Shown here: piece after piece, positions 1 through 64,000 of the stretch
How positions within the stretch are numbered: position 1 is the stretch's first letter
Layout of the letters: every line of letters begins with the position of its first letter
NCBI GenBank assembly: GCA_038045945.1
Contig: JBBSXC010000003.1
Span: 64,001-128,000, forward strand
DNA length: 64,000 nucleotides
Source: Nanobdellota archaeon
Lineage (GTDB): Archaea > Nanobdellota > Nanobdellia > Pacearchaeales > GW2011-AR1
Direction: 5' to 3'
The notes under the pieces: generated by a model
What the model was told of the DNA's origin: nothing
Database searches by the model: none
The model's input: only the letters and a program-made list of their open reading frames with translations
Translations under genes and position numbers: made by a program

Positions 1-18
1 ATAAAAAGAGATGAGAAA

Positions 19-753
19 ATGATAAATCCTGACATAATAAGGTACTTTAAAGAAGGAATATGGAAAGGTTACACTCAAGAATTCTTAAAACAAAACTTAC
101 TAAAAAACGGATATGACATAAACGAAGTAGAAGAAACAGAAAGAGAACTAATAAGACAAGTATCACTAGAACCAAAAATAGGAAAATTTGAAGGCTATAT
201 TAAAAAAAATTGGAAGAAGATAATGCTAGCAGGAATAATCCTATTAGCAATAATAATCGCTGCAACAACAATAAACTGGAAAGGCAACAATGAGGAAGAC
301 CTTATAATAAATGAGAATATAACAATGATTACTTGTGATGGAACAAAAAACCAGTTATTAGTAGAACCAGGACAAGAAATATCATACTTACAAATAACAA
401 ACGCACAAGAACAACAACTAAGAGACTTAAACCAGAACAGACTAATAGAAACATCATACACAATAAACATCCCTTTAGAAAAAGCAACAATAATAAAACA
501 AGAATACTACCTAATAACTGATCCTAGCGAAGCTAACGGAACAAGCACAAACCAAGTATCAAAAAACAAAACACAATTCTTAACATTATCAAACATTAGC
601 GGAATAGAAGAAGGAAACGACAAACTGGGAAAAATGATAAAGACATGGCAGAACAGAAGTATAAGCACATATGAAGAATTCGAAGTAAACACCATATACA
701 TAAATTTAGGAAACCAGAGCAGAATAATAAGTTACACTTGTAACACTGAATAA
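19..753 (+). CDS. hypothetical single-pass membrane protein
   Basis: 244-aa ORF; N-terminal 'GY..E.LKQNLLKNGYD..EVEE' small helical domain, then TM segment IMLAGIILLAIIIAA. Confidence 0.7.
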   Translation: MINPDIIRYFKEGIWKGYTQEFLKQNLLKNGYDINEVEETERELIRQVSLEPKIGKFEGYIKKNWKKIMLAGIILLAIIIAATTINWKGNNEEDLIINENITMITCDGTKNQLLVEPGQEISYLQITNAQEQQLRDLNQNRLIETSYTINIPLEKATIIKQEYYLITDPSEANGTSTNQVSKNKTQFLTLSNISGIEEGNDKLGKMIKTWQNRSISTYEEFEVNTIYINLGNQSRIISYTCNTE

Positions 754-771
754 AAAACTAGAAGTAACGGC

Positions 772-1197
772 TTAACCAAATCTTGATAATATTCCTGATC
801 CTACAATCACTAAAAGTAATCCTACAATTTTCATAGGTGTTACTGATTCTCCTAAAAAAAATCCTATGGCCGAGGCTATAGCAATACTGCCACCGATTAC
901 TATGGGTCCGACAATTGATACTGCAGTTCCAGAATTATAAGCTTTTAAAATAAAATAATCAATAGCTAAAGCACAAGCTCCAGCCAAAACTGCAAAAAGG
1001 ATTCCCTTTGGATTAGAGTAAAGAGTTACAGATTTATATTGCGGGGCTAAAAATAATATGCCTAAGACTACCGCAGTTAATGAAACTACAATTGCTCCAA
1101 AAAGGTAATTAATATGAGATGAAGCCTGTTGATGAAAAACGGTCCAGATACCAAACGCAATTGCAGCTATTATTGCAAAAACTATTCCAGGAAGCAT
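772..1197 (-). CDS. EamA/DMT-family transporter (single domain)
   Basis: About 5 TM helices; 'AYNSGTAVSIVGPI' and 'FFLGESVTPMKIVGLLLVIVG' are typical EamA motifs; start moved to MLPG, with a TATA-like TTTATAAA about 22 nt upstream. Confidence 0.8.
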   Translation of the reverse strand: MLPGIVFAIIAAIAFGIWTVFHQQASSHINYLFGAIVVSLTAVVLGILFLAPQYKSVTLYSNPKGILFAVLAGACALAIDYFILKAYNSGTAVSIVGPIVIGGSIAIASAIGFFLGESVTPMKIVGLLLVIVGSGILSRFG

Positions 1198-1478
1198 CTG
1201 TATACGTGTTTTATGATATTTATAAATCTCTTTACAATCTAACTTTTCGAAAGATATAACTAATAGAATGCCTTCGGAGTAATAGAAATACAATAATTAC
1301 TCAACAAAACCTTAATAATTATCTGTAATTCAACGAGTCTACCATTAAACTACTAGCTAATGATAAAATGGCTGTTCATCATAACCTCTCAATTCAGGTT
1401 TAAGCTAATTGTTCTCTTAAAAAGTTATTTTTCTTACCTAACCAAAACCTATATAATACCAAAAAAATTCTTATAATC

Positions 1479-2390
1479 ATGGAAAAAGAGGAAAGAAAAA
1501 AAATATCAATTAATCTTTCGCCATCAAGCATAAACGTATACTACCAAAGCCCACTATTATTCTACCTAAAATACATAGAAAAAGCACCAGACGACACGCA
1601 AGTACCAGTATGTTACGGTCTGTCAGGAAGCTTAGTACATGAATGCTTAGAAAAATACGCAAAGAAAGAAATAGACAGAGACCAAGCATACGCACACCTA
1701 TTAACACAGTGGGAAAAACAAAACTTACACGTACACCAAGACATAAACGGGAAAACACTAAACCCTATGGATTACATAAACGCAATGATAAAAGGAATAG
1801 AAGTAGTAGAAAAACACGAAGAACACTTATGCGAAGAAACAATAACATTCCCACTAAAAGAAAACGAGAAAATAAAGATAGGGATAAAAGGAATAATAGA
1901 CTTACAAGCAACAGAAAAAGGAACAAAAAAAACAGTATTATTAGACTACAAAACAAGCAATAGCGTAAGCGAAGACAAATCATTCGAAAGACAAGCATTA
2001 TTCTACAACTTACTAATACACAAACAAAAAAACAGAATACCAGAAAAAACAAGTCTGTATTACCTAAAATTAGGAATAACAAAAAATTATGAGTTCAAAA
2101 TAAAAGAAATAGAAGAATTCGAAAAAGAACTACACAAAATAGCTGACAGCATACTAGAAGCAGGCACAAGAATAGAAAACTATCCAGTAGGGCAAATAGA
2201 CGACTTATTCAACAGCAAAAAACAAGCATGCATAAAAGAAGTAGAAAGAAGAAAAATACAAAGCCAACAAAAATTATTATTTGAAAGAAAAGAAAAAATT
2301 TACCAATTTAGCCAACCTGAGACATCTTTCAAGCCTGAACTATCAGGTCCGCTAATGGCCATGCAAAGCGGAGAAAACATCAAACCTTAA
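1479..2390 (+). CDS. PD-(D/E)XK nuclease family protein (RecB/AddB/Cas4-like)
   Basis: LSPSS, GSLVHECLE, KGIIDL, LLDYKTS and QALFY (QxxxY) motifs. Confidence 0.85.
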   Translation: MEKEERKKISINLSPSSINVYYQSPLLFYLKYIEKAPDDTQVPVCYGLSGSLVHECLEKYAKKEIDRDQAYAHLLTQWEKQNLHVHQDINGKTLNPMDYINAMIKGIEVVEKHEEHLCEETITFPLKENEKIKIGIKGIIDLQATEKGTKKTVLLDYKTSNSVSEDKSFERQALFYNLLIHKQKNRIPEKTSLYYLKLGITKNYEFKIKEIEEFEKELHKIADSILEAGTRIENYPVGQIDDLFNSKKQACIKEVERRKIQSQQKLLFERKEKIYQFSQPETSFKPELSGPLMAMQSGENIKP

Positions 2391-2658
2391 CAATTCATCT
2401 CACAAAAACTTCTTTAAAGTATACGATAAAATAATTGGTAAATGTTCTCTTCAGAAGGAACAACAGACAGAAATATCTGGGAAGAAAATATTTTTAACGT
2501 CGATCATAATATGCTTATTATTTATAATAGGGACAATAGGAAGAATATATCTTAATAAGATGGAAATGAAAAAAATAACTCTAAAGTAGTAGGGGAGTCA
2601 GAGGTTGTCTAGCAAAAAACCGCATTTCTTTTTATATAAAAAATCACGATGCTATTGA

Positions 2659-2997
2659 ATGGTAAAAGAGTTATGCCTAATATGTTACAGAACAATATCG
2701 GACCCCATGTGTGCTGACTGCCATATAAAACACGTACTAATATGGCTAAAAAGTACAAACATAAAAAAGTCAGTTAAAACAGAAATGCTTAAAGAATTTA
2801 AGAAAAAAGTGCATTATGATGCGTTAAACGAAGGAGAATGCGTAGTGTGCTATAAAGGAGAAGTAAACATATGCTACTATTGTTTCTGCAAAAAATTTAG
2901 TAACCAATTACAAAAAACAAAAGAAGGAAAACCATACCTAGAAGAATTCAATAACATATTTAACTATAGCATAATGAGTGATACAAACGAAAAATAA
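2659..2997 (+). CDS. Cys-rich zinc-binding hypothetical protein
   Basis: Four CxxC motifs (CLIC, CADC, CVVC, CYYCFC). Confidence 0.7.
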   Translation: MVKELCLICYRTISDPMCADCHIKHVLIWLKSTNIKKSVKTEMLKEFKKKVHYDALNEGECVVCYKGEVNICYYCFCKKFSNQLQKTKEGKPYLEEFNNIFNYSIMSDTNEK

Positions 2998-3003
2998 GCC
3001 TAT

Positions 3004-3072
3004 TTGTCTTAAAATATACAACATTTTAGGAAAAGGCTTAAATAGTAAATTTGTCTGTCTATAATAAGACAA
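3004..3072. promoter_or_regulatory. two TGT-N10-ACA palindromic sites flanking the TATA box of the TrmB-family gene
   Basis: TGTCT-TAAAAT-ATACA (3005-3020) and TGTCT-ATAATA-AGACA (3056-3071) either side of CTTAAATA (3037-3044). Confidence 0.55.
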
Positions 3073-3102
3073 AATAAAAAAGAACAATGGAGAAAAAATA
3101 AA

Positions 3103-3858
3103 ATGGTAGCTATTGATGAGGGGAGATTTGATTCAATATTTGAGTCAATAGGTTTTAGTAAGAACGAAATAAAAGTTTATCTTGATTTAGTAAAACAAGA
3201 AAGCTCAACAGCACTAGAAATATCTAAAAGAACTGGAATACACAGATCAAATACTTATGACATAATAAGGAGCCTAATATCTAAAGGATTTATAAGGGAA
3301 ATGAGCATTGAAAGCAAAAGAGTATTTAGAGCACTGCACCCAGATAGACTAAAAGGGTACTTGGACCAAAAAAGACAAGAAGTAGAAAATGTCTTGCCCG
3401 AATTAACAAAGTATGCTCGTCAACACGGAACAACGGCTAGTGCCTCATGGATTAGCGAAGGAATATTCGTTGCTAGAGAAATACTAATGGATTTACTAAA
3501 ACTTAAAAGCTCTATAATAATGTTCGGAGCGTCACTTTCACATGTTGATTACTTGGGAAGATCTTTCTTAGAGGATTTCCATAAAGAAAGAATAAAAAAC
3601 CAGATACTTATGAAAAGAATATTTAGTAAAGAAGGAGTTGACAGATTCTCCGCCTTAAACAAAATGAAGTATACTGAGGCAAGATACTTACCAGAAAAGT
3701 ATGATAGTAATACATCAACAATTGTTTGCAAAGACACAGTACTAATACTAATATTTGGAAAACCAGTGCTAGTAATAACAATTAAGAGTCAAGACATTGC
3801 AGACTCATACGAAAAATATTTCAGAATACTTTGGAGGTCGGCTAGAAAAACAGCCTAG
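3103..3858 (+). CDS. TrmB-family transcriptional regulator
   Basis: N-terminal wHTH (GFSKNEIKVYLDL...ISKRTGIHRSNTYDIIRSLISKGFI) plus C-terminal PLD-like effector domain ending FRILW. Confidence 0.9.
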   Translation: MVAIDEGRFDSIFESIGFSKNEIKVYLDLVKQESSTALEISKRTGIHRSNTYDIIRSLISKGFIREMSIESKRVFRALHPDRLKGYLDQKRQEVENVLPELTKYARQHGTTASASWISEGIFVAREILMDLLKLKSSIIMFGASLSHVDYLGRSFLEDFHKERIKNQILMKRIFSKEGVDRFSALNKMKYTEARYLPEKYDSNTSTIVCKDTVLILIFGKPVLVITIKSQDIADSYEKYFRILWRSARKTA

Positions 3859-3897
3859 TTGTTTATTTGTATAAATAAAAACAACTAGATTTTAAAT
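3855..3897. promoter_or_regulatory. palindrome containing TGT-N10-ACA just upstream of the DUF4382 gene TATA box
   Basis: CTAGTTGTTT...AAACAACTAG (3855-3888) with TGT 3868-3870 and ACA 3881-3883; TTTTAAAT follows at 3890. Confidence 0.5.
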
Positions 3898-3911
3898 AAA
3901 CACAATAACAA

Positions 3912-4730
3912 ATGAATATAATGATTAAAGGGAAAAAAGCAATGGCATCAGGATCATGGATTCTAGTAATAGTACTCGTAGCACTAATAGGAGCAGCAAT
4001 ATATTATACAAGCACAAACTCAATGAAAAGTCAAGATGGTGAAGGAAGAGTACTAATAGCAATGACTGATGCAGCAGCAAACATGGGAACAATAAGCGAG
4101 GTAAGAATAACAGTGGACAAAGTAGAAGCACACAGCGAAGGTCAAGGATGGGTGACACTATCATCAAATTCTCAAACATACGACTTACTAGAACTAAAAG
4201 CTAAAGGGGAAGTAGTAGCAATAGCAGATGAAGAAATAAAAGCAGACAATTATAACCAAATAAGAATGGAAGTATCAAAAGTAGTGGTAGTTGACGCAAA
4301 CGGAAGCCACGAAGCAAAACTACCATCAAACAGGCTAACAGTAAACACACAAATGACTGTAGATGAAGAATCAACACAAACAGCAACATTTGACTTCATA
4401 GCAGACGAATCATTACACGTTACAGGAAACGGCAGGTACATAATGGCACCAGTAATAAGCATAGAAACAAGAGATGACGCAGAAATAAAAGAAGAAAGCG
4501 GAGGAAGAGTAGTAATAAGTGGAGGAAGAGTAATGTCAACAAGCAAAGTAGGAATGGATATAAACGGAAATGTAGGAGTGGGTCTAGGAGTATCATCAGA
4601 CATAAACATTGACGTAAACGAAAATTTAGTGATTGGTGGAGTAATAGGTGCAGGGTCATCCTCTGGAAAAAATAATAGCTCGAGTGGTGGAGTAGGGTTA
4701 GGACTTGGATCATCAGCAAGCACATACTAA
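3912..4730 (+). CDS. DUF4382-domain membrane-anchored/secreted protein
   Basis: N-terminal TM; 'GRVLIAMTDA', 'YDLLEL', 'YNQIRM', 'KLPSNRL', 'TFDF..DESL', 'GRYIMAPVI'. Confidence 0.8.
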   Translation: MNIMIKGKKAMASGSWILVIVLVALIGAAIYYTSTNSMKSQDGEGRVLIAMTDAAANMGTISEVRITVDKVEAHSEGQGWVTLSSNSQTYDLLELKAKGEVVAIADEEIKADNYNQIRMEVSKVVVVDANGSHEAKLPSNRLTVNTQMTVDEESTQTATFDFIADESLHVTGNGRYIMAPVISIETRDDAEIKEESGGRVVISGGRVMSTSKVGMDINGNVGVGLGVSSDINIDVNENLVIGGVIGAGSSSGKNNSSSGGVGLGLGSSASTY

Positions 4731-4821
4731 ATTCGTATTAATAATAAAGAATAAAAAAATAATTCCTTCGCCGAAAGGCTTTTAAGCAAGAGAACGTGTT
4801 ACTATTTATAAGGAGTATATA

Positions 4822-6309
4822 ATGGTAAAATCTAATGACAACCTAGAAAAATTAGTTAGGAGTGCTGGTAAAAATGAAGTTATTAGAGCAGTAAACGCCT
4901 TACCATTCTTTCCATCAGGAATAGACATACGCAAAACCAAACATCTGCCTGCATTACCATACCTATACTACGTTTCTAGAGTTCTTCAAGATGTAAAAAG
5001 AGTTTATCAGTCACAAACACATAAAACGCTTAGTGACATTAAAGAAATGTCTCCAACAACAAAAATACCATCAGACTACTTTGATAACTCAAGATACATA
5101 CACTCACTAATAGGAACCCTAGCACATGGTTTTTCTAACGGTTTCCAATACAATCAAAAACCTTCAAACGAATTCGACCCTAACCTTTCAGAGCAGGATT
5201 ACAAAATAAACCCTACGTTTGTCCCTTATGGGCTAGTATTAGCATTAGCAGGCATAGAAACAGTTATTTCAATGTCAGAAACACTTGATGACGTATTTGA
5301 CAATAGCGAAGAAAGAAGAGGAAAAGAAACATACCACTACACTCACGGATGGAAAGCAGCAACACTATCATCAGACTTACAACTTATTGACTCATTAGAA
5401 ATAGTTGACGGAATATCAAGCTATTACATAAGAAAAGTTATAAGAGAAGCAGCCAAAACAACAGCTAAAGGTCAAGGTTTAGAAATAGACATTCAAAGAA
5501 GACTGGCAGCAAAAGGAATAGAGCTAAGAACAGACAGCAGAGGAATGAGCGATGAGGACTCAGAAAAGTTTATAGCAGAATTAATGAGGAAACTAAAAGG
5601 CGATAGAGAAAAATCATCAAGAATGAAGACTAGCGCACTTATAGAATGCGCTGCTGATTGTGGAACATTCTATGGGGGACTAAAACCCCAAGACCTTCTT
5701 AAAAAAGCAATTATGAGGTATTCAAGAGAGTTTGGAATAATGCACCAAATAAGAAACGACCTGGACGATGTACAAAGCGGAAGAGCCGAGGACATGAGAG
5801 ATGGAGTTCTAAACCTAGTAGTATTTGGAGCACTTTCTAATCCAGATATGGCCTTTGATGACAAATTAACACTAGCAAGCACATTAACAAGACAGTATGA
5901 TAGAATAAAGGCCAGAGCAATACTACCAGGAGACGTTATTCATAGGGCAAACCCAAGACCTACAAGAAGATTATCAAAACTTGAAGAGGAAGAAGAAAGA
6001 GAACAAGCAGCTCATGAAACAATGTTTGACGATGACTTAGCCGAAGCAATAAGGTACGACGAAGAGGAAGATCCAGAAACTTCAGAATTAAACTTTGATG
6101 ATGGATTATCAGGAGACAGTCATATTCAAGCTGAAGAAGCAATAAAGTTATCTAACCAGTTAGCACATGAATACGGCTCGGAAGGAGCATGGGAAAGAAT
6201 TAACAGAGAAAAAGAAAAACTTACAAGAAAAGTAATAACAAAAATATCACCAGACCCTGTAGGCCAAAGAGTTTTAGAATCAGTAGTTGACATGATAATA
6301 AAAGAATAA
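4822..6309 (+). CDS. divergent polyprenyl synthetase (isoprenyl diphosphate synthase fold)
   Basis: First motif LDDVFD followed by RRGK; GQGLE; KTSALI; second motif QIRNDLDD. Confidence 0.75.
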   Translation: MVKSNDNLEKLVRSAGKNEVIRAVNALPFFPSGIDIRKTKHLPALPYLYYVSRVLQDVKRVYQSQTHKTLSDIKEMSPTTKIPSDYFDNSRYIHSLIGTLAHGFSNGFQYNQKPSNEFDPNLSEQDYKINPTFVPYGLVLALAGIETVISMSETLDDVFDNSEERRGKETYHYTHGWKAATLSSDLQLIDSLEIVDGISSYYIRKVIREAAKTTAKGQGLEIDIQRRLAAKGIELRTDSRGMSDEDSEKFIAELMRKLKGDREKSSRMKTSALIECAADCGTFYGGLKPQDLLKKAIMRYSREFGIMHQIRNDLDDVQSGRAEDMRDGVLNLVVFGALSNPDMAFDDKLTLASTLTRQYDRIKARAILPGDVIHRANPRPTRRLSKLEEEEEREQAAHETMFDDDLAEAIRYDEEEDPETSELNFDDGLSGDSHIQAEEAIKLSNQLAHEYGSEGAWERINREKEKLTRKVITKISPDPVGQRVLESVVDMIIKE

Positions 6310-6405
6310 GAAAATTCTATCGTATGTTGTCTATGAAAAAACTACTCCTGATTAAATACTAATTTTCTCTACCATTTTTAAGAGGCGACAAACACTAAAA
6401 AAATA

Positions 6406-6963
6406 ATGTCTTTTAGAAAAATAATAAGGTACAAGGATGCACCTTATGATCAAAGGAGCCCCCTAGAAGAAATGATAACGGTGCTAGAGAGAGAATCATT
6501 AAAATCATTTTTTGACAGAGTGGGTAACGCAATACCTGAACTCGTTGAATTAACGCAAAGAGTTGAAGCAAACCCTCGTGATTCAGACGCGCACTACTTA
6601 CTGGCAAGAACTTACCTTAATAGAGAAGACCAAGGAGACTTAAAAATGGCTGATCATCACTTATCATTAGCTATGCAGTACTGCTATGGTAAAACAAAAT
6701 TCGGAGATTACGACATATTACTAGCTTACGGAATAGTAAAAATAGAGTTAGGCGAATACGCCAGAGGAACAGATTTAGTAACTAGAGCAATACAAGTAGG
6801 TAAAAGAACAAAGGTTTATTCTAGCAAAGAAACAGAGGATTACGACCACTTATTAGTTGTTAGCGCGCTAATGATGGAAGGAAAAGAGGGGGAGGCAAAA
6901 AATTATTCTGATAGTAATATGCAATCCAAAGAATTAGTTGAAGGATACTTCTCAGAAAGATGA
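6406..6963 (+). CDS. TPR-repeat protein
   Basis: 'NPRDSDAHYLLARTYL' and 'YGIVKIELGEYARG' are TPR-like helices. Confidence 0.65.
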   Translation: MSFRKIIRYKDAPYDQRSPLEEMITVLERESLKSFFDRVGNAIPELVELTQRVEANPRDSDAHYLLARTYLNREDQGDLKMADHHLSLAMQYCYGKTKFGDYDILLAYGIVKIELGEYARGTDLVTRAIQVGKRTKVYSSKETEDYDHLLVVSALMMEGKEGEAKNYSDSNMQSKELVEGYFSER

Positions 6964-7039
6964 TTTAGGCATTTTAGAAGTATTATTTTATACAACACAA
7001 ATCCAAATGATATAAAAACTTTAAAAGTTTGCGTTTGTA

Positions 7040-7675
7040 ATGGAAAAGGAAAAAAAGTACCTGTTTTTAGGATTATTCTTCGTCTTTATTCAAATAGTAG
7101 CAATAATAAGAAATGTAAGCTCAGGTTATAACAACTTTTTTTGGTTTTGTGACTTTGCATCACTACCAATAGCCATAGGATTCTTCCTAAAAAAGGACGA
7201 TTTTGTTAAATCAATAGTAAACATTGGATTATTCCCGCAAATAATCTATATTTTAGCATTCGTCTACAAAATATTTTCTGGAGTATCAATACTAGAAACA
7301 ATTCCGGACACATCAACAATATTTTATTTTACTAGCTCAATAATAATACACTTATCAACAATTTTTGCTTTATGCTTTACTTACAAAACTAAACCTAGAA
7401 TCAGCACACTATTCCACTCAATAATGTTCATTTTCGGAATGTATGTCATAGCATTATTCTTCACAAACCCCCAAGACAGAATAAACTACGTACTTTCATC
7501 AAGAACACTCCTACCAATAACAATACCCTACTACACGGAACTGTGGTCATTACTAACATTCCTAATAGTGGTACTACCAACACAAGGAATACAATACCTA
7601 ATATACAGATATTATGAAAAGAATGAAGGCAAGAAAAAAGTTCTCAATACTAAGTCTAAGAAAGAAGCCTTATAA
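7040..7675 (+). CDS. multi-pass membrane protein
   Basis: About 6 TM segments; FWFCD and 'DRINYV' motifs. Confidence 0.75.
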   Translation: MEKEKKYLFLGLFFVFIQIVAIIRNVSSGYNNFFWFCDFASLPIAIGFFLKKDDFVKSIVNIGLFPQIIYILAFVYKIFSGVSILETIPDTSTIFYFTSSIIIHLSTIFALCFTYKTKPRISTLFHSIMFIFGMYVIALFFTNPQDRINYVLSSRTLLPITIPYYTELWSLLTFLIVVLPTQGIQYLIYRYYEKNEGKKKVLNTKSKKEAL

Positions 7676-7721
7676 ATCACATTTATAAACACTTATTTTG
7701 ATTACTATCAAGTGACATAAA

Positions 7722-9077
7722 ATGGTTAGATCTAAACAAATGGTTGAGGAAAGGGTTCTGAGAGAATCAGAATCTCTAAAAAGGCCACAACTTGCAAAAA
7801 AATACGGAAGAACAGAACCAGAAATCAGAGAATTCTTTGATTCTAGAGATAGAAGAAAACCTAGAGTTAAGTCGGAAATATCAAGACTCAGAAGAGAATT
7901 ACCAGAAAAAAAGCTCTTAGGCTTACTATTAGAAAAAAGTACTGAAGAGTTATGTGAAGATTATAAAGCTAAAAGAACTAGTATGTCTCAAAGGATTAAA
8001 GAAGTCACAAACGGCCACAGAAAACCACTGGTAAGAAATCATGTTGACATAACAAAAGAAGAACTAATAGAAGCATCAAAACTTTTTTCTGAGGAAGAAA
8101 TAGCAACACTATATGACTGCAGCAGAGCAACAATAGCGCGTAAATATCGAGAAGCCATAATAAAAAAACATTGTGTTAACCCTAACACTAGAAGAATAAA
8201 CAGCATCGATAGTGCAGAATTATTAGAAGTCTCATCAATATTCTCAAGAGATGAGTTAGCATTCCTCTACGATGTTGGTAGAGCCACAATTGTTCGTAAG
8301 CTTAGAGAAGCTAGAGACAAAAAAGATGATCAGAAACATGTTGAAAGAGCCTTGAGGAGAACTTTACCTGCGATTAACTCAGCTATTGATGAAACCCTCA
8401 AAACATTCAGTTACGTAAATTCAGCTATTGATTACTTAATATCTCAAAGACCACAAGCGGAAAGAATGGCAGCAAAGTATATCTTAGAAGTCCAAAATTA
8501 TCGGGGGAATAGTGAACAGTTTAACAAAAAACTGTTAAAACTATGCAAATCCTACATTCAAGCTAAGAAAGAAGGAGAAAAAGTATCAATAACAAAACTT
8601 TCTAAGAAAAGCGGATTTCACACAGCTCAAATATACAGAATAGGAAAAGCACTTGATTGGGACTTAAGAGTAAGAAAATACCAAAGAGGAGTGATTACCC
8701 CAATACAAAACTGGAGAATTATTGAAACAAACATTAATTCTGAATTAACAAACCATGACATTGCAAAATTTTTAGGTTTATCACCTACACCAATAATTGA
8801 CGCGCAAGAAAGAACGGGTATTGAAAGATTAAGAAAAACGCCAATTTATACTAGGAATAGGGCAAAAGTAGGTTATTATGCTGCAAGCATGGTTTACGAA
8901 TCATTAGATGAAGGATATAGCGTGCAGGACTCAGCTGAAATAGCTGGAGTAAGCATTGATGACGTTTTAGCTTTATCAGAAAGAAGAGAAGAACTAGAAA
9001 AGAAAATAATTTCTGGGCTAAGAAGACTTACTGGAAAAAAGGTAGAAAAACCATACTTACCAATAAAAAATAAGTAA
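7722..9077 (+). CDS. multi-HTH basic DNA-binding protein
   Basis: Repeated HTH-like units (EEIATLYDCSRATIARK; DELAFLYDVGRATIVRK; ITKLSKKSG; NHDIAKFLGLS; VQDSAEIAGVS). Confidence 0.65.
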   Translation: MVRSKQMVEERVLRESESLKRPQLAKKYGRTEPEIREFFDSRDRRKPRVKSEISRLRRELPEKKLLGLLLEKSTEELCEDYKAKRTSMSQRIKEVTNGHRKPLVRNHVDITKEELIEASKLFSEEEIATLYDCSRATIARKYREAIIKKHCVNPNTRRINSIDSAELLEVSSIFSRDELAFLYDVGRATIVRKLREARDKKDDQKHVERALRRTLPAINSAIDETLKTFSYVNSAIDYLISQRPQAERMAAKYILEVQNYRGNSEQFNKKLLKLCKSYIQAKKEGEKVSITKLSKKSGFHTAQIYRIGKALDWDLRVRKYQRGVITPIQNWRIIETNINSELTNHDIAKFLGLSPTPIIDAQERTGIERLRKTPIYTRNRAKVGYYAASMVYESLDEGYSVQDSAEIAGVSIDDVLALSERREELEKKIISGLRRLTGKKVEKPYLPIKNK

Positions 9078-9109
9078 ATCTTTAATAGCTTATAAAAACA
9101 TTATCATTT

Positions 9110-9604
9110 ATGAATAAAACAAAAATAGCTTATTTTGGCGCAGGATGCTTCTGGGGAGTAGAATACCTCTTTAAAAAAGTCCCAGGAATAACAAAAACGG
9201 AAGTAGGTTACATGGGAGGGAAAAAACCAAACCCGACTTATAGAGAAGTATGTAACGATGGTACAGGACACGCAGAAATAATAAAGATTATTTATGATCC
9301 AGCACTCGTCACTTACAAAAAACTCTTAGAATTATTCTTCAAATGTCACAACCCAACAACAATAGACCGACAAGGGCCAGACGTAGGAGAACAATACAGA
9401 TCAGCAATATTCTACACTGATAAAGAACAAAAGAAAGAAGCAGAAGATTACCTAAAGGTTTATGAGAAAGAAATAGGAAAGAAAATAGTTACGGAAATAT
9501 CACAAGCTAGCGAATTTTGGAAAGCTGAAGAATACCACCAAGACTATTACGGAAAGAAAGGCGGACAACCATACTGCCACATAATGCCAAAAGTAAATTT
9601 TTAA
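9110..9604 (+). CDS. msrA: peptide-methionine (S)-S-oxide reductase
   Basis: GCFWG active site, GHAE, QGPDVGEQYRS, AEEYHQDY. Confidence 0.97.
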   Translation: MNKTKIAYFGAGCFWGVEYLFKKVPGITKTEVGYMGGKKPNPTYREVCNDGTGHAEIIKIIYDPALVTYKKLLELFFKCHNPTTIDRQGPDVGEQYRSAIFYTDKEQKKEAEDYLKVYEKEIGKKIVTEISQASEFWKAEEYHQDYYGKKGGQPYCHIMPKVNF

Positions 9605-9627
9605 AAACAAAAAATCATAATAACCTC

Positions 9628-10026
9628 ATGAAAAATATTATACCTAGAACCGATAATGAGTGGGAGAAAAAATTATCCCCAGAACAATATAGGGTTATGA
9701 GAGAAGGGGATACAGAAATGCCGTTCACTGGAAAATTTTTAGATAATAAAGAAAAAGGAGAATATTCTTGTGCTGCATGCAAAAACTCCTTATTCTCCTC
9801 TGACACAAAGTTTAATTCCGGAACTGGATGGCCAAGCTTCACAGACGCAAATAAGAAAAATATAATGCTAAAAGAAGATTATTCTCATGGAATGCACAGA
9901 ATAATGGTCATTTGTAAAAAGTGTAAATCCAAACTAGGGCACGTATTTGATGATATACCAAAAGAATTAGGAGAAAGGTACTGTATTAATTCATGCGCAC
10001 TAAAATTCAAAAATCTTAAAAAATAG
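9628..10026 (+). CDS. msrB: peptide-methionine (R)-S-oxide reductase
   Basis: CAAC and CKKC zinc sites, SGTGWPSF, LGHVF, RYCINS. Confidence 0.97.
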   Translation: MKNIIPRTDNEWEKKLSPEQYRVMREGDTEMPFTGKFLDNKEKGEYSCAACKNSLFSSDTKFNSGTGWPSFTDANKKNIMLKEDYSHGMHRIMVICKKCKSKLGHVFDDIPKELGERYCINSCALKFKNLKK

Positions 10027-10191
10027 ACTTTTGAGCCACAAAAATTAAAGTTTTTGATGTTCAATAAAAAATAATTTTTTATTAATGCTTACAAATAATT
10101 ATAATGGTATTTCTTGACATAATAATTCTTATAAAGACAAAAAACGGTAGTAATAACTTAAAAAGGTTAAATGAAAAAATGGTGAACTAAA

Positions 10192-11787
10192 ATGACGACT
10201 ACAGATGCTCCTGTAGATATGGATGTAAAGAATAAAGTATTCTATGAAGAAGTAAGAGCTAGTTTAGGAGGAAAATTACCATTAAGTTTAGGAAGTAGCA
10301 GATTAGAACAAGGAGAGGGAGGAAGACTAGTAGTAGTATTCCCTAATGAAGTATACAAAGCAAGAGCTAATGATTACGGTCAAGAACTAAGAAGAGGACT
10401 AAGAAAAGTAGGGGGAGGAGAGGACTTATACTTAGGAGTTGACAAAAATATGCTTGATTCAGGAAGAAGACTAGCATCATCATACCTGTCAGGATTAGAA
10501 GAAGCAACAAACACAGAACCTGCAGAAAAAACAGTAAGAATTGTTGTTAGACCAAAAGACGAACTATTAGTGGTTAGGTCGCAAACAACAAAACAAAAAT
10601 CATTAGAAACAACAGCAACAAAATACCAGTTATTACCAAAACCAGAAACAATAATGAAGTATGAAGGAAACAATTACGCAGTAGACGTAACAAGAAGGAT
10701 AGCAGAATTAGCATCATCGCCAAAAGAAGTAAGAACAAACATAAAAAAAACATTAATTCACGGACCAAACGGGGCAGGAAAAACGGCGCTAGCAACAACA
10801 TTATGCTACAGTTTAGCAGAAGCAGGAATGACACCAGTATATTTGGACGTGCCGGGCCTGTCAGAGTTCTTAAGACATAACGCAAGAATGGCAGCAGCAA
10901 TAGCCGGAATGATGGGAGAACAAAAACCAATAATGAGAGAGTACGGACAATTAGAAAACTTAAGAGAAGCAGACTTATTAGTTTTAGACGGAATAGAAGC
11001 AACACTAAGGGGAGAAAAAGAAAACCGTCCGGGAGTAGAGGCAATCCTAAGAGCAGCAATAGACGCATCAGTAGCAAGAAACATACCTGTATTAGCACTA
11101 TACAGGGGGACGGGGGAAACACTCAAAGCGTACATATCAAGAATGAAGTTTGGGGAAGGAGGAAACAAAGACTTAGCAGACAGACTAGAAGAATTCGTAA
11201 GGGTGCCAATGCATTTACCATCAGGAAGAGAAAGAGGAGGACTAATGAAAGACTTACTAATAACAGAACACGGATTTAGCGAGCAAGCAAGCCAAGAAAT
11301 ATCAAGAGCGCTAGGAGAAAACTTTGGAAGCGAATCAACCTTGAGAGAAATAAGAGGATCAGTAGCATCAGCAGTAAACTACATAAATTTTGTTGGAGGA
11401 GAAAAACCAGACTATTACACACTAGCAAGTAAAGCACTAAAAGGAACGGCAGGACTGCAAGGATTACTATTCGGAAAAAAAGTAGATACAGCAGAATTAT
11501 TCAAAGAAATAGAAAGAAGAACAGGAATAGCCAAAGCAAGCATGACAGGAAGAAAAGGAACAAGCGACGTGATAAACGCAAGACACGCATACGCAGCAAT
11601 AGCAAGAAAAGATGAAAGTTTAGGAGTAAGCGCAATAGCAAAACTATTAGGAAAAGATCATGGAACACTAAACAGCGCGTATGAAAGAATAGACCGGGTG
11701 TTAGGTTCAACAGAACAAGAAAAATTAAGTCTTAGAGACAAAGAATTATTAAGACTAATAAAAACACTAGAAGAAGCAAAAGCTTGA
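10192..11787 (+). CDS. dnaA: DnaA-like AAA+ replication initiator homolog (divergent)
   Basis: Domain I-like LVVVFPNE; Walker A GPNGAGKT; Walker B LLVLDG; 'DLADRL' Arg finger; sensor II 'TLREIRG'; domain IV 'ARHAYAAIARK..SLGVSAIAKLLGKDHGTLNSAYERI'. Confidence 0.8.
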   Translation: MTTTDAPVDMDVKNKVFYEEVRASLGGKLPLSLGSSRLEQGEGGRLVVVFPNEVYKARANDYGQELRRGLRKVGGGEDLYLGVDKNMLDSGRRLASSYLSGLEEATNTEPAEKTVRIVVRPKDELLVVRSQTTKQKSLETTATKYQLLPKPETIMKYEGNNYAVDVTRRIAELASSPKEVRTNIKKTLIHGPNGAGKTALATTLCYSLAEAGMTPVYLDVPGLSEFLRHNARMAAAIAGMMGEQKPIMREYGQLENLREADLLVLDGIEATLRGEKENRPGVEAILRAAIDASVARNIPVLALYRGTGETLKAYISRMKFGEGGNKDLADRLEEFVRVPMHLPSGRERGGLMKDLLITEHGFSEQASQEISRALGENFGSESTLREIRGSVASAVNYINFVGGEKPDYYTLASKALKGTAGLQGLLFGKKVDTAELFKEIERRTGIAKASMTGRKGTSDVINARHAYAAIARKDESLGVSAIAKLLGKDHGTLNSAYERIDRVLGSTEQEKLSLRDKELLRLIKTLEEAKA

Positions 11788-11850
11788 TTGTTACTACTGT
11801 TTAGTTACTTTAATCGTTAGGTTTATATAGTCTTTTTACTTGGGTTTCTT

Positions 11851-13191
11851 ATGGGAAAAAAGATTTTATACGGTGCCGGACTTGTAGCTGCTGGAATAAC
11901 TGGTTACTTAATAGGCAGTTCTAAAAGTGTTGATCCAGACGCAGAAGTTGAGCTTAAACATGGAAAACAAGACAATAACATGCTGCGTGAAAGCACACAA
12001 AGAGTTTCTCTTAGAGGACTTTCTAACGATAAAAAACTTTTAGAATCTCAACTTGATGATGCTAAAACTCTTATTGCTCAAAAAGACGCTGAACTTGCTA
12101 AATACAAACCTTTCCAGGACTCATTAAACATTGCATCATACATTAAGAAAGCTGGCAGTGATGTCCCTATTAGCGCACTTAAAGGTCTTGACGCTAACGG
12201 TGGTATAGCATACCTAGACAAAAACAGCGGTTCTTTATACGTTAATACTAATGATAAAATAGTTAGAAACACTGTTGGTTCTTCACCCTTAGCTATGGCT
12301 ATCACTGGGGGAAAAATGCCTGCTAAAAGTTGGGGTATGTGGGACAGCAGAGGCGGTAAATGGAAGGATGGTGAACAATTATCCTCAACTGATCATTCTT
12401 ACAGAGCTTTCGCTTTCGGAGACCCGCAAGGACACTCAATAATTTCAGTTATTGATGAAAAAAGCGGAGAAAACGTTGGTAACACAGCAGTATCAGGATC
12501 TATTGAAGATTACGGTTTAACAACTGGCAAAAACTCTGAAGGTAAAGAAGTTCCAATAATATGGACTTTAACACTTGTTAATCCTTTAGCAGGACTTAAA
12601 GGAGAAGTACAAAGAGAAATACTAGGACCTCAATTTTCAAACTTTAGAACCGCTCTAGAATTATACGGTGAAGGTAAAGGAAGAAAAGACGGTAATGGAC
12701 AACTTATCCCTTACGAACAATACGCTGAATCAATAACTCTTACTCAAGCACTTGGTGATGGTAGAACTGGCGGACTAATTGATATATTACAAAAAATTAA
12801 TGTTGATGGAGAATTAAGAAGAGGTGAGGAAGCTTCATACTTTGACGCAAAATTCAAAGATAGCACTAGTGTAACAACTGGTACTTTACAAAGTGTTCCT
12901 TTAAGAGCTAAACCGGGAATTACTAAATGGATTTCACCAATTAACAGACCAGGAAAAGTTAGAAGTATTATAGCTGAAGATGATCGTGTTGTTTACGAAG
13001 TAGAATTCGGGGATTACCCTGCCCAATACTCAGAATTCGTAAGAGAAAGCAACATTAACTCATGCAACACTACAAGCGCAGGAGAATTCTACGGACTAAA
13101 AACAATTATTAATTCAGAACCACTACCAACACTTGAAAAAGAAATAGAAAGAGTAGACCAAGAATACAACGAAAAACTTAAGGGAAAGTAA
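11851..13191 (+). CDS. hypothetical membrane-anchored protein with coiled coil and beta-rich domain
   Basis: 446-aa ORF; N-terminal hydrophobic helix; coiled coil LESQLDDAKTLIAQKDAELAK. Confidence 0.7.
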   Translation: MGKKILYGAGLVAAGITGYLIGSSKSVDPDAEVELKHGKQDNNMLRESTQRVSLRGLSNDKKLLESQLDDAKTLIAQKDAELAKYKPFQDSLNIASYIKKAGSDVPISALKGLDANGGIAYLDKNSGSLYVNTNDKIVRNTVGSSPLAMAITGGKMPAKSWGMWDSRGGKWKDGEQLSSTDHSYRAFAFGDPQGHSIISVIDEKSGENVGNTAVSGSIEDYGLTTGKNSEGKEVPIIWTLTLVNPLAGLKGEVQREILGPQFSNFRTALELYGEGKGRKDGNGQLIPYEQYAESITLTQALGDGRTGGLIDILQKINVDGELRRGEEASYFDAKFKDSTSVTTGTLQSVPLRAKPGITKWISPINRPGKVRSIIAEDDRVVYEVEFGDYPAQYSEFVRESNINSCNTTSAGEFYGLKTIINSEPLPTLEKEIERVDQEYNEKLKGK

Positions 13192-13197
13192 AAAAAA

Positions 13198-13578
13198 ATG
13201 TTGAGACAAACACCTATAGAGGAAATAATTGATACTGAATCAATAATGATTGATAACAGAACTGATTCTAACGGATCATTAACTGCTAGACTACTAGTAG
13301 ATAATAATGACGACTTAGAGATTGATGAAAAAACAGAAGATTTTGCTAAAGACTTTGTTAACTACCTAAAAAGTCAGGGTTTTTCAGCATTAATAGACGG
13401 TAAAAAAGGAAATTATGAAGTAACAGCTAATAAGTCCGGAAGGAATGATTCTTACGTTGTTAGTAAAGGTTTCCCCCATGATTCTCAAAGCGTTATCGTA
13501 ACAATGATCCCAGTTCATGATTCTAACCCTTCAATAATGGGAGAATATCTCAGACACATACAAGGCGTTGTTTGGTAA
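13198..13578 (+). CDS. hypothetical protein
   Basis: 126-aa ORF starting 6 nt after the previous stop. Confidence 0.6.
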   Translation: MLRQTPIEEIIDTESIMIDNRTDSNGSLTARLLVDNNDDLEIDEKTEDFAKDFVNYLKSQGFSALIDGKKGNYEVTANKSGRNDSYVVSKGFPHDSQSVIVTMIPVHDSNPSIMGEYLRHIQGVVW

Positions 13579-13622
13579 AGTTATACAACAAGATTAAATA
13601 ATGCCTTTACTAACCATTATTC

Positions 13623-13871
13623 ATGCCTAAAAAGAGTGTTATGAAGATTCCTAAATCTTACACTCTTAATTGTCCTTTATGCCACAAAAACACTAGAGCT
13701 AGCACAAGTATAGATTTCTCACCACAAAAATACACCTGCCCAAAATGCCTCAAAGAAATATTAACACCAGTTAACTCATGCTGCATAATATGCGCAAACG
13801 ACATAAAAACGAGAAGATGTCCAAGAAACCTGTACATGGAAGCAGTAGTAAAAGGACTAATAATAAAATAA
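13623..13871 (+). CDS. small Cys-rich zinc-ribbon protein
   Basis: CPLC, CPKC, CCIIC and CP motifs. Confidence 0.65.
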   Translation: MPKKSVMKIPKSYTLNCPLCHKNTRASTSIDFSPQKYTCPKCLKEILTPVNSCCIICANDIKTRRCPRNLYMEAVVKGLIIK

Positions 13872-13874
13872 AAA

Positions 13875-14378
13875 ATGGATTATAATAACCTGTTAATACA
13901 GTCATTAGCAATAATAGCACTAGGACTATTCGCTATTTCTTACCATGCTAAAGCTAGATGGAAAATATTGTTATTTCAAGCAATAGCACTATTATTTTGG
14001 ATTACGCACTTTTTACTGCTATCAGCATGGACTGGAGCATCAATGAACATAATCAACATCTTTGTTATAACATTACTGATATTTAAAACAAAGAAAAAAT
14101 GGATTAGAAGCAACATTACCCTTTACTCAATAATCTTAGTATTTATCATTGCAACAATTATAACTTGGCAAGGCTACTACAGCATTTTCGCTCTTTTAGG
14201 AATAATCTTTATGACTATTGCAAGATGGCAGGACAAAACTATAAACATTCGTTATTTAGCACTACTTGGAGGACTATTATGGATAATTTATGATTTATTT
14301 GCAGGAGCTTACGGTAGCGTAATAGCAGAATTAGTAATAGGCACATCAATAATAATATCAATATACAGGAATAAGTAA
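13875..14378 (+). CDS. YgjV-family inner membrane protein
   Basis: 'HFLLLSAWTGA' and 'WIIYDLFAGAYGSVIAE' are typical of YgjV. Confidence 0.8.
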   Translation: MDYNNLLIQSLAIIALGLFAISYHAKARWKILLFQAIALLFWITHFLLLSAWTGASMNIINIFVITLLIFKTKKKWIRSNITLYSIILVFIIATIITWQGYYSIFALLGIIFMTIARWQDKTINIRYLALLGGLLWIIYDLFAGAYGSVIAELVIGTSIIISIYRNK

Positions 14379-14383
14379 TAAAA

Positions 14384-14530
14384 ATGAAAGGCAAAATTAA
14401 CAAACTAGTCGTTTTTAATTCAATAATCGCCTTAGGATGCTTAGCATTAACTTTTTTTGTTCATTGGTTATTCATAATTCCAGCAGTTTACTTAATGATA
14501 AGAAACCAAAAAGAACTGGTTAAGAACTAA
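14384..14530 (+). CDS. small membrane protein (48 aa, not in ORF track)
   Basis: MKGKINKLVVFNSIIALGCLALTFFVHWLFIIPAVYLMIRNQKELVKN; fills the intergenic gap. Confidence 0.6.
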   Translation: MKGKINKLVVFNSIIALGCLALTFFVHWLFIIPAVYLMIRNQKELVKN

Positions 14531-14576
14531 AATTATCTGGAAAAGATTTAAATATGTCAAATGATTGTTTATAATC

Positions 14577-15611
14577 GTGGCTTTTGATAACAAAAAATTG
14601 TTAGTATTCTCAATATTATTAGTATCATTGATAATTTTTAGCTCTGGAGTTATGGCTGCTTCTTGCCCTATAAAGGTAGAAGCTAAAACAACTAAGGCAT
14701 TACTTGCCGAGATACCATCAATTAATACTCAACTAACAGATTGTAAGACAGAAACACCATCACAACTAAAAAAACTCATAACTAATGGAGTATTCTTAGT
14801 TGAAATAACAGATAATGATGACATATACATCTCAATAACTGATGGAATAATCACAGGAGTAAGTGTGGCTAATGAAGGAAAATACTCTTATAGAGCAACT
14901 ATGAGCTCTTGCAACCTTGACGTAATGCTAAAAAAACCTAACACTATGGCTGCTTTCGCGAGCTACTACCTTAGCGGTAAAGCAGACCTAGGAGCTAGCG
15001 GAATAGTTAACAAAGTAAAATTATTCTTCGGAAAAATGTTCGCTAAAGGAACACTAAAAGACATAGCATCAGTTGTAGAGGATTGCGCGCCAGCAACTGA
15101 TGAAATAAGCGGGTACACAGGATACCAAGTTTGCGAATTTTACCAAGCACCAAAAGTAACTAAGAAACTAGTAACATGCACTGCTTACAAAGCAGGAGAC
15201 TCATTCTGCGTCACATCAATGGGTAAGGATGCTAGAGCACTAAAATGTGATGATACCGGGGTTGTTGTTTGTGGAATTAAGTGTGGTCAGAAAGCACCAA
15301 GCATGTGCGCAAGCGACATTAACAGAAAGAGAGGTAATAATGCAGCACCATTATCATTCTGTGAAGAGGAAATAAAAATGACAGATACAAAAACAAGCAC
15401 TAAAGGTAAAAAACCATCAAATTGTTATGAAACTTACATGCAAGGGCACGAACAATACCAATTCGCAAAAATGCAATGGGACGCTTGGCTAGCTGAAACA
15501 GGAAACATATGCCAAACACAAACAGCAGAAAAACCAAAATCTGACGGAGAATGCAAATACTTATACGAACAGATAAAGAACGGCGACAAAAAATGGTTAT
15601 GCTGGTACTAA
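14577..15611 (+). CDS. secreted Cys-rich protein with SCP2-like N-terminal domain
   Basis: Signal peptide (GTG start about 23 nt after TTTAAATA); SCP2-like segment ending 'ASYYLSGKADLGASG'; many Cys in the C-terminal half. Confidence 0.65.
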   Translation: MAFDNKKLLVFSILLVSLIIFSSGVMAASCPIKVEAKTTKALLAEIPSINTQLTDCKTETPSQLKKLITNGVFLVEITDNDDIYISITDGIITGVSVANEGKYSYRATMSSCNLDVMLKKPNTMAAFASYYLSGKADLGASGIVNKVKLFFGKMFAKGTLKDIASVVEDCAPATDEISGYTGYQVCEFYQAPKVTKKLVTCTAYKAGDSFCVTSMGKDARALKCDDTGVVVCGIKCGQKAPSMCASDINRKRGNNAAPLSFCEEEIKMTDTKTSTKGKKPSNCYETYMQGHEQYQFAKMQWDAWLAETGNICQTQTAEKPKSDGECKYLYEQIKNGDKKWLCWY

Positions 15612-15673
15612 AAGAAAAGCTTAATAACAAGAAAAAATAATTAGTTCTTAAGAGAAAAAAATATGGCGATAAA

Positions 15674-16450
15674 ATGTTAGAGTTTAGTGCATTATCTTCA
15701 GGTAGTTCGGGTAATTGTTTCTGGGTTAATAACACTGATACAAACAGCGCTGTCCTTATTGATTGCGGTATCAGCATGAAAAAAGCTAGTGAAAGATTAA
15801 CATCAATTAACAGAAGCATAACAGACGTTAAGGCAATATTCATAACTCACGAACACACAGACCACATAGCAGGAGCAGACGTGTTAAGCAGACACCTAAA
15901 AATACCAGTATTCGCAACAAAAAAAACTTTTGAAGCATTAAGATTTTGCGAGGAAGAATACCAAAACGTAATAAAAAAAGGAGAAAAAACAAATATTGGC
16001 GGAATGACTGTAGAATCATTCAAAAAGAATCATGGAGCAGCGGACCCAGTATCATACAACGTTACAAAAGAATCAAAAAAAGTATCAATAATTACAGATG
16101 TTGGAAGCACATGTGAAAACATTGATGACAACATTAAAGAATCAGACATTCTATGCTTAGAATCAAATCATGATTTACAATTACTTAAAGGAGGAAGATA
16201 CCCACAATTTTTGAAAGACTGGATAGCAAGCGACACAGGACACTTATCAAACAAACAAAGCGCACTAGCAGTCCTAGAACACGCAAGAAAAAAACTAAAA
16301 AAAGTAGTATTATCACACCTAAGCACCAATAACAACACACCAAGAGACGCACTAGAAACATTCCATGATTTAATAAAGCACAGACAAGACATAAAACCAC
16401 AAATAAGCGTATCAACAAGATACGCAGCAACAGAAATAATAAAAATATAA
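15674..16450 (+). CDS. MBL-fold metallo-hydrolase (YycJ/WalJ-like)
   Basis: SGSSGN, LIDCG, THEHTDH, LESNHD, GHLSN, LSHLS. Confidence 0.9.
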   Translation: MLEFSALSSGSSGNCFWVNNTDTNSAVLIDCGISMKKASERLTSINRSITDVKAIFITHEHTDHIAGADVLSRHLKIPVFATKKTFEALRFCEEEYQNVIKKGEKTNIGGMTVESFKKNHGAADPVSYNVTKESKKVSIITDVGSTCENIDDNIKESDILCLESNHDLQLLKGGRYPQFLKDWIASDTGHLSNKQSALAVLEHARKKLKKVVLSHLSTNNNTPRDALETFHDLIKHRQDIKPQISVSTRYAATEIIKI

Positions 16451-16501
16451 AAAAAACTTACTACAATAATACTTAAAAATTGTAATTTTCTCAACATTTT
16501 T

Positions 16502-17191
16502 ATGTATTACAATTTTGGCACTAAAGACTCACTAAACTTAGGAGAAATAACTGTTTTAGGAATGCAAGTTTTAGAAGAAAGAGCACAAAGCTTAGGAGCA
16601 GAAATATTAAGTTTAGGAGAACTTGAAGAAACCCCAGAAAAGGGTTATACCGCTAAAACAGAATTAGACATAGGAATAAAGGGAGGGAAAGGAAGAATAG
16701 GAACATCAAAACTACAATTAGTACTATTCAGACCTCGTGATGGAACAGGAACAAGAGAAAGTTACGCTCTAGAAAGATTACCGCCAAAACTAACACCAAG
16801 AAGAAAAGACGGAGTAGCAGAATTATTCATGACTGTTGGAACAGGATACAGAAACATGTGGTGGCCTGGAATAAACAACTTAAGAGAATTAACAGTTAAT
16901 GCAGAATCAGGATTAAGAGAACTATACCCATTAGGGTTAGAAGAAGGAGAATGGGCGGAAATAGTATCAGGAAGAAAAGGGCTAGTAGCACCAAAAAAAA
17001 CAGCTTTTGCTTACACCCACGACTCAAGAACAGGATACGGTAACCCACACGCAATAATATTCTCTAATCCTCAAACAAAAAACTTACCAAGAATTGATGA
17101 TATTGAACCATTATTCCAATTAGCAGCATTCTTAAAATTTGAAGATGATAAAGGATTAGAAATAGTGGATAAACTTGTAATAAAAAGATAA
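16502..17191 (+). CDS. hypothetical protein
   Basis: 229-aa ORF with native codon usage and upstream TATA-like CTTAAAAA. Confidence 0.65.
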   Translation: MYYNFGTKDSLNLGEITVLGMQVLEERAQSLGAEILSLGELEETPEKGYTAKTELDIGIKGGKGRIGTSKLQLVLFRPRDGTGTRESYALERLPPKLTPRRKDGVAELFMTVGTGYRNMWWPGINNLRELTVNAESGLRELYPLGLEEGEWAEIVSGRKGLVAPKKTAFAYTHDSRTGYGNPHAIIFSNPQTKNLPRIDDIEPLFQLAAFLKFEDDKGLEIVDKLVIKR

Positions 17192-17204
17192 AAAAAGTAT
17201 TCTT

Positions 17205-19010
17205 TTATATTTGGTGTTTTAAAGTCTTTTTTTGGTCTCGATAATTATCACTAAAAGACCAAGCGCCATCATTTAACTCTGGAAAAATCAGTAATCTGCC
17301 CCTAGGTAAACCAGTAATTTTTTTCTTAAAGTATTCTTCCTGGCCTTTAGGATCGCTCGTAAAATAATGATCCTTAAACTTAACAAAATCATCAATTTTA
17401 CCTTCAGCTTTAAAATTACCAATGAGTGCAAGCATTTTAGAAACAACTAAAGGCATTTTTACAGGATCAACAACGAATCTTTCCCTACCATCCTCATTAA
17501 CCGATAATAATCCTCCGTGTTCTACAAAAAAATTAAACATCATCTTACGAGAACCAGCATGATGAAGAGGATTAACACGCAAATTAACGCCTATTGCTTG
17601 GAGCATTGAGTAATAACCCGCAACAACGTCCTCATTATCAATAATGCCATGCTTAGCCATTATTGGTAAAGCAAACATAGAAATTAGTTCAGCCCTAGCT
17701 TCTTCCATAACAGAATAATCCTTACCGAAAACAATTCTGGGATCTTTAGAAATAACGACACCACCGGTGGTGTGTCCTTGTTCATGAGCAATAGTCATCT
17801 TCATAGTCAAATCATAATTCATTCTTGAACTATACTTTTGCAGTTCTGACTTAGTCATCATTTCTTTAGCAACAATATCATAAATGCCAGACTTCCTAAT
17901 AGCTTCTTGAATATTACCGTAAATCATAAGTCTAGAACCATGCTTATCAATAACTTCTTTTTCGTTAGGTAAAGCCTGAGCCATAGTGTTGAAGGGCAAA
18001 TCATCATAATCACCGGACCAAGAGATAACATTAACAACTCTTAAATCAGGAATAGCTGAATCAACAATAACCTTTTTGTTTTTCCAAGGAGCAGTTGATT
18101 CTATTTCTGGTAGGAGTGAACTGATTTTTTTACATAAACCCATATATTTCTTATCAACTAACATAAGTGATGAAGCAGCCCCTCCCCTAACACCCTTAAA
18201 TTCATCAATGTAAGTTTCTTCAGCCGTTCTAAACTTAAAATCAATTTCGTGATCGTTCTTAAGCCAAGCAATATCCGAAGCAAAACGATGGACTTTAGAA
18301 CCAGATCTTAACTCATCAATAACAGCCTTAAGATAAACCAATAATTTTCCATCAACCAAAGGCAAAACTTCCTCTAATTCTTTAATGACCTTACTAATAA
18401 CTAACAAAAACTTTTTTTCGTTATTAACAACTACTAAACCACCACTTTCATCCCTAACAACACTAGAATTAATAAGTTCCTGATCAGAAAGTGATAATTT
18501 TGATAATTCCTCATGGGTTATATCCTTAGGATACAAACCTCTACTAGGCAAATGTTTTTTAGGAATATTATGCAAACTAGAAAACTCTTGCGAAAAATTC
18601 TTAACTAACATAAATTTTTCTTCAATTTTATCAGGAGTTATAGGAAAAACTATAGCTAAACCATCATGATCAAACAAAGAGTTAGAAGCAGATAACAAAT
18701 CTAAATAATCATCAACTGATTTACGATCAGGAGAACCAATTGGTAAGCTTTGAGAATACTCCTCTATAGCCTTGTAAACCTGCGTTACATCATGATCCCT
18801 CTGCTGAGCTATTATAGAATTAAACAAGTTTACAGCCTTAGACAACTTCTCTAAAACTAACAAAAACTTTTTATCAGCAGTTATGAGCTCCGCAGGTAAA
18901 GCAACCTTAATTAGAGCAGCGTTCTCCTTATCACCCTGAGAAGTTATGTAAGTTATATCTCTAATCTTTCTTGAAACATTCAAATCTCGCATTAAATAAC
19001 AAACAATCAT
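17205..19010 (-). CDS. peptidase M49 (dipeptidyl-peptidase III-like)
   Basis: GLYPKD, ETYID, AQALPNE, HEQGH zinc motif, EEARAE; true start may be 18992. Confidence 0.8.
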   Translation of the reverse strand: MIVCYLMRDLNVSRKIRDITYITSQGDKENAALIKVALPAELITADKKFLLVLEKLSKAVNLFNSIIAQQRDHDVTQVYKAIEEYSQSLPIGSPDRKSVDDYLDLLSASNSLFDHDGLAIVFPITPDKIEEKFMLVKNFSQEFSSLHNIPKKHLPSRGLYPKDITHEELSKLSLSDQELINSSVVRDESGGLVVVNNEKKFLLVISKVIKELEEVLPLVDGKLLVYLKAVIDELRSGSKVHRFASDIAWLKNDHEIDFKFRTAEETYIDEFKGVRGGAASSLMLVDKKYMGLCKKISSLLPEIESTAPWKNKKVIVDSAIPDLRVVNVISWSGDYDDLPFNTMAQALPNEKEVIDKHGSRLMIYGNIQEAIRKSGIYDIVAKEMMTKSELQKYSSRMNYDLTMKMTIAHEQGHTTGGVVISKDPRIVFGKDYSVMEEARAELISMFALPIMAKHGIIDNEDVVAGYYSMLQAIGVNLRVNPLHHAGSRKMMFNFFVEHGGLLSVNEDGRERFVVDPVKMPLVVSKMLALIGNFKAEGKIDDFVKFKDHYFTSDPKGQEEYFKKKITGLPRGRLLIFPELNDGAWSFSDNYRDQKKTLKHQI

Positions 19011-19094
19011 TCATTATATAAATTATTAGTACAAGAAAAATTAAACAAACCATTTAACAAAAGCTTAATAAACAAAAAAAAGTATTCTTTTCTA

Positions 19095-19589
19095 ATGGCA
19101 GAACAAGAAGTAGAAGTAATAAAAAAGATTTTTGAGGTGATGAAAATGCACCCAAGTTACCAAGAGCACCAAGCCGTAATAACCAGTGAAGAAGCAGCTC
19201 AAACACGCGGAGTAGAACTAAAAAGCGGAATAAAAGCATTATTATTCACAAACGGAGAAGGAAAAGAAGTATCATGGGTAATAGTAAACGTACCAGCAGA
19301 CAAAAAAGTAGACCAAAAAAAAGTATCAGAAGAAATGGAGTGGAGTAAAGGAAAAACAAGAATGGCAACGGAAGCAGAAGTAGAAGAAAGAACAGGATGC
19401 AAAATAGGAGCAGTACCACCATTCGGACACAGAAAAAGAACAAAAATACTAGTAGATAAAAAAGTGTACGAAAACCAAGAAAGTAACTTTAATATAGGCA
19501 CAAGAACACAGTCAGTAAGGATACAAACAAAAGAAATGAGAATAGTATTTAACAAACTAGAAGCAAAAGAAGGAGAATACACAAAATAA
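19095..19589 (+). CDS. YbaK/ProXp aminoacyl-tRNA editing domain protein
   Basis: TSEEAA, KALL, TGCKIGAVPPFG, FNIGTRTQSV. Confidence 0.9.
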   Translation: MAEQEVEVIKKIFEVMKMHPSYQEHQAVITSEEAAQTRGVELKSGIKALLFTNGEGKEVSWVIVNVPADKKVDQKKVSEEMEWSKGKTRMATEAEVEERTGCKIGAVPPFGHRKRTKILVDKKVYENQESNFNIGTRTQSVRIQTKEMRIVFNKLEAKEGEYTK

Positions 19590-19888
19590 TGGGGATGCTA
19601 GACTTTTTAGGAAAAACAATAGGAGAAGGAGCAGCAAAAGTAGTAGAATCAGTAAAAAACGAAGCAGCAATAAGAATTAAGAAAGAAACACAAAAATTTG
19701 AGGAAAGAATAACAAAAAGAATAAGCGCAACAATGATAACATTCCTAGGAGTAATACTAGTAACAATAGGACTTGCATTCCTAATAATAGACTACCTAAA
19801 AATCAGCAGAACAATAACATTCATAACACTAGGAATAATAATATTACTGGTAGGAATAATAAAAAACCTAACAACAAAAAACCAATAA
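19589..19888 (+). CDS. small two-TM membrane protein
   Basis: Two hydrophobic helices; start overlaps the YbaK stop. Confidence 0.7.
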   Translation: MGMLDFLGKTIGEGAAKVVESVKNEAAIRIKKETQKFEERITKRISATMITFLGVILVTIGLAFLIIDYLKISRTITFITLGIIILLVGIIKNLTTKNQ

Positions 19889-19890
19889 GA

Positions 19891-20613
19891 TTATTTGTAC
19901 TTAGACCTAACTTCTCGAGCAATAGTCATAATTTCCCTAACCTTTGCCGGATTAACTCTCAAAGTAGTATCTTTACCAGGCTTAAAGTAAGAACCAACAA
20001 TTATACCATCACAGTTATCTAAAGTTTCATAACAATTATGCTTTTCAACACCAGAACCAGCAATAACAGGAAAAGACGGAGCTAAACGCTTAAAATCTTG
20101 TAATTTATCAATAGGAGTTTCCTCACCAGTGCCTTCACCAGTAGTTACGATAGCATCACAACGATCCATAGCAACTTTAAGAGAGTCAGGAAGAGTCCTC
20201 ATGCTCTCACGAGAATACTTAAAACGAACACCACCAAGAACAATAAGGCGAGGATTAGCTTTTCTAACATCAGACCAATAATCAAGATCAAAATCCCTAG
20301 GTTGAACACTATCAACCTGAACAAAACTACCACCATAATGAGAAGCTAAAGAAAAAGCGTCACCAATACGACCTAAAGCATTAACACCAACAACCAACTT
20401 ATTATCCCTCTCAGCAATAGCCTCCATAGCATCCATAAGATTATTCATATCACCATGAAAATTCTCAACAATAGCGCCATCAACACCCTCAGACTCATAA
20501 ATAGCTAATTCTTCCAAAGCACGAACAAGCTTTTGTTCATGAGTATCACCAGAAAGATGAATCATACCAATAACAGGTTTAGGAGTGCGAAAAACTCTAC
20601 GAAAGTTAAACAT
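19891..20613 (-). CDS. BtpA/SgcQ-family TIM-barrel protein
   Basis: KPVIGMIHL, GVDGAIVEN, GVNAL, DAIVTTGEGTG, GSGV, DGIIVGSYFK. Confidence 0.9.
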   Translation of the reverse strand: MFNFRRVFRTPKPVIGMIHLSGDTHEQKLVRALEELAIYESEGVDGAIVENFHGDMNNLMDAMEAIAERDNKLVVGVNALGRIGDAFSLASHYGGSFVQVDSVQPRDFDLDYWSDVRKANPRLIVLGGVRFKYSRESMRTLPDSLKVAMDRCDAIVTTGEGTGEETPIDKLQDFKRLAPSFPVIAGSGVEKHNCYETLDNCDGIIVGSYFKPGKDTTLRVNPAKVREIMTIAREVRSKYK

Positions 20614-20691
20614 GAAAAAACAATAATGATTATAGTTAATAAGTATTATTATTTTATAAGATAACGTTCCTTAAGGGCTTTGCGTATAAAG

Positions 20692-20862
20692 TTATTTTTT
20701 CTTTTCAAAAAAACTCCAAACTACATAAGCAAAAATACCAGGAGCAGACATTACTAACAAATTAGAATCCTCATTTGCCAAAAAAAGAAAATGAGCTAAA
20801 CGAGTAAGAAGAAGAACTACTAAAACAGCAATAACTTTCCATTTTGTTGGCTTAAAATTCAT
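20692..20862 (-). CDS. small membrane protein
   Basis: 'MNFKPTKWKVI...YVVWSFFEKK', two TM segments. Confidence 0.55.
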   Translation of the reverse strand: MNFKPTKWKVIAVLVVLLLTRLAHFLFLANEDSNLLVMSAPGIFAYVVWSFFEKKK

Positions 20863-20973
20863 AATAAAAATACAAGATTTATACAATTATAAACATTCCC
20901 CCTTAGGTACTCAACGACTTCCTTGACTAAACCTTTAAATAATCCAACCGTTATAAACTTAAAGAAAAAAGAG

Positions 20974-21279
20974 ATGGCAACAACAGTTAAAACATACAAA
21001 AAAGACGGTCAGTGGAAAACTTTGCACGTAATTGAAAAAACGCTAAAAGACCACGTAATAGAATGGTTAGCAGCAATACTAAGCGTTATAGGAATACTAC
21101 TAAACGCAAATCTTTTCAACATAACATCATTTAACACTTACAACTCATCATTCTACGTTTGGACAGCAGGAAACCTGTTATGGATAACATTCGCATACAA
21201 ACACAAACACTGGGGAGTACTAATAACATTCCTACTATACTGCATAGTAAACATACTAGCAATAATAAAAAACTTATAA
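20974..21279 (+). CDS. small three-TM membrane protein
   Basis: 'EWLAAILSVIGILLNA...FYVWTAGNLLWI' PnuC/PQ-like half-transporter pattern. Confidence 0.65.
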   Translation: MATTVKTYKKDGQWKTLHVIEKTLKDHVIEWLAAILSVIGILLNANLFNITSFNTYNSSFYVWTAGNLLWITFAYKHKHWGVLITFLLYCIVNILAIIKNL

Positions 21280-21695
21280 TGGCAAAAAAAGGAATAGCAA
21301 TAACAATAGTAATCTTTCTAACAGTAATAACATTAATATTAGGGCCAAAATTGTGGCCATCAATAGAAGGAGAAGTAGGACCAACAAGTGCACAAATACC
21401 ATTCTTGATAACACTATCAATAATAGAATCACTACTATTCGGAATAGGAATAGCACTAATATACATAGCAATACCACAACTGAAAAAAGTAAAAGAAGAG
21501 GAAAGAAGAAGAACATACTGGACTTTTGCATCAATAATATGGATACTAATATCATGGTGGCCACACGACAATTTACACAGACACGTGGGAATGAATTATT
21601 CAGCACTAATAGGGATAGAGTACGGATTCCACCTAACAATAATGTTAGCAGGAATAATGATCGCGTACTACTTCATGAAAGAAATAAAAGAATAA
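21279..21695 (+). CDS. four-TM membrane protein
   Basis: 'SWWPHDNLH' and 'IEYGFH' His motifs; start overlaps previous stop. Confidence 0.7.
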   Translation: MAKKGIAITIVIFLTVITLILGPKLWPSIEGEVGPTSAQIPFLITLSIIESLLFGIGIALIYIAIPQLKKVKEEERRRTYWTFASIIWILISWWPHDNLHRHVGMNYSALIGIEYGFHLTIMLAGIMIAYYFMKEIKE

Positions 21696-21774
21696 TGATT
21701 AACATATAGAAACTCTATTATAGATGATTATTTCTAATAATACTTATAAGATGAAGAAGTAATAATAAGTTCAA

Positions 21775-22038
21775 ATGGAACAGGAGAAAAAGAAGAGTTT
21801 TCATCATGGACTGTCAATAAGCGACTTAGCACCAATATTACAAGCAGTATCAGGAATATTTTTACTAATCATAATTATAACAGTATTCTATAACAAAGCA
21901 ACAACGATAGACAACGTTTTCCAAGTAATAATGGTAATATTATCAATATTCATAATAGTTGTAGGATTAGTATTCATGATTTTTAGAATAATTTTTGTTA
22001 GAAGAAAACACAGAGAACATGGAATAAGAACAAAATAA
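21775..22038 (+). CDS. small two-TM membrane protein
   Basis: 87-aa ORF with two hydrophobic helices. Confidence 0.6.
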   Translation: MEQEKKKSFHHGLSISDLAPILQAVSGIFLLIIIITVFYNKATTIDNVFQVIMVILSIFIIVVGLVFMIFRIIFVRRKHREHGIRTK

Positions 22039-22064
22039 TTATTTTCTTCAGAAAACTTTCTTTT

Positions 22065-23906
22065 TTATTTAGAACTAATGGGGCTTGGTAAAGGAGCACC
22101 AGACATAATACTGCCGCCTAAAACTTGTTTCTCCAAACCAATAGTTAAGTCATTACGACCAAGAGTCTTATCAAGATAAGCACCCATAGCCTCAACGCCA
22201 GAAACACCATAATCAGCAGTTAACTCATGATAAGTACTAAGAGATTCAGGGAACTTATCAAAAGTTTCAGACTGACCCCTATGAATAGTACGCTGAATAA
22301 AACCCTGGTATAACTTACTCTTACCATCAATCTCAACATGCCAATCAACAAAACCAGAATTATAAGAATAATCAGTTGTTGGAGCAGGCAAAGGAACATC
22401 AGTCCTAACTCTTAAATCAATAGATGGAACAGGAGCAGGTAAAGGAACATCAGTCCTAACCTTTAAATCAATAGATTGAACAGGGGGAGGTAAGGGAGCA
22501 CCAGGCATAACACGTAAATCAGCAGTAGGAGCAGGTAAAGGAACATCAGTCCTAACAGCTTGATTTTTGAATAAGTCATCAGAAGTTAAAAACTCCAAGC
22601 CATTATCAGAAGCATACTTCTTCACTCTAACAGTCTCATCAGCCATTTTTTTAGCTAAAGCAACATCAGCCTTTCTCTCATTATCTTGAGAAACCAAATA
22701 GTTATGCAATTCAGCAACTTGTCCAATACCGCTATACTTCTTCTCTAAAGACTTAACAAAAGAGAAGTCCGGATCAGAATCAGGTGTAACATTAGCTGAA
22801 TAAATTTTGTCTAAAGCACTAAGAGCCCGACTTGACTCTTCATCAGACCAATAACTAACATCAACTTCCCAATCAGCCTTAACAGAAGACTCTAAAGACT
22901 TAGAATTATCAACCAAAACAAAACGCAAATCCTTAACATCAGAAGAATTATGAAAATCCATAGTAGGAACAGTTACAGCAGCAGGAATCATACCAGAAAC
23001 TTTAGAATCATCTAAAACCGTAACTATAGGACTAACAGGTTTAGTATAAAAATCATCATTATTCAAAGCTAAAGCCTTCTTGACATCATCAGTGTTATAA
23101 GCAGAAGAAACATCTTTGCCCAAACTAGAGTAATGATCAAGAGTATTCCTAAGCATACGAGTATCCAAATCAGTTTTACTAAGAGAAACATAAGAAGGAA
23201 CATCCATGGAATCAGTAGGTCTTGGAGGAATAACAAAGACTTTATCGCCATTCATAACAATATTATTAACAGGTTTAGGAAGAGTAACCTTATCTCTAAC
23301 AAAAACCGGATTATAATGCAAACTATTAAGATTGTCAATAACCTCATCAAGACGAGAAGGTTTAGAATCATCATCAGCTACAACAGAAGAAATACAAGAA
23401 CGATCATTACGATCACAAGAATTATTAGAACTAACACAACCAGAAGTTGAAAGACCCATAACACTACCAGCAGCCATAACAACACTAGCAGCAATACCAG
23501 TCATCCTCTTAGAATAATCACTCATAAGAAAAACGTTATTATTAACTGGTAAAGCATTAAGGGCAGGGCGAATAGTGTAGGCTTCTAAATGATTTCTCAA
23601 AGAAGAATTATTATTACCCAAAAAATTCATTAGCTTCTGAGAAAAATCAGAAGATATTTTGTTATCATGATTATAAAGAACATTAGTAATTTGAGAAGAA
23701 ATCTTATCAATGCTTACACCATCATGAATCCTAGAAGCAATATTAGCAATTTTCCTCTCAAAATCGTTAGTTGCGTTATTATGCAGACGATTCTTAACCT
23801 TTTCAACATCACTAACAACTCTTAATTCAACTTTAGGAGTATCTTTTATAACACCAGTTGCCTTAGCAACACTTTGCACAGCCTTCTTAAGAAAACCAAA
23901 TACCAT
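22065..23906 (-). CDS. hypothetical protein with Pro-rich repeats
   Basis: Long ORF; internal hydrophobic segment ending STSGC; repeats VRTDVPLPAP. Confidence 0.7.
   Translation of the reverse strand: MVFGFLKKAVQSVAKATGVIKDTPKVELRVVSDVEKVKNRLHNNATNDFERKIANIASRIHDGVSIDKISSQITNVLYNHDNKISSDFSQKLMNFLGNNNSSLRNHLEAYTIRPALNALPVNNNVFLMSDYSKRMTGIAASVVMAAGSVMGLSTSGCVSSNNSCDRNDRSCISSVVADDDSKPSRLDEVIDNLNSLHYNPVFVRDKVTLPKPVNNIVMNGDKVFVIPPRPTDSMDVPSYVSLSKTDLDTRMLRNTLDHYSSLGKDVSSAYNTDDVKKALALNNDDFYTKPVSPIVTVLDDSKVSGMIPAAVTVPTMDFHNSSDVKDLRFVLVDNSKSLESSVKADWEVDVSYWSDEESSRALSALDKIYSANVTPDSDPDFSFVKSLEKKYSGIGQVAELHNYLVSQDNERKADVALAKKMADETVRVKKYASDNGLEFLTSDDLFKNQAVRTDVPLPAPTADLRVMPGAPLPPPVQSIDLKVRTDVPLPAPVPSIDLRVRTDVPLPAPTTDYSYNSGFVDWHVEIDGKSKLYQGFIQRTIHRGQSETFDKFPESLSTYHELTADYGVSGVEAMGAYLDKTLGRNDLTIGLEKQVLGGSIMSGAPLPSPISSK
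22378..22557 (-). repeat. intragenic repeats encoding (V)RTDVPLPAP
   Basis: 29-nt unit ggagcaggYaaaggaacatcagtcctaac at 22381, 22432 and 22528 (+ strand), with one degenerate unit between the last two. Confidence 0.85.
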
Positions 23907-23985
23907 TGTGTTACTATCATACAATGACTTATAAACCTATCCTTTAGCTGATAAGTATTTAAAGATACGAAACGCAAACAAACTA

Positions 23986-24417
23986 ATGGTTAAGGCTAAA
24001 AACAACAACAGAATGATGATTATTGGAACAGTTGTTATCCTAGCAATAATTATCGGGATAGTAGCATTCTCAACAATTTCTAAACCAGAACCAGCGATTA
24101 TACCAACAGATAATAATGACGCACCAATAGTTGATAACGGTCTTGACTTAAAACCTTCTGCTAATCAAGGGAAAAACATAGTTATTGGTGGGCAAAAATA
24201 CTTACCCCAAACACTAACAATTAATAAAGGCGAAACAATAGTGTGGGTTAATGATGACTCAATGCAACACACAGTAACTTCTGACAGTGGATCTGAACTT
24301 AACTCAGGAACAATAGGATTAGGACAAAAATATTCACACACATTCGAAAATGCAGGAACATACGAATACCACTGCGAATTCCACTCATCAATGAAAGGTA
24401 AAATAATAGTTCAATAA
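23986..24417 (+). CDS. membrane-anchored plastocyanin/azurin-like cupredoxin
   Basis: Type-1 copper ligands HTVT and YHCEFHSSM. Confidence 0.9.
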   Translation: MVKAKNNNRMMIIGTVVILAIIIGIVAFSTISKPEPAIIPTDNNDAPIVDNGLDLKPSANQGKNIVIGGQKYLPQTLTINKGETIVWVNDDSMQHTVTSDSGSELNSGTIGLGQKYSHTFENAGTYEYHCEFHSSMKGKIIVQ

Positions 24418-24484
24418 AAAACTACCTTCACCAAAACTCTTTCTTCAAAAAAAAGTTAATAAAAATAAAAAAGTTTTTGTTTAT

Positions 24485-25351
24485 TTAGGCTTTAGCTTTG
24501 AATAATCCTCTAAACCTAGACCAGAAGCCAACCTTAGCACCGTTATCTGAAACTTTAACAGTTCCATCAGCACTAACATTAACTTCTCCCTCACCCTTAA
24601 GTCTATGGTCCATTGTCGCAATGCTTAAAGTGTAAGTCTTACCTGAATCAAGCTTTAATTCTCCACCCCAAGTGCTAAAAGCACCAATGGCAGTCTTTTC
24701 ATCAAGTACTAAAGTACCACTAGTCTTACCCTTTAACGTAACGTTAAAAGTCATTTTTGTATCAGTCTTAGAAGTTAATTCTAAATTGTAAGCCTCATGA
24801 CCAACAATTTTTATAATACCCCTACTCTTAGTAACTTCAACATCTGATCCTGACTTAACATAGGACTTCTCAACTAACATTATTCTAGCAAAAGCGCCTT
24901 CATCAGCCGTAACAGCCCAACCCTCACCTTGCGAAACTTGAGCGAAAGTACTGGCCTTGAGTGTTGAATCAAGACTTGCAGAAGCATCAATATCCCTAGA
25001 CTGAGCCTCAATAGCTTCAGAGTTAGAAACAGAAACTTCCTCGTCATAATCAGCACGTATCTTCATAGCTAGTTCTTTAGAAGTTCTAGCAACAGCTCTG
25101 TTAGACCTATCAATAGCGACTCTAGCTCTATCTTCAATCCCTAAAGCACGGCCCCTAATTGATGAGTCAGCACTAGCACTAGCAGAAGTGTCAGAACTAG
25201 CAGATGAACCCGCAGATCCTGTACTCACACTAGTATCAGCATCAATATCAACTCCTGCCTGACCAGTAATGCCAGCAGCGCTAACACTGGCTAAAAAACC
25301 CATAACTAAAACAAAGCTAATAAAAGCAAATTGCATTTTTTCCTTATTCAT
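24485..25351 (-). CDS. secreted hypothetical protein
   Basis: Signal peptide, Ser/Ala-rich linker, C-terminal amphipathic GFWSRFRGLF; GGAGG Shine-Dalgarno-like site upstream. Confidence 0.7.
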   Translation of the reverse strand: MNKEKMQFAFISFVLVMGFLASVSAAGITGQAGVDIDADTSVSTGSAGSSASSDTSASASADSSIRGRALGIEDRARVAIDRSNRAVARTSKELAMKIRADYDEEVSVSNSEAIEAQSRDIDASASLDSTLKASTFAQVSQGEGWAVTADEGAFARIMLVEKSYVKSGSDVEVTKSRGIIKIVGHEAYNLELTSKTDTKMTFNVTLKGKTSGTLVLDEKTAIGAFSTWGGELKLDSGKTYTLSIATMDHRLKGEGEVNVSADGTVKVSDNGAKVGFWSRFRGLFKAKA

Positions 25352-25430
25352 ATTTTCTATTTATACCTCCTTACAATTATTTGACAAACCATTAAAAAAG
25401 TAAAGGAAAAAATGTATATTAAACCTGGCC

Positions 25431-25460
25431 GAGACCAAAATGGGACTAATAATGAGACTA
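25431..25460. promoter_or_regulatory. three direct repeats G(A/G)GAC(C/T)A upstream of the TATA box of 24485..25351
   Basis: GAGACCA 25431, GGGACTA 25442, GAGACTA 25454; spacing 11 and 12 nt. Confidence 0.45.
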
Positions 25461-25510
25461 TGTGGAGTATGAAAAAATAATACTTTTTTCAAAAAATAAT
25501 TTTTCTTTTT

Positions 25511-26221
25511 TTATGCTAACTCAATAATTTTGTTTTTGCCTTCACCTTTACGAACAATAAGACCCTTCTTCTCAAGCTCTTGTAAAACCCTGAAAAATGA
25601 TGATTTAGGAATAGAAGAAAGAATTCTCAAATAAGAACTACTAATCCTCTTCTTATCCTTAATAATACCAATAAGCAAACGCTCACTACTATTAAGAGTA
25701 GGCTCAATGATAGAAATCTTTTTATCACGAGTAAGACGACGATTATTAACAGGCTTTAAAAAAACTTTTCCTTTAGAAAAATAGTAGTAAGATAAACTAA
25801 TAATTATTAGAGCAGAAATAATAATTATTAATAACAAAAAAGTTTTTTCATCATCAAAAACATAAGTTATTTGGACACTTCCTTGAGAATAAACAACAAT
25901 GTTCCTAACGCTTGTGGAAACCTCACCATTAGTACTCTTAATTATAACATTACGAGGTAAAAAAACCTGTATTTCAGAATTATCAATACTTAAAGAAAAA
26001 TTCCAAACACTACCAACTTTACTCGTAAGATCATAAGAAATACCACGAACTTTACCATCAATGGAAGTAACGCCCAAAGGAAGAGGAACATCACTATCTG
26101 AAGAACCTAAAAAAGTAGATTTACCAGAAGAATCAACATGAACAACAATTTCAGAAGAAGCAAGAACTAAACCAGTTAATAATGACAAAATCACCACCAT
26201 AATAAACATTATCTTCATCAA
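25511..26221 (-). CDS. membrane-anchored winged-helix transcriptional regulator
   Basis: Signal peptide, extracellular beta domain, TM, C-terminal wHTH (LNSSER...IPKSSFFRVLQELEKKGLIVRKGEGKNKII). Confidence 0.8.
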   Translation of the reverse strand: MMKIMFIMVVILSLLTGLVLASSEIVVHVDSSGKSTFLGSSDSDVPLPLGVTSIDGKVRGISYDLTSKVGSVWNFSLSIDNSEIQVFLPRNVIIKSTNGEVSTSVRNIVVYSQGSVQITYVFDDEKTFLLLIIIISALIIISLSYYYFSKGKVFLKPVNNRRLTRDKKISIIEPTLNSSERLLIGIIKDKKRISSSYLRILSSIPKSSFFRVLQELEKKGLIVRKGEGKNKIIELA

Positions 26222-26272
26222 TTTTTAACAATACTTCAATATTTATAAACCTGACACAAAATAAAAAAGAAA

Positions 26273-27868
26273 TTATTTTTTCCCTATACATGCCTTAACA
26301 AAATTATAAAAAAACTTGTCAGGATTAGTCAAAGTACTTGTTAATTCAGGGTGAGCCTGAGTAGCCATAAAAAAAGGGTGATTCTTAATCTCAACTATTT
26401 GCATAATTTTGTTATCAGGAGTAGTACCACTAAAAACTAAACCATTACTTCTCAATTCTGAAACGTACAAAGGGTTAACTTCGTAACGATGCCTAAACCT
26501 CAACCTTACAGAATCACCAAAAATTTTACCAGCTAAACTATCAGAATCATTAATTATAACATCATGACCTCCAAGTCTCATAGTACCGCCCTTATCACTT
26601 ATTGCTCTCTGCTCAGGAAGCAAATCAATAACAGGATTATTAGTAGAAGGATTAATCTCAGTACTATTAGCATCAATTAATCCGCAAACATTTCGAGCAT
26701 ACTCAATAACTGCTAACTGCATACCATAACATAATCCCAAATAAGGAAGATTATTATTACGACAATGATTAATAACCTTTATTTTACCCTCAGCACCCCT
26801 AACACCAAAACCTCCAGGAACAATAACACCATCAATACCCTTTAATGCATCACTAACAACAACCTTACCATCCTCAATATTAGTAGTCTCAACCCAAACA
26901 ATTACAGGCTTAACACCAAAATGAGCACAAGAATGCCTCAAAGCCTCAACAACACTAGCATAACTATCCTCAAGCTCAGTATACTTACCACAAATAGCAA
27001 CTCTTAACTCCTTAGAAGGATTACTCATAGAATAAACCAAATCATTCCAAGAAGGATCAGGAATAACAGACCAAGAAAACTTTTTGTTAATCAAACTAAC
27101 AATTCCCTGCTTCTCAAAATTAACAGGAACCTCATAAACATTATTAGTATCCTTACCAGTAATAACACAATCAGTATCAATATCAGCCCAAGAAGCAATA
27201 CGCTCACGAATCTTATTAGTCAACCAATCCTTACAACGAGCAATAATTATATCAGGCTGAATACCCCTCTGCCGGAGCAAACTGATACTTTGCTGAACAG
27301 GCTTACTCTTCTGCTCATTAACGCCTGATGGTATAGGAACATAACCAAGATGAACATACAAAATATTATCCTTACCAACATCCTTCTTAAGCTCCCTAAC
27401 AGCCTCCAAGTAAAGCTCATTCTCCATATCACCAACAGTCCCACCAATCTCAATAAGTAACAAATCAGGATTCTCCTCCAAAACAATCCTGTTAAAATGA
27501 TCCTTAATAACATTAACAACATGAGGAATGTACTGAACAGTCTTACCCAAATAATCACCCCTCCTCTCCTTAAGACGAACCGTATCAAAAACCTTACCCA
27601 TAGTCAGGTTCCAAGACTTCTTAGTAGTACAATTAAGAAACCTCTCATAATGACCAAAATCCATATCAACCTCACCACCATCATCCATAACAAAAACTTC
27701 TCCGTGCTCAACAGGATTCATAGTACCAGGATCAGTATTAAGGTAACCATCACACTTAATAGGAATAACCTTTTTTGAAGGTGAAAGAAGACGACCAATA
27801 CTAGCAGCAGCAATACCCTTACCAATACCAGAAATAACACCCCCAGTAATAACCAAATATTTTGTCAT
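26273..27868 (-). CDS. pyrG: CTP synthase
   Basis: TGGVISGIGKG, DPGTMNP.EHGE, EIGGTVGD, VPGGFG, GLCYGMQ, RFRHRYEV, QAHPE. Confidence 0.98.
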   Translation of the reverse strand: MTKYLVITGGVISGIGKGIAAASIGRLLSPSKKVIPIKCDGYLNTDPGTMNPVEHGEVFVMDDGGEVDMDFGHYERFLNCTTKKSWNLTMGKVFDTVRLKERRGDYLGKTVQYIPHVVNVIKDHFNRIVLEENPDLLLIEIGGTVGDMENELYLEAVRELKKDVGKDNILYVHLGYVPIPSGVNEQKSKPVQQSISLLRQRGIQPDIIIARCKDWLTNKIRERIASWADIDTDCVITGKDTNNVYEVPVNFEKQGIVSLINKKFSWSVIPDPSWNDLVYSMSNPSKELRVAICGKYTELEDSYASVVEALRHSCAHFGVKPVIVWVETTNIEDGKVVVSDALKGIDGVIVPGGFGVRGAEGKIKVINHCRNNNLPYLGLCYGMQLAVIEYARNVCGLIDANSTEINPSTNNPVIDLLPEQRAISDKGGTMRLGGHDVIINDSDSLAGKIFGDSVRLRFRHRYEVNPLYVSELRSNGLVFSGTTPDNKIMQIVEIKNHPFFMATQAHPELTSTLTNPDKFFYNFVKACIGKK

Positions 27869-27932
27869 GATACAAAATAAACTCTTGCAAGAATACTATT
27901 TAAGTTTTTATGAAAAAACAGAGAAAAAATCA

Positions 27933-27950
27933 TGTACAAATACTTGTACA
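27933..27950. promoter_or_regulatory. palindrome TGTACAA-ATAC-TTGTACA in the divergent pyrG intergenic region
   Basis: Perfect 7-bp inverted repeat with a 4-nt spacer. Confidence 0.4.
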
Positions 27951-28026
27951 CAAAAAAATTTGTAAGACTAATAATTATCCAATTAGTATAGACAAGCTTT
28001 TAAAGTCAAAAACATTATTCACTATT

Positions 28027-28191
28027 ATGAACGAAAAAAAGAGGCTTAAAATGGCAGTAATCGCTGGAGCTGCAGCAGCATCAAAATTCATGAAGAATAA
28101 TAGGATGGCAACAAGCGAAGACGCAATAAGACACGTAACAAAAGAAATAGCTTCAATTCTAGAAAACATTGAGAAAGACGGAGAAATATAA
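28027..28191 (+). CDS. small hypothetical protein
   Basis: MNEKKRLKMAVIAGAAAA...; TATA-like TTTTAAG about 23 nt upstream. Confidence 0.6.
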   Translation: MNEKKRLKMAVIAGAAAASKFMKNNRMATSEDAIRHVTKEIASILENIEKDGEI

Positions 28192-28216
28192 AAACAATAA
28201 CTTTTTATTTAAGTAA

Positions 28217-28717
28217 ATGAAAAGAGTCAACCACACAATAATAATTGTAACAATAATAGCTTTACTATCAATAGCACTCTACATAAACAGCGATAATAAA
28301 GAAAAAACACAAATAATTAACGACCAAGAAGCAAAAACAACAAAAACATTTACATCTCCAACATACATAACTTACAAAAATTTTGAGCCAGTAATGAGCA
28401 AAATGAGCATTATTAAAGACGTACCAGAAGAATACCCGATACAACTAAAATTTTTCAATTTTAACACCGGGATTAGACAATGGGAAAAATCATACATAAT
28501 TTCTTCGGCGGGTGTTAAAGAAGGAACGATAGAAAACCCGGAATTAACAGTTGTTCTAAACTCAAAATACTTACAAGGACTAACAACAGCAAACTTTTGC
28601 TCAGCAATAAGCCTAGCAAAAAAGAACGGAGACTTAGGAATAGAATCAGAATCATCAAGCATAAGCCTAGCAATAAAGTATAAATCACTAATAAAACACA
28701 AAGACTGCTTAGGATAA
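28217..28717 (+). CDS. membrane-anchored protein, SCP2-like
   Basis: N-terminal TM; 'VKEGTIENPELTVVLNS...AKKNGDLGIE' resembles the SCP2 fold. Confidence 0.6.
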   Translation: MKRVNHTIIIVTIIALLSIALYINSDNKEKTQIINDQEAKTTKTFTSPTYITYKNFEPVMSKMSIIKDVPEEYPIQLKFFNFNTGIRQWEKSYIISSAGVKEGTIENPELTVVLNSKYLQGLTTANFCSAISLAKKNGDLGIESESSSISLAIKYKSLIKHKDCLG

Positions 28718-28724
28718 AAAAAAT

Positions 28725-29285
28725 TTAAGCCCCTGCTAACTCTCTTCCTCTATATGTTTCTCTAATTCTCTCCCTAGCCCTGTGAACTCTTGACATAACA
28801 GTGCCTGGAGGTATCCCAAACTTTTCGGATATTTCTTTACAACTCATTTCTCCAACAGATTTAAGTCTTAAAGCCTCAAAATATAAAGGGTCTACACCTT
28901 TAGAATAATTATCAACAGCATCTCTTTCCTCATAAGACATTTCACCATTATGCCCTTCATAATTTTTTTCTGAGGCAGCTATTCTCTCTAAAGAATCATC
29001 ATTAACCGGACCAAGCTTCCCACGCTTCATATGAGTTAACAAGTCTCTCTTAACAATTGTTTTAAAAAGAGCCTTAAAACTCGTATTAGGCATAACATTA
29101 CGACTCGTTTTAAACAAAGCGGTATTGGCAATCCATTCTGCATCACTAACCTCTACCTTCCCATAAGTGCTCCTGCTAAAATCTCTAGCATAATTCATAG
29201 CCAAAGCCATGTGTTCAGTGATCATTCTTTCTCTTTCACTATCAGTGAATAATCCTTCATTCTTGTAACTACCTAATGATGACAT
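28725..29285 (-). CDS. ECF-type sigma-70 family factor homolog
   Basis: Region 2-like 'HMALAMNYARDF...DAEWIANTALFK...SFKALFKTIVKRDLLTHMKR'; region 4.2 'LRLKSVGEMSCKEISEKFGIPPGTVMSRVHRARERIRE'. Confidence 0.85.
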   Translation of the reverse strand: MSSLGSYKNEGLFTDSERERMITEHMALAMNYARDFSRSTYGKVEVSDAEWIANTALFKTSRNVMPNTSFKALFKTIVKRDLLTHMKRGKLGPVNDDSLERIAASEKNYEGHNGEMSYEERDAVDNYSKGVDPLYFEALRLKSVGEMSCKEISEKFGIPPGTVMSRVHRARERIRETYRGRELAGA

Positions 29286-29309
29286 AAAAATGTCAAGATT
29301 TTAGGGTTT

Positions 29310-30062
29310 TTAAGCTTTTATTTTCTCAAAAAGTTTTGTTCCAATAAACATTGAAAGAACAACTAGGTCTAAAACAATTATTAAGTCAAGCCAAATACTG
29401 AAGTGAGAAACACCACCAAGAGCAGCCCTAAGGCCATCAATACAATAAGTTAAAGGATTAAGATAAGCAACAACTTTTAGAGCAGTAGGAGCAGAATCAA
29501 TAGGAAAGAGAGCGCCGGACAAGAAAAATAGTGGCATAATCAAAAAATTAATTATTAGAGGAAAAGCTTGCATGTCCTCTAAACGAGTTGCAATAGCAGT
29601 ACCAATAGCAGTGAATAATAACCCCATCATAACCATAAACAATATAGCAACAGGCAAAAGAGACCAATTAGTAACTTTAAAACCAACAAGTAAAGAAATA
29701 GCTAATATGAACACACCTTGAAATATTGAAACTGTCGCACCACCAATTGTTCTACCAAACATAATCTTCCACCTAGGAACAGGAGCAACTAGTGTTTCTT
29801 TAAGAAAACCAAACTGCCTATCCCAAATAATTTCAATACCATTAAACATAGCAGTAAACAAAATAGTCATAGCAATAATACCTGGAGCTAAAAACTGAAT
29901 GTAACTACCACCAACAGCTTTTTGAAAAATAGAGCCCATACCAAAACCCAAAGCTAACAAAAAAAGTAAAGGCTGACCTAAAGAACCAATCATTCGAGGC
30001 TTAGAACGCCAATACTTCTTAAGTTGACGAAGCCACATAGCATAAATGGGAGAAGTACTCAT
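29310..30062 (-). CDS. ABC-2 type transporter permease
   Basis: YIQFLAPGII, WDRQFGFLKETLVAPV, FLSGALFP, NPLTYCIDGLR. Confidence 0.93.
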   Translation of the reverse strand: MSTSPIYAMWLRQLKKYWRSKPRMIGSLGQPLLFLLALGFGMGSIFQKAVGGSYIQFLAPGIIAMTILFTAMFNGIEIIWDRQFGFLKETLVAPVPRWKIMFGRTIGGATVSIFQGVFILAISLLVGFKVTNWSLLPVAILFMVMMGLLFTAIGTAIATRLEDMQAFPLIINFLIMPLFFLSGALFPIDSAPTALKVVAYLNPLTYCIDGLRAALGGVSHFSIWLDLIIVLDLVVLSMFIGTKLFEKIKA

Positions 30063-30868
30063 CTTTTTCCCCTCCACATCTTAGCACCCTGACGTAAAAC
30101 ATCAATACTATTAGCTTCCTCTTCCCTAATAGAATGACCAGTAAGTTTAAGGAAAGCCTCTTCTAAAGTTTGAGAATTCGTTTCTTTCTTCAAAGACTTT
30201 GACGAACCACTAGCAACAATTTTTCCATGATCAATAATAGCAATTTTGTCAGCAATCTTATCAGCCTCTTCCATATAATGAGTAGTTAAAAAAACAGTCA
30301 TTTCTTCATCATTCATCAATTCCCTAATGTACTTCCATAAATGATTTCTAGTTTGAGGGTCAAGACCGAGAGTAGGCTCATCCAAAAAAAGAATTTTAGG
30401 GTGATGAATAAGACCACGAGCAATTTCAAGCCTCCTCTTCATCCCGCCAGAGAAGGTTTTAACAACCAAATTCTTCTTATCCCATAAACCAACAAATTTT
30501 AGTAATTGCTCAATCCTCTTCTTTCTTAAACTTCTAGGAACATTATAAAGAATAGCATGAAAATCCATGTTTTCAATAGCAGTCAAATCATCATCAAGAC
30601 TAGAATCCTGAAAAACAATACCAATAGAAGAACGAACCTCATCCTTACCGCTCTTAGGATTATGACCATTAATAAGAACCTCACCATGAACGTAATCAAG
30701 AATAGTAGTAAGCATCTTAATAGTAGTTGTTTTACCAGCACCATTAGGACCTAAAAAAGCAAAAACAGAACCCCTCTTAACACTAAATGAAACATTATCA
30801 ACAGCAGTAAAGTCACCAAACTTCTTAGTAAGACCCTTAACAGAGATAATATTATCAACCTTAACCAT
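30059..30868 (-). CDS. ABC transporter ATP-binding protein (DrrA-like)
   Basis: GPNGAGKTT, FSGGMKRR, LFLDEPT, TTHYMEEA. Confidence 0.95.
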   Translation of the reverse strand: MVKVDNIISVKGLTKKFGDFTAVDNVSFSVKRGSVFAFLGPNGAGKTTTIKMLTTILDYVHGEVLINGHNPKSGKDEVRSSIGIVFQDSSLDDDLTAIENMDFHAILYNVPRSLRKKRIEQLLKFVGLWDKKNLVVKTFSGGMKRRLEIARGLIHHPKILFLDEPTLGLDPQTRNHLWKYIRELMNDEEMTVFLTTHYMEEADKIADKIAIIDHGKIVASGSSKSLKKETNSQTLEEAFLKLTGHSIREEEANSIDVLRQGAKMWRGKR

Positions 30869-31003
30869 GATAAAAACAAACAAATTAGCAGTTATTAAAG
30901 ATTATGAACATGAGGAGCATAACAAAGAATAATGAAATATTCATCATTAAGAAGTAGTTACTAAACGAAAGCCTTAAATAATGTTTAATGATCTAATAAA
31001 TTG

Positions 31004-32350
31004 ATGGTTATTAACAAGAAAGTATTGATACTAGCACTTTTAATGATTAGTTTCGTATTTTTAGCAAGCCAAGTAATGTCTGAATCATTCGTGACTTATT
31101 GCAACGTTCAGTACCCCTTACTAAACAACTTTTTATGGTATAGCAACGTTAGTGGAATTATTAATGTCTCATGGAATGCAACATCACAATGTGACCTATT
31201 TGAAATAAAACTTGCAGGACCATCATTTTTCAATAGTAATTTAACAAACATAGCAGGAAACGGGACAAGAACATATATGTGGGACACAAGAGACTTACAA
31301 AACGGTCAAGGGTACAGATTAGAAGTTTGGGGAAGAGACTCACCAAACCCAACAATTTGGTCAGTTGCAGGGGCAGGATCACTAAAAATCAACAACACGC
31401 TCCCAATAATAACAATAAAAAATAGTACTATAAGAACTAATAATATCTCAGGAATAAACCATTACTCATACTTAGAATCAATAAGTAACAAGAACCAATC
31501 ATTAGGAATTAATTGTAACACAGGATCAACACTGGGAATTGGCGAATCATCAATAACTTGTAACTCAACAGATCAAGCTAACAACACAGAAACAAAAAAT
31601 TTCACTATAACAGTAATATTTGCCATAGATTATAACAAAACAGAAGCACCGACAACCACTATAGAGTTCAATAACATACCAAACATAACAAATATTGACC
31701 TAAGAGCAATTGAATATAACGAAACAAACCTATCAACAAACGGATTCTTAACAACAGGTAAATATTATGATATAACATCAAACTTAACTAATGGAGAATT
31801 CAACGCAACAATAACATTCTCATACCTTGACTCTGATAATGACTCAATAATTGATAACACAACAATTAACGAAACAGAAATAAGCGTTTATTATTATAAC
31901 AATCAAACATCAAATTGGACAAGCATACCAATTATTAATAGAGACACAGAAAACAACACCGTAACAATAAAAGTTGACCACTTCACACAATTCTCAATGA
32001 TGAAAACTCCACCAATAAGCAGTAACCCCCCAGCGCCAAGCAGCAGCGGAGGAGGGGGCGGAGGCGGTGGAGGAGGCAGCGGAGGAGGAGGAAGTAGCTC
32101 AAGAAATAGGAGTGCTAACATCACAAGCAATAACTCAGTAATTAATAACTCAATAAGTAATAATCAGAATAGTTCACAAAATAACAACACAGAAAGCGAA
32201 GAAGCTAACAAAGCGCCCATAACTGGCGCAATTGTAGGAACAGGCACAAAAATAAAGAGAAATTTATGGTTAGGAACAATAATAATATCACTACTAGCAA
32301 TAGGAATACTCATAAAAAGTCATTCTAAAAGCATAAAAAAGAAGAAGTAG
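31004..32350 (+). CDS. secreted cell-surface glycoprotein with Gly/Ser linker and C-terminal anchor
   Basis: Signal peptide, many N-x-S/T sequons, 'VDHFTQF', poly-Gly linker, APITGAIVG then TM and Lys tail. Confidence 0.75.
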   Translation: MVINKKVLILALLMISFVFLASQVMSESFVTYCNVQYPLLNNFLWYSNVSGIINVSWNATSQCDLFEIKLAGPSFFNSNLTNIAGNGTRTYMWDTRDLQNGQGYRLEVWGRDSPNPTIWSVAGAGSLKINNTLPIITIKNSTIRTNNISGINHYSYLESISNKNQSLGINCNTGSTLGIGESSITCNSTDQANNTETKNFTITVIFAIDYNKTEAPTTTIEFNNIPNITNIDLRAIEYNETNLSTNGFLTTGKYYDITSNLTNGEFNATITFSYLDSDNDSIIDNTTINETEISVYYYNNQTSNWTSIPIINRDTENNTVTIKVDHFTQFSMMKTPPISSNPPAPSSSGGGGGGGGGGSGGGGSSSRNRSANITSNNSVINNSISNNQNSSQNNNTESEEANKAPITGAIVGTGTKIKRNLWLGTIIISLLAIGILIKSHSKSIKKKK

Positions 32351-32399
32351 TAGCGCTATTTTAAAAAGGTTTAAAAGGATAAAAGTCATTATTAATTTT

Positions 32400-33269
32400 A
32401 TGAAAAGAGCAGGAGCAATAATATTATTACTTGTTATAACAATATCACTATCATCAATGATTAGTGCTGTTTTTACAACACCAGTATGCGACTTAGACAT
32501 ATCACTAGTTAATCAAGACCCAGCAGTAGCAACTCCAGGTGACTACCTAAAACTAGTATTCAAAGTTGATGGAATAAGCCAAGTAGAATGCGGAGACGTA
32601 AAACTAAAACTAGCACCACAATTCCCAATAATACTTGAACAAGGAGACAGTGGAGAAAGATCATTAACGTCCGGCGGATTCGTAGCAAACTACGTTGATT
32701 ACGCACTAGTACCTTACAGAATAATAATAGATAAAGACACACCAGACGGAGATAACGAAATACGGTTATCATACACGCAAGCAGGAGTAAGCGGAGAAAT
32801 AAAAAAATTCTTCAACATAAGCGTAAAAAACCAAGTAGCAGACTTCGAAGTAACAGTTAAAGATTACGACTTAACAACTAACATAATAACTTTCGAAATA
32901 CTTAACGTGGGAAAAAGCGACGCTGAAGCATTAACAGTTGATATAGAAAAACAAGAATCATTAGAACTTAAAGGAAACTCAAGAAACATTGTGGGAAGCT
33001 TAGACAAAAACGATGACACAACATTCACTTTCGAAGGAACACCACACAACGGACTTATAATGATGAACATTAAGTACAACGACGAAAACGGCTTTAGAAG
33101 AAACCTAGACGTTAAAGCAAAATATGATGAAAGCTTATACACTGGAAGAAAAAGAGATGAAAAAAAATCACCAATAGGAACAATAGTTGTAATAATACTA
33201 ATATTAGCTTTAGGATCATTCTTCATAATTAGAAGAGTAAGAAAGAAAAAACAAAAGAAAGCATTCTAA
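32400..33269 (+). CDS. COG1361-like S-layer domain protein
   Basis: 'LVNQDP..A.PGDY', 'EILNVGKSDA', 'IVGSLDKNDDT', C-terminal TM and Lys tail. Confidence 0.8.
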   Translation: MKRAGAIILLLVITISLSSMISAVFTTPVCDLDISLVNQDPAVATPGDYLKLVFKVDGISQVECGDVKLKLAPQFPIILEQGDSGERSLTSGGFVANYVDYALVPYRIIIDKDTPDGDNEIRLSYTQAGVSGEIKKFFNISVKNQVADFEVTVKDYDLTTNIITFEILNVGKSDAEALTVDIEKQESLELKGNSRNIVGSLDKNDDTTFTFEGTPHNGLIMMNIKYNDENGFRRNLDVKAKYDESLYTGRKRDEKKSPIGTIVVIILILALGSFFIIRRVRKKKQKKAF

Positions 33270-33360
33270 AAAAACAACAAGTTTTATTAATCTAAGATAT
33301 CAACATTAACTATCTGAGGTGTTAGCATTTCAGAGGCTTATTCTGAAAAGGAAAAAATTA

Positions 33361-33960
33361 ATGAAACCAACACTACACATAGTACACCCATACACTTACA
33401 AAGTTAAAGGAGACACTTTACTAGGAGGACCATTCCCAGAATTTAGAGAAAGAGACGAAAAAATATCACTATTAGTAAGAAGAGCAATAAAAAATGGTAC
33501 AGTAATGAGGCATTACAGTAACCCTATGGTTTCAGGGGAAGGATTTTCAGAATTAGGATGCTTACTATTTGACCCATTATTCAAGTGGAGCGTGAATAAA
33601 AAAATAATTGATTTGACAACAAGCTCAGGAGTACCAATTTCTGATGTCAGACCTGAAAAAATAAGTCCAGAAGACTGGGAAATATGTAAAAGACATTGGA
33701 CTACAAAAAAAGAACTTGCGAGGATAGTTAGTGATTCATCACCAAACGTTTTTATTGGAGGATACTTAGAAAACTGCGTTACTAACGCAGTAGGATACCA
33801 CCAAAAAACTTTTAGGAAAAAAGGAGAAGTAGCTTATTATGTTCCAGAATTATGTGCAAGAAGCCCAGATAGTTCGTGGGATGAAATAAAACCAAAACTA
33901 GAAGCTCTGGACGCTAAAGAAATAAGTTTTGAAAAAGCTTTAGGATTATTCGTACCTTAA
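33361..33960 (+). CDS. hypothetical protein, possibly cysteine-hydrolase (isochorismatase)-like fold
   Basis: 'NVFIGGYLENCVTNA' resembles the G-x4-CV motif. Confidence 0.5.
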   Translation: MKPTLHIVHPYTYKVKGDTLLGGPFPEFRERDEKISLLVRRAIKNGTVMRHYSNPMVSGEGFSELGCLLFDPLFKWSVNKKIIDLTTSSGVPISDVRPEKISPEDWEICKRHWTTKKELARIVSDSSPNVFIGGYLENCVTNAVGYHQKTFRKKGEVAYYVPELCARSPDSSWDEIKPKLEALDAKEISFEKALGLFVP

Positions 33961-35160
33961 AGCCTTAACAGTTACAATCTTAGCCGCTCTCATAGCAGGG
34001 AAGGCTCCGCTTATTGCGCCTATTAAGAATGAGAATAATAAGCAAGAGACTATAAGCCACCAAGGAATAGCAGCAGCGAGCAGGTTAGTGCCTAAAAAGT
34101 TCACAGCAATAAATTCTAAAGATTTAGCTAAAAATATTCCTAAGACTACACCTATTGCTCCACCAACTAGGCCGATCATACCAGCCTCAATAATAAAGAT
34201 AGTAAGAATAGAAGAGTTTCTAGCACCTATTGCTTTCATAACACCAATCTCTCTAGTTCTTTCAACAACAGAAGTATACATGGTGTTAGCAATACCTACA
34301 GCACCAACAACTAAAGAAATACCAGCAATACCCAAAAGGAAACCAGTAACAATAGACAAAATACTACCAAAACTCTTAAGTATTTCTTCAGGAGTCATAA
34401 TATTAAAATCCTGATTTTTTTCAGTAACACCCCTATACTGCCTAAGCCTCTTCTCAACCTTCAAAGCAACATCTTTAACATCAGCACCAGGACTAACCTG
34501 AACAGTTACGTAATCAACACGATCATCACTAATATTAAACAAATCCCTAGCAACACTGTCAGGCATGTAAATGTTTTTGTCATCCGCCGGATTACCAATT
34601 CTAGCCATTATCCCACGAACCTTAAACCTTTTATCATTAATCTTAATTGAATCACCAACTTTTACAGGAACAGTGAAAGCTTTACTATAAGAATAATCAT
34701 AACCCAGACCAACATCTGCCTCATCACCAACCATTAAAGCCCTACCATCTTTAACCTTAAACCCGCCAGACTCAAAATAAAGATCAGCTGTTTCCAAATC
34801 AATACCAATAACTATGTTAAACCTTACTTCATTATTAAACTCTAATTTTGCGTTACCAACAACCATGTAAGTAACCTTCTTCACTCCAGGAACCTTACCT
34901 ATTTGCTCGACATCATCAAGAGTGAAGTGAGCACCAGTATCAGTCCCAGGAGGGCCATTATTACCACCAGCACTAACAAAAAACTTGTCAGTGCCCAATT
35001 GACGGAACTGTTCCGTAACAGCATTCTGCAAACCTAAAGACAAACTAATAAGAATAAAAATTGTTGCAATAGAAATAAAAATACCAATCATAGTAAGCCA
35101 TGAACGAACCTTCCTACGCTTAAGATTATTAGTAGCTAAAAAAAAGTAGTCTTCAATCAT
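33946..35160 (-). CDS. ABC transporter permease (MacB/FtsX family)
   Basis: RSWLTMIGIFI, GIANTMYTSVVERTREIGVMKAIGA, ALRYE. Confidence 0.92.
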   Translation of the reverse strand: MIEDYFFLATNNLKRRKVRSWLTMIGIFISIATIFILISLSLGLQNAVTEQFRQLGTDKFFVSAGGNNGPPGTDTGAHFTLDDVEQIGKVPGVKKVTYMVVGNAKLEFNNEVRFNIVIGIDLETADLYFESGGFKVKDGRALMVGDEADVGLGYDYSYSKAFTVPVKVGDSIKINDKRFKVRGIMARIGNPADDKNIYMPDSVARDLFNISDDRVDYVTVQVSPGADVKDVALKVEKRLRQYRGVTEKNQDFNIMTPEEILKSFGSILSIVTGFLLGIAGISLVVGAVGIANTMYTSVVERTREIGVMKAIGARNSSILTIFIIEAGMIGLVGGAIGVVLGIFLAKSLEFIAVNFLGTNLLAAAIPWWLIVSCLLFSFLIGAISGAFPAMRAAKIVTVKALRYE

Positions 35161-36374
35161 GATCTTAAAGCCTCCACAGGACTCATCCTAGAAGCCTGTA
35201 TTGATGGAACTATACCAGCAAGTATACCAATAACAAAGGCGAAAAGAGCAGAAAAAATAAGCAAAGGAAAGGATATTTTAACACCAAGATTAAGTCCTGG
35301 CAAAAGAGCCCTAACAGCAGCTGAAGCAGTAATAGCGATTAATAAACCAACAATAGCACCGACAACACCTCCAACAAAACCCATAAGTCCTGATTCAATA
35401 ACAAAAATCTTTATTATATCAGAATTCTTAGCACCAATAGCTTTCATAACACCAATCTCCCGCTTACGCTCAAGAACAGAAGTATATAAAGTGTTAGAAA
35501 TACCAATACCACCAATAAGCAAAGAAATAGTAGCAATACCAACAATAACCAAGTTGATCATGTTAAGAATAGTATTAATAGAACTTAGTGCTTGTTCAGG
35601 AGTCTGAACAGAAAAATCTTCCTTACCCTCTTCCAGCCCCCTATCATCTCTCATAGCATTCCTAATATTATCAGAAACAACTTTGGTCTTATCTTTATCA
35701 CTAACCTGAACAGCAATCAAGTCATGCTCATCACCAAGACTTAATAGTTCCCTCATATCGCTCTCACTCATAAGAACAACAGAATTAACAGTAAAAGTAC
35801 TAGCTCTCTTTAATACACCAACAACATCAAACATTTTACCAGAAATATTAACAGATTTACCAACACTTATCTTTTTATCAAACTTATCATAAGCAATAAA
35901 GTCATTACCCAAAACCACTTTACCACGATCATTACCAGATATTAGCCTACCCTGCTCAACAATAATAGTAAAACTATCATAAATAAAATCTTCACCGCGC
36001 TTATCCTTAGGAATAGAAGCAAGATAAGAAAAAGTCCCAATCTCATTATACTCAAACTTTACAGTCCTAATAACCCTAGGAACAACCAAAGAAACATCAG
36101 AAACACTCCTAATAACCTGCACATCATGATCATTAAGCTTCTTAATAACAGTAGAACCCGGAGGACCAAAACCAGTCTCAGCATTCTGAACAACAAGCCT
36201 ATCAGGAGCAAGATCAGAAAACTGACCAGTAACAGCTAGTCGTAAACCATCACCTAAAGAAATAAGAGAAACAACAGCAGCAATACCAATCATAACACCA
36301 AGTATAGTAAGCCAAGAACGAAGACCCCTATGCTTAACAGACTTAAAAGCAAGAATAAAATAATCACCAATCAT
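35157..36374 (-). CDS. ABC transporter permease (MacB/FtsX family)
   Basis: RSWLTILGVMIG, GISNTLYTSVLERKREIGVMKAIGA, PVEALR. Confidence 0.92.
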   Translation of the reverse strand: MIGDYFILAFKSVKHRGLRSWLTILGVMIGIAAVVSLISLGDGLRLAVTGQFSDLAPDRLVVQNAETGFGPPGSTVIKKLNDHDVQVIRSVSDVSLVVPRVIRTVKFEYNEIGTFSYLASIPKDKRGEDFIYDSFTIIVEQGRLISGNDRGKVVLGNDFIAYDKFDKKISVGKSVNISGKMFDVVGVLKRASTFTVNSVVLMSESDMRELLSLGDEHDLIAVQVSDKDKTKVVSDNIRNAMRDDRGLEEGKEDFSVQTPEQALSSINTILNMINLVIVGIATISLLIGGIGISNTLYTSVLERKREIGVMKAIGAKNSDIIKIFVIESGLMGFVGGVVGAIVGLLIAITASAAVRALLPGLNLGVKISFPLLIFSALFAFVIGILAGIVPSIQASRMSPVEALRS

Positions 36375-36428
36375 AAAAAAGGATAATCATCAAGCCTTAA
36401 AAATCTAATCAAAAAAGAAAATAAAGCC

Positions 36429-36722
36429 TTATTCAGACTTACTAGAATCATAACGATAACCCATGTTCTTCAAATCAGACTTATAAAGTTCAGAAACACG
36501 CCTAAGATCATGACTTATAGAACCAGAATTAGCAACACTCCCATCAGGACTAACAAAAAACTTATCAACATCAGCCTTATCATGAACAATCTTTTCTAAA
36601 CCACTAAAAAGAAAAATAATAGAACCAACACCAAAAGCTAAAAGAACAGATTTAGCAATAGAAGAGATAGCAAGATCATAAACCTCACTAAAACCATAAG
36701 AGTCGCCACACTTATTTACCAT
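36429..36722 (-). CDS. hypothetical single-TM protein
   Basis: 97-aa ORF with upstream TATA-like element. Confidence 0.55.
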   Translation of the reverse strand: MVNKCGDSYGFSEVYDLAISSIAKSVLLAFGVGSIIFLFSGLEKIVHDKADVDKFFVSPDGSVANSGSISHDLRRVSELYKSDLKNMGYRYDSSKSE

Positions 36723-36796
36723 AAAACAAAAGCTATTTCAAAGTATTTAAAACTTACTACTTGTAACTACTAAAGAATAACACATATTAATTGATT

Positions 36797-37375
36797 TTAC
36801 ATTCCTTTCTTCTTTTTTAACAAATCAATAATTTTTGGTGAAACAGAGGGCTTTCCATCAATAAGAGGATAACGATAAGGGAGAATTATTGATTCTACAT
36901 CATTAATCCTAACTTCCAACCTATCGCGAAATTTTAGTTCACCAAAAACTTTTTTGTTATTAACAATTTTGTTAACAACCCACACCGCATTATCGGTTGA
37001 TAATTGTTTATCACCAATATTACGAATATCAGCATCTGGCAAAAACTGCGTTAGTTCCTTATTAGTACGCTTCTTAGGAGGATAATCACCTAAGATGCCG
37101 CCAAAAACAAAAAATTTGAATTTTGCGGAATCATCAGGACTCAAGAGTTGATCAGCTTGAGGATCAAGAACACAAGAATAATTAAGACTCATCTTACTAA
37201 CAGAATCCTTAAACACTTTACCAAACTTAGAAATTTTAGACCTATCAGTTTTTGACTTAACATTTGTTAACCACAAATTATCCTTTCCAACAATTGAAGA
37301 AATTCTCTCATACTCAATAAGAACCCACTTAGAAACTCGCGGTTCCAAATGCTCAATAACAAATACGGCACTCAT
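36797..37375 (-). CDS. SPOUT methyltransferase, Sfm1/DUF431 family
   Basis: VIEHLE, W..IEY, VLDP, FGGILGDYPP..RT, RNIGDKQLSTDNAV. Confidence 0.88.
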   Translation of the reverse strand: MSAVFVIEHLEPRVSKWVLIEYERISSIVGKDNLWLTNVKSKTDRSKISKFGKVFKDSVSKMSLNYSCVLDPQADQLLSPDDSAKFKFFVFGGILGDYPPKKRTNKELTQFLPDADIRNIGDKQLSTDNAVWVVNKIVNNKKVFGELKFRDRLEVRINDVESIILPYRYPLIDGKPSVSPKIIDLLKKKKGM

Positions 37376-37623
37376 CTTTTAGCCCTTATACTAGCTAAGT
37401 AATCACTCTTACTAACACCATTCTTAGGAACAACGTAAACTTTTGAACCTATCTGCAATCTATCACCAGGCATAACAAAACTCCTTATCTCTCCATCAGG
37501 ACCACCAATGATTAATCCACCACTATGAGAAGAATAATTTAGTCCGCCAGCAATCTCACCATTAAGAGTCGTAACCAGGCCTATCTTACCTTCAAGATCA
37601 TTAACAGTCAATACTGAAACCAT
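37372..37623 (-). CDS. hypothetical protein
   Basis: 83-aa ORF whose stop overlaps the SPOUT gene start (ATGA). Confidence 0.55.
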   Translation of the reverse strand: MVSVLTVNDLEGKIGLVTTLNGEIAGGLNYSSHSGGLIIGGPDGEIRSFVMPGDRLQIGSKVYVVPKNGVSKSDYLASIRAKR

Positions 37624-37669
37624 AAAAATAACAACAAAAACACTATTTTTATACTTTATTAATAATAAG

Positions 37670-37819
37670 TTACTTTCTTTTCTTCTTAGAACCAGACTTC
37701 TTCCTTAAAGACTTAATAACTTTTTTAACAGTTTTCTTTTTACCTTTAAACAATTTCATAAACTTCTTAATTTTAGAATGCCTAGTCTTTTTCTTATTAC
37801 GCTTAACTCTTTTTGCCAT
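37670..37819 (-). CDS. small ultra-basic protein (49 aa)
   Basis: MAKRVKRNKKKTRHSKIKKFMKLFKGKKKTVKKVIKSLRKKSGSKKKRK. Confidence 0.6.
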   Translation of the reverse strand: MAKRVKRNKKKTRHSKIKKFMKLFKGKKKTVKKVIKSLRKKSGSKKKRK

Positions 37820-37839
37820 TGTTCTTTTTTTGATTTTAA

Positions 37840-38070
37840 AGAGCTGACGATCTGGACTCAGTGAGGAGTGCCTCAACCGGTTCGGATTAATGTGCTTAAC
37901 CTCTCCGCCAGTTATTAAAGGTTATCTCCGTCGTGCTTGTGATGTGCTTAATGAGTACAGGTTTCATAAAGCGAGTTATAGTCCAGTCGCTAAATTAATT
38001 GTTAGCACCCAACATAGGCTTATACAAGTACATCCTTTCCAGGACAACTGATTTATCCCCAGTCAGCTCT
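37840..38070 (-). ncRNA. putative structured non-coding RNA of unknown family
   Basis: 9-bp terminal stem AGAGCTGAC/GTCAGCTCT; several internal hairpins whose G-U pairs favour the - strand; TATAAATA box at 38100-38093; more GC-balanced than flanks. Confidence 0.65.
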
Positions 38071-38177
38071 AAAATAATTCAAGACTAAGAAGTATTTATA
38101 GTTGACTTACCACTAAAGAATTACTAGAAAAAGGGCTTTTTGACAAAACTTAAAAACCTGCGATTAGTAAATAATTC

Positions 38178-39404
38178 ATGAGAAGACACCTAACACCAGT
38201 AGGAACAGGAGTTAGCCTAGGATCAATGATCGTACCTAACGAATTCTTAGCAGGACTAGAAGTAGTTGACTTCAAAAAAGGAGCACTAAACCCCGGTGAA
38301 ATAAGCACTCTAACAGTTGAAATAATGCAAAAAGCAAGCGGGGGCGACATGAGCAAAGACGGAAAAGGAGAACTAAAGGGAGATGGAATAGGAATAAAAT
38401 CAAGAAGATGGCTAAGACCCGTAGGAAAAAAAGAAGAACTAAAAGATTTAGCAATTAAAGCAGCAATTAAAGCAGTAGAAAGCACAGGAATGGACCCTAA
38501 AGAATACTTATCAGAATTAAAAGTAATAATGTCAGCCCACGAAAGCAGGATACCAAAATACCCAACACTAGCACAAAGAGTACAAGAAGGACTAACAGAA
38601 CATTATGGAATAAAACTAAACATTGATTACGCACAAAACACATCTTTTGCTTGTGCAGGATTCCCAATAACACTACTAACAGCAAACGCATTAGTAAGAG
38701 CAGGAGAAGTAAACGGTAACGTATTAGTAGTTGGAGCAGAAGACGTTAAAGGCCTGGTAAGAAAAACAAAGGAAGGAAGATACGACGTGAGCATTTACTT
38801 ATTCGGAGTTGGAGCAGCAGCGATGGCATCAAAAACAACAACAGAAGAACACGGAGCACAAACACCAGGATACGTCAAAAGCATGCCCTACATGTCAGAA
38901 GTAGAAAGAAAGGCAAGAATGAGCAATAGTGCAGCATTATATGACGATGTTGACACACACATAACAATGGCTGATGGAGCATTAGTAAAATCAGGAGCAA
39001 TAGACTACATGAGAAGATCAATTATTGATCAAATAAAGAAACACAACCCTAAAGGAGAGAGAAGAGTAGTTGTTTGCCCACACCAAGCTAACGGAAGAAT
39101 CAACGGACCACTAGAAAGAGATTTAAGAAGAGAAGGAATACTAAGAATTACAGACTTATACTACGCTTCCGGACTAGAAGATAATGGGAACATATCAGTA
39201 CCAGCATGCCTAACAGGATTTGACTCTATGGTAAGAGGACAAGACTACCAAAGAAGAGCAGTTAGAGAAGGACAAATACTGCCTAACGACCTAGTAATAA
39301 TAACAGCAGTAGGAGCAGGGATGAGCGGATCAGCAGCATCAATAATAATGCCGCCAAAAGCATTAGCTTACATGCCAGAAATGGTAAGAAGACAATACTC
39401 ATAA
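38178..39404 (+). CDS. fabH: beta-ketoacyl-ACP synthase III (FabH)-like protein
   Basis: GIKSRR, catalytic Cys in FACAGF, VLVVGAE, LFGVGAAA, PHQANGRI (His), GNIS (Asn), AVGAGMS. Confidence 0.85.
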   Translation: MRRHLTPVGTGVSLGSMIVPNEFLAGLEVVDFKKGALNPGEISTLTVEIMQKASGGDMSKDGKGELKGDGIGIKSRRWLRPVGKKEELKDLAIKAAIKAVESTGMDPKEYLSELKVIMSAHESRIPKYPTLAQRVQEGLTEHYGIKLNIDYAQNTSFACAGFPITLLTANALVRAGEVNGNVLVVGAEDVKGLVRKTKEGRYDVSIYLFGVGAAAMASKTTTEEHGAQTPGYVKSMPYMSEVERKARMSNSAALYDDVDTHITMADGALVKSGAIDYMRRSIIDQIKKHNPKGERRVVVCPHQANGRINGPLERDLRREGILRITDLYYASGLEDNGNISVPACLTGFDSMVRGQDYQRRAVREGQILPNDLVIITAVGAGMSGSAASIIMPPKALAYMPEMVRRQYS

Positions 39405-39455
39405 AAAAACATTTTTGAGTAAGTTTATTAAGTAAATCTAAGTTTTAAAATAATT

Positions 39456-40142
39456 ATGAAAGAGGACAAAACTGATAAGCGCTGGCTTTACGCAGGAATA
39501 ATATTCTTGTTATTATTCGTACTAACAACTACCAGTGTAACTAAAGGATTATTTTCGGAAATTGATAAATTAACAATAGAAAGAGTATCACTATACCACA
39601 CAAACTTTTTAACATCACTATTCATAATTTATCATTATGCATTCAAAACATCAACATTAGTAATAATAACACTGTTAATGTCAGCAACATTTTATTTACT
39701 TAAAAAGAAGAAAGAAGCAATAACTTTTGCTGGGATAATGATAATTGATGCATTAGCATTATACTTGACAAAAACATTCACTAATATAATAAGACCACTA
39801 GGAAGCATCGTTACAGAATCAACATTATCATTCCCTAGCGGTCACACTACAAGCGCAATAGTATTCATAGGATTATCAACCTACATGTCAATAAAGTACC
39901 TAAGAGGAGAATGGTCTAAAACAAGAATACCATTAGTCTTAGAAATGATAGCACTAAGCATATTCGTAGCTTACTCAAGATTATACCTAGGAATACACTG
40001 GTTTAGCGACATAATAGGAGGAACATTCCTAGGACTCACAATACTATCAATAGGAATATTTATACTAGAAGAAGAAAACATAGGAAAAAAGTTATCACAA
40101 AAAACAAATACGCTTAGAAAGAAAATAATAAGCCATCAATAA
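39456..40142 (+). CDS. PAP2-family membrane phosphatase
   Basis: KxxxxxxRP, SFPSGH, SRLYLGIHWFSD. Confidence 0.92.
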   Translation: MKEDKTDKRWLYAGIIFLLLFVLTTTSVTKGLFSEIDKLTIERVSLYHTNFLTSLFIIYHYAFKTSTLVIITLLMSATFYLLKKKKEAITFAGIMIIDALALYLTKTFTNIIRPLGSIVTESTLSFPSGHTTSAIVFIGLSTYMSIKYLRGEWSKTRIPLVLEMIALSIFVAYSRLYLGIHWFSDIIGGTFLGLTILSIGIFILEEENIGKKLSQKTNTLRKKIISHQ

Positions 40143-40499
40143 CCTTAAGGGGAAACTAGTATTTTTCTTAAAAATCATTTCTCTAGGAAAAAAATATGAA
40201 GCTTTTTGCCCATCAATAAGCTTATGAGAAGGATGATTACGACCAATATTCACCCTAAAAACATAAAACCTTTTAAAAAATAAAGAAAAACAAAAAAATA
40301 GGTTAGGAGTTGATGAAAGCTTAAGCTTATACTCCTCTAAAAGTTCCCTCTTCAAAGCAATAAGAGGTTTCTCTCCTTTTCTTAAATGACCGCCAAAAAG
40401 ACCCCACTTAGAAGGAAAAGTATCATCATCCTTAGAACGAAGCTGAAAAAGACACTTATGGTCACTCCTTTCTATAATAACACCAGCATAATCAGACAT
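40095..40499 (-). CDS. NUDIX hydrolase
   Basis: WGLFGGHLRKGEKPLIALKRELLEE Nudix box. Confidence 0.85.
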   Translation of the reverse strand: MSDYAGVIIERSDHKCLFQLRSKDDDTFPSKWGLFGGHLRKGEKPLIALKRELLEEYKLKLSSTPNLFFCFSLFFKRFYVFRVNIGRNHPSHKLIDGQKASYFFPREMIFKKNTSFPLRLLMAYYFLSKRICFL

Positions 40500-40560
40500 A
40501 GAAATAAAACATTAATATTAGTATAATAAACCTTTTATACCAAATTTTTGTTAATAATGA

Positions 40561-40962
40561 ATGAAAACAGAATGGACACATGGAGGAAGAAGGGAAGTAA
40601 GTAATAAACCAAAAAAAGGGTATGATACCCCACAGTCTCTAGAAGGATGGGACTATGTTCTAGCCAGAGACGGAGAAACAGTACTATGCGCTTATAACCC
40701 CCAAATGCAAGAATTAAGAGTTAATAATGACACAGACAACGATTTAGGAGAAATAATTGCGGACTTAGATGAAAGACCAGGATGCGCAGACTTTTTAGTA
40801 TCATTATTAAGTTTAAGAAGACCAGAACCAACTTTTGAAAGAGAATTCGGAGTAACAATCGATGAAAGACTATACTCTAGAGACGGAAGACTAGTAAAAG
40901 CAGGAGTACTAAAACCAGAACAAAAACAATTAGTAAGAAGTGGAGGAATAACAACTGATTAA
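40561..40962 (+). CDS. hypothetical protein
   Basis: 133-aa ORF with upstream TATA-like TTTTATA. Confidence 0.6.
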   Translation: MKTEWTHGGRREVSNKPKKGYDTPQSLEGWDYVLARDGETVLCAYNPQMQELRVNNDTDNDLGEIIADLDERPGCADFLVSLLSLRRPEPTFEREFGVTIDERLYSRDGRLVKAGVLKPEQKQLVRSGGITTD

Positions 40963-40964
40963 CA

Positions 40965-41441
40965 ATGAAGATAATAAGTCCAGCATTCACACATGGAGAA
41001 GAAATGCCAACAAAGTACACAGTAGAAGGAGAAAACATTTCACCACCACTAATAATAAGCGAAGTACCGCAAGGAGCAGCATCATTACTACTAATAGTTT
41101 ATGACCCTGATATACCAAAATACGTAAAAGAAAGGTTTAGCATAAAAGAATGGACTCATTGGGTATTATTCAATATTGACCCAAAAACTATGGAAATACC
41201 CGAAGGTATAGAACCACACTCACATCTTGCTAATCAAGGAATGAACACTAACGGAAAAGCAGGATGGGGAGGACCAAACCCGCCAGACGGAAGACACAGA
41301 TACGCATTTAGACTATACGCACTAAACAAAAAAATATTGATGAATGACGGAGCAACAAGAGAAGGAATAGAAAAAGCAATGGCCAGCAGCGTAATAGCAC
41401 AAACAGAAATGATGGGAACTTATGAAAAACGCAATAAGTAA
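40965..41441 (+). CDS. YbhB/YbcL (PEBP/RKIP) family protein
   Basis: GENISPPL, DPD, WTHWVLFNI, GPNPPDGRHRY.F.LYAL. Confidence 0.92.
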   Translation: MKIISPAFTHGEEMPTKYTVEGENISPPLIISEVPQGAASLLLIVYDPDIPKYVKERFSIKEWTHWVLFNIDPKTMEIPEGIEPHSHLANQGMNTNGKAGWGGPNPPDGRHRYAFRLYALNKKILMNDGATREGIEKAMASSVIAQTEMMGTYEKRNK

Positions 41442-41526
41442 GACGTTTTTCAACTATAAAAATTCAAAGACAAGAATTTTTACACTAAGACAAGAAAAAC
41501 AAATAAAGTTATTAAATTCTTAAAAA

Positions 41527-42012
41527 TTACTTAACTTTTACACCGTCAATTGTAACGCCACCAATAATAGCGCCGTTTGATGGAACAGGCTCACAATGAT
41601 TCTTTACAGGTTGAGTTATAAGCATTAATATGATAGCTCTCCTTCTTTGCTCTTCCATTTCTTCAGCAGTTAAAACACGAGGCTCATAATTAGAAACTGG
41701 AGCGTTAAGAGCACCGCCGATTTTTATTCCACCAATTTGAGCATGTGATGAACCATCAAGATAAAGAGAACCCCTAATGTTTTCGTCATAGGTATTAACT
41801 GGTCTACCACCATTAGAGAAAATAGAACCAGGAACGTAGTCTTTACCAAGAACCACTTTACCAGAATAATTATTTAGGCCACTAACAACAGGTCTTTGGC
41901 TAACAGGAGAATCTTTTTTAACATAATCAGAATTAGCACTTACGCAAGAAGCTAACAATAAAGGTGCAACTAAAATTTTACTAACTAAACCAAAATTTGT
42001 ATCCCTAACCAT
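41527..42012 (-). CDS. hypothetical lipoprotein-like protein
   Basis: 'KILVAPLLLASC' lipobox-like signal. Confidence 0.55.
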   Translation of the reverse strand: MVRDTNFGLVSKILVAPLLLASCVSANSDYVKKDSPVSQRPVVSGLNNYSGKVVLGKDYVPGSIFSNGGRPVNTYDENIRGSLYLDGSSHAQIGGIKIGGALNAPVSNYEPRVLTAEEMEEQRRRAIILMLITQPVKNHCEPVPSNGAIIGGVTIDGVKVK

Positions 42013-42107
42013 AAAAAAAGGCACATTTTATCATACTTAAACCTTTCTAATTATAAAACAACAAATCTACTATCAAGCTTTAAAAACATGAATAAACTAA
42101 AAAAATC

Positions 42108-42857
42108 ATGGGGCTGATAAAACTATCATCAATTCTAATAATAACTTTAGTAATGGTTTCTTTAATAATAAGCCTAAACATATCATTAGGGGTTAAACAG
42201 TTATTATACCCACAACTATACGAAAAAGCAATAGAAAAAATAAACATAAACAAACTATTAGGAGAAGGCGGAACAAACATCACTTATAACGTAAGCGGAC
42301 TCTTAACACAAATAATAGAAAAATCATTAAGTTACGTAAGAGGAGAGTCAGAAAGAGAAAACTTATACTTAGAAATAGAAAAAAATATTACTCCAGAAGG
42401 AAGACTACAACAAAAAATTAATGTTTTAGACTTATTCGACAAAGAAGGAACATTAACAAACGCGAAAACTTACGTAAACTATTACAATAAAGGGATATTA
42501 TTAATAGAAGGACTAATATTATTCTTAACAATAATAATCTTACTTATTAACGGAAAAAACTTTAATTCATCAATAAGGTGGGTAGGAATAGCGCTAATTA
42601 TTGCCGGGATAATAGTAATAATTATTTCAAGCATAATAGGAAACCTCTTATACACACAAATATCTACGAGTTTCCCGATAATTCAGCCAGGAATAACACA
42701 ATTAATAACTCCAATATTCCACGCAATAAAAATTAACGGAATAATAACACTAATAATAGGATTCTTAATGCTGATAACACCAATATTTTTACCTAACAAA
42801 AAAGAGAAAGAAGAACCAGAAGAGAAAAAAAGTGTTAAGGTAACAAAAACTAAATAA
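42108..42857 (+). CDS. multi-pass membrane protein
   Basis: N-terminal TM plus 3 C-terminal TM segments. Confidence 0.7.
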   Translation: MGLIKLSSILIITLVMVSLIISLNISLGVKQLLYPQLYEKAIEKININKLLGEGGTNITYNVSGLLTQIIEKSLSYVRGESERENLYLEIEKNITPEGRLQQKINVLDLFDKEGTLTNAKTYVNYYNKGILLIEGLILFLTIIILLINGKNFNSSIRWVGIALIIAGIIVIIISSIIGNLLYTQISTSFPIIQPGITQLITPIFHAIKINGIITLIIGFLMLITPIFLPNKKEKEEPEEKKSVKVTKTK

Positions 42858-43188
42858 CTAACTTATTAGTTATCCTGCGATTAACTTCCTTATCCAAAGT
42901 ACCTATAAAGAATCCTTCCTGCGACTTGGCAATTAATGACTCATTTGTAGGACCATGACCCATATCAACCCTCTTAAACCTTTTATGGTCACCGAATAAT
43001 TCTAAAGCTTTTTTAGCTAAATCATTATCTCCAACACCAGACTTAACACTGTTAGCAATATCTTTTAATTCATTAAGAATAATCTTAGAAACCCTTATTT
43101 TGTAACCTTTAGACTCTATACTAGTAATGAATGAGTCACCATTTTTCATATGATTCATGATGAATCCAGTATCAATTATTGCTTGCAT
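42850..43188 (-). CDS. PIN-domain protein (Fcf1/Utp23-like)
   Basis: AIIDTGFI, ILNELKDI, IGTLDKEV. Confidence 0.7.
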   Translation of the reverse strand: MQAIIDTGFIMNHMKNGDSFITSIESKGYKIRVSKIILNELKDIANSVKSGVGDNDLAKKALELFGDHKRFKRVDMGHGPTNESLIAKSQEGFFIGTLDKEVNRRITNKLVI

Positions 43189-43222
43189 AAAACTATTAAA
43201 GCTTAACAGGTTTATAATACTA

Positions 43223-43732
43223 ATGGTTAAAGAAAAAAAGGTGTTGAGAAAGATACTAAAAGTACCATACGATAAACAAAAAACTGATTATACTTGCGGG
43301 CCAGCAAGCCTAAAAATGATTTTAGAATTTTTCGGAATAAAAAAACCAGAAATAATATTAGCACACCAAGCACACACAAAGAAAAAAACAGGAACAACTC
43401 ATGAGCAAATGATTAACCTAGTAAGAAGAGAAGGATTATACTGCTATGTACATAACCAGTCAAACATTAACACAATAAAACACTTCATAACTGCAGGATT
43501 ACCAGTAATAATAAGCTTCAAAAATCCCGAGGATAAAGAAGGACATTACGCTGTTGCAATAGGTTACAATAAAGGAATAATAATCTTAAATGATCCTTGG
43601 AACGGAAAAAACTTCAAAATAGATGACAAAGTACTAAAAAAATTTTGGGTTAGCGAAAACAAAGGAAAAAAGAGCATAATAGTAATATCAAAAAAACCAA
43701 TAATCAGAGGAAAACAGTACAACCCATTATAA
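43223..43732 (+). CDS. peptidase C39-like protein
   Basis: Q..DYTCGPASL, GHYAVAIG, LNDPW catalytic motifs. Confidence 0.88.
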   Translation: MVKEKKVLRKILKVPYDKQKTDYTCGPASLKMILEFFGIKKPEIILAHQAHTKKKTGTTHEQMINLVRREGLYCYVHNQSNINTIKHFITAGLPVIISFKNPEDKEGHYAVAIGYNKGIIILNDPWNGKNFKIDDKVLKKFWVSENKGKKSIIVISKKPIIRGKQYNPL

Positions 43733-43745
43733 TAACAGATAATAA

Positions 43746-44051
43746 TTAACCGGTTCTAGAATTATTATAACTATCAGCTATTCTTTCAAGTATAATCCTA
43801 AAGTTTCTTCTGTCATACCAATCAAGAAGAAATTCTTCACCCTTACGCTTAACATAATCATGAACATTACGACGATCAGTACCAAGCTCTTTAGCAATAC
43901 GAGAAGAGCTATAACCAAGACTTATCATTTCATCTTTACGAGTATTATCAATGTGACCATACCACGGAAGATTCCTAAAATTTCTTACAGTACGTAAATC
44001 AACCTTCCCATCAACACGAATCCTGTAAGCCTTTGCACCAAAACTTACCAT
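43746..44051 (-). CDS. small HTH protein
   Basis: GYSSSRIAKELGTDRRNVHDYV. Confidence 0.6.
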   Translation of the reverse strand: MVSFGAKAYRIRVDGKVDLRTVRNFRNLPWYGHIDNTRKDEMISLGYSSSRIAKELGTDRRNVHDYVKRKGEEFLLDWYDRRNFRIILERIADSYNNSRTG

Positions 44052-44145
44052 AAAAAAGATGATTATTAAAACTTATTAAACTTTTTGATAATAGAAAAAG
44101 TACAATACATTAAAGCTTTTATAGGCCTAGTAATTAACAAAAAAG

Positions 44146-45228
44146 ATGTCAGGTCACACACCAAAAAAAGTAAGAATATATGTTGATGCAATTGGAGGAG
44201 ACACAATAACTGGGAAGGACGGAAAAGAACAAAAAATTGAAGAAAGAGTAGTTAGGGCATCATTGGAATTCTTAGATGAACACAAAGAGGCAAGAATCAT
44301 CCTAGGAGGAGACAGAAAACTTCTTGAAGGAATGGTTGATGGAAGCGACAGAATAGAAGTCGTTGATGGTAGAGCAACACCCTATGGGATTAGTGCCATA
44401 CGTCGAGAAAGAAAGGGCACAGCACTCTATAAAGGTCTTGAAATGTTAGAAGCAGGCGATTGTGACGGATTATACACATCAGGAAACACTCAAGCAGTAG
44501 CGGTTTATGTTGCTACAACAATTGGAAGGTTTAAAGGGATTAAATCAATGCCCCTAGTAGCAAGACTACCGAAAAAAGGAGAAAAACCAGTATACCTCTT
44601 GGATGTTGGCGGAGGAACAGATAATCTGGATGTTAACGGATTTAGAGACTTAGCATTATTAGCACATGCTTATTGTAAGGCTGTGGCAAAAGTAGACAAT
44701 CCAAGATTAGGCTTATTATCAATAGGTAAAGAACCTGAAAAAGGCGGACCAACAATAACAGAAGTAGATAAGAAGTTAAGAGAAACCAGATGTATAAACT
44801 ATAGCGGTTTAGTAGAACCTAAAGACTGGATGATGAAAGAATATGAAGCTGTAATATCCAACGGGTTTGTTGGCAACATCGGGATAAAAACAATCGGAGG
44901 AACGGTTATTCTTGCAAAGAGCGAAATAAAAGAAGCATTAAACAAATATCCAGTTAGAAAATTTTTAGCAAAAGCAATATTAGCGCCAGCGGCAGCAATG
45001 ATCTTAGGGCCAGTGTTTTATCCTCTAAAAGAAAAATATAACCCATCAAGAGCTAATGGTGCAGCATTATTAGTGCCCGGAGTCTTCATTAAGGGTCATG
45101 GGGAATCAGACGTTGAAGGAATACGCCGAGGACTTGGAGCAGTATCAGAACACGTAAATAAAGAAGTACCAAGAAGAATGAAAGAAGAACTAAAAATGGT
45201 AAGAGAACAATTAACAATAACAGAATAA
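44146..45228 (+). CDS. plsX: phosphate acyltransferase PlsX homolog
   Basis: YVDAIGGD, SGNTQA, LLDVG, PRLGLLSIGKEPEKG, GLVE, NGFVGNIGIKT, NGAALL, IKGHGES. Confidence 0.88.
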   Translation: MSGHTPKKVRIYVDAIGGDTITGKDGKEQKIEERVVRASLEFLDEHKEARIILGGDRKLLEGMVDGSDRIEVVDGRATPYGISAIRRERKGTALYKGLEMLEAGDCDGLYTSGNTQAVAVYVATTIGRFKGIKSMPLVARLPKKGEKPVYLLDVGGGTDNLDVNGFRDLALLAHAYCKAVAKVDNPRLGLLSIGKEPEKGGPTITEVDKKLRETRCINYSGLVEPKDWMMKEYEAVISNGFVGNIGIKTIGGTVILAKSEIKEALNKYPVRKFLAKAILAPAAAMILGPVFYPLKEKYNPSRANGAALLVPGVFIKGHGESDVEGIRRGLGAVSEHVNKEVPRRMKEELKMVREQLTITE

Positions 45229-45229
45229 A

Positions 45230-46441
45230 CTATTTTTTTGGGTAAAAATTAACATAAACGTAATCATCAGTTAACAGATTAGCTAATTCTTGCGGAGTTC
45301 TAATAGGGGCAGTTTTAAGATCTATATCAGTTCTTTGAATAATATTACCCCATGTTTTGGCCATAACGCTCAAATACTTACCCACCTCATCAGCGTTAAG
45401 ACCCTTTAAAGCTCTATAACCCTTATCAGTAACACCATATTCACAAACACCCCTAGTAGAAACAACCCTGAAAGATAATTTACCCTCAGGATACTTCCTT
45501 TTAAACCTAAGAGAACGACCGACTATAATTCTTAAGTCACTGACTGATGAAACAGAAAAAACATAATTATCCCTATCTTTAACATGAAGATCAGCCTTCT
45601 TCTTAACATCCCCTAATTCTTCAGCAGTTAACTGGGGATGACCAGAATCTTTTCTGTTATTAACAACTTGTTCAACGATTTGTTCAGCACTAATATTAAG
45701 AGAGAAGTGATGATGATACTGAACAGCTTCTAAACCACTAGAAGCGGCCTTACTTATTAAGAAACCTTCTTCCATAAAAACATTAGACCATCTAATAACA
45801 CGATTATCATACTTTTCCCCATTAACAAGAGTTTCTAACCCATCCCTCAATTCTTTCTTAGGCACATTAATTTTTTCTTTATGAAAAACAAACCTATTAT
45901 CTTCACGAACACCATTCTCATAGGTTTTACCGACTTTAGGAAAATGAACCCAAGCTTCCTCAAAATTAGAGGTTTCACAAAGATCCATCATTTGTTTCTC
46001 TATATCATTTTGAGAACCAGTAAAGACTTCTCTATAAGAATTATCAGTATTAACTGACAATTTATCAACTTCTACTAAAACTCTAGGGTCAACATATACT
46101 GGAGTTATAAGAATAGTATACTTTCCTAGACCTTCATCAACCATATCAACATCATACTTCCCAACACCATATTCTTCATCAATAGATTTCCTTAAATCAG
46201 AAAGTTTTGATTCTGGATCAACATTACTAACAAACCTTTTAGGCAAAAAATCATTAATAGGAAGAACCTCTTTTTGAACAACCCCAGAATTATCCAAACC
46301 CACACCTAAAGAATTATCATAAGCCTTACTAAGACTACGCGGAGGACTAGGCTTAGGAATATCAGGAGACTGGCAAGAAGCAGAAGCTAAAAGAAAAGGA
46401 ATAATTGACAACTTACCCACTAAACCTTTACTAAAAACCAT
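45230..46441 (-). CDS. lipoprotein-like protein with possible JAB/MPN-like domain
   Basis: LLASASC lipobox-like signal; EEAW...YHHH...SVSD...FRVVSTRGVCEY. Confidence 0.55.
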   Translation of the reverse strand: MVFSKGLVGKLSIIPFLLASASCQSPDIPKPSPPRSLSKAYDNSLGVGLDNSGVVQKEVLPINDFLPKRFVSNVDPESKLSDLRKSIDEEYGVGKYDVDMVDEGLGKYTILITPVYVDPRVLVEVDKLSVNTDNSYREVFTGSQNDIEKQMMDLCETSNFEEAWVHFPKVGKTYENGVREDNRFVFHKEKINVPKKELRDGLETLVNGEKYDNRVIRWSNVFMEEGFLISKAASSGLEAVQYHHHFSLNISAEQIVEQVVNNRKDSGHPQLTAEELGDVKKKADLHVKDRDNYVFSVSSVSDLRIIVGRSLRFKRKYPEGKLSFRVVSTRGVCEYGVTDKGYRALKGLNADEVGKYLSVMAKTWGNIIQRTDIDLKTAPIRTPQELANLLTDDYVYVNFYPKK

Positions 46442-46471
46442 GAGAAAGCCTTAGAAAAAGGGGTATATAAA

Positions 46472-46741
46472 CTAACTTCTTCTTCCTGGCTCTTCCTTAA
46501 CTATATACTCTTTGAGGGTTATTTTTCTACCATAAACTTCCTTACCATTCATCTGCGATATTGCCTTATCAGCTGCTTCTTTAGAAGAAAAAGTAACAAA
46601 ACCAAACTCTTTAGGCCTATGAGTTTTCTCATTCATAACTAGACTAGCAGTTACTGGTTTTAATGAAGAAAATAGTTGTTTAAACTCCTTATCAGTATAA
46701 CTAAGGGGTAAATTACCAACAAAAACTTTAACATTAACCAT
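46472..46741 (-). CDS. RRM RNA-binding protein
   Basis: RNP2 VFVGNL; RNP1 KEFGFVTF. Confidence 0.92.
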   Translation of the reverse strand: MVNVKVFVGNLPLSYTDKEFKQLFSSLKPVTASLVMNEKTHRPKEFGFVTFSSKEAADKAISQMNGKEVYGRKITLKEYIVKEEPGRRS

Positions 46742-46897
46742 TAAGAATAAACAACCATCAAGAATATTTAAGCTTATCAGAACACACCAAACCCCTTTTT
46801 TTCTCCAACCTCAAAACACTCAAAAAAAATAATGAGTAAAACAAAAATTTTTTGTGCGAATAAGCTACGAATTAAAGATAGAAACTAAAAATAAATT

Positions 46898-47248
46898 TTA
46901 GTATCTTTCTCTTCTTCCGCCGCCGAATCCGCCACCACGATTACCGCCGCCGAAAGACGATCTTCTAGGACCATCAAAAGATCTTCTTGGTGGTCTATTA
47001 TCAGGGTCCATTGGCTTAGCCTCATTAACCTTGATTTCACGTCCTTCAACTTGCTTACCGTTCATTTCAGTAATAGCTTTCTGGGCTGCTTCGTCGCTTG
47101 TTAAAGTAACGAATCCGAATCCCTTAGATCTACCGCTGAATTTGTCCATGATAACCATAGCTTCTGATACTTCACCATAACTGGCGAACATTTCAGCTAG
47201 CTCTTTGTTACCGACATTGTAAGGCAAATTACCTACATATAACTTCAT
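46898..47248 (-). CDS. RRM RNA-binding protein with RG-rich tail
   Basis: RNP2 LYVGNL; RNP1 KGFGFVT; Gly/Arg tail; GGAG site upstream of ATG 47248. Confidence 0.95.
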   Translation of the reverse strand: MKLYVGNLPYNVGNKELAEMFASYGEVSEAMVIMDKFSGRSKGFGFVTLTSDEAAQKAITEMNGKQVEGREIKVNEAKPMDPDNRPPRRSFDGPRRSSFGGGNRGGGFGGGRRERY

Positions 47249-47470
47249 GTTTTTTTTACTCCTATGATTTAATTCCGCACTCATCAACAGAATCAGCTAA
47301 CTTGTTATAATCGCAAAATGCGAACATAAATCAAACTCATCGCTTACCTGCTTACCTAGCACTAATAATATGACCAGAATAAGACTATTTAAAACTATGC
47401 AGTAAGGAAAGATTAGTGCACATAAGCAATTAAAAGGCTAAAAATCAAGTATTATAAACTAATAAAGAAA

Positions 47471-47872
47471 ATGGTATCAACAATAACCCAAGAAGAATCA
47501 GAAACATACTATTCTTTAACAAAAGTCTTAGAGATACTTGATGAATCAGGAGTTAACAACGCTTTCCAACCGTTCATTAACGCATACTTAAACAAAAAAC
47601 TAGTAAAGAAAAAGCAAAAAGTTAAGAAAAGACAATTCATTAAACCAGACTGGATTGAGGGAAGCACAAAAAAAGAAGTGGAAACAAGAAACACAAAAAT
47701 TTTATGCTTCTCCAAAAAAGACTTAGAACACGTAATCAAAGGAATAATAGGACGAGGAGTAGCACCAGAAATAAGAAAGTTTGACAGAGCAATATACACA
47801 GGAGTTTGCGAAGAGATCCCAACAAGGTTCAGAAGTTATGATGATGACTCAAAACCCGGAATTTATGACTAA
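47471..47872 (+). CDS. hypothetical protein
   Basis: 133-aa basic ORF. Confidence 0.6.
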   Translation: MVSTITQEESETYYSLTKVLEILDESGVNNAFQPFINAYLNKKLVKKKQKVKKRQFIKPDWIEGSTKKEVETRNTKILCFSKKDLEHVIKGIIGRGVAPEIRKFDRAIYTGVCEEIPTRFRSYDDDSKPGIYD

Positions 47873-47884
47873 ATAACAAAATTC

Positions 47885-48157
47885 TTAAGAAAACATGTCA
47901 ATAACTTTCTTGTAAAGAGGTACATACACTTCGGCGTACATCCCCACTCTCGTAAGACATGCGCAAGCAGCAGCAATACCAACTGTTGAGGCTTTGGATT
48001 CACTAAATATTGGAGCATCACTGCTTTTTAGGATATCATAAAAAGACTTAGTTAAAAAAACTTCACCAACAACAGGAATAGGAGAAACACCAAGAGCCAA
48101 GCTAATACACATCCGCTTTCTTTCACGATCAGATAAACCAATTGGTCTTTTATTCAT
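47885..48157 (-). CDS. small hypothetical protein
   Basis: 'GVSPIPVVGE' motif; start chosen from TATA spacing. Confidence 0.5.
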   Translation of the reverse strand: MNKRPIGLSDRERKRMCISLALGVSPIPVVGEVFLTKSFYDILKSSDAPIFSESKASTVGIAAACACLTRVGMYAEVYVPLYKKVIDMFS

Positions 48158-48257
48158 AGAAAACATAAAAATAAGACATATATAAACATTACTATTATTG
48201 TTATTAAAAAGTGGTGACAAAAGGAAGGTTTATAAATTGCTTGTCTATTGAGAACTC

Positions 48258-48689
48258 ATGGAAGATGAAGGAACAAATCAAAGACTTGAAATAACACTTA
48301 GTGGAGATACTCAAAAATTGACAATTGGATACTTAATGGAATTCTTCATGACAATTGATAAAAGATATAGAGAATTAGGGGGAAGAGGTCTTAGGATTGA
48401 AGATTTCGTTTCTGGTTTTGAAGTGGAAGTGGCAGAATCACCTTATGAACAACAACTTGGAACACAATTTGCTAATACAAAAAAAGCTATAAGAGAAGAA
48501 CCTTATACAGATTATGAAAAGAGGAAAAGAGCCCATAAAGTTATTGATAAGTATTTCAAAAGAGAAGAAAGAGAGGCAATCAAAGATGATTTAGAAAAAA
48601 GATTCCCTAAAAAAGAATTTGGAGATGAAATACCAATAATTCCCACTGTGATCTATTTATCCAATATAACACCAAAAAAAAGGAAATAA
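48258..48689 (+). CDS. hypothetical protein
   Basis: 143-aa ORF; TTTATAAA about 22 nt upstream. Confidence 0.6.
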   Translation: MEDEGTNQRLEITLSGDTQKLTIGYLMEFFMTIDKRYRELGGRGLRIEDFVSGFEVEVAESPYEQQLGTQFANTKKAIREEPYTDYEKRKRAHKVIDKYFKREEREAIKDDLEKRFPKKEFGDEIPIIPTVIYLSNITPKKRK

Positions 48690-48691
48690 GT

Positions 48692-49696
48692 CTACTTTTT
48701 CCAGTTATCTCTTATTGGCTTAATGATTTTTTCTAAAGACTCAACTAAAGAATTCTTCAAATCCATAGGATGAATTTTACCGTTTGCATAAGAAGACTCT
48801 AAAGAGTCATAATCACTAAATGATAAGTTACCACCAAACTTTTCAGGCCTCGTAATAACAAACTCATCAAACCTAGGGAAAATTATAAGCTTAATTATTT
48901 GTAAAATAGGATTATCAGCTACATCCTTAGCAGGACAGTATGCTTCACCAATAGTCTTCTTAATTGTAGCATAATCATCAAGAACCGATATACCACTACC
49001 TGGAATTGACTTAGACATTTTTTGTCCAGGACCCTTAAGCGAAGTAATCAGAGGAGTATGAACAGCAACAAAATCATGACCTAACTCACTTTTCATATCC
49101 TTACCCATCATGTGAATCTTCCTCTGCTCTAGACCGCCTTCGGCCACATCAACACCCAAGTGTTTAATATCAACAATTTGCATTAGAGGATACCACAATT
49201 GAGAAACAGTAGCATTATCAACATCCCTAGCAACTTCTTGCATGCTACGAAGTCCACGATTAATAGTCAAGTTTTGAGCAAGCCTCATAACATCCATCTC
49301 GTATTCTGGCTTAAACTCGAAATCACTACCTAAAACAACATCAGCCTTCAGCCCAATAGCCTTAATGGTTCTTCTCCAATTATCAATCTCCTTCTTAATA
49401 TCATCCAGACTACCCTTACGATTAAGCATAGTGTGAACATCAGCTAACAAAAACTTAACCGTAAAACCAGCTTTTTGAAAATCCATAAGTTTAGTAATAG
49501 TAACAAAATGGCCTAAGTGTATCGGGCCATTAATTTCGTAACCACAATAAACGACAGGGTTCTTCTTAGACTTTAACAATTCTTTAAGCTGTTCTTCAGT
49601 AACTATCTCAACAGTATTATGCTTAATAATAGCTAATCGTTCATCAACACTCAAATCATTAACAATTTTTTGTTTATTATCAACCTTTTTAACCAT
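48692..49696 (-). CDS. tyrS: tyrosine--tRNA ligase (archaeal type)
   Basis: YCGYE, HLGH, YPLMQ, GGLEQRKIH, KMSKS, AYCP, IHPMDLK; no bacterial S4 domain. Confidence 0.96.
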   Translation of the reverse strand: MVKKVDNKQKIVNDLSVDERLAIIKHNTVEIVTEEQLKELLKSKKNPVVYCGYEINGPIHLGHFVTITKLMDFQKAGFTVKFLLADVHTMLNRKGSLDDIKKEIDNWRRTIKAIGLKADVVLGSDFEFKPEYEMDVMRLAQNLTINRGLRSMQEVARDVDNATVSQLWYPLMQIVDIKHLGVDVAEGGLEQRKIHMMGKDMKSELGHDFVAVHTPLITSLKGPGQKMSKSIPGSGISVLDDYATIKKTIGEAYCPAKDVADNPILQIIKLIIFPRFDEFVITRPEKFGGNLSFSDYDSLESSYANGKIHPMDLKNSLVESLEKIIKPIRDNWKK

Positions 49697-49744
49697 AATT
49701 ATTACAACAAAAAGGTAGTATAAAAATCCTATGTGCAAGAAAAC

Positions 49745-50017
49745 TTAAGCAGAACGACTAAAAGAAGAATAATCATCACTAAAGAGGATTTGTAAATAAG
49801 AATAAACATTCCTGCGAGTAAAACCCTCATCTTTTCTCAGGTTCGAAGAACTAGGATCGCAATTCGACCTAACAATATCAACAGCCCCTTTAAGAGTTAA
49901 AACTCTACCAAAAACAGCCCGAGAGTTAAGAAGATATTTAGTATCACCATCTTCTAAACCACCAGCAACAAAATCAAGAAACTTTTCATCAACCTTTAAA
50001 CCTCGAGCCTTAACCAT
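49745..50017 (-). CDS. hypothetical protein
   Basis: 90-aa ORF with GAGG upstream. Confidence 0.55.
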   Translation of the reverse strand: MVKARGLKVDEKFLDFVAGGLEDGDTKYLLNSRAVFGRVLTLKGAVDIVRSNCDPSSSNLRKDEGFTRRNVYSYLQILFSDDYSSFSRSA

Positions 50018-50095
50018 TACCTCAATAAGTATTTGCTAGTTTAAATAATCAGTGATGATAGAAAAGAATAAAAAACGACAAATTGACATAACAAC

Positions 50096-50344
50096 ATGGA
50101 ACAGAGAGAAAGATACGATTTGACAAACATAAGAGTAACAGCAGGAGAAGACGGAATAATATGGACTGATGCACGCAGAGAAAAAAATAGAAGAGACCTA
50201 GAAATCTTAGCAAACGCACAAATTGAAGAAAAAGATAGTAGAAGACTAGCAAAACTCGCAATATTTATAGGAACAATGAGCATGATGGGAGCAAGTCTTT
50301 ACGGAATTCTAAACTATATTCATTCCCAAGGCTACAACCTTTAA
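50096..50344 (+). CDS. small protein with C-terminal TM
   Basis: 82-aa ORF. Confidence 0.55.
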   Translation: MEQRERYDLTNIRVTAGEDGIIWTDARREKNRRDLEILANAQIEEKDSRRLAKLAIFIGTMSMMGASLYGILNYIHSQGYNL

Positions 50345-50411
50345 AGGTTAAGTATAAAAAGCTAGTTTTTTAACTTTATATAAGTGAAAAGAGTGATTAA
50401 TCAAGAATAAA

Positions 50412-51758
50412 ATGACGAAAACATTTGAAGAATTGGGTTTAAGCAAGGACGTAATAAAAGTCCTCTCAGAACTTGAAATAACTCAACCTACAGAAATACA
50501 AGAAAAAACGATTCCATTAGCACTTGCCGGAAAGGATGTTATTGGAGGAAGCGCAACAGGCAGTGGTAAAACGTTAGCTTTTGGTAGCGCAATCCTAGAA
50601 AACATTAAAGCAAAAAGAATAGTACAAGCATTAGTTATGACACCAACAAGAGAACTAGCCGAACAAGTTAGCGAATCACTAAAAAAATTCTCAAAATACG
50701 TATCCTTACGAGTAACACCAATTTATGGCGGAGTACCAATAGAACCACAAATAAGAAACTTAGCAGTAGCAGACGTGGTTGTTGGAACACCAGGAAGAAT
50801 ACTAGACCACTTACAAAGAGGAACAATAAGACTAGATGACGTTAAAATATTAGTCCTAGACGAAGTTGACAGAATGTTCGACATGGGTTTCCGAGACGAT
50901 GTTGAAAGAATAATAACAAAATGCCCAAAACACAGACAAACAATGTTTTTTTCAGCAACAATAACAAGCGACTTAGACAAATTCTCAAAAAAGTTTGCGA
51001 CTAACCCAGTTGAAGTAATGGTACAAAGCTTTGTTGACCCTACAAAACTAAAACAAGCATATTATGATGTACCAACAGGAATGAAGTTCCCAATGCTCGT
51101 ACACTTACTAAGAAGAGATAATGCTAAACTAGTAATGGTTTTTTGCAACACAAGACATAACGCAGACTTCGTTGCTAACAACTTAAGACTTAATGGAATA
51201 AACGCAGAAGCAATCCACGGCGGATTATCACAAAAGAAAAGAAGTGACACATTAGGAGGATTCACAGAAAGCGAAGTGCACGTACTTGTATGCACAGATG
51301 TAGCAGCTAGAGGATTAGACATCAAAGGAGTATCTCACGTTTACAACTATGACATTCCTAAAACTTTAGACGAAAACACTCACAGAATTGGAAGAACAGC
51401 AAGAGCAGGAGAAGAAGGAATAGCAATACACATACTAACAGAAAGAGACTACGAAAGCTTCAGAAAAATAATGAGAGACTCATCAATGATAATAAAAAGA
51501 GAAGACACACCAATGAACATTGACAGAGTGAAAATGGACACAGGAAGAAGCTTTGGCGGAGGAAGCAGTCACGGAGGATTCGGAAGCAGAAGTAGAAGCA
51601 GAGACGATGAAGAAAGAGGACCTAGCAGAGGCTTCCGAAGAGGACAAAAATTCGAAAGAATAAGCAGAAACAAAAGAGTAGCAGGATACAGAGGCGGAGC
51701 ACACAGGACAACAGGAAACAGAGGCGGAAGCGCAGTAGCAAGCCACAGAGCATACTAA
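50412..51758 (+). CDS. DEAD-box RNA helicase
   Basis: Q motif, ATGSGKT, PTRELA, TPGR, DEVD, SAT, ARGLD, HRIGRTAR; RG-rich tail. Confidence 0.96.
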   Translation: MTKTFEELGLSKDVIKVLSELEITQPTEIQEKTIPLALAGKDVIGGSATGSGKTLAFGSAILENIKAKRIVQALVMTPTRELAEQVSESLKKFSKYVSLRVTPIYGGVPIEPQIRNLAVADVVVGTPGRILDHLQRGTIRLDDVKILVLDEVDRMFDMGFRDDVERIITKCPKHRQTMFFSATITSDLDKFSKKFATNPVEVMVQSFVDPTKLKQAYYDVPTGMKFPMLVHLLRRDNAKLVMVFCNTRHNADFVANNLRLNGINAEAIHGGLSQKKRSDTLGGFTESEVHVLVCTDVAARGLDIKGVSHVYNYDIPKTLDENTHRIGRTARAGEEGIAIHILTERDYESFRKIMRDSSMIIKREDTPMNIDRVKMDTGRSFGGGSSHGGFGSRSRSRDDEERGPSRGFRRGQKFERISRNKRVAGYRGGAHRTTGNRGGSAVASHRAY

Positions 51759-51816
51759 TTAAGTAATACACAATATTATCTAAATCTTATTAAAGTAAGA
51801 ACACCATAACACCAAT

Positions 51817-52617
51817 ATGGATGAGTCAGAAACTTATGATTGTTTTGGAAGAGATGTACCTTTTGATGAATTACCAATAAAAAAACTTTACCAACCAGGA
51901 ATTATAAGTTCAAGAGACTTTTTTGATCCTGAAGCATTAGATGAAGGAGTAAAAGAATCATTATTCTTCAGACCTGAAAAAGTACGAGTATACTTTAACG
52001 ACATCATAGGAGGTATAGGCCCTAAGGATAAACCTAAAGAAAGGCATTGGAGTCAAACATTCCAAGAATTCAAAGAAATATTAAAAGAAGGATTTCCAGC
52101 AGGAATGCAAGTCCTATATGATCACGGTAATGGATCAGGCAAAGCTAGAACTACACCCTTTATTGATCCGCAACAGAGAAAAGATTATGGGTTATACCAA
52201 GCAAGACTCCACTTATTTGATGGAGCAATAAGAGGATTTTCTTGTTTTGTATGGCAAAACGAAGAAGGAATGAGTTTAAGATCAGAAAGAAATACATACG
52301 AAGATGTAGTGGCAAGAAGAACAAAAGAACTATACCATGATGGACTAAGCATGTGGGAAGGAAGAAGCGACGTTTTATTACAAGCAGGAAGAGAACTAGC
52401 TTACTCACTACAAAGAACAAACAGAGATTACACGCGAGGCTTTTGCGGAAGAAACATGAGAAACCCAGAAATACGAATAGTAATACCAGGAAGAGGAGCA
52501 TTAGTATCAAGACTAGTAAAAGATTCTAGTGTAACAGTTAGAGTAACACAAAAAGATTTAGAAGCAGCAGCAAAAGATGTAGAGAGAAGAAGAGAAAAAT
52601 TTGCATTAATACGGTGA
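51817..52617 (+). CDS. hypothetical protein
   Basis: 266-aa ORF with native codon usage. Confidence 0.65.
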   Translation: MDESETYDCFGRDVPFDELPIKKLYQPGIISSRDFFDPEALDEGVKESLFFRPEKVRVYFNDIIGGIGPKDKPKERHWSQTFQEFKEILKEGFPAGMQVLYDHGNGSGKARTTPFIDPQQRKDYGLYQARLHLFDGAIRGFSCFVWQNEEGMSLRSERNTYEDVVARRTKELYHDGLSMWEGRSDVLLQAGRELAYSLQRTNRDYTRGFCGRNMRNPEIRIVIPGRGALVSRLVKDSSVTVRVTQKDLEAAAKDVERRREKFALIR

Positions 52618-52677
52618 TTGGTTAAACTTATATAGTTTTATTGGCTTTAACTTTCATTATTGAAAGGAGGGAAAAAA

Positions 52678-53055
52678 ATGTTAAAAAATTTTATGGATAA
52701 GCACTCAGACCGGTTCTACCTAGCATTCAGAGTGTTAGTAGGATTCTTATTCTTACTTCACGGATGGATGAAGATTGGAACCATAATGTCACTAGACCTT
52801 AGCAATCTGATGTTCTACGCCGGAATAATAGAAATAGTTGGAGGAATAATGATAATTTTAGGATTATTCACAAGGTGGGTTGCTATAATAGCAGCTGTTG
52901 AAATGCTTGTAGCTTACTTTAAAGCTCACGCAGGAAGCGCCTTAAGTCCTTTAGTTAACAAGGGAGAACCAGCATTATTATTCTTCGCAGCATTCTTAGT
53001 ACTAATGACTCAAGGAGCAAAGAAGTACTCATTAGACAACCTAAGAAAGAACTAA
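52678..53055 (+). CDS. DoxX-family membrane protein
   Basis: RVLVGFLFLLHG..K, E.VGG...LGLFTR, NKGE, G..KYSLD; GGAGG upstream. Confidence 0.92.
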   Translation: MLKNFMDKHSDRFYLAFRVLVGFLFLLHGWMKIGTIMSLDLSNLMFYAGIIEIVGGIMIILGLFTRWVAIIAAVEMLVAYFKAHAGSALSPLVNKGEPALLFFAAFLVLMTQGAKKYSLDNLRKN

Positions 53056-53083
53056 AAAACAAACTTTTATTTTTTTATTTTAA

Positions 53084-53719
53084 TTATTTTTTGTCCAATA
53101 AAGAACGAGTTGTAAGATAACTCTTATGATAAGGAGGAGTAACCCCACCTTCAAGTAACTTATCAAGCAATAGTCTCTCACCCCTCCTAATACTAACAGC
53201 CCTAGGATTATCACCAACCTCTGTGAAAGGATCAACGAGAATAGTCAACATACCATAACGATTACCAAAAACTATATCAGTAAATAATCTATCACCAAAA
53301 ACAACTAGTCTTTTAGGTTCACAACCAAAATAATCAGTAACACCCCTAATACCAAAAGGCTTCTTCAGTTTATGCCTTATAACATTAATATCCATCAATG
53401 ATTCAATACTAACAGCCTTTTTTTGACCTCTATCGTCATTAGTTCCAGCATCATTGGACATAATAGCTAAGTTTTCTCCAAAAACTCTTTTGTAATCAAT
53501 AAAAGCCTTAGCCACATCTGGGTGTAATTCTAAACTGTAAGGATTTGTTAAAGTATTATCCTTATCAAAAACTACACCTTGAAAACCAGCATCCTTAAGA
53601 GCTGCAGGATTAATACAACCAATATCTTTTGCTAAGAAGTGAGGAATCATCATCTGAGGCCTAAAAAACCTAGCTACAGGATAATAAACAATTGCCGGAA
53701 GATTAATTGATTGAGACAT
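53084..53719 (-). CDS. HAD IIIA phosphatase, YqeG/GEP4 (PGP phosphatase)-like
   Basis: VFDKDNTLT, MSNDAG, H..KKP, GDRLFTDIVFGNRYG. Confidence 0.85.
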   Translation of the reverse strand: MSQSINLPAIVYYPVARFFRPQMMIPHFLAKDIGCINPAALKDAGFQGVVFDKDNTLTNPYSLELHPDVAKAFIDYKRVFGENLAIMSNDAGTNDDRGQKKAVSIESLMDINVIRHKLKKPFGIRGVTDYFGCEPKRLVVFGDRLFTDIVFGNRYGMLTILVDPFTEVGDNPRAVSIRRGERLLLDKLLEGGVTPPYHKSYLTTRSLLDKK

Positions 53720-53778
53720 AGTAGAGGGAATAAAAAACACTGTTAAAAATCTTACTGTCCTTATCTTAATTACCTTTT

Positions 53779-54249
53779 TTATATTTCATCCAGCTTCCAA
53801 GCCCCAAAAAAGTTAGGATTAGTTCTAAGGGGAGAGTAAGTACCGACAAAGCTTAGACCAGAGGGACCTAGATAAGAATAACCCTCATAGTCTACTTCTC
53901 CAAACCTATTAACGGATACGCCGTCAATACCCTCAGGAGCCTTACCACCATAAATTTTCCTAAAAGCTATCTTTCTGTTTTCCTCATCAAAAGTGCCGAC
54001 AATACCAGAGTCTCCAAAAACATCAAAACCTCTAGCGACGAATAATCCAGAAGGTAAATGACGAAAAATAGTAAAATCAAAAGTGTTAGGACCAAGAACT
54101 AAAGGCTCATTAGCTTTCCTACGATCATAATGAACCATATGCTCAGGAGTGTTAAGTGTTTGAGTATGAGCTCTGTAACCTCTAGCATAATCTGAATTAA
54201 CCTCAAAACTACCACGAAAAACCTTACCAGAAAGATCAAGAAATACCAT
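53779..54249 (-). CDS. hypothetical beta-rich protein
   Basis: 'G.DVFG.SGIVG...IAFRKIY...VDYEG...GTY...GAW' pattern. Confidence 0.6.
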   Translation of the reverse strand: MVFLDLSGKVFRGSFEVNSDYARGYRAHTQTLNTPEHMVHYDRRKANEPLVLGPNTFDFTIFRHLPSGLFVARGFDVFGDSGIVGTFDEENRKIAFRKIYGGKAPEGIDGVSVNRFGEVDYEGYSYLGPSGLSFVGTYSPLRTNPNFFGAWKLDEI

Positions 54250-54252
54250 CAA

Positions 54253-54663
54253 CTAAAGACTATCCTCCAAAGTTTTCAGATCTGAACGAGAAGTAAAATG
54301 AGTTACACCAGCAGTGTAAGCGGGAAGAGAAAAAATAAGAACATTTTCCTTGCTTACATCACCTTGTAAAGCTACACCATAACCAAACGTTGCCCCAGAA
54401 GCTAAACAAAAAAAGTCACGAGCCAAAGTCAAAGAAAAATAATCATTGAAAGGCTTAGACTCAGAAGAACGAGCACTAGAAGCCTGCAGTAAAGTCGAAA
54501 AAGCCCAAGTAACCCCACCAATACTACTTATTAAAGGACTGCCAAAACCAGCTGTTAGGCCAGTAAAAGTTGAGGAAAAAATTCTAAAAGAATCCAGAAG
54601 CCTAACATGTTTTTGAGCAAGCCTCTTATTAAAACCAACACGATAATCATCTGAACCACTCAT
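54253..54663 (-). CDS. hypothetical membrane protein
   Basis: 136-aa ORF with hydrophobic segments. Confidence 0.55.
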   Translation of the reverse strand: MSGSDDYRVGFNKRLAQKHVRLLDSFRIFSSTFTGLTAGFGSPLISSIGGVTWAFSTLLQASSARSSESKPFNDYFSLTLARDFFCLASGATFGYGVALQGDVSKENVLIFSLPAYTAGVTHFTSRSDLKTLEDSL

Positions 54664-54759
54664 CAACTAATAATAAGATATTCAGCTTTAAAAATATTAT
54701 TATAACAATGAACAGTGATTTCATAACGCTTAAAAACCTTCATTACTTAATAATCATTA

Positions 54760-55092
54760 ATGGCCCAAAAAGAGAAGAATGATTATACCATGCTAATAGC
54801 AGTACTTTTTGTTATAGCAGTGTTAGCTTTTGGTTATTATGCTCTTAGGGACAAAAAAGAGCCTAATCCTTTAGAAAGCAAAAATGTTATTGATATGAAC
54901 ACTAGCTGTGCTAAAGCCTGGGAAGGAGCAGAATTATTTGCGCAGATCTACGGGATTAACACAACAATAGTAGGAGTAAACCAAATAATTATCGCCCAAT
55001 GCAAAATAGCATGCGAAGACCAAAACAACACTTATTACGATTACAAATGCACATCAAGTGACAAATTCTTATGCTACTGTAACAAAAAATAG
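54760..55092 (+). CDS. membrane-anchored Cys-rich small protein
   Basis: TM then C..C...C...CYC pattern. Confidence 0.65.
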   Translation: MAQKEKNDYTMLIAVLFVIAVLAFGYYALRDKKEPNPLESKNVIDMNTSCAKAWEGAELFAQIYGINTTIVGVNQIIIAQCKIACEDQNNTYYDYKCTSSDKFLCYCNKK

Positions 55093-55150
55093 TAAAGCAT
55101 ACTTCTAGAGTGAATGAATGCTTAAAAAGAAAGAATAATTATTTTTATTA

Positions 55151-55873
55151 ATGATTGAGAAAAAAGCTTCAGAATACCAGACCGGAGCTGATGAGGTTTA
55201 TGATAGAGGAAAGATTGGACTTCAGTTCGTGGCATTATTATCAACTTCTAGCAAAGATGAGGATTTTACAACAGCAGCAAACCACAGAGAAATAGGTGGT
55301 AAAGCAGTTACAAAAGTAAGAGAGAGATGGATAGACAGAAATTACAGAAAAGATGCAGAATCATATAATAATGAAGCATTAAGATACGCAATACTAGTAA
55401 GAGACGGAAGAGTAGTAGGCGGAGGAGCAGGAGAAAATTTTGGTTTAGTATACGCAAGAATGTTTCGCCACTTTGTAAATGGAGACTTATCACATGTTAG
55501 AAGAGTAGTAGCATCATTTGATGGAGAATTACAAGAAAAGTATGAAAAAATGATTAAAGCAGGACTTAAAGGAATAAAAATTAGAGCAATTGGACTACCA
55601 AAAAGAGGAAGCCATAGTTCAGAACCACCTGAAAGCGATGATGAAAAAAGATTGGGAATAAGCTTAGTAATAGGAGCAGACATAGCCGCTAAAACTTTAG
55701 GATCAAGAGCTCGTGAAGGAAGACTAGGAGAACTAATAAGAGACGAAAGACTAGCAGGAGTTTGGGTCGGAGAAGAAGAGATATCTTTAGAAGAATTAAG
55801 ACATAAAATAAACGGAAAAGATGTAGGACAAGAAATATTTGAGAGTTACAAAAAGAACAAGATTATAGGATAA
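55151..55873 (+). CDS. hypothetical protein
   Basis: 240-aa ORF. Confidence 0.65.
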   Translation: MIEKKASEYQTGADEVYDRGKIGLQFVALLSTSSKDEDFTTAANHREIGGKAVTKVRERWIDRNYRKDAESYNNEALRYAILVRDGRVVGGGAGENFGLVYARMFRHFVNGDLSHVRRVVASFDGELQEKYEKMIKAGLKGIKIRAIGLPKRGSHSSEPPESDDEKRLGISLVIGADIAAKTLGSRAREGRLGELIRDERLAGVWVGEEEISLEELRHKINGKDVGQEIFESYKKNKIIG

Positions 55874-55944
55874 AAAAGAATTAATTTTATTAATCAATTC
55901 ATAATAACACTCAATTATTTAAAGCGATAATCACTAAATATCTT

Positions 55945-56886
55945 ATGACTAAGACAGCTATAACAGTTATTAGTGTACTAGTAATATTCCTATTATTTAC
56001 TAGTTACTTACTAATAAACACGTTACAAGACCGTTATGGAGGACCGCAAGACTTACTACCCAATAATTATACAGTGGGAATAAGCGACATAGCGAGTTAT
56101 TCAGACTCACAATTACAATTCTACCCTAACATGAGGTTTAATCACAATGACATTACTTATAGGATTAATCCTAGTTGCACTTTCGAACAAGCAGACCAGT
56201 TTGGAAGCGCAGCAGACCTACTAAACGACAAAGTTAAGGGACTAATAATAACTCAAGAACCATGGACTAACGAACAAGCAGACATAGAAGTATTATGCGG
56301 TAAAGAATACTTAGAATCAGACGACTTATACGTAGCAGGAGAAGGAGGACCAAAATTCGTGATGAACCAATCATTATTCACAATAATCCTAGGAGGAAAA
56401 GTAGTATTATACAGGGACTCATGCTCATACAATGTAGAACTACACGAACTATTACACGTATTCGGATTCAAACACTCAAACAACAAACAAAGCGTAATGT
56501 ACAATAATAGCCTATGCAGCCAATTCTTAACAGGAGACATAATAAACGAAATGGCAAGACTATACGCATACGAACCACTACCCGAATTATACTTCGAAGA
56601 AATGGTTGTAGTAAAACACGGAGCATACTTAGACTTTAACACAACAGTAGAAAACCAAGGCATGATAAACGCAAGCGAAATAAGCATGGATTTACTAGTA
56701 GGAGACAAAGTAATACAAAGATTCGAATTAGGAGACGTAAACTTCGGAGGAGGAAGGATCCTAAGAACAAAAAACATCCAGTTACCAAACAGAGACATAA
56801 AAGAAGTAACATTCATAATAGACCCAGACAACAAAACACGAGAATACACAAAAGAAAACAACAAAATAACACTAGAAGTAAAATAA
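55945..56886 (+). CDS. matrixin-like (M10) zinc metalloprotease with C-terminal CARDB domain
   Basis: HELLHVFGFKH, SVMY Met-turn; 'PEL...VENQG...IDPDNKTREYTKENN'. Confidence 0.85.
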   Translation: MTKTAITVISVLVIFLLFTSYLLINTLQDRYGGPQDLLPNNYTVGISDIASYSDSQLQFYPNMRFNHNDITYRINPSCTFEQADQFGSAADLLNDKVKGLIITQEPWTNEQADIEVLCGKEYLESDDLYVAGEGGPKFVMNQSLFTIILGGKVVLYRDSCSYNVELHELLHVFGFKHSNNKQSVMYNNSLCSQFLTGDIINEMARLYAYEPLPELYFEEMVVVKHGAYLDFNTTVENQGMINASEISMDLLVGDKVIQRFELGDVNFGGGRILRTKNIQLPNRDIKEVTFIIDPDNKTREYTKENNKITLEVK

Positions 56887-56892
56887 TAATTC

Positions 56893-57171
56893 TTACTTCT
56901 TAGACTTCTTTTTCAAAACTAAATCTAAAGCTTCGTGTAAATCAACGTTTAAAGTATTAGCAGAATTAATAAGACCTAACAATAATTCTCCAAATTCAGA
57001 TTTTATCTCATCACTATACTTATCAGGATTAGCACCATGTTCAGATAGAATAATAATGCTCATAGAATGCTTATCAAAATTACTTAAGAGATTAATAAGC
57101 CTCTCTTTAGGATGCTCATTAAGCTTGTAATCCTCACAAAACTTCCAAACCCTATTCTGAATATCCCTCAT
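56893..57171 (-). CDS. MazG-like protein (degenerate)
   Basis: 'IKSEFGELL...ANTLNVDLHEAL' matches the second half of MazG; first EExxE motif absent. Confidence 0.6.
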   Translation of the reverse strand: MRDIQNRVWKFCEDYKLNEHPKERLINLLSNFDKHSMSIIILSEHGANPDKYSDEIKSEFGELLLGLINSANTLNVDLHEALDLVLKKKSKK

Positions 57172-57223
57172 AAAGAAGTAAAATACTCACTTGTTAATAA
57201 AGATAATTATGATGCAATAATCC

Positions 57224-57583
57224 TCACCTAAGAGCAGCACTCAATTGTTCTTGTGTAAGCTTAAGCCATTCTTCAGCATAATAAGTGCAAAAATAGTTAT
57301 TATCATTAAGCAAACGTTGATCAGCCTTATCTCTTAAACTAAGCCAAGACCTATCAGTGATGATAATACTTCTAAAATCATAATGAGAAGGGTCTAAACC
57401 AAGATTAAGACTATAAGAAGCAGAATAAAACTTGTCAACAACCACTAATTCTCCGCCAACACCAAAACCATGAATCTTTCTCTCAAGCTCCGACTTAACG
57501 GTAAAAATGCCCTTATCAGCACCGCTCTCAGACTTAAAACCCTTAGAAGAAACAATATAGTTAGCAGTTAATAAATCACTCAT
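57224..57583 (-). CDS. hypothetical protein
   Basis: 119-aa ORF with upstream TATA-like element. Confidence 0.55.
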   Translation of the reverse strand: MSDLLTANYIVSSKGFKSESGADKGIFTVKSELERKIHGFGVGGELVVVDKFYSASYSLNLGLDPSHYDFRSIIITDRSWLSLRDKADQRLLNDNNYFCTYYAEEWLKLTQEQLSAALR

Positions 57584-57677
57584 AAAAAAAATTTGGTTAT
57601 TAAGATATAAAAGTATTATCGTGATCTAAACATAACTAAAAGGCAGATTTTTAAACCAAATTATCAGTAAATAATAA

Positions 57678-59462
57678 ATGATTAATGATAGTGAAGACTC
57701 TAATGAGAAAAAGTCAGCTTTGGTAAACGTGTTTTCACAAGAATGGAAAAACCTAGAAGGAGAGAAAAAATCATTTGCTACTTACACAACACTATTCTTT
57801 ATAGCAGGATTCATAGAATTATTAACGCCATTAGTAGTAGGACTAGTATTCAACTCAATACAAAAAGAGATAATGACAACAGCGCAACTATACCACATAA
57901 TATTCCTAATATCACTATTATTAGTGATTGATCTAGTATTCCAAATAATTCATGGCCTGGGAAGAGTTATAGAAGAAAGAACAGGATTCTTAGTGGGAAG
58001 AAACTATACTAATACAAAAATAAGCCAAGTTTTAGAACTGCCAATAAAATGGCATAAAGACCACCATTCTGGGGACACAATTGACAAAATAAATAAAGGA
58101 AGAGGAGCAATAACGAGGTTCTCACAATCATACACATTCCAAATAATTTATGCGATAATAAACCTCTTCGGATCAGCAATAATAATACTATTCTTCGACT
58201 TCAAAGCAGCAATAGCAGCACTAATATTCTCATTCTTAGTATTAGGAATTATAGTAATCATAGACAAAAAACTAAACAAGAAGTACAAAGAAATAAACAA
58301 GTACGAAAACAAAGCAAGCGCAGCAATATTCGATTATATAAGCAACATAATAACAGTGGTAACACTAAGACTTAAAAAAACAGTTAAGAAAGAAATAAAC
58401 AAAAGAGTAATAGCATCATTCCAGACAGAAAAGAAAGCAGCAGTACTAAACGAAATAAAATGGAGTTTTGCAAACATATCAATAACCATAATGACAGTAG
58501 TAATACTAGCATACAGAGCCTACAGCGACTTTAACAATGACGGAATAATACTAATAGGAACACTATACATACTATACGGATACTTATCAACAATGGGAAG
58601 AACATTCTTCACACTAGCACACGCATACGGAGACATAGTAAGATACGACGCAAACTTCAAAAGCGCAGAAAAAATTGATAAAGAATTCGAAAAAATAGAA
58701 GAAAAAACAGTAACATCATTACCAAAAAACTGGGAAAAAATAACCATTAAAGGATTAGAATTCAAGTACGACCAAGAAGGAAAGAAAAGACACCTAGAAA
58801 ACATAAACTTAGAAATAAAAAAAGGAGAAAGAATAGCATTAGTAGGAGAAAGCGGAAGCGGAAAAAGCACAGTACTATCACTAATAAGAGGACTATACGA
58901 ACCAGACAAAGGAAAAATTTATTGTGATCGAAAGATGATAAGTAACGGATTCCACGCAATAGGAGAAATAACAACACTAATACCACAAGACCCGGAAATA
59001 TTCAACAACACAATAAAGTACAATGTAGGAATGGACTTATCAAACAATAAACAAATAATGAAAGCCATAAAAATGGCAGAGTTCGAAAAAGTAGTAAAAA
59101 GATTAGACAAAGGACTAAGAACAAACGTTTTAGAAAAAGGAGTATCACTAAGCGGAGGAGAAAAACAAAGACTAGCACTAGCAAGAGGAATACTAGCAGC
59201 TAAAGATAGCCAAATAATACTACTAGACGAACCAACAAGCAGCGTTGACAGCATAAACGAAACAAAAATACACGAAAACTTATTCAAAAAATTCAAAGGT
59301 AAAACAATAATTTCATCAATTCACAGACTACACTTACTAAACAAGTTTGATAGGATAGTATTCTTCAAAAGAGGAAAAATAATAACTCAAGGAACACTAA
59401 AAGAATTAAAGAACAATAAAGAGTTCAGAACAATAATTGACAAATACAACAACAAAAAATAA
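57678..59462 (+). CDS. ABC exporter, fused TMD and ATPase (MsbA/ABCB-like)
   Basis: 6 TM segments; GESGSGKST, LSGGEKQR, LLDEPTS, IHRL. Confidence 0.93.
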   Translation: MINDSEDSNEKKSALVNVFSQEWKNLEGEKKSFATYTTLFFIAGFIELLTPLVVGLVFNSIQKEIMTTAQLYHIIFLISLLLVIDLVFQIIHGLGRVIEERTGFLVGRNYTNTKISQVLELPIKWHKDHHSGDTIDKINKGRGAITRFSQSYTFQIIYAIINLFGSAIIILFFDFKAAIAALIFSFLVLGIIVIIDKKLNKKYKEINKYENKASAAIFDYISNIITVVTLRLKKTVKKEINKRVIASFQTEKKAAVLNEIKWSFANISITIMTVVILAYRAYSDFNNDGIILIGTLYILYGYLSTMGRTFFTLAHAYGDIVRYDANFKSAEKIDKEFEKIEEKTVTSLPKNWEKITIKGLEFKYDQEGKKRHLENINLEIKKGERIALVGESGSGKSTVLSLIRGLYEPDKGKIYCDRKMISNGFHAIGEITTLIPQDPEIFNNTIKYNVGMDLSNNKQIMKAIKMAEFEKVVKRLDKGLRTNVLEKGVSLSGGEKQRLALARGILAAKDSQIILLDEPTSSVDSINETKIHENLFKKFKGKTIISSIHRLHLLNKFDRIVFFKRGKIITQGTLKELKNNKEFRTIIDKYNNKK

Positions 59463-59470
59463 GATTATTC

Positions 59471-59884
59471 TTAGTATTCTGTACCGTAATGAAGTGATTC
59501 CGCAGGATTATCCATTAAGGCCGTTCTTTGTTCTTCAGTAAGATCTAACATTTCAGTAATCTGACAACGAACCAAACGGTAAGGTTTATTATCAAGACTA
59601 GCCTCAGAGACCTTCATCAAAACCTCATACTCAGAAGGCGCATGAAAAAATAATGCTTTAGGACGATCAGAAACAACCCGAGGGAAAATTTCGTAAACCT
59701 CACAATAAACAGTCTCACTAATCCTCAAAGGAGTATCAATGCCACCCTTATCTAAACGATCAATAATACTAAGCCTAACCTTCTCAGCAACCCCCCTAGC
59801 CTCAATAGGGTCCTTACCACTACCGTTAATGTAAAGGTTTTCATTACCTCTTTCATCCATCTTACCTAATAACTTTAATTCCAT
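59471..59884 (-). CDS. hypothetical protein
   Basis: 137-aa ORF with upstream TATA-like element. Confidence 0.55.
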   Translation of the reverse strand: MELKLLGKMDERGNENLYINGSGKDPIEARGVAEKVRLSIIDRLDKGGIDTPLRISETVYCEVYEIFPRVVSDRPKALFFHAPSEYEVLMKVSEASLDNKPYRLVRCQITEMLDLTEEQRTALMDNPAESLHYGTEY

Positions 59885-60006
59885 CAAAAAGTACCAAGAA
59901 TTAAGCCTTTAAAACCTTATGATGTTTAAAGAAAAACTACAAAAGATCGTTAATGAGACTTGCACAATAACTTTAAATATCATCAGAAACATTATAAAAT
60001 CGTTAT

Positions 60007-60224
60007 CCCCTGGTAGCTCAGTGGTAGAGCGGTCGGCTGTAGAATAATACTTCAAGATTTTACAATCTTGAGGCCCTAAAATCCCAAGGATTTTAGAGTT
60101 CTAACACGGACAGACCAACAATGATTGGTTTATGTATGAAGTGCGATTAGCCGAATGATCAAGTTCACATTTGGAAAGAAATGCAGAACCCGACAGATCC
60201 CCGGTTCAATCCCGGGCCGGGGGA
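60007..60224 (+). tRNA. tRNA-Tyr(GTA) with 146-nt intron (60043-60188) at position 37/38
   Basis: Acceptor CCCCTGG/CCGGGGG plus A73; D arm GCTC/GAGC; anticodon stem GTCGG/CCGAC with GTA at 60039-60041; T arm CCCGG-TTCAATC-CCGGG; BHB helix CTGT/GCAG with AGA and AAC bulges; no encoded CCA. Confidence 0.93.
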
Positions 60225-60293
60225 TAAAAAATATAATATTCTAAAGTTTAACAAAAAGGAAAGAATTAAAAGGCTAGTTTTCTTACGCGAGAA

Positions 60294-62150
60294 ATGGCTA
60301 AAACAAACAAAAAAGCAGAGGAAGAAAAAACAGAAGAAAAAAGCAAAGAGGAAACAATAATTTATCACGACAAAAACCTAAAAATAGTAGAAGAATTCTC
60401 AAAAAACGATAGTAAAATACTAGAAAAAATCAAGAATAAACAATTCGAAGAAAGAAAAACCTTCGATATAAGAATGAAAGCAGAACAAGCAGCACATAGC
60501 GCAGAAATAACAAAACTAATATCGTACCCAATAATAAAGAAGAACCTAGCATACAACCTACCGCACCAACAAGAAGGAGCACTAAAAATACTAAAAGACT
60601 TTGACGGAAGAGCACTACTAGCAGACGAAGTAGGCCTAGGAAAAACAATAACTGCTGGAATGGTGCTAAAAGAATGCATAATGAGAGGATTCGTAAGAAA
60701 AGCACTAATACTAACACCACCGTCTCTGGTAAACCAGTGGAAAGAAGAACTAGAAACAAAATTCGAACTAAAATTTGTTGAAGTAAACAAAGAATCAGAA
60801 TGGGAAAACGCACAGTTAGCAATAGCATCAATAGACAAAGTAAAAAACTTCAACACAAAAACAAACGAATTCAAACACACAAAAGCACACGAAATATACT
60901 GGGACATAATAATAATTGATGAAGCACACAAACTAAAAGACAAAAAAACTTATAGGTGGAGGTTCGTAGACAAACTACAAAAGAAAAGACTATTATTACT
61001 AACAGCAACACCATTCCAAAACGACCTAATAGAACTATACAACCTATTATCATTACTAAAAAGAGGACACTTAGGAACAATAAGCGAATTTCGATCAAGC
61101 TTCCTGGTAAACGGAAACGAAAGACAACCACTAAACCCAAGAGAACTAAAACAAAAACTATCAGAAGTAATGATAAGAAGAAGAAGAGACGAAGTAAAAG
61201 GAATAAAATACATGAAAAGAATACCAAAAATATACTCAATAGACCTAAGCTGGCAAGAAAGAAGAGCTTATGAGCAAGTAGTAGACTTATTACTAGCACA
61301 CTACCTAGACTTCAAAGGAGAAGCAATAAACACCAACCTAGCAGCATACTCAGTCCTGCCAAAAATCACAAGTTCATCAAGATCATCGGTAGAATTCTTA
61401 GAAAACATAAGTGAAAGCCCAAAATACCACACAACAACAAAAGAAATAGCAAGAGAAATAATAAAATATTTTGAAGAAATAAAACACGACACAAAAATAG
61501 AAAAATTATTATGGTTAATAGACGAAATAAACAAAAAAGACAAAGGAGGGAAAATATTACTATATACTAAACACCCAACAACACTAAGATACATAGCAGA
61601 AATGCTAAGAAAACAAAAATACAAAATAACAGAATTCAGAGGAGGACTAACAAACGATGAAAAAACAGCAAGAATAAAAGAATTCAAAGAAAAAACACAA
61701 ATACTAATAAGTACAGAAACAGGGGCAGAAGGACTAAACTTTCAATTCTGCTCAAACTTAATAAATTATGATTTACCATGGAACCCAATGTCAGTTGAGC
61801 AAAGAATAGGAAGACTAGACAGAATAGGACAAAAAAAGAACATTTACGTATACAACCTAGCAACAAAAGACACAATGGAAGAACACGTAGTAGACCTAAT
61901 AATAAACAAAATGTGCTGCATTGGTCTCGTAATGGGAGAATTACCAATAATACTATTCAATATGGGACTGGACTCAAACGGCAAAGGAGGAGGAAACAAA
62001 TTCGAAGAAAAAGTAATGAACGCATTCCTAGACTCAAAAAACAACCTAAACAAGTTCGCAAACGAAATAGACAAAGTAGGAATGGAAATAAACAAAGGAA
62101 TAAAAGACTACGAACAAACAAAAAAATACACTTCGGAGTTATTAGACTAA
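60294..62150 (+). CDS. SNF2-related helicase (YqhH-like)
   Basis: LLADEVGLGKT, DEAH, LTATP.QN, TETGAEGLNFQ, YDLPWNP, QRIGRLDRIGQ. Confidence 0.92.
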   Translation: MAKTNKKAEEEKTEEKSKEETIIYHDKNLKIVEEFSKNDSKILEKIKNKQFEERKTFDIRMKAEQAAHSAEITKLISYPIIKKNLAYNLPHQQEGALKILKDFDGRALLADEVGLGKTITAGMVLKECIMRGFVRKALILTPPSLVNQWKEELETKFELKFVEVNKESEWENAQLAIASIDKVKNFNTKTNEFKHTKAHEIYWDIIIIDEAHKLKDKKTYRWRFVDKLQKKRLLLLTATPFQNDLIELYNLLSLLKRGHLGTISEFRSSFLVNGNERQPLNPRELKQKLSEVMIRRRRDEVKGIKYMKRIPKIYSIDLSWQERRAYEQVVDLLLAHYLDFKGEAINTNLAAYSVLPKITSSSRSSVEFLENISESPKYHTTTKEIAREIIKYFEEIKHDTKIEKLLWLIDEINKKDKGGKILLYTKHPTTLRYIAEMLRKQKYKITEFRGGLTNDEKTARIKEFKEKTQILISTETGAEGLNFQFCSNLINYDLPWNPMSVEQRIGRLDRIGQKKNIYVYNLATKDTMEEHVVDLIINKMCCIGLVMGELPIILFNMGLDSNGKGGGNKFEEKVMNAFLDSKNNLNKFANEIDKVGMEINKGIKDYEQTKKYTSELLD

Positions 62151-62154
62151 AAAA

Positions 62155-63135
62155 ATGGAAGAAAAAAACACAAAAAAACTAATACAAGAATTCTTCAAAG
62201 AAGCAGTAATAAAAGAAGAGAAAGAACTAATAACAATAAGTGAGGTAAAACCAGAATTTGAAGAATTCATAGGGAAAAAATCACCATACAAGCTAGTATT
62301 CGACATAGAAACACACAACAAAATAAGAGATAGCGAACTAATAATGCAAGGAAGCTACTTCTTACAAGCAATAAGAGACTACCTAAACGACAAGGGAGAA
62401 ACAAGCAAACAAAAAATATTAATAAAACCAGAAATTAATGAAATAAAAATACCTAAAGGGTACAAAGTAGAAGAAATAAAAGAAGAGGGGTTGCAATACT
62501 TCGCAGAATTAACATTCTTAACAACGTACCAATACCTAAACGAAAAAAAACAAATAATAAGAAAAACAATAACAAAAGGAAAAGAAATACTTGAAATAAA
62601 AACAGAAGATTATAAGACACAAGAGGGAATAAACCAAGAATTAGAAAATACTGGACTAGATGAAGAATACAAAACAGCAAAAAACAAGCTAAAAACACAA
62701 ATAAATAGTGAAACAAAACAAATAAGGTCACACTTGAGAGAAAAACTAGAAAAAGAGTTAGAAAGAATAAGAACACACTACCATAAACAAATAAAAGAAA
62801 AAGATGAAGAATTAGAAAGATGCGAAGAAAAAATAAAGAAGCTAAAAAGCAAACTAAAACACACATATTATGACAGAGACATAAGAATACTAACCATGCT
62901 AATAAAAGAATCAATTGAAAGACTAGAAAACCTAAAAAAGAAAAGTTATAAAGAAAGACTAATAGCAGAAGAAAAATTCCACTTAGTAGACGCAATAGAA
63001 AAACACGTACTATCAATAAAAAATAGTCTAATGAACATAACAATATTCTACTACCAAACTTACGAATTAACAATAAAGAAAGAAGGAAAAACAAAAAAGA
63101 TTATTTATGACCCAATACTAAAAAAGCAAGAATAA
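62155..63135 (+). CDS. coiled-coil partner of SNF2 helicase (YqhG-like)
   Basis: Starts 4 nt after the helicase stop; 'ELIMQGSYFL', 'ELERIRTHY', 'YDPIL'. Confidence 0.6.
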   Translation: MEEKNTKKLIQEFFKEAVIKEEKELITISEVKPEFEEFIGKKSPYKLVFDIETHNKIRDSELIMQGSYFLQAIRDYLNDKGETSKQKILIKPEINEIKIPKGYKVEEIKEEGLQYFAELTFLTTYQYLNEKKQIIRKTITKGKEILEIKTEDYKTQEGINQELENTGLDEEYKTAKNKLKTQINSETKQIRSHLREKLEKELERIRTHYHKQIKEKDEELERCEEKIKKLKSKLKHTYYDRDIRILTMLIKESIERLENLKKKSYKERLIAEEKFHLVDAIEKHVLSIKNSLMNITIFYYQTYELTIKKEGKTKKIIYDPILKKQE

Positions 63136-63174
63136 TCTAACATTTTATATACCTTTTAAACCTTTAAGTCAGTA

Positions 63175-63651
63175 ATGAAGAGGTCGTTTTTTAATTCGAA
63201 ATCTAAAAAAGTGAATAAAAGATTTTTTGATTTCAATAAAGAAATAATAACAGCAGAAATAGGCGCAATAATCGGCGCACCAATAGCATCAACAATAGCA
63301 GCAAGAGTATCAAGCAACCCCTCAATAATATCAGGATGGGCAGTTGTAGGAGGAATGATAGGAGGAGGATTATTCTGGCTAATAACAAGACTAAGAGACC
63401 ACATAAAAGAAAAACAATATGCTAAGAAAAAATTATTAAAAGACATATTATACATCGTGCCCATGAATGCAGCAGCAAGTTGGACGGTGTATCAACCAAC
63501 ACTATTCTTCCTATCAAGATACTTACTAACACTAAAAGTAGCAGTAGTACCAGCAGTACTCACAAGCCAAATAATAGGATTTTCATTATACTTATGGGTT
63601 CTGGACACTTACAGAACATGGGTTGACAAAAAATTCAAAAAAAACCTATAA
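63175..63651 (+). CDS. membrane protein
   Basis: About 4 hydrophobic segments. Confidence 0.65.
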   Translation: MKRSFFNSKSKKVNKRFFDFNKEIITAEIGAIIGAPIASTIAARVSSNPSIISGWAVVGGMIGGGLFWLITRLRDHIKEKQYAKKKLLKDILYIVPMNAAASWTVYQPTLFFLSRYLLTLKVAVVPAVLTSQIIGFSLYLWVLDTYRTWVDKKFKKNL

Positions 63652-63717
63652 GACTGATATAACCGATAAGTAATAACACACACAAGGTTTTATAAAGTTG
63701 GAGTTCCTAATTCATTA

Positions 63718-63978
63718 ATGGAATTTGATGATAACAAGCTGGCAAGTCTATTCTCTGATAAGTCTAAAAGAAAATCATTAACATCAAGACAAAAAATATA
63801 TTTTTGGGAAAACCCAAGACAATACACTAGAACATGCAGTATATGCCAAGAAAGAATTATAAAAATACCAGATGTTGAAATAGACAGAACTAAAGAATTC
63901 TCGAGCAACAACAACAAACTATTACTAACTCACAAAGAATGCAACAGAATGATAATGAAAGCAGAAAAAAGAAACTAA
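63718..63978 (+). CDS. small HNH-like zinc-finger protein (degenerate)
   Basis: CSIC...EIDR...LTHKECNR; the usual IDH reads IDR. Confidence 0.55.
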   Translation: MEFDDNKLASLFSDKSKRKSLTSRQKIYFWENPRQYTRTCSICQERIIKIPDVEIDRTKEFSSNNNKLLLTHKECNRMIMKAEKRN

Positions 63979-64000
63979 TCTCTCTTTCCCTCAACCACCA

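Follow-up and report, generated by a model that had tools for sequence, protein, structure and literature searches.

DnaA-related ATPases are known from archaeal settings, e.g., the DnaA-like AAA+ proteins encoded by archaeal viruses (fuselloviruses, for example). These fusellovirus-type proteins are not known to have the C-terminal DNA-binding domain of DnaA. In the part of the study by Castelle et al. (2021, PMC8204110) that deals with sigma-70 genes, these are described as prevalent in Woesearchaeota and as occurring without anti-sigma factors. Sigma-70 homologues of DPANN archaea are hence already published and not new here. For PlsX, the relevant passage of the survey by Coleman et al. 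(2019, PMC6431249) reports no homologues in Archaea.

In this study, we analyzed a stretch of 64,000 nucleotides (the window, G000:C3:64001-128000) on a 252-kb contig of a tiny groundwater archaeon. The genome comprises 847,022 bases in 7 contigs and is 93% complete with 1% contamination. An initial annotation had described homologues of DnaA, sigma-70, FabH and PlsX in this window. With a probability of roughly 0.6, the four genes are of bacterial ancestry, were acquired separately and are now ordinary residents of a small host-dependent (DPANN-like) archaeon, without forming one system. Beyond what is in print go the DnaA-like and PlsX-like genes only.

Setting and promoters of the four genes

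The archaeal nature of the window, as claimed before, was confirmed. A two-repeat TBP gene is located on the same contig and an Orc1/Cdc6 gene on contig C4, and the window itself contains an Sfm1-like gene, TrmB and TyrRS (NF006330, 395 bits; cut-off 220). A tRNA with a BHB intron had also been described; neither ARAGORN nor Rfam detects a tRNA in the window. Pfam/NCBIfam profiles and structure comparisons identify the four ORFs as real homologues of the proteins named. They are strongly diverged yet motif-bearing, as was stated previously, with scores far below the equivalog cut-offs and with catalytic or binding motifs kept.

Table 1. Features of the window discussed in the text.
Feature	Position	Strand	Basis or remark
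TrmB	3103-3858		inside window
TATA-like hexamers, DnaA-like gene	10157-10172	+	-35/-34 and -25 before ATG; off genome mode (-30..-26)
DnaA-like P0001, 531 aa	10192-11787	+	Pfam/NCBIfam profiles, AF2 model, fold search
ECF-type sigma-70-like P0002, 186 aa	28725-29285	-	TIGR02937, Sigma70_r4_2, PDB match
TATA-like hexamers, sigma gene	29308-29314	-	-29/-28 before ATG; overlap stop codon of upstream ABC-2 permease
ABC-2 transporter pair	29310-30883 (permease 29310-30077, ATPase 30059-30883)	-	directly upstream of sigma gene, same strand
Sfm1-like gene	36797-37375		inside window
TATA-like hexamers, FabH-like gene	38149-38155	+	-29/-28 before ATG
FabH (KAS III)-like thiolase-fold enzyme P0003, 408 aa	38178-39404	+	profiles, alignment, tree
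PAP2-superfamily phosphatase	39456-40142	+	PF01569, 54.4 bits; directly downstream of FabH-like gene
TATA-like hexamer, PlsX-like gene	44118-44123	+	-28 before ATG
PlsX-like phosphate acyltransferase P0004, 360 aa	44146-45228	+	PF02504, full-length alignment

All four genes are intact, ameliorated and located behind the leaderless-type TATA element of the host. In this genome, 203 of 496 ORFs have a TATA-like hexamer that starts 31 to 27 nt before the ATG, compared to 12-43 in other 5-nt bins. The TATA-like elements noted earlier are found at the exact modal position (-29/-28) for the sigma, FabH-like and PlsX-like genes, but not for the DnaA-like gene. The local codon style attributed to the genes was borne out by their percentiles of codon preference within the genome (463 ORFs), which are 95 (DnaA-like), 44 (sigma), 99 (FabH-like) and 57 (PlsX-like). 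For the DnaA-like and FabH-like genes, adaptation as high as this suggests that they have been resident for long.

The DnaA-like protein

Judged from its predicted model and from profiles, P0001 is a four-domain DnaA-like protein which is recognisable by profile and fold only. Bac_DnaA_C (26.2 bits; cut-off 31.5) and TIGR00362 (46.7 bits; cut-off 343.9) match in residues 368-511 only, and BLASTP against near-canonical DnaA gave no significant match. A profile of 9 divergent relatives, compared to the PDB, retrieved DnaA chains as its six best matches (8btg_A, E 8.9e-31), and matches 1-11 of a fold search with the AF2 model (pLDDT 77) are all DnaA. The layout consists of a domain I-like part (residues 5-87), a disordered linker (88-147), an AAA+ domain (150-417) and a DnaA-type C-terminal helix-turn-helix domain (431-530). 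The motifs GPNGAGKT (191-198), DLADRLEE (327-334), TLREIRG (383-389) and GKDHGT (487-492) align with the family, and the protein has a P-loop, arginines of sensor II and at the Box VII position, and the C-terminal HTH motif. The Walker B aspartate is not followed by a second acidic residue, which leaves the Walker B acidic pair degenerate.

With the P-loop, both arginines and the C-terminal DNA-binding domain kept, the protein most likely binds ATP, and its hydrolysis of ATP is most likely poor. Most likely it serves as an accessory factor or a regulator that binds to specific double-stranded DNA, and Orc1/Cdc6 would stay the chromosomal initiator. The domain I-like fold, as modelled, would be equally compatible with regulation and with initiation.

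An initiator role, either for an integrated or former mobile element or for a second, bacterial-type chromosomal origin, would be in line with the four-domain architecture with its ATP-binding and DNA-binding motifs, with the many ORFs without family that adjoin the gene and with the sporadic distribution in the archaeal family, in which Bac_DnaA_C is present in 15 of 355 genomes. However, no integrase, viral family, tRNA or repeated 9-mer cluster was found near the gene, and AT skew does not change its sign anywhere along the 252-kb contig. Both the codon adaptation at the 95th percentile and a relative located between tRNA synthetase genes on an archaeal metagenome contig also argue against such an element or origin, which we consider unlikely. 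The sporadic recurrence of divergent DnaA-like proteins in this archaeal family is newer than print.

The sigma-like protein and the lipid enzymes

P0002 scores 57.7 bits with TIGR02937 (sigma70-ECF; cut-off 42.9) over residues 17-176 and 42.8 bits with Sigma70_r4_2, and matches region 4 of SigW in the PDB (E 2.5e-5). It is a putative member of the sigma-70-like family known from DPANN. Because no bacterial RNA polymerase is expected, its most likely role is that of a DNA-binding regulator of the helix-turn-helix type. The four genes had been called solitary; this is true insofar as the bacterial partners DnaN, ACP, PlsY and PlsC were not found in the genome, but a second sigma locus above the cut-off is present (C5:57844-58548).

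P0003 reaches 86 bits with the FabH subfamily model (cut-off 249) and shares at best 27-30% identity with another protein. It was aligned to FabH of S. aureus (1zow) with E 3.9e-10, and the Cys and His motifs are matched. Cys159, His302 and Asn338 were located by motif; the Asn was placed by eye, as were about 40 additional residues that follow the N-terminal strand. In the tree, the protein lies inside KAS III on a long branch of unresolved placement (end branch 2.04) and is separated from the HMG-CoA-synthase-like archaeal outgroup (SH-aLRT 100).

P0004 scores 118.8 bits with PF02504 (cut-off 29.1) and 155 bits with TIGR00182 (cut-off 243). It aligns over its full length to PlsX of B. subtilis (1vi1, E 4.9e-31), and the conserved glycine-rich motifs are present. 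The nearest relative is P0031 with 51% identity, and 14 of 16 rows labelled DPANN group together in the PlsX tree (SH-aLRT 93). The PlsX-like genes of this comparison form a mostly DPANN clade, contrary to the relevant passage of the 2019 survey and newer than print.

None of ACP, PlsY and PlsC, the usual partners of the lipid enzymes, was found in the 93%-complete genome, nor were DegV, acetate kinase and GGGPS. For the FabH-like enzyme, the adjacent PAP2 phosphatase and the PlsX-like enzyme, the most likely substrates are scavenged acyl lipids, or else acyl-CoA or acyl-phosphate, and this acyl work would proceed without ACP. They may represent a loose functional pair. The PlsX-like and FabH-like genes are 4.7 kb apart in the window and are divergent neighbours in another genome (G188), and a FabH-like match occurs in 4 of 8 genomes with PlsX, above its base rate of 30 in 150.

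The four genes might instead be decaying relics of transfer without current function. Such decay could explain the long branches, above all that of the FabH-like protein, the scores far below the equivalog cut-offs, the lack of a significant BLASTP match between P0001 and near-canonical DnaA, its degenerate Walker B pair and an in-frame TAG in one relative (on L065). We regard it as doubtful, since the frames are open across 186-531 codons with catalytic and binding motifs kept, codon adaptation is high, promoters stand at the modal position and the PlsX-like clade shows a dN/dS of 0.14-0.18, as measured within one genus of another family.

Distribution and comparison with known systems

In 150 other genomes of the phylum, a sample of relatives which are not independent of each other, sigma-70 was detected in 57 (by family cut-off; 58 of 151 with this genome), FabH-like proteins in 30 (at E<=1e-5), PlsX in 8 and the DnaA C-terminal domain in 3, none of which has PlsX or FabH. 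In a sample of the order, likewise of non-independent relatives, PlsX and the DnaA C-terminal domain were found together in 1 of 400 genomes (G341). The PlsX tree grouping, the high codon adaptation of two of the genes, the co-occurrence of PlsX and FabH and this single genome point to a shared or old history and not to independent recent gain, and in this they run counter to the reading as separate acquisitions.

Among the 40 nearest relatives, there are matches to the DnaA-like protein in 1 (weak and in the ATPase part only), to sigma in 3 (weak), to the FabH-like protein in 1 and to the PlsX-like protein in 0. No clear orthologues of the four genes were found there, but the MAGs compared are incomplete, that of the congener being at 79%. 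On a congener contig, orthologues of the ORFs at 27910-28191, 36797-37375, 40965-41441 and 42108-42857 are adjacent, without the sigma or FabH-like genes, whose stretches lack collinearity with the congener. Within the 28.2-36.8 kb stretch, the MacB pair has its orthologues elsewhere in the congener; this stretch has therefore been rearranged in part and is no clean insertion. The proposal of old acquisitions under selection thus agrees with the frequency of sigma, the DPANN grouping of PlsX and the low dN/dS, but not with the nearest relatives.

In a reading that goes back to the initial annotation, the genes are retained as a set and were either jointly repurposed or act, after export, as mimic effectors on replication, transcription and the entry to lipid synthesis of a bacterial host. 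The genes are indeed intact, ameliorated, natively promoted and without bacterial partners, and none of the recognised genes of lipid pathways that were looked for is present, as expected of a host-dependent cell. Nevertheless, none of the 150 other phylum genomes contains all four families, and the genes are spread over 35 kb among unrelated neighbours. A crude hydropathy check revealed no N-terminal hydrophobic signal in the four proteins apart from one FabH-like segment, presumably, as judged by eye, the N-terminal strand of the fold itself. The PlsX-like gene of another DPANN family has a housekeeping setting, with conserved synteny to genes for a DNA ligase and an archaeal helicase. No result supports the effector idea, and a co-retained set of either kind is very improbable.

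A chimeric assembly or bacterial DNA in the bin, conceivable for a metagenome-assembled genome and with a near-canonical DnaA in another MAG of the family (L070, TIGR00362 319 bits) that could be contamination, can hardly account for archaeal genes interleaved with the four genes on a TBP-bearing contig, for host codon usage and promoter geometry, or for the even coverage asked for earlier. In each of two runs, a per-run contig of 61,296 bases covers window positions 27000-46900 without differences, and its depth is flat (19.5 and 12.6, respectively); a third run contributes pieces that span two junctions (27512-28982 and 36947-38715). All of these runs belong to a single study, and two of them may be the source of the window DNA.

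The four proteins can be compared to described counterparts one by one. P0001 shares with bacterial DnaA (8btg, 2z4r, 2hcb, 1l8q) the order of four domains, the P-loop, the Box VII-position and sensor II arginines and the C-terminal helix-turn-helix, and the divergent-family profile matches DnaA domains I, III and IV. It differs in the missing second Walker B acidic residue, the score far below the TIGR00362 cut-off and a host with Orc1/Cdc6, in which dnaN was not found and no box-like repeat cluster lies nearby. Like the fusellovirus proteins, it is a DnaA-related ATPase encoded in an archaeal setting, but it has the C-terminal domain, and no viral family was found around its gene.

P0002 resembles fam00359, as described in the part of Castelle et al. 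(2021, PMC8204110) that covers it, in its ECF-type sigma-70 fold in a TBP-bearing archaeal genome, in the lack of a recognised anti-sigma factor beside it and in the wide occurrence of the family in the phylum. In contrast to that family, to which it is likened by description only, its relatives are weak and found in 3 of the 40 nearest genomes, and its gene comes after an ABC-2 transporter pair.

P0003 has the thiolase fold and the Cys, His and Asn residues of S. aureus FabH (1zow) and groups with KAS III, but it scores below the subfamily cut-off, carries about 40 extra residues, occurs in a genome without detected ACP and is encoded next to a PAP2 phosphatase instead of fabD, fabG or acpP. 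P0004 differs from B. subtilis PlsX (1vi1) in its score below the TIGR00182 cut-off, its place in a mostly DPANN tree group and a genome in which PlsY, PlsC and ACP were not found, whereas it is alignable over the full length, above the Pfam cut-off and conserved in the glycine-rich motifs.

Genome setting and bacterial-type genes of the window

The window is part of a 252 kb contig (C3) of the studied archaeal genome (G000), which comprises 847,022 bases in 7 contigs and is 93% complete with 1% contamination. A two-repeat TBP gene is located on the same contig, and the Orc1/Cdc6 gene was found on contig C4. The window is archaeal, as the initial annotation had stated: the genes for TrmB, a Sfm1-like methyltransferase and TyrRS (NF006330, 395 bits) were all confirmed inside it, together with a polyprenyl synthase gene. 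An intron-bearing tRNA had been claimed as well, but neither ARAGORN nor Rfam detected one in the window, so this claim is unconfirmed. The small genome, the genome sizes of its relatives (0.4-1.3 Mb) and the label Candidatus Pacearchaeota given by NCBI to one DnaA-like relative would fit a DPANN archaeon.

Four genes of the window had been proposed to encode homologues of DnaA, sigma-70, FabH and PlsX. Profile scores, PDB matches, trees and a fold search identify all four as real homologues of these proteins. Two further bacterial-flavoured families, a C39-like peptidase and a YgjV-like inner-membrane protein, were found in the window.

Features of the window discussed in the text (window positions)
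Feature	Position	Strand	Basis or remark
P0001, DnaA-like	10192-11787		weakest of the four homologues by sequence
YgjV-like inner-membrane protein	13875-14378		
Sigma gene region with transporter pairs	28217-36722		
P0002, ECF-type sigma-70-like	28725-29285	-	TIGR02937, SigW region 4
Candidate structured RNA	37842-38070	+	
P0003, FabH (KAS III)-like	38178-39404		FabH models, S. aureus FabH alignment, tree
C39-like peptidase	43157-43732		
P0004, PlsX-like	44146-45228		PF02504 (FA_synthesis), 1vi1 alignment

An assembly chimera is an unlikely source of these genes, because two separately assembled per-run contigs (61,296 bases each) agree with the window at flat read depth and with zero differences over 27000-46900, and a third run contributes pieces that bridge 27512-28982 and 36947-38715. 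The runs all belong to one groundwater study, and two of them may be the source of the DNA of this genome.

The genes also resemble their surroundings in promoters and codon use. A TATA-like hexamer starts at -31 to -27 before the ATG in 203 of 496 ORFs of the genome, compared with 12-43 ORFs in the other 5-nt bins; this concentration suggests that most transcripts would be leaderless. TATA elements at the sigma gene (-29), the FabH-like gene (-29) and the PlsX-like gene (-28) lie exactly where they had been placed before, and those of the DnaA-like gene were found at -35/-34 and -25. The proposed host-like codon style holds for all four: in synonymous codon preference they reach percentiles of 95 (DnaA-like), 99 (FabH-like), 44 (sigma) and 57 (PlsX-like) among 463 ORFs.

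The AT skew of the genome is strong, and each contig shows a single sign from end to end, for the most part regardless of gene strand. The skew ranges from -0.02 to +0.49 on C3, C4 and C5, where one 10-kb bin has the value -0.02 and the rest are positive, and is negative on C1, C2, C6 and C7. No switch is seen over 252 kb or 304 kb, and the vicinity of orc1/cdc6 is no exception. About 5 kb from orc1/cdc6, repeated 9-mers form a cluster (C4:187388-187921) that is a candidate replication origin.

The DnaA-like protein and its relatives

P0001 scores below the curated DnaA cut-offs. TIGR00362 gives 46.7 bits (cut-off 343.9) over residues 368-511 only and Bac_DnaA_C 26.2 bits (cut-off 31.5), and the Bac_DnaA ATPase model does not match. 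Searched alone against PDB sequences the protein has no match, BLASTP finds no significant similarity to a near-canonical DnaA, and a word-based search recovered only P0001 itself. Searched exhaustively with phmmer, 1.84 billion representatives yielded 25 proteins at E ≤ 0.001 including P0001, the best of them 29% identical. Among 18 aligned relatives, Bac_DnaA_C is present in 16, DnaA_N in 4 and the canonical DnaA ATPase domain in 2. When a profile was built from nine divergent members alone, its six best PDB matches were DnaA chains (8btg_A, E 8.9e-31). The match to 8btg_A covers two stretches, 12-226 and 298-443, and the matched regions are domain I, the ATPase start, the lid and domain IV of DnaA.

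The AlphaFold (AF2) model of P0001 (pLDDT 77), built on an alignment that contains DnaA relatives, is folded at residues 5-87, disordered at 88-147, has an AAA+ domain at 150-417 and a helical C-terminal part at 431-530. It predicts the four-domain architecture of DnaA, consisting of domain I, linker, AAA+ domain III and domain IV with a helix-turn-helix. In a fold search with this model, ranks 1-11 are all DnaA chains. By eye, we found what we take to be Walker A (GPNGAGKT), an arginine at the Box VII position (DLADRLEE), a sensor II arginine (TLREIRG) and a C-terminal motif of presumably the DnaA type. The segment that we assign to Walker B, LLVLDG, contains a single acidic residue, an aspartate followed by glycine.

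Relatives with the DnaA C-terminal domain occur as long ORFs in several genomes of the same archaeal family and on one archaeal metagenome contig. Bac_DnaA_C was detected in 15 of 400 genomes of the order, all 15 within the window's own family, to which 355 of the 400 belong. The own-family matches include ORFs with lengths of 429-554 aa. Among them is a near-canonical, full-length DnaA encoded at 409-1764 of L070, a locus from another genome of the family (G542:C15); it reaches 319 bits with TIGR00362 (cut-off 343.9) and reflects either contamination of the bin or a recent transfer. The metagenome contig (L065) is 100 kb long, carries TFE, LeuRS and AlaRS, and has its DnaA-like gene at 9245-10732 between tRNA synthetase genes. 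This gene is in one frame throughout, save a single TAG at 9887-9889, and may be a pseudogene, a variant or read-through.

The surroundings of the DnaA-like gene were searched for signs of an origin or of a mobile element. No cluster of at least 4 exact 9-mers within 800 bases was found nearby, a search in which degenerate boxes are beyond reach, and the contig shows no skew sign change. Mobile-element genes are absent near the gene, and PHROGs gave no viral family for it and nine neighbours apart from weak matches, DnaC-like for P0001 and DNA-binding for the ORF at 7722-9077. Compared with the congener of the studied genome (G001), the locus shows only a 65-base match, and synteny is not established. 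DnaN, the bacterial sliding clamp, was not found in the genome. The most likely role of P0001 is that of a regulator or accessory factor that binds ATP and specific DNA sequences and would act beside Orc1/Cdc6.

FabH- and PlsX-like proteins and the sigma factor

P0003 is far under the FabH cut-offs (NF006829, 86.2 bits, cut-off 249; TIGR00747, 75.2 bits, cut-off 292); no other thiolase-fold protein of the genome matches the FabH model. In an alignment with S. aureus FabH, the Cys (FACAGF) and His (PHQAN) motifs are matched, and Asn338 in DNGNIS, 36 residues after the His, was placed by eye. The protein is predicted to carry the Cys-His-Asn catalytic residues in a thiolase fold. An ordinary archaeal HMG-CoA synthase was considered and rejected: P0003 has no such NCBIfam match, and in the tree it falls among KAS III proteins, separated from the archaeal outgroup of HMG-CoA-synthase-like proteins (SH-aLRT 100). 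With an end branch of 2.04, P0003 has no resolved partner in the KAS III tree.

P0004 passes PF02504 with 118.8 bits (cut-off 29.1) over residues 10-343 and matches B. subtilis PlsX (1vi1) end to end, over residues 9-351 (E 4.9e-31). It stays short of the equivalog TIGR00182 (155 vs 243 bits). In a quick LG+G4 tree of 61 sequences, in which long-branch attraction is possible, 14 of 16 rows with a DPANN label fall into a single group with an SH-aLRT of 93, under the 95 starred as reliable. P0004 pairs with its nearest relative, P0031 (51% identity, SH-aLRT 99), which is counted as DPANN by assumption, on account of its 934-kb contig. A related-locus search of genome contigs with P0004 and then with P0031 gave no relative. 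In the archaeal family f12, genes for an archaeal Hel308-like helicase and an ATP-dependent DNA ligase accompany the PlsX-like gene in conserved synteny, and the dN/dS of the PlsX-like gene within one genus of this family is 0.14-0.18.

The absence of the usual bacterial partners, as proposed earlier, was borne out, and in addition to DnaN this applies to ACP (PF00550), PlsY (PF02660) and PlsC (PF01553) in the 93%-complete genome. DegV, acetate kinase and archaeal GGGPS were not found there either. With no acetate kinase found, a role of the PlsX-like enzyme as phosphotransacetylase feeding that kinase lost support. Scavenged acyl lipids may be handled without ACP by the FabH-like and PlsX-like enzymes as a loose pair. 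In a locus of another genome (L038, G188:C2, 8085-10876), a PlsX-like gene stands next to a FabH-like gene of 436 aa in divergent orientation; the genes downstream of the PlsX-like one encode two GNAT acetyltransferases, a DUF192 protein and an EamA transporter.

P0002 passes the sigma70-ECF superfamily cut-off (TIGR02937, 57.7 bits, cut-off 42.9). Residues 17-176 correspond to profile positions 2-163 of 165, so that both regions 2 and 4 are spanned. Sigma70_r4_2 is matched with 42.8 bits (cut-off 25.7) and SigW region 4 in PDB; the Pfam region-2 model does not match. On the same strand, an ABC-2 transporter pair immediately precedes the gene, and a convergent 166-aa ORF without family lies downstream. 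The same region contains a tandem MacB/FtsX permease pair as well as several ORFs without family. Sigma-70 genes have been described as prevalent in Woesearchaeota, without anti-sigma factors, in the available text of Castelle et al. (2021, PMC8204110). The sigma factor of the window is already known in this sense and adds nothing new.

Distribution of the four genes and comparison with known cases

The four genes had been proposed to form one co-retained system. Their distribution speaks against this: all four families occur together in none of 150 other genomes of the phylum, each at least 95% complete and counted without the studied genome. The sigma family is over cut-off in 57 of these genomes, PlsX in 8 (7 of them among the 16 genomes of family f12), and Bac_DnaA_C was found in 3, always in short ORFs. 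The FabH model matches in 30 genomes at E ≤ 1e-5; since archaeal control genomes match it too, some of the 30 are HMG-CoA-synthase-like proteins. PlsX and FabH are both missing from the three genomes that have the DnaA domain, and a FabH-like match is present in 4 of the 8 genomes with PlsX. Homologues of P0004 were found in 7 of 400 genomes of the order (23-35% identity), and one of the 400 (G341) has both a PlsX-like gene and Bac_DnaA_C.

Single-protein searches covered the 40 nearest relatives, of which 24 belong to the same family (including the congener, 79% complete) and 16 to the same order. DnaA-like proteins were detected in one (weak, ATPase part only), sigma-like proteins in three (all weak) and PlsX-like proteins in none. 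The sole FabH-like match (L010, G035:C45) is 31% identical to P0003 and has two in-frame TAG codons.

On a contig of the congener (G001:C7), orthologues of 27910-28191, 36797-37375, 40965-41441 and 42108-42857 lie side by side, in a run that includes a lysine-rich small ORF and a conserved non-coding element. Two stretches of the window are not collinear with it, namely 28.2-36.8 kb with the sigma gene, the ABC-2 pair and the MacB pair, and 38.18-40.96 kb with the FabH-like gene, a PAP2 phosphatase and a 133-aa ORF. Orthologues of the MacB pair are located on another congener contig, and the sigma and FabH-like genes have no orthologue in the congener. Direct repeats flanking either stretch were not found.

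The non-coding element, about 230 nt between the lysine-rich small ORF and the FabH-like gene, is the best-conserved DNA relative to the congener (77-79% identity) and was found in 11 of 60 relatives from five families of the order. Two-sided changes keep the pairing of 26 of 52 predicted base pairs, and the fold z-score is -2.74. Rfam has no family for it or for nine homologous loci, and the SRP RNA and RNase P RNA candidates of the genome are located elsewhere. It is a candidate for a new structured RNA.

The best reading of the four genes is that they are separate and well domesticated and come from bacterial ancestors; the lineage is one in which such genes were already known. The proposed export as mimic effectors to a bacterial host gained no support from the results. 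Some observations would favour an older, shared history: the DPANN group of the PlsX tree, the synteny and dN/dS of the PlsX-like gene in f12, the neighbouring PlsX-like and FabH-like genes of G188, and the DnaA-like relative on L065. A more far-reaching reading combines two proposals. P0001 would represent a four-domain DnaA subfamily resident in DPANN and kept as an ATP-dependent DNA-binding switch beside Orc1/Cdc6, either as a second initiator for a bacterial-type origin or as a factor engaging the DnaA boxes of a bacterial host; the DPANN PlsX-like clade, at times beside FabH-like enzymes, would mark an ACP-free acyl-lipid route in archaea. We consider this combination improbable, at roughly one chance in eight.

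It is already known that DPANN archaea carry bacterial genes, and bacterial fatty-acid genes were reported in some of them in the available text of Castelle et al. (2021, PMC8204110), from whose main text the words DnaA, PlsX and FabH are absent. Literature searches for DnaA with DPANN, PlsX with archaea or DPANN, and FabH with DPANN gave no description of the genes studied here, and archaeal DnaA goes unmentioned in the available text of a review of archaeal initiation (PMC11880632). A 2026 bioRxiv preprint (10.64898/2026.05.13.725050) states, in its available part, that 208 complete genomes of the phylum contain no dnaA at KEGG thresholds; the divergent four-domain DnaA-like family recurs below such thresholds. 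For PlsX, no archaeal homologues were found according to the available text of the lipid divide study (Coleman et al., 2019, PMC6431249). A PlsX-like clade exists in DPANN despite this reported absence, under purifying selection in one genus. Both the DnaA-like and the PlsX-like proteins are concrete cases in which folds of the bacterial core machinery can be tested in an archaeal cell that lacks their partners.

Follow-up and report, generated by a model that had tools for sequence, protein, structure and literature searches.

Sigma factors are a hallmark of bacterial transcription initiation, and the genes of ECF sigma factors are commonly, though not universally, co-transcribed with that of a cognate anti-sigma. 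PhyR of the Alphaproteobacteria, in which a receiver domain is fused to a sigma-like module that acts by binding the anti-sigma NepR, offers a precedent for an ECF-like module that keeps its fold and abandons polymerase and promoter work. Archaeal initiation runs on TBP, TFB and TFE, as outlined in a review (PMC7289017), and against that background it is puzzling that many DPANN genomes carry intact sigma genes.

Such genes (family fam00359) were described by Castelle et al. 2021 (Front Microbiol 12:660052, PMC8204110) in DPANN archaea, above all in Woesearchaeota; in the passages of that paper that deal with them, mis-binning is ruled out, no anti-sigma is reported and the mechanism is called unclear. 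Its Table S3 gives fam00359 as 221 sequences with a median of 280 aa, annotated K03086; its share is 38% among 90 Pacearchaeota and 39% among 196 Woesearchaeota. The ECF type (K03088) appears once in Data_Sheet_1 of the same paper, in Table S6, without a family. In a 2025 paper, viruses of DPANN archaea are mentioned as bearing rpoS-like genes, and no functional study of sigma in DPANN, Woesearchaeota or Pacearchaeota is evident from titles and abstract openings.

With sigma-70 in DPANN archaea already published (2021), the gene analysed here is a divergent, degenerate ECF-type addition to that set. Like the members of fam00359, it belongs to the sigma-70 family, lies on a genuine DPANN contig and comes from the same lineages. 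Unlike them, it is ECF-like and 186 aa long, not of the primary-sigma-like type of about 280 aa; that architecture is matched instead by a 288-aa copy on another contig (C5) of the same genome. Bacterial ECF factors (SigW; M. tuberculosis SigE, SigH and SigD; E. coli sigma-E) share with the window copy their size, the sigma-2/linker/sigma-4 layout, a full-length TIGR02937 match, a near-consensus region 4.2 and domain-wise superposition. The window copy departs from them in residing in an archaeon where no bacterial core polymerase was found, in lacking a Pfam region-2 match and an identifiable anti-sigma while carrying W51, N54, T55 and L73, and in having a promoter that is archaeal and leaderless and not of the autoregulated ECF type.

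The likeness to PhyR stops at the precedent, since PhyR owes its role to receiver fusion and NepR binding, and no receiver domain, NepR or PhyR is found among the Pfam matches of the 186-aa ORF. Small HTH regulators of the region-4/LuxR-GerE type have the same kind of four-helix HTH as the best-kept part of the window protein; they have no sigma-2 domain, whereas the window protein retains the sigma-2 fold in its predicted model.

An ECF-type sigma ORF in a DPANN archaeon

The window, that is, the whole stretch of 64,000 nucleotides analysed, carries the ECF-type sigma-70 family ORF at 28725..29285 on the minus strand, from an ATG at 29285 to a TAA at 28725-28727 and with its frame intact. The NCBIfam model TIGR02937 (sigma70-ECF superfamily) matches it with 57.7 bits against a cut-off of 42.9, aligning residues 17-176 to model positions 2-163 of 165 with both halves in register. 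Two region-4 models of Pfam match: Sigma70_r4_2 covers residues 133-174 at 42.8 bits, above its cut-off of 25.7, and Sigma70_r4 reaches 27.0 bits against a cut-off of 24.1. Sigma70_r2 (PF04542) gives no match even at E<=10. When the N-terminal 105 residues are searched alone, TIGR02937 is the best match (18.1 bits, E 0.0016), with residues 17-89 on model positions 2-71 and in the correct register. Among PDB sequences the N-terminal half alone finds no sigma match, and a search with the full-length protein is headed by SigW, SigR and SigE, each matched in region 4.

At 186 aa the protein falls within the ECF range of about 160-220, and its two helical domains and linker, without regions 1.1 and 3, follow the ECF layout. 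Judged by these comparisons, the ORF is a degenerate ECF (group 4) member of the sigma-70 family in a DPANN archaeon. This agrees with the original prediction, which had called it a sigma-70-like factor of the ECF type with a nearly canonical region 4.2 and an eroded region 2: the superfamily model covers the whole length above cut-off, both region-4 models exceed theirs, and the region-2 model is silent. The opposite reading, a generic HTH attached to an N-terminal half unrelated to sigma-2, is contradicted by the full-length TIGR02937 match, by that of the N-terminal half and by the structure superposition described below. A search against PHROG returned a single match, the generic sigma family phrog_1740 (E 1.5e-11). 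A viral origin was considered and set aside, as this family is generic and seven neighbouring ORFs have no PHROG match.

Predicted fold and domain layout

An AlphaFold2 model was built from an alignment of 70 rows (A1) that joins this protein to 53 hits of the representative-protein search and 16 ECF-sized sigma-like proteins of the same order. Its mean pLDDT is 82.9, and helices are predicted at residues 15-40, 46-62, 70-90, 96-109, 118-128, 133-143, 149-156 and 160-185. The first three make up a sigma-2-like domain (residues 11-91; 29013..29255, minus strand), within which residues 51, 54, 55 and 73 are replaced. A linker of 27 residues follows (residues 92-118; 28932..29012, minus strand), modelled with low confidence and containing the short helix 96-109. 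The remainder is a sigma-4 domain with the region 4.2 HTH (residues 119-181; 28743..28931, minus strand), recognised alike by Pfam, by PDB sequence match and by structure alignment. The string first read as region 4.2 corresponds to residues 148-176, nt 28758-28844 of the minus strand.

With this model as query, Foldseek returned 12 matches at E<=0.001, every one of them to an ECF sigma factor (SigH, SigE, AlgU and a sigma cross-link model). Residues 11-90 superpose on the N-terminal domain of SigE (8b3z_D) with Z 10.6 and an rmsd of 2.3 A over 76 of 78 residues, a comparison to be read knowing that the model depends on a sigma-factor alignment and that Z values near 10 are common among helical folds. 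Residues 12-91 fit region 2 of RpoS (5h6x_A) with an rmsd of 1.9 A over 77 residues. For the C-terminal part, residues 119-180 lie on region 4 of SigD (3vfz_A) at 1.0 A over 62 residues, and the range across solved sigma-4 domains is 1.0-1.8 A. A single-sequence AlphaFold model of residues 1-105 reached a pLDDT of 49.4, too poor for searching, and its helix boundaries resemble those of the A1 model. On the predicted model, then, the N-terminal half keeps the sigma-2 fold.

A worn sigma-2 domain beside a kept sigma-4 domain

In E. coli sigma-70, genetics has shown that an acidic/Gln/Glu patch of region 2.2 touches the beta-prime clamp helices and that a Trp of region 2.3 helps to open the -10 element. 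Residue counts over the 16 archaeal and 53 other aligned homologues of A1 locate the losses of the window copy at four positions that rank among the most conserved in sigma-2, which we take to be the polymerase-contact and strand-opening positions of bacterial sigmas. Position 51 is D or E in 16/16 archaeal and 51/53 other homologues and W here; position 54, Q in 12/16 and 48/53, is N; position 55, E or D in 9/16 and 41/53, is T; and position 73, W in 12/16 archaeal homologues (Y in 4) and 48/53 others, is L. The R found at position 80 recurs in two of the 16 archaeal and 11 of the 53 other homologues; as a common variant it is uninformative. By contrast with these replacements in sigma-2, the majority residue is present at all of the sigma-4 positions E151, I152, G161, T162, V163, S165, R166, R169, A170 and R171.

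Relatives yielded 41 sigma-like ORFs, and a Pfam scan of 25 of them places this pattern in context. Every ECF-sized relative (18/18) has Sigma70_r2 at E<=0.01, 16 of them above the cut-off, and the longer sigma-like relatives scanned have regions 1.2, 2, 3 and 4. The Sigma70_r4_2 scores of relatives span 21.5-53.5 bits, so that the 42.8 bits of the window copy lie in the upper part. PhyR_sigma2 was matched in only two relatives among the 25 ORFs scanned. By sequence, the window copy is the most eroded among the relatives examined, and its wear appears limited to sigma-2.

The host genome and its sigma paralogues

The genome comprises 847 kb in 7 contigs and is 93% complete; the window lies on a 252-kb contig (C3) that also carries the TBP gene. 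The sole RpoB found is of archaeal type and falls under the bacterial cut-off, and no bacterial RNA polymerase alpha subunit was found in the genome. Searching with the N-terminus of RpoA finds relatives whose titles name Candidatus Pacearchaeota, Woesearchaeota or Nanoarchaeota. The host is genuinely archaeal, of the Pacearchaeota/Woesearchaeota type. Two records with an RpoA N-terminus 73-74% identical to that of this archaeon (L171 and L191) are titled 'Bacillota bacterium' and 'bacterium' and are probably mislabelled archaeal bins. The stretch is contained in four DNA runs of one groundwater study, two of them possibly its source, with no RNA run listed.

GC, GC3 and the synonymous-codon score of the sigma gene stand at the 81st, 61st and 46th percentile among 632 CDS. 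The gene is compositionally native, a long-ameliorated resident, and both sigma paralogues are equally ordinary in composition. These paralogues bring the full-length sigma-family matches of the genome to three: the window copy, a 288-aa primary-like sigma (contig C5, 57703-58569, plus strand; Pfam r2 54.2 bits, r4 40.8, with WW and IRTP motifs intact) and a third gene, of 267 aa, in which regions 2 and 3 are recognised (contig C1, 108721-109524, plus strand). Each paralogue sits behind an archaeal-type promoter.

Most archaea split the RpoA subunit into A' and A''. Here RpoA is a single unsplit ORF of 1153 aa with Rpb1 domains 1-5 (contig C1, locus L052, 6832-10293, minus strand), and open frames of 1095-1203 aa are present at the RpoA gene in 39/41 genomes of the order.

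Promoter, terminator and flanking genes

A TATA-like TTAAAAA preceded by an A-rich stretch occupies 29307..29313 on the minus strand, at -28..-22 from the ATG. Over 631 ORFs of at least 150 aa in this genome, TATA-like hexamers begin at -30, -29, -28 and -27 in 87, 144, 132 and 66 cases, respectively, against roughly 4-29 at other positions, and an A-rich stretch at -36..-32 precedes the box genome-wide. Because the hexamers pile up at -30..-27, most genes of the genome look leaderless, with the box near -28 to -23; position counts over its ORFs reveal no Shine-Dalgarno-like signal. On a position-weight score over -36..-22, trained on the 631 genes with the sigma gene among them (a negligible circularity), the sigma upstream region reaches 6.0, at or above 96% of the genes and attained by 0/20,000 random genome positions; its two paralogues score 5.8 and 3.6.

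The TATA-like element that had been noticed upstream of the gene is thus borne out, at the typical leaderless distance of this genome and in the top 4% of its genes. Not remarked at first was that the ORF, which has a promoter signal of its own, is close-packed behind an ABC exporter pair: 24 nt lie between the end of the upstream ABC-2 permease gene and the sigma ATG, and the TAA of that gene (29310-29312) shares bases with the box. We predict a separate, leaderless transcript for the sigma ORF, driven by a strong TATA promoter of archaeal type. At its other end, a run of eight T (28716..28723, minus strand) starting 2 nt past the stop codon reads as a possible archaeal oligo-T terminator. 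Scanning 28600-31100 for bacterial promoters and terminators gave counts at or below shuffled expectation. The classic ECF -35 word GGAAC lies at -57 of the gene's own promoter. Among 851 upstream regions it is not concentrated at any position, and the lead of a GGAAC regulon was dropped, as none of GGAAC, GTTCC, TGGAAC and GGAACA has any position with at least four matches in those regions.

No same-strand gene comes after the sigma ORF; the next ORF downstream is convergent and 166 aa long, and neither it nor a convergent 93-aa ORF has a Pfam family. Together with the lack of any match to the anti-sigma family zf-HC2 in the genome (93% complete), this is in keeping with the earlier remark that no anti-sigma gene lies downstream, though a novel type of anti-sigma is conceivable.

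Upstream, and outside the sigma unit, stand the ABC-2 permease (29310-30077) and a DrrA-like ABC ATPase (30059-30883), both on the minus strand. The ATPase/permease pair is kept at 22 loci in relatives, with a permease identity of 40-67%. A sigma-like ORF within 1.5 kb was found at 0/22 of these orthologous loci (hmmsearch E<=1), hence the sigma/ABC adjacency is not a conserved operon and a functional link to the exporter on that ground was rejected. G001, a genome of the same genus that is 79% complete, is uninformative on synteny, with both the permease and pyrG absent. A distant ABC-2 ATPase/permease pair from a different genus of this family (G103 C1 963-3636; G100 C2) has sigma-like fragments on both sides: an ORF of 129 aa upstream and, directly downstream, a 159-aa sigma-2-only ORF without region 4.

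Orthologues and spread in the order

No orthologue of the window sigma was found among 1.84 billion representative proteins. That search gave 218 matches at E<=0.001, two at 1e-10 and, at 1e-30, only the protein itself; matches are about 25-35% identical, the full-length ones 24-30%. The next best after self (E 1.1e-11) is P0004, of 689 aa. In both it and P0005 (770 aa) a sigma region-4 HTH module occurs four to five times, in P0005 after an N-terminal region 2; the two were rejected as orthologues because their scores are sums over the repeated modules. A further hit, P0034, is an unrelated Ig-repeat protein and was discarded. Within the order, a single-protein search found weak matches in only 3/40 relatives (E 2.8e-7 to 4.3e-4) and none in the same-genus genome, which is 79% complete. 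A word-based search yielded just two weak matches, one of them titled Planctomycetes.

For the family as a whole, TIGR02937 is above its cut-off in 61 of 151 genomes of the order and at E<=1e-5 in 80, where the control genomes passing the cut-off were 10 bacteria and 0/4 archaea. A scan that covered 38 of the 102 ORFs flanking the sigma genes of relatives identified as neighbours proteasome alpha, thermosome, TFB, aEF-2, aEF-1alpha and RpoA domain 5, along with deoxyhypusine synthase, Nre and SBDS. The copies of about 280 aa retain DLIxEGNxGL, YAxWWIRQ and IRxP motifs at just 25-35% identity to the C5 copy, which suggests that selection acts on functions involving the polymerase and DNA.

A candidate DNA-binding regulator and its alternatives

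We propose, with a probability of about one half, that the window protein is a sigma-derived DNA-binding regulator that acts via sigma-4 and is not an initiation factor. The ORF would be transcribed as a leaderless unit from its strong archaeal TATA promoter, and the sigma-4 HTH would bind sequence-specifically at archaeal promoters and so regulate transcription. The sigma-2 domain, its fold retained and its acidic/Gln-Glu patch and conserved Trp lost, may serve as a structural or regulatory module in a protein that would no longer work as an initiation factor. A regulator derived from a sigma and deprived of core binding and melting was one of the two roles put forward in the original prediction; the four sigma-2 replacements with sigma-4 kept fit it, and the role itself, like expression and DNA binding, is what we infer. 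Against such a regulator we count the failure to find a target site, GGAAC being unenriched across the 851 upstream regions, and the absence of an orthologue among the 1.84 billion representatives.

That same absence would be expected of a drifting relic, an old bacterial ECF gene that lost its job and is decaying, with frame and promoter remaining and no function. This is possible, though on balance unlikely. Weak matches in 3/40 relatives and none in the same-genus genome (79% complete), the loss of key sigma-2 residues and a place beside the ABC pair that is unique (0/22 orthologous loci) all agree with it. A relic is harder to reconcile with an intact frame of 186 codons behind a promoter among the best of the genome, and with the lopsided decay: neutral drift should wear both domains, whereas sigma-4 still scores 42.8 bits beside a changed sigma-2.

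More doubtful is a working initiation-type factor, whose sigma-2 would dock on the RpoA clamp coiled-coil, a homologue of the beta-prime clamp helices in bacteria, and redirect or assist opening alongside or instead of TFB/TFE. The two-domain ECF layout with its linker is kept, the genome has three sigma-family genes behind archaeal-type promoters, a sigma passes the cut-off in 61/151 genomes of the order, and other copies in the order preserve canonical motifs at 25-35% identity, all of which would suit an initiation role. The window copy, however, has replaced precisely the contact and DNA-opening positions. On the polymerase side, the RpoA clamp coiled-coil is nearly invariant across 30 genomes of the order, including at least one (G061) without a sigma match, and for this reason offers no sign of co-adaptation. 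A complex prediction of RpoA 1-330 (the clamp, alignment A2) with the sigma (A1) scored 0.00 in both runs, which were made without controls and speak neither for nor against binding. An initiation role would also have to be accommodated beside TBP, TFB and TFE, the factors that archaeal initiation is known to use (PMC7289017).

A bolder extension, which we regard as a long shot, is that archaea of the Pacearchaeota/Woesearchaeota type keep a multi-member sigma toolkit that works on their own RNA polymerase. It would combine primary-like copies, in which the motifs for polymerase binding and DNA opening are intact, with ECF-like copies, all of them domesticated under archaeal leaderless promoters. 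Within it the window copy would have been neofunctionalised and confined to promoter-DNA recognition by sigma-4. If true, this would amount to a hybrid bacterial/archaeal layer of initiation or regulation.

The other role offered at first, a protein directed at a bacterial RNA polymerase, fared badly and is now very improbable; such an enzyme might belong to a partner or host cell. The replaced sigma-2 positions are those that bind bacterial core according to E. coli genetics, known DPANN hosts are mostly archaea, and neither the sequence nor its Pfam matches hint at export; what speaks for such a target is family membership and the view that DPANN archaea are attached to other cells (PMC8204110). 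Bacterial contamination or a mis-binned contig, for which nothing pleads beyond the bacterial family of the protein, is already contradicted by the TBP gene on the same 252-kb contig, by a leaderless TATA promoter and composition that are native and by relatives' sigma genes that adjoin archaeal ones (proteasome alpha, thermosome, TFB, RpoA), and can be dismissed.

Sigma genes as domesticated residents

The sigma genes share the leaderless TATA promoter of their genome and are native in codon usage, which marks them as long-resident and domesticated, not recent imports. One genome offers a graded series, from a canonical-looking primary-like copy to an ECF copy that would keep only the DNA-reading half, which suggests repurposing toward plain DNA-binding regulation, the reading we prefer for the window copy. 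Copies of the ECF type seem to evolve so fast that the window copy has no orthologue at all. For experiments, the canonical copies are suited to polymerase-binding tests and the window copy to DNA-binding tests, and what sigma proteins do in archaea is better approached through the canonical copies.

Two other proteins of the window deserve mention. A 531-aa P-loop/AAA+ protein (10192-11787, plus strand) has a C-terminus weakly like the bacterial DnaA DNA-binding domain, with scores of 46.7 bits for TIGR00362, far below its cut-off, and 26.2 bits against a cut-off of 31.5 for PF08299; it may represent a further information-processing module of bacterial type in the archaeon. Nearer to the sigma gene, a 236-aa protein (25511-26221, minus strand) combines N-terminal and mid-chain hydrophobic segments with a weak C-terminal MarR-like winged helix and could be a membrane-tethered regulator.

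Follow-up and report, generated by a model that had tools for sequence, protein, structure and literature searches.

What is made from the DNA that lies between a TATA box and a very basic 49-aa ORF in a Nanobdellota archaeon? The question arose in the window, by which we mean the whole 64,000-nt stretch of DNA that was analysed. A first-pass annotation, drawn from the sequence alone, had proposed an RNA of about 230 nt, either a new class of non-coding RNA, a highly derived RNase P or SRP RNA, or a large regulatory leader, perhaps bound by the basic peptide. We compared the locus with known RNA classes, with its homologues and with assembled metatranscriptomes. Taking its biogenesis and its novelty together as one joint claim, we consider it very probable that the locus belongs to a new family of structured RNAs from the DPANN class Nanoarchaeia, on contigs that carry the labels Woese-, Pace- or Nanoarchaeota, and that the RNA is made as a bulge-helix-bulge (BHB) intron.

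The locus and its promoter

Reading the window bore out the elements from which the first-pass annotation had started. The TATA box TATAAATA is in place on the minus strand with about 235 nt of structured RNA downstream, AGAGCUGAC pairs with GUCAGCUCU in a terminal 9-bp stem, and the Lys/Arg-rich ORF begins 20 nt past that stem (Table 1). From the TATA box, transcription is predicted to start near 38070, the first base of P1. The divergent, fabH-like gene also exists, with a weak match to ACP_syn_III. RRM proteins, which had been named as possible binders, were not found; the 83-aa ORF downstream had no Pfam match.

Homologues carry a conserved box, A(G/A)T(G/A)(G/A)T, 5-12 nt upstream of the TATA box. 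We considered it as a specific operator and rejected the idea: the loose pattern precedes 43 TATA-like boxes across the genome and is thus a general promoter feature.

Table 1. Positions of the promoter, precursor and RNA elements in the window
Feature	Position	Strand	Remarks
TATA box TATAAATA	38093..38100	-	Read in the sequence; a TATA-like box is also kept upstream in homologues
5' exon of leader	38053..38070	-	P1 5' strand, H 5' strand and first two B1 bases
P1 5' strand AGAGCUGAC	38070-38062	-	9 bp; pairs with GUCAGCUCU 37848-37840
H 5' strand GGAU	38058-38055	-	Central BHB helix, precursor fold
Bulge B1 AAA	38054-38052	-	First two bases in 5' exon
201-nt intron, the mature circular RNA	37852..38052	-	Holds P2 to P10 and the loop-loop pairing
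P2 5' strand UCAGU	38047..38051	-	Pairs with ACUGA 37862-37858; inner BHB helix h'
P3 hairpin GUCCU-GGAA-AGGAU	38032..38045	-	GNRA-type tetraloop cap
Middle domain P4, P5, P6	37933..38031	-	Covariation-supported helices
P4	38031-38025 with 37938-37933	-	
P5	38011-38005 with 37958-37952	-	UGGGUGC with GUACUCA, long-range
P6	37994-37988 with 37973-37967	-	CUGGACUAUAACUC in loop
Long-range pairing, 5' strand CUGGAC	37981..37986	-	P6 loop; partner GUCCAG 37857-37852
Long arm P7, P8-P9, P10	37863..37932	-	Invariant internal loop and conserved GGUUAAGAUUGAUU region
GUCCAG	37852..37857	-	Precursor: GUCC part of H; circle: pairs with P6 loop
3' exon leader	37820..37851	-	Last B2 base, unpaired UC, P1 3' strand, 20-nt A-rich spacer
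Bulge B2 AGA	37853-37851	-	Last base in 3' exon
P1 3' strand GUCAGCUCU	37848-37840	-	Pairs with AGAGCUGAC
49-aa K/R-rich ORF	37670..37819	-	55% K+R; begins 20 nt past P1 stem
Divergent gene (fabH-like)	38178-39404		Weak ACP_syn_III match

The RNA falls in no known class

Searches against known classes came back empty. Rfam gave no match in the whole window at gathering thresholds, and with E up to 10 on positions 37500-38300 it returned only a chance lncRNA match outside the RNA. ARAGORN detected no tRNA or tmRNA in the window, and no C/D or H/ACA boxes are conserved in the alignments. Our literature search found no description of the RNA; the supplements of a preprint on viroid-like circular RNAs, which lay outside that search, might list such circles. 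These results favour the suggestion of a new class.

The same genome encodes an RNase P RNA (C4:2325-2672, 49.4 bits, E 2e-13, RF00373) and an SRP RNA (C3:162915-163175, 84.1 bits, RF01857), so the candidate is not a derived form of either, as had been thought possible. In keeping with this, neither RF00373 nor RF01857 matched the candidate with E up to 10.

Comparative support for the fold

Folding a single sequence was of little help here. The fold of the window's RNA only modestly beat its shuffles (z = -2.59). We did not use the single-sequence fold of the circle, which scored z = -0.70 against mononucleotide shuffles and mispredicted the comparative structure.

In alignment A3, which holds 88 distinct homologues, the RNA is arranged around a four-way junction, with nine nested helices plus a loop pairing over long range, CUGGAC:GUCCAG. 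Paired positions were complementary in 94.0% of cells compared with 80.2% in shuffles, and slid controls paired at 36-43%. Compensatory changes on both sides were seen in 50 of the 67 pairs, values that none of 500 shuffles reached. Both-side changes covered every pair of P1 (8/8), P4 (6/6) and P5 (7/7), most pairs of P6 (6/7) and P8-P9 (9/10), and part of P7 (4/7), P10 (4/6) and P3 (2/5). P2 and P3 were each paired in 99.3% of cells; in P2, for instance, alignment pair 33/274 is GC in 74 sequences and AU in 14. The P3 tetraloop is GGAA or GAAA in relatives. The long arm carries an invariant internal loop, AGAUAACC opposite GG(C/A)ACU.

The pseudoknot that the first-pass annotation had suggested, from the complementarity of CUGGACU (37986-37980) and AGUCCAG (37858-37852), gained strong support from covariation. 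Its bases pair in 96% of cells, and three of its six pairs covary with no unpaired cell at those positions: pair 107/278 is AU in 69 sequences and GC in 19, and pair 104/281 is UA in 61, AU in 22 and CG in 5. Variants such as CGGACU/AGUCCG, AAGGGCU/AGCCCUU and CUGAAC/GUUCAG keep the pairing.

The hairpins read by eye fared unevenly. The GNRA-capped hairpin is P3 and the AGCGA...UCGCU hairpin is P6, but UGUUGG/CUAACA gave way to P5, and UAACCUUU/AGAGGUUA and UGAGG/CCUCA gave way to P7 (GACGGAG with CUCCUC) and P8 (CCUU with GAGG), which covary better. The repeat UUAAGCACAU does occur twice (37951-37942 and 37899-37890); it is peculiar to the window, where the second copy lies inside an insertion absent from the other rows of the alignment. 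The unannotated structured RNA with its own TATA promoter that had been claimed is thus supported, and it is conserved.

A probable bulge-helix-bulge motif in the precursor

The linear precursor can form a further helix. Between P1 and P2, GGAU pairs with GUCC in a 4-bp helix, H, giving the order P1, 3 nt, H, 3 nt, P2. The published BHB geometry is a 4-bp helix with two flanking 3-nt bulges that hold the splice sites (PMC7714728, PMC4090602). By its sequence, the arrangement here appears to match this motif in a form relaxed on the B2 side, where AGA is followed by UC and 5 nt thus lie opposite 3 unpaired bases. Such relaxed motifs are known substrates of EndA types with broad specificity (PMC7714728, PMC4090602). 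The flanking helices, h and h', are P1 (9 bp here) and P2 (5 bp), and both covary. The "terminal stem" of the first-pass annotation would be the outer helix of a BHB splice motif. The genome encodes both an EndA catalytic domain (91.6 bits) and RtcB (556.8 bits).

The motif is widespread in the family but not universal. H, with at least three of its four pairs, and a B1 of exactly 3 nt were found in 75 of 109 unique homologues, and B1 measures 3 nt in every homologue that has H. Under a stricter classification, 12 of the 109 count as canonical; another 52 show a relaxed P1 side, and 38 do not pass the contiguous-pair test. The formal count on A3 gave no double-sided covariation for H; by eye, about five homologues show compensatory changes, including L025, L043, L046 and L130. 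Two of these are instructive because the pairing of GUCCAG with the P6 loop and its pairing within H exclude each other. In L025 (GAAC, CUGAAC, GUUC) and in L043 (GGGU, CUGGGC, GCCC), both partners of the shared strand have changed together.

H is missing altogether in 28 of the 109 homologues, so circularity cannot be essential to the function of the family. The promoter appears to follow this difference. In homologues with the splice motif the TATA box lies mostly 41-47 nt before P2; in those without it the distance is mostly 28-31 nt, and transcription there would thus begin at P2. The shift is about the length of P1 plus H.

A 201-nt circle in metatranscriptomes

Assembled RNA from two studies (runs X7 and X11) contains contigs of 231 nt, that is 201 + 30, which close as circles of 201 nt. 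The junction runs from 38049 back to 37849, with 3 letters ambiguous, and loose contig ends in a third study (X8) carry the same junction in relatives. Allowing for those 3 letters, the position of the junction agrees with cleavage 3' of the second base in each bulge. The evidence consists of assembled contigs of close relatives (95-99% alike), which give neither strand nor abundance. These contigs replace the ~230-nt linear RNA ending at 37840 that had been predicted with a mature circle of 201 nt, 38052-37852.

The contigs of four runs, which are uninformative on expression, gave no cover of the exon-exon junction, the ORF at 37670-37819 or the fabH-like side, which makes splicing of the mRNA an inference. 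The circle has stops in all three frames, and elsewhere in the genome copies or antisense targets of it amount to chance words of 11-14 nt.

Distribution of the RNA and its peptide

Between about one in ten and one in four of the related genomes searched have the RNA. With blastn it was found in 13 of 61 related genomes. The covariance model R1, which gives the window 199.5 bits, detected the RNA in two sets of 151 genomes each: 38 carried it in the set from the same order, and 14 in the set that sampled the phylum, the source genome being counted in both. A DNA pattern added at least 87 further Woese-, Pace- and Nanoarchaeota contigs. Searched against 100 sources, namely the window and the first 99 of 120 contig loci fetched by the pattern, R1 gave 89 matches.

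The spread is patchy within families and even genera. Among 69 high-quality genomes of the order, 11 have the RNA, and for five near-complete genomes of the same family even a relaxation of the filters did not bring up a convincing match. Conversely, some genomes have two cassettes, one genus has two copies per genome, and at two loci the RNA is duplicated before a single peptide gene. The pattern scan found no match in viral contigs. When 36 loci were compared for neighbours of at least 60 aa, none besides the peptide gene proved to be conserved; the most widely shared cluster was present at 4 loci.

The peptide is a different matter. An ORF similar to the basic ORF follows 94 of the 122 pattern matches, and in these 94 homologues the loop pairing lies a median of 22 nt from the AUG. 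A peptide profile searched against the 151 genomes of the order gave hits in 31. Each of these is one of the 38 RNA-carrying genomes, with the peptide gene next to the RNA in every case, and the 113 genomes that lack the RNA gave none. The link between RNA and ORF that had been suspected from their adjacency is thus borne out. The ORF has no promoter of its own because the RNA is the intron, or in some relatives the leader, of its mRNA, and no T-run between RNA and ORF was conserved among homologues.

Relatives of the peptide share the core G-R-x-P-S-x-K-S-K-x-S-K-V-K-K-L-I-K-L-A-K, and the 49-aa ORF of the window is a diverged member of this small protein family (alignment A4). Pfam and NCBIfam contain no family for it and gave two chance-level matches for the window's own peptide. 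A protein database search returned 81 relatives, all of the named ones "hypothetical", and in the ESM Atlas nothing came up beyond the cluster of the peptide itself, at 0.95.

Discussion

Based on these results, we propose a model in which a BHB intron in the 5' leader of a K/R-rich protein is circularized and acts together with the peptide. We give this account, taken as a whole, an even chance of being correct. Transcription would begin at about 38070, downstream of the TATA box. The precursor would then adopt the BHB fold, with P1, H (GGAU:GUCC), the bulges AAA and AGA each lying 3' of H, and P2; sequence, conservation and a few compensatory changes point to this step. EndA, whose gene is present, would cut at A-A/A and A-G/A (the slash marking the cut), positions suggested by the junction. 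RtcB would close the intron, 38052-37852, into the 201-nt circle, a step to which the junction in RNA contigs of two studies and the ends in a third lend support, and it may also join the exons into a short hairpin leader before the 49-aa ORF. Once H is gone, GUCCAG, now part of the 7-nt loop GUCCAGA that caps P2, could pair with the P6 loop. This contact has strong covariation support and would lock the RNA into a compact four-way-junction fold. In about one-quarter of the relatives, which lack H, the RNA would be a plain 5' leader whose transcription apparently starts at P2.

The last part of our model concerns what the RNA does. We think it quite possible, with a chance somewhat short of even, that it partners the co-transcribed peptide, whether as part of an RNA-peptide particle or by binding the peptide. 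A tentative extension, possible but rather doubtful, is that circle and peptide form a dedicated particle of a new kind, in which the intron is the main product and the exons encode its partner.

Other explanations have to be weighed against this model. The RNA might be mainly a cis-regulatory leader of the peptide gene, riboswitch-like or protein-binding, acting on translation and, in the BHB forms, on splicing (for example through autoregulation by the peptide), with the circle as a by-product. The 28 homologues in which the RNA is a 5' leader would fit, and there only about 7-20 nt separate the AUG from the 3' strand of the loop pairing. The complexity and conservation of the fold equal those of large riboswitches, and the only 5'-UTR BHB intron known, that of HVO_1309, is thought to affect the expression of its gene (PMC7714728). 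A riboswitch would be expected to sit in a leader and to have alternative pairings that reach the start region. The RNA does lie in the leader, and its GUCC strand has two mutually exclusive partners, as is typical of RNA switches; the transition from BHB to circle explains these pairings. Moreover, the RNA is probably removed from the mRNA in most homologues and is found as a circle in RNA data from two to three studies, the two tandem loci duplicated the RNA and not the ORF, spliced leaders with longer spacers have GGUG-type ribosome-binding sites of their own, and neither a ligand nor an expression platform is evident. We regard this reading as unlikely. The patchiness and the strict company of RNA and peptide could instead reflect a toxin-antitoxin-like or selfish cassette, in which the abundant RNA binds and neutralizes a cationic peptide that would damage membranes or nucleic acids. 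Such a cassette would also account for the RNA lying upstream of the protein in one transcript with its own promoter, for the varying neighbours, for the occasional duplication of the RNA and for the genomes with two cassettes; the amphipathic KLIKLAK-like core presumably resembles KLAKLAK-type peptides. Type III toxin-antitoxin systems, ToxIN among them, have an endoribonuclease as toxin, and this enzyme processes the repeated RNA that serves as antitoxin. Our locus is like ToxIN in its patchy spread, in the placing of a structured RNA ahead of a protein gene on one transcript, in the possibility that the RNA binds this protein, and in that the RNA part can be repeated. Unlike ToxIN, the protein here has no endoribonuclease domain, nor any other nuclease or known toxin domain in Pfam or NCBIfam, and does not make the RNA, which ends at a BHB motif and is produced by splicing enzymes of the host. 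With no match in the pattern scan of viral contigs either, a cassette of this kind seems improbable.

A patchy spread, tandem copies and a genus with two copies in each genome would also suit a mobile BHB intron that spreads alone, its structure serving splicing or mobility and the peptide gene being its usual landing site. Yet the position is constant, in the leader of the same peptide gene; EndA needs the BHB alone, which leaves nine covarying helices and invariant stretches unexplained by splicing; the forms without the motif keep the fold; and the circle, with its stops in every frame, encodes neither a homing endonuclease nor another ORF. We judge this very improbable. The most remote of the explanations, in our estimate, is a circularly permuted or extremely derived known RNA (RNase P, SRP or a guide RNA) that covariance models miss. 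Permuted genes are invisible to Rfam models, archaea do make circular, permuted SRP RNA, and the GNRA tetraloop and conserved A-rich junctions recall large ribozymes. However, RNase P and SRP RNAs are encoded elsewhere, guide-RNA boxes are not conserved in the alignments, and most related genomes lack the RNA, unlike a housekeeping RNA. Tandem copies make any rotation of the RNA contiguous, and on the tandem loci L052 and L125 Rfam found only neighbouring tRNAs and chance matches with E up to 10; this null thus tells against a permuted known RNA.

Having set out these alternatives, we return to the circularized BHB intron and its closest relatives. Archaea very rarely have BHB introns in protein-coding transcripts; the named cases are cbf5 and a 46-nt leader intron in Haloferax (PMC7714728). 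The latter, from Haloferax volcanii, interrupts the 5' UTR of HVO_1309; the splicing endonuclease excises it, and it has been recovered in circular form (Schwarz et al., 2020; PMC7714728). Like the intron described here, it is flanked by a BHB motif and sits in the 5' leader of an mRNA that encodes a protein, but it is only 46 nt long, and neither a structure nor a function of its own is reported. The intron here, in contrast, is 201 nt long, has nine covarying helices and a loop-loop pairing, is conserved across an archaeal class and always accompanies one small protein. Crenarchaeota offer the other protein-coding case: their cbf5 pre-mRNA has a BHB intron on which the tRNA-splicing endonuclease acts (Watanabe, 2002; Yokobori, 2009; cited in PMC7714728). 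Unlike ours, that intron lies inside a housekeeping coding region, and it is not reported to yield a stable structured RNA.

Introns can also be stable, often circular products of tRNA-splicing enzymes when the host is a tRNA. The Haloferax tRNA-Trp intron contains a box C/D RNA (a listed reference of PMC4090602), and metazoan tricRNAs are released from tRNA introns (PMC4536317). Here the host is an mRNA leader instead, and whereas the Haloferax product belongs to the small guide RNAs, a known class, the product here falls in none. Entire housekeeping RNAs are another source of circles.

Thermoproteus SRP RNA is circular and is made at a BHB motif. Pre-16S and pre-23S rRNA and circular 23S rRNA are further archaeal circles made at such motifs (PMC12918454, which does not treat other circular RNAs or the present lineages). 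As in our model, EndA cuts at a BHB processing stem and a ligase then circularizes the product; these, however, are universal housekeeping RNAs, while the RNA here is accessory. The present family would add to these systems a widespread, strongly covarying fold of about 200 nt that is circularized by tRNA-splicing enzymes and tied to one small protein.

We know of no structured RNA yielded by any of the named protein-coding BHB introns. DPANN archaea thus gain a new RNA class, and their genomes are minimal, so any conserved element is likely to matter. The forms with and without the splice motif constitute a natural experiment on what circularization adds, and since predictions to the base are available for enzymes, cut sites and junction, the biogenesis can be tested at once. 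If the particle proposed above exists, it would be the first conserved circular non-coding RNA of prokaryotes with a protein partner of its own, and its arrangement would be that of a eukaryotic snoRNA host gene turned inside out. Its activity would then be specific: catalytic, ligand-binding or aimed at the host cell of these symbionts.

Two further observations concern surveys of RNA. The preprint on viroid-like circular RNAs mentioned above states that DNA-encoded sequences may contaminate its set of circles (10.1101/2022.07.19.500677), and the present case illustrates that closed circles in metatranscriptome surveys can be encoded by cellular DNA. Separately, the RNase P RNA and the SRP RNA of this genome both score under the Rfam gathering thresholds; standard annotation thus under-calls RNAs in these lineages.

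A structured RNA in the leader of a small basic protein gene

The RNA occupies the leader of a gene for a Lys/Arg-rich protein of 49 residues (the peptide). Its genome is archaeal (847 kb in seven contigs, 93% complete), and public records label related contigs Woese-, Pace- or Nanoarchaeota. The G+C content of the RNA stretch is 39-41%, compared with 22-32% immediately downstream. None of the three genes downstream of the peptide gene in the table is kept next to the RNA in other genomes.

At 38112-38121, 5-12 nt upstream of this RNA's TATA box, there is a box A(G/A)T(G/A)(G/A)T, often preceded four bases earlier by ACT. It is present in at least 50 of the 109 homologues. A loose pattern for the box precedes 43 TATA-like boxes genome-wide, and it seems to be a promoter element in general use in the lineage, not a specific operator.

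Features of the RNA locus and elements of the RNA fold
Feature	Position	Strand	Remarks
TATA box TATAAATA	38100-38093	-	about 25 nt upstream of the 9-bp stem P1
Terminal stem P1, AGAGCUGAC with GUCAGCUCU	38070-38062 with 37848-37840	-	9 bp, about 210 nt enclosed
Helix P2, UCAGU with ACUGA		-
Four-way junction of P2, P3, P4 and P7			perfect, without linker bases
P3			hairpin, GNRA-type tetraloop
P4, P5, P6			middle domain
P7-P10			long arm, invariant internal loops
Long-range pairing, P6 loop CUGGAC with GUCCAG	37986-37981 with 37857-37852	-
49-aa ORF (peptide)	37819-37670	-	55% Lys+Arg; start 20 nt past the P1 stem
83-aa ORF	37372-37623	-	downstream of the peptide gene, without Pfam match
SFM1-like SPOUT methyltransferase gene	36797-37375	-	PF04252, E 1.4e-51; between the 83-aa and 97-aa ORFs
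97-aa ORF	36429-36722	-	downstream of the peptide gene, without Pfam match

The RNA represents a new family

The first-pass annotation had read this region as a new class of non-coding RNA, a highly derived RNase P or SRP RNA, or a large regulatory leader. Rfam searches gave no match at gathering thresholds across the whole 64-kb window or at E values up to 10 in the RNA region. ARAGORN found no tRNA and no tmRNA in the whole 64-kb window. The same genome has an RNase P RNA on contig C4 (2325-2672, or 1501-1848 of locus L001; E 2e-13) and an SRP RNA on contig C3 (162915-163175, locus L002), each covering the full model. As their scores (49.4 and 84.1 bits) are below the Rfam gathering scores of 84 and 96.5, both would be missed by standard annotation. 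The RNase P RNA gene lies about 1.2 kb past the end of the 23S rRNA. In the literature that we searched, largely outside subscription journals and the supplements of circular-RNA surveys, we found no description of the RNA family.

Homologues were detected by blastn in 12 other genomes among 60 relatives, with 69-79% identity. A covariance model (R1) built from 10 sequences matched 38 of the 151 genomes of the order and 14 of 151 in a phylum-wide sample (both including the present genome), and all of these matches were confined to one class, that of the present genome. In a collection of species-representative genomes, a degenerate pattern of two conserved motifs matched at least 120 stretches. 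When R1 was applied to the first 99 of these loci, 87 matched, at 139-251 bits; the other 12 had longer spacing and, where titles were shown, bacterial titles, and are thus chance matches.

The RNA is accessory. Within the order, 11 of the 69 genomes of high quality contain it. Under laxer filters, five near-complete genomes from the same family yielded matches no better than E 0.01, and viral contigs yielded no copy. Two cassettes per genome occur in some members of one genus, and at two loci two copies of the RNA precede one peptide gene. In L052 (508-966) these copies abut and have diverged (195.6 and 225.4 bits), and in L125 (509-744 and 842-1077) the two identical copies lie 333 nt apart. 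Fourteen RNA-bearing contigs are titled Saccharibacteria, Methanosarcinales or Micrarchaeota (L117, L078, L084, L089, L094, L113, L121, L049, L050, L058, L060, L070, L097 and L099). Either the family extends past Nanoarchaeia or these bins are mislabelled.

Covariation supports the fold

The homologues give good support to the fold of this conserved family. When 88 distinct sequences are aligned, pairing is seen in 94.0% of cells, versus 80.2% in column shuffles and 36-43% with slid partners. Changes on both sides occur in 50 of 67 pairs, and none of 500 shuffles matched the observed values on any of five measures. Of the six pairs between the P6 loop and GUCCAG, two switch among AU, GC, UA and CG, one in 19 sequences and the other in 27, and neither has an unpaired cell. 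Three hairpins of the first-pass annotation (UGUUGG/CUAACA, UAACCUUU/AGAGGUUA and UGAGG/CCUCA) gave way to pairings with better support.

The peptide accompanies the RNA

Of the 122 pattern matches listed, some of them chance bacterial hits or loci truncated at contig ends, 94 are followed by an ORF that carries the motif SK[VI]xK[LIM]. The core of the peptide is G-R-x-P-S-x-K-S-K-x-S-K-V-K-K-L-I-K-L-A-K. Its AUG lies 2-158 nt (median 22) from the loop pairing; T-runs of five or more are uncommon in between, and longer spacers often contain a GGUG-type ribosome-binding site. A profile of the peptide matched in 31 of the 151 genomes of the order, all among the 38 RNA carriers and always adjoining the RNA, and it had no match in the 113 genomes without the RNA. 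Pfam, NCBIfam and the ESM Atlas gave no function for the peptide, and a large protein collection held 81 relatives, with every named one called 'hypothetical'. Among neighbouring genes of at least 60 aa at 36 loci, none was conserved other than the peptide gene.

The RNA is bordered by a BHB-like motif and has a circular form in RNA data

Archaeal introns are described as having a motif called bulge-helix-bulge (BHB), a 4-bp helix between two 3-nt bulges that contain the splice sites, with one strand of the central helix supplied by the 5' exon (PMC7714728, PMC4090602). The borders of the RNA form a BHB-like motif. The 5' strand between P1 and P2 is GGAU-AAA, and the partner of GGAU is the same GUCC that pairs with the P6 loop. 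The precursor reads P1, central helix H (GGAU), 3-nt bulge (AAA) and P2 on the 5' strand, and P2, H (GUCC), bulge (AGA, then UC) and P1 on the 3' strand.

In 75 of 109 unique homologues, helix H has at least three of its four pairs and the first bulge measures exactly 3 nt; 28 are without H and six were unparsed. The P1 side of the motif is often relaxed: a strict test on the 109 gave 12 canonical, 52 relaxed, 38 failing and seven unparsed. A formal count on the large alignment found no double-sided change in H. By eye, GUCC is replaced by GUUC or GCCC in L025, L043, L046 and L130, with a matching change in both partners. Where H is present, the TATA box mostly starts 41-47 nt upstream of P2, so the transcript would start with P1; where H and P1 are absent, this distance is 28-31 nt, which places the predicted start at P2. 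The family thus includes both introns and plain 5' leaders. The genome codes for the catalytic domain of the tRNA-splicing endonuclease EndA (91.6 bits) and for the ligase RtcB (556.8 bits).

Contigs assembled from four public metatranscriptome runs were aligned to 37600-38160. A 201-nt circular form of the RNA is present in these data. Two runs from different studies, X7 (sediment) and X11 (ice), each contain one 231-nt contig that is a circular permutation of the RNA, in which 38049 is joined to 37849, going back 201. Each contig begins and ends with the same 30 bases, as expected of a closed cycle of 201 nt assembled with 31-letter words. The joint is ambiguous by three letters (AUC), placeable on either side, and is thus compatible with cleavage of each bulge between its second and third bases (A-A|A and A-G|A), which gives a circle running from 38052 to 37852. 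A third study is represented by the freshwater run X8, with 126 contigs of the family; there, loose ends from relatives have this same junction (…GAGUCCAU joined to AUCAG…). X5 contains a linear 258-nt contig with P1 and the start of an ORF, which is either precursor RNA or DNA.

A model for the RNA

We propose that GUCC pairs with GGAU as H in the precursor, where EndA may cut and the exons would be ligated. In the circle, GUCCAGA would cap P2 as a 7-nt loop and form a kissing interaction with the P6 loop. This model explains why GUCC has two mutually exclusive pairings.

We favour the hypothesis that the RNA acts in trans as a stable circle, working with or binding the co-transcribed peptide, because RNA and peptide are inseparable, because the RNA and not the ORF is duplicated, and because most members appear to free the RNA from the mRNA. 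The main rival is that the RNA serves the peptide gene in cis, as a regulatory leader or intron, and it stays alive because of the forms that lack a splice motif. A putative toxin-antitoxin-like cassette would also fit, as it is compatible with the patchy distribution. A circularly permuted version of a known RNA is unlikely, given that an Rfam search of the tandem-copy loci was negative and that the RNA is missing from most related genomes. It is also unlikely that the RNA is a selfish intron, which would leave unexplained both its conserved internal fold and its fixed place before the peptide gene.

The closest precedent comes from Haloferax volcanii, where the 5' UTR of HVO_1309 has a 46-nt BHB intron that was found circular and was cut by EndA in vitro (PMC7714728). 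The sole other mRNA named there as having a BHB intron is that of cbf5. Neither intron is reported to give a structured RNA of its own. In L125, two tRNA genes (69-167 and 212-341, - strand) adjoining the homologous locus each carry long insertions at the anticodon loop and in the T arm (15+20 and 15+41 nt), which suggests that tRNAs of these lineages have several introns each and that their splicing endonuclease is broad in specificity.
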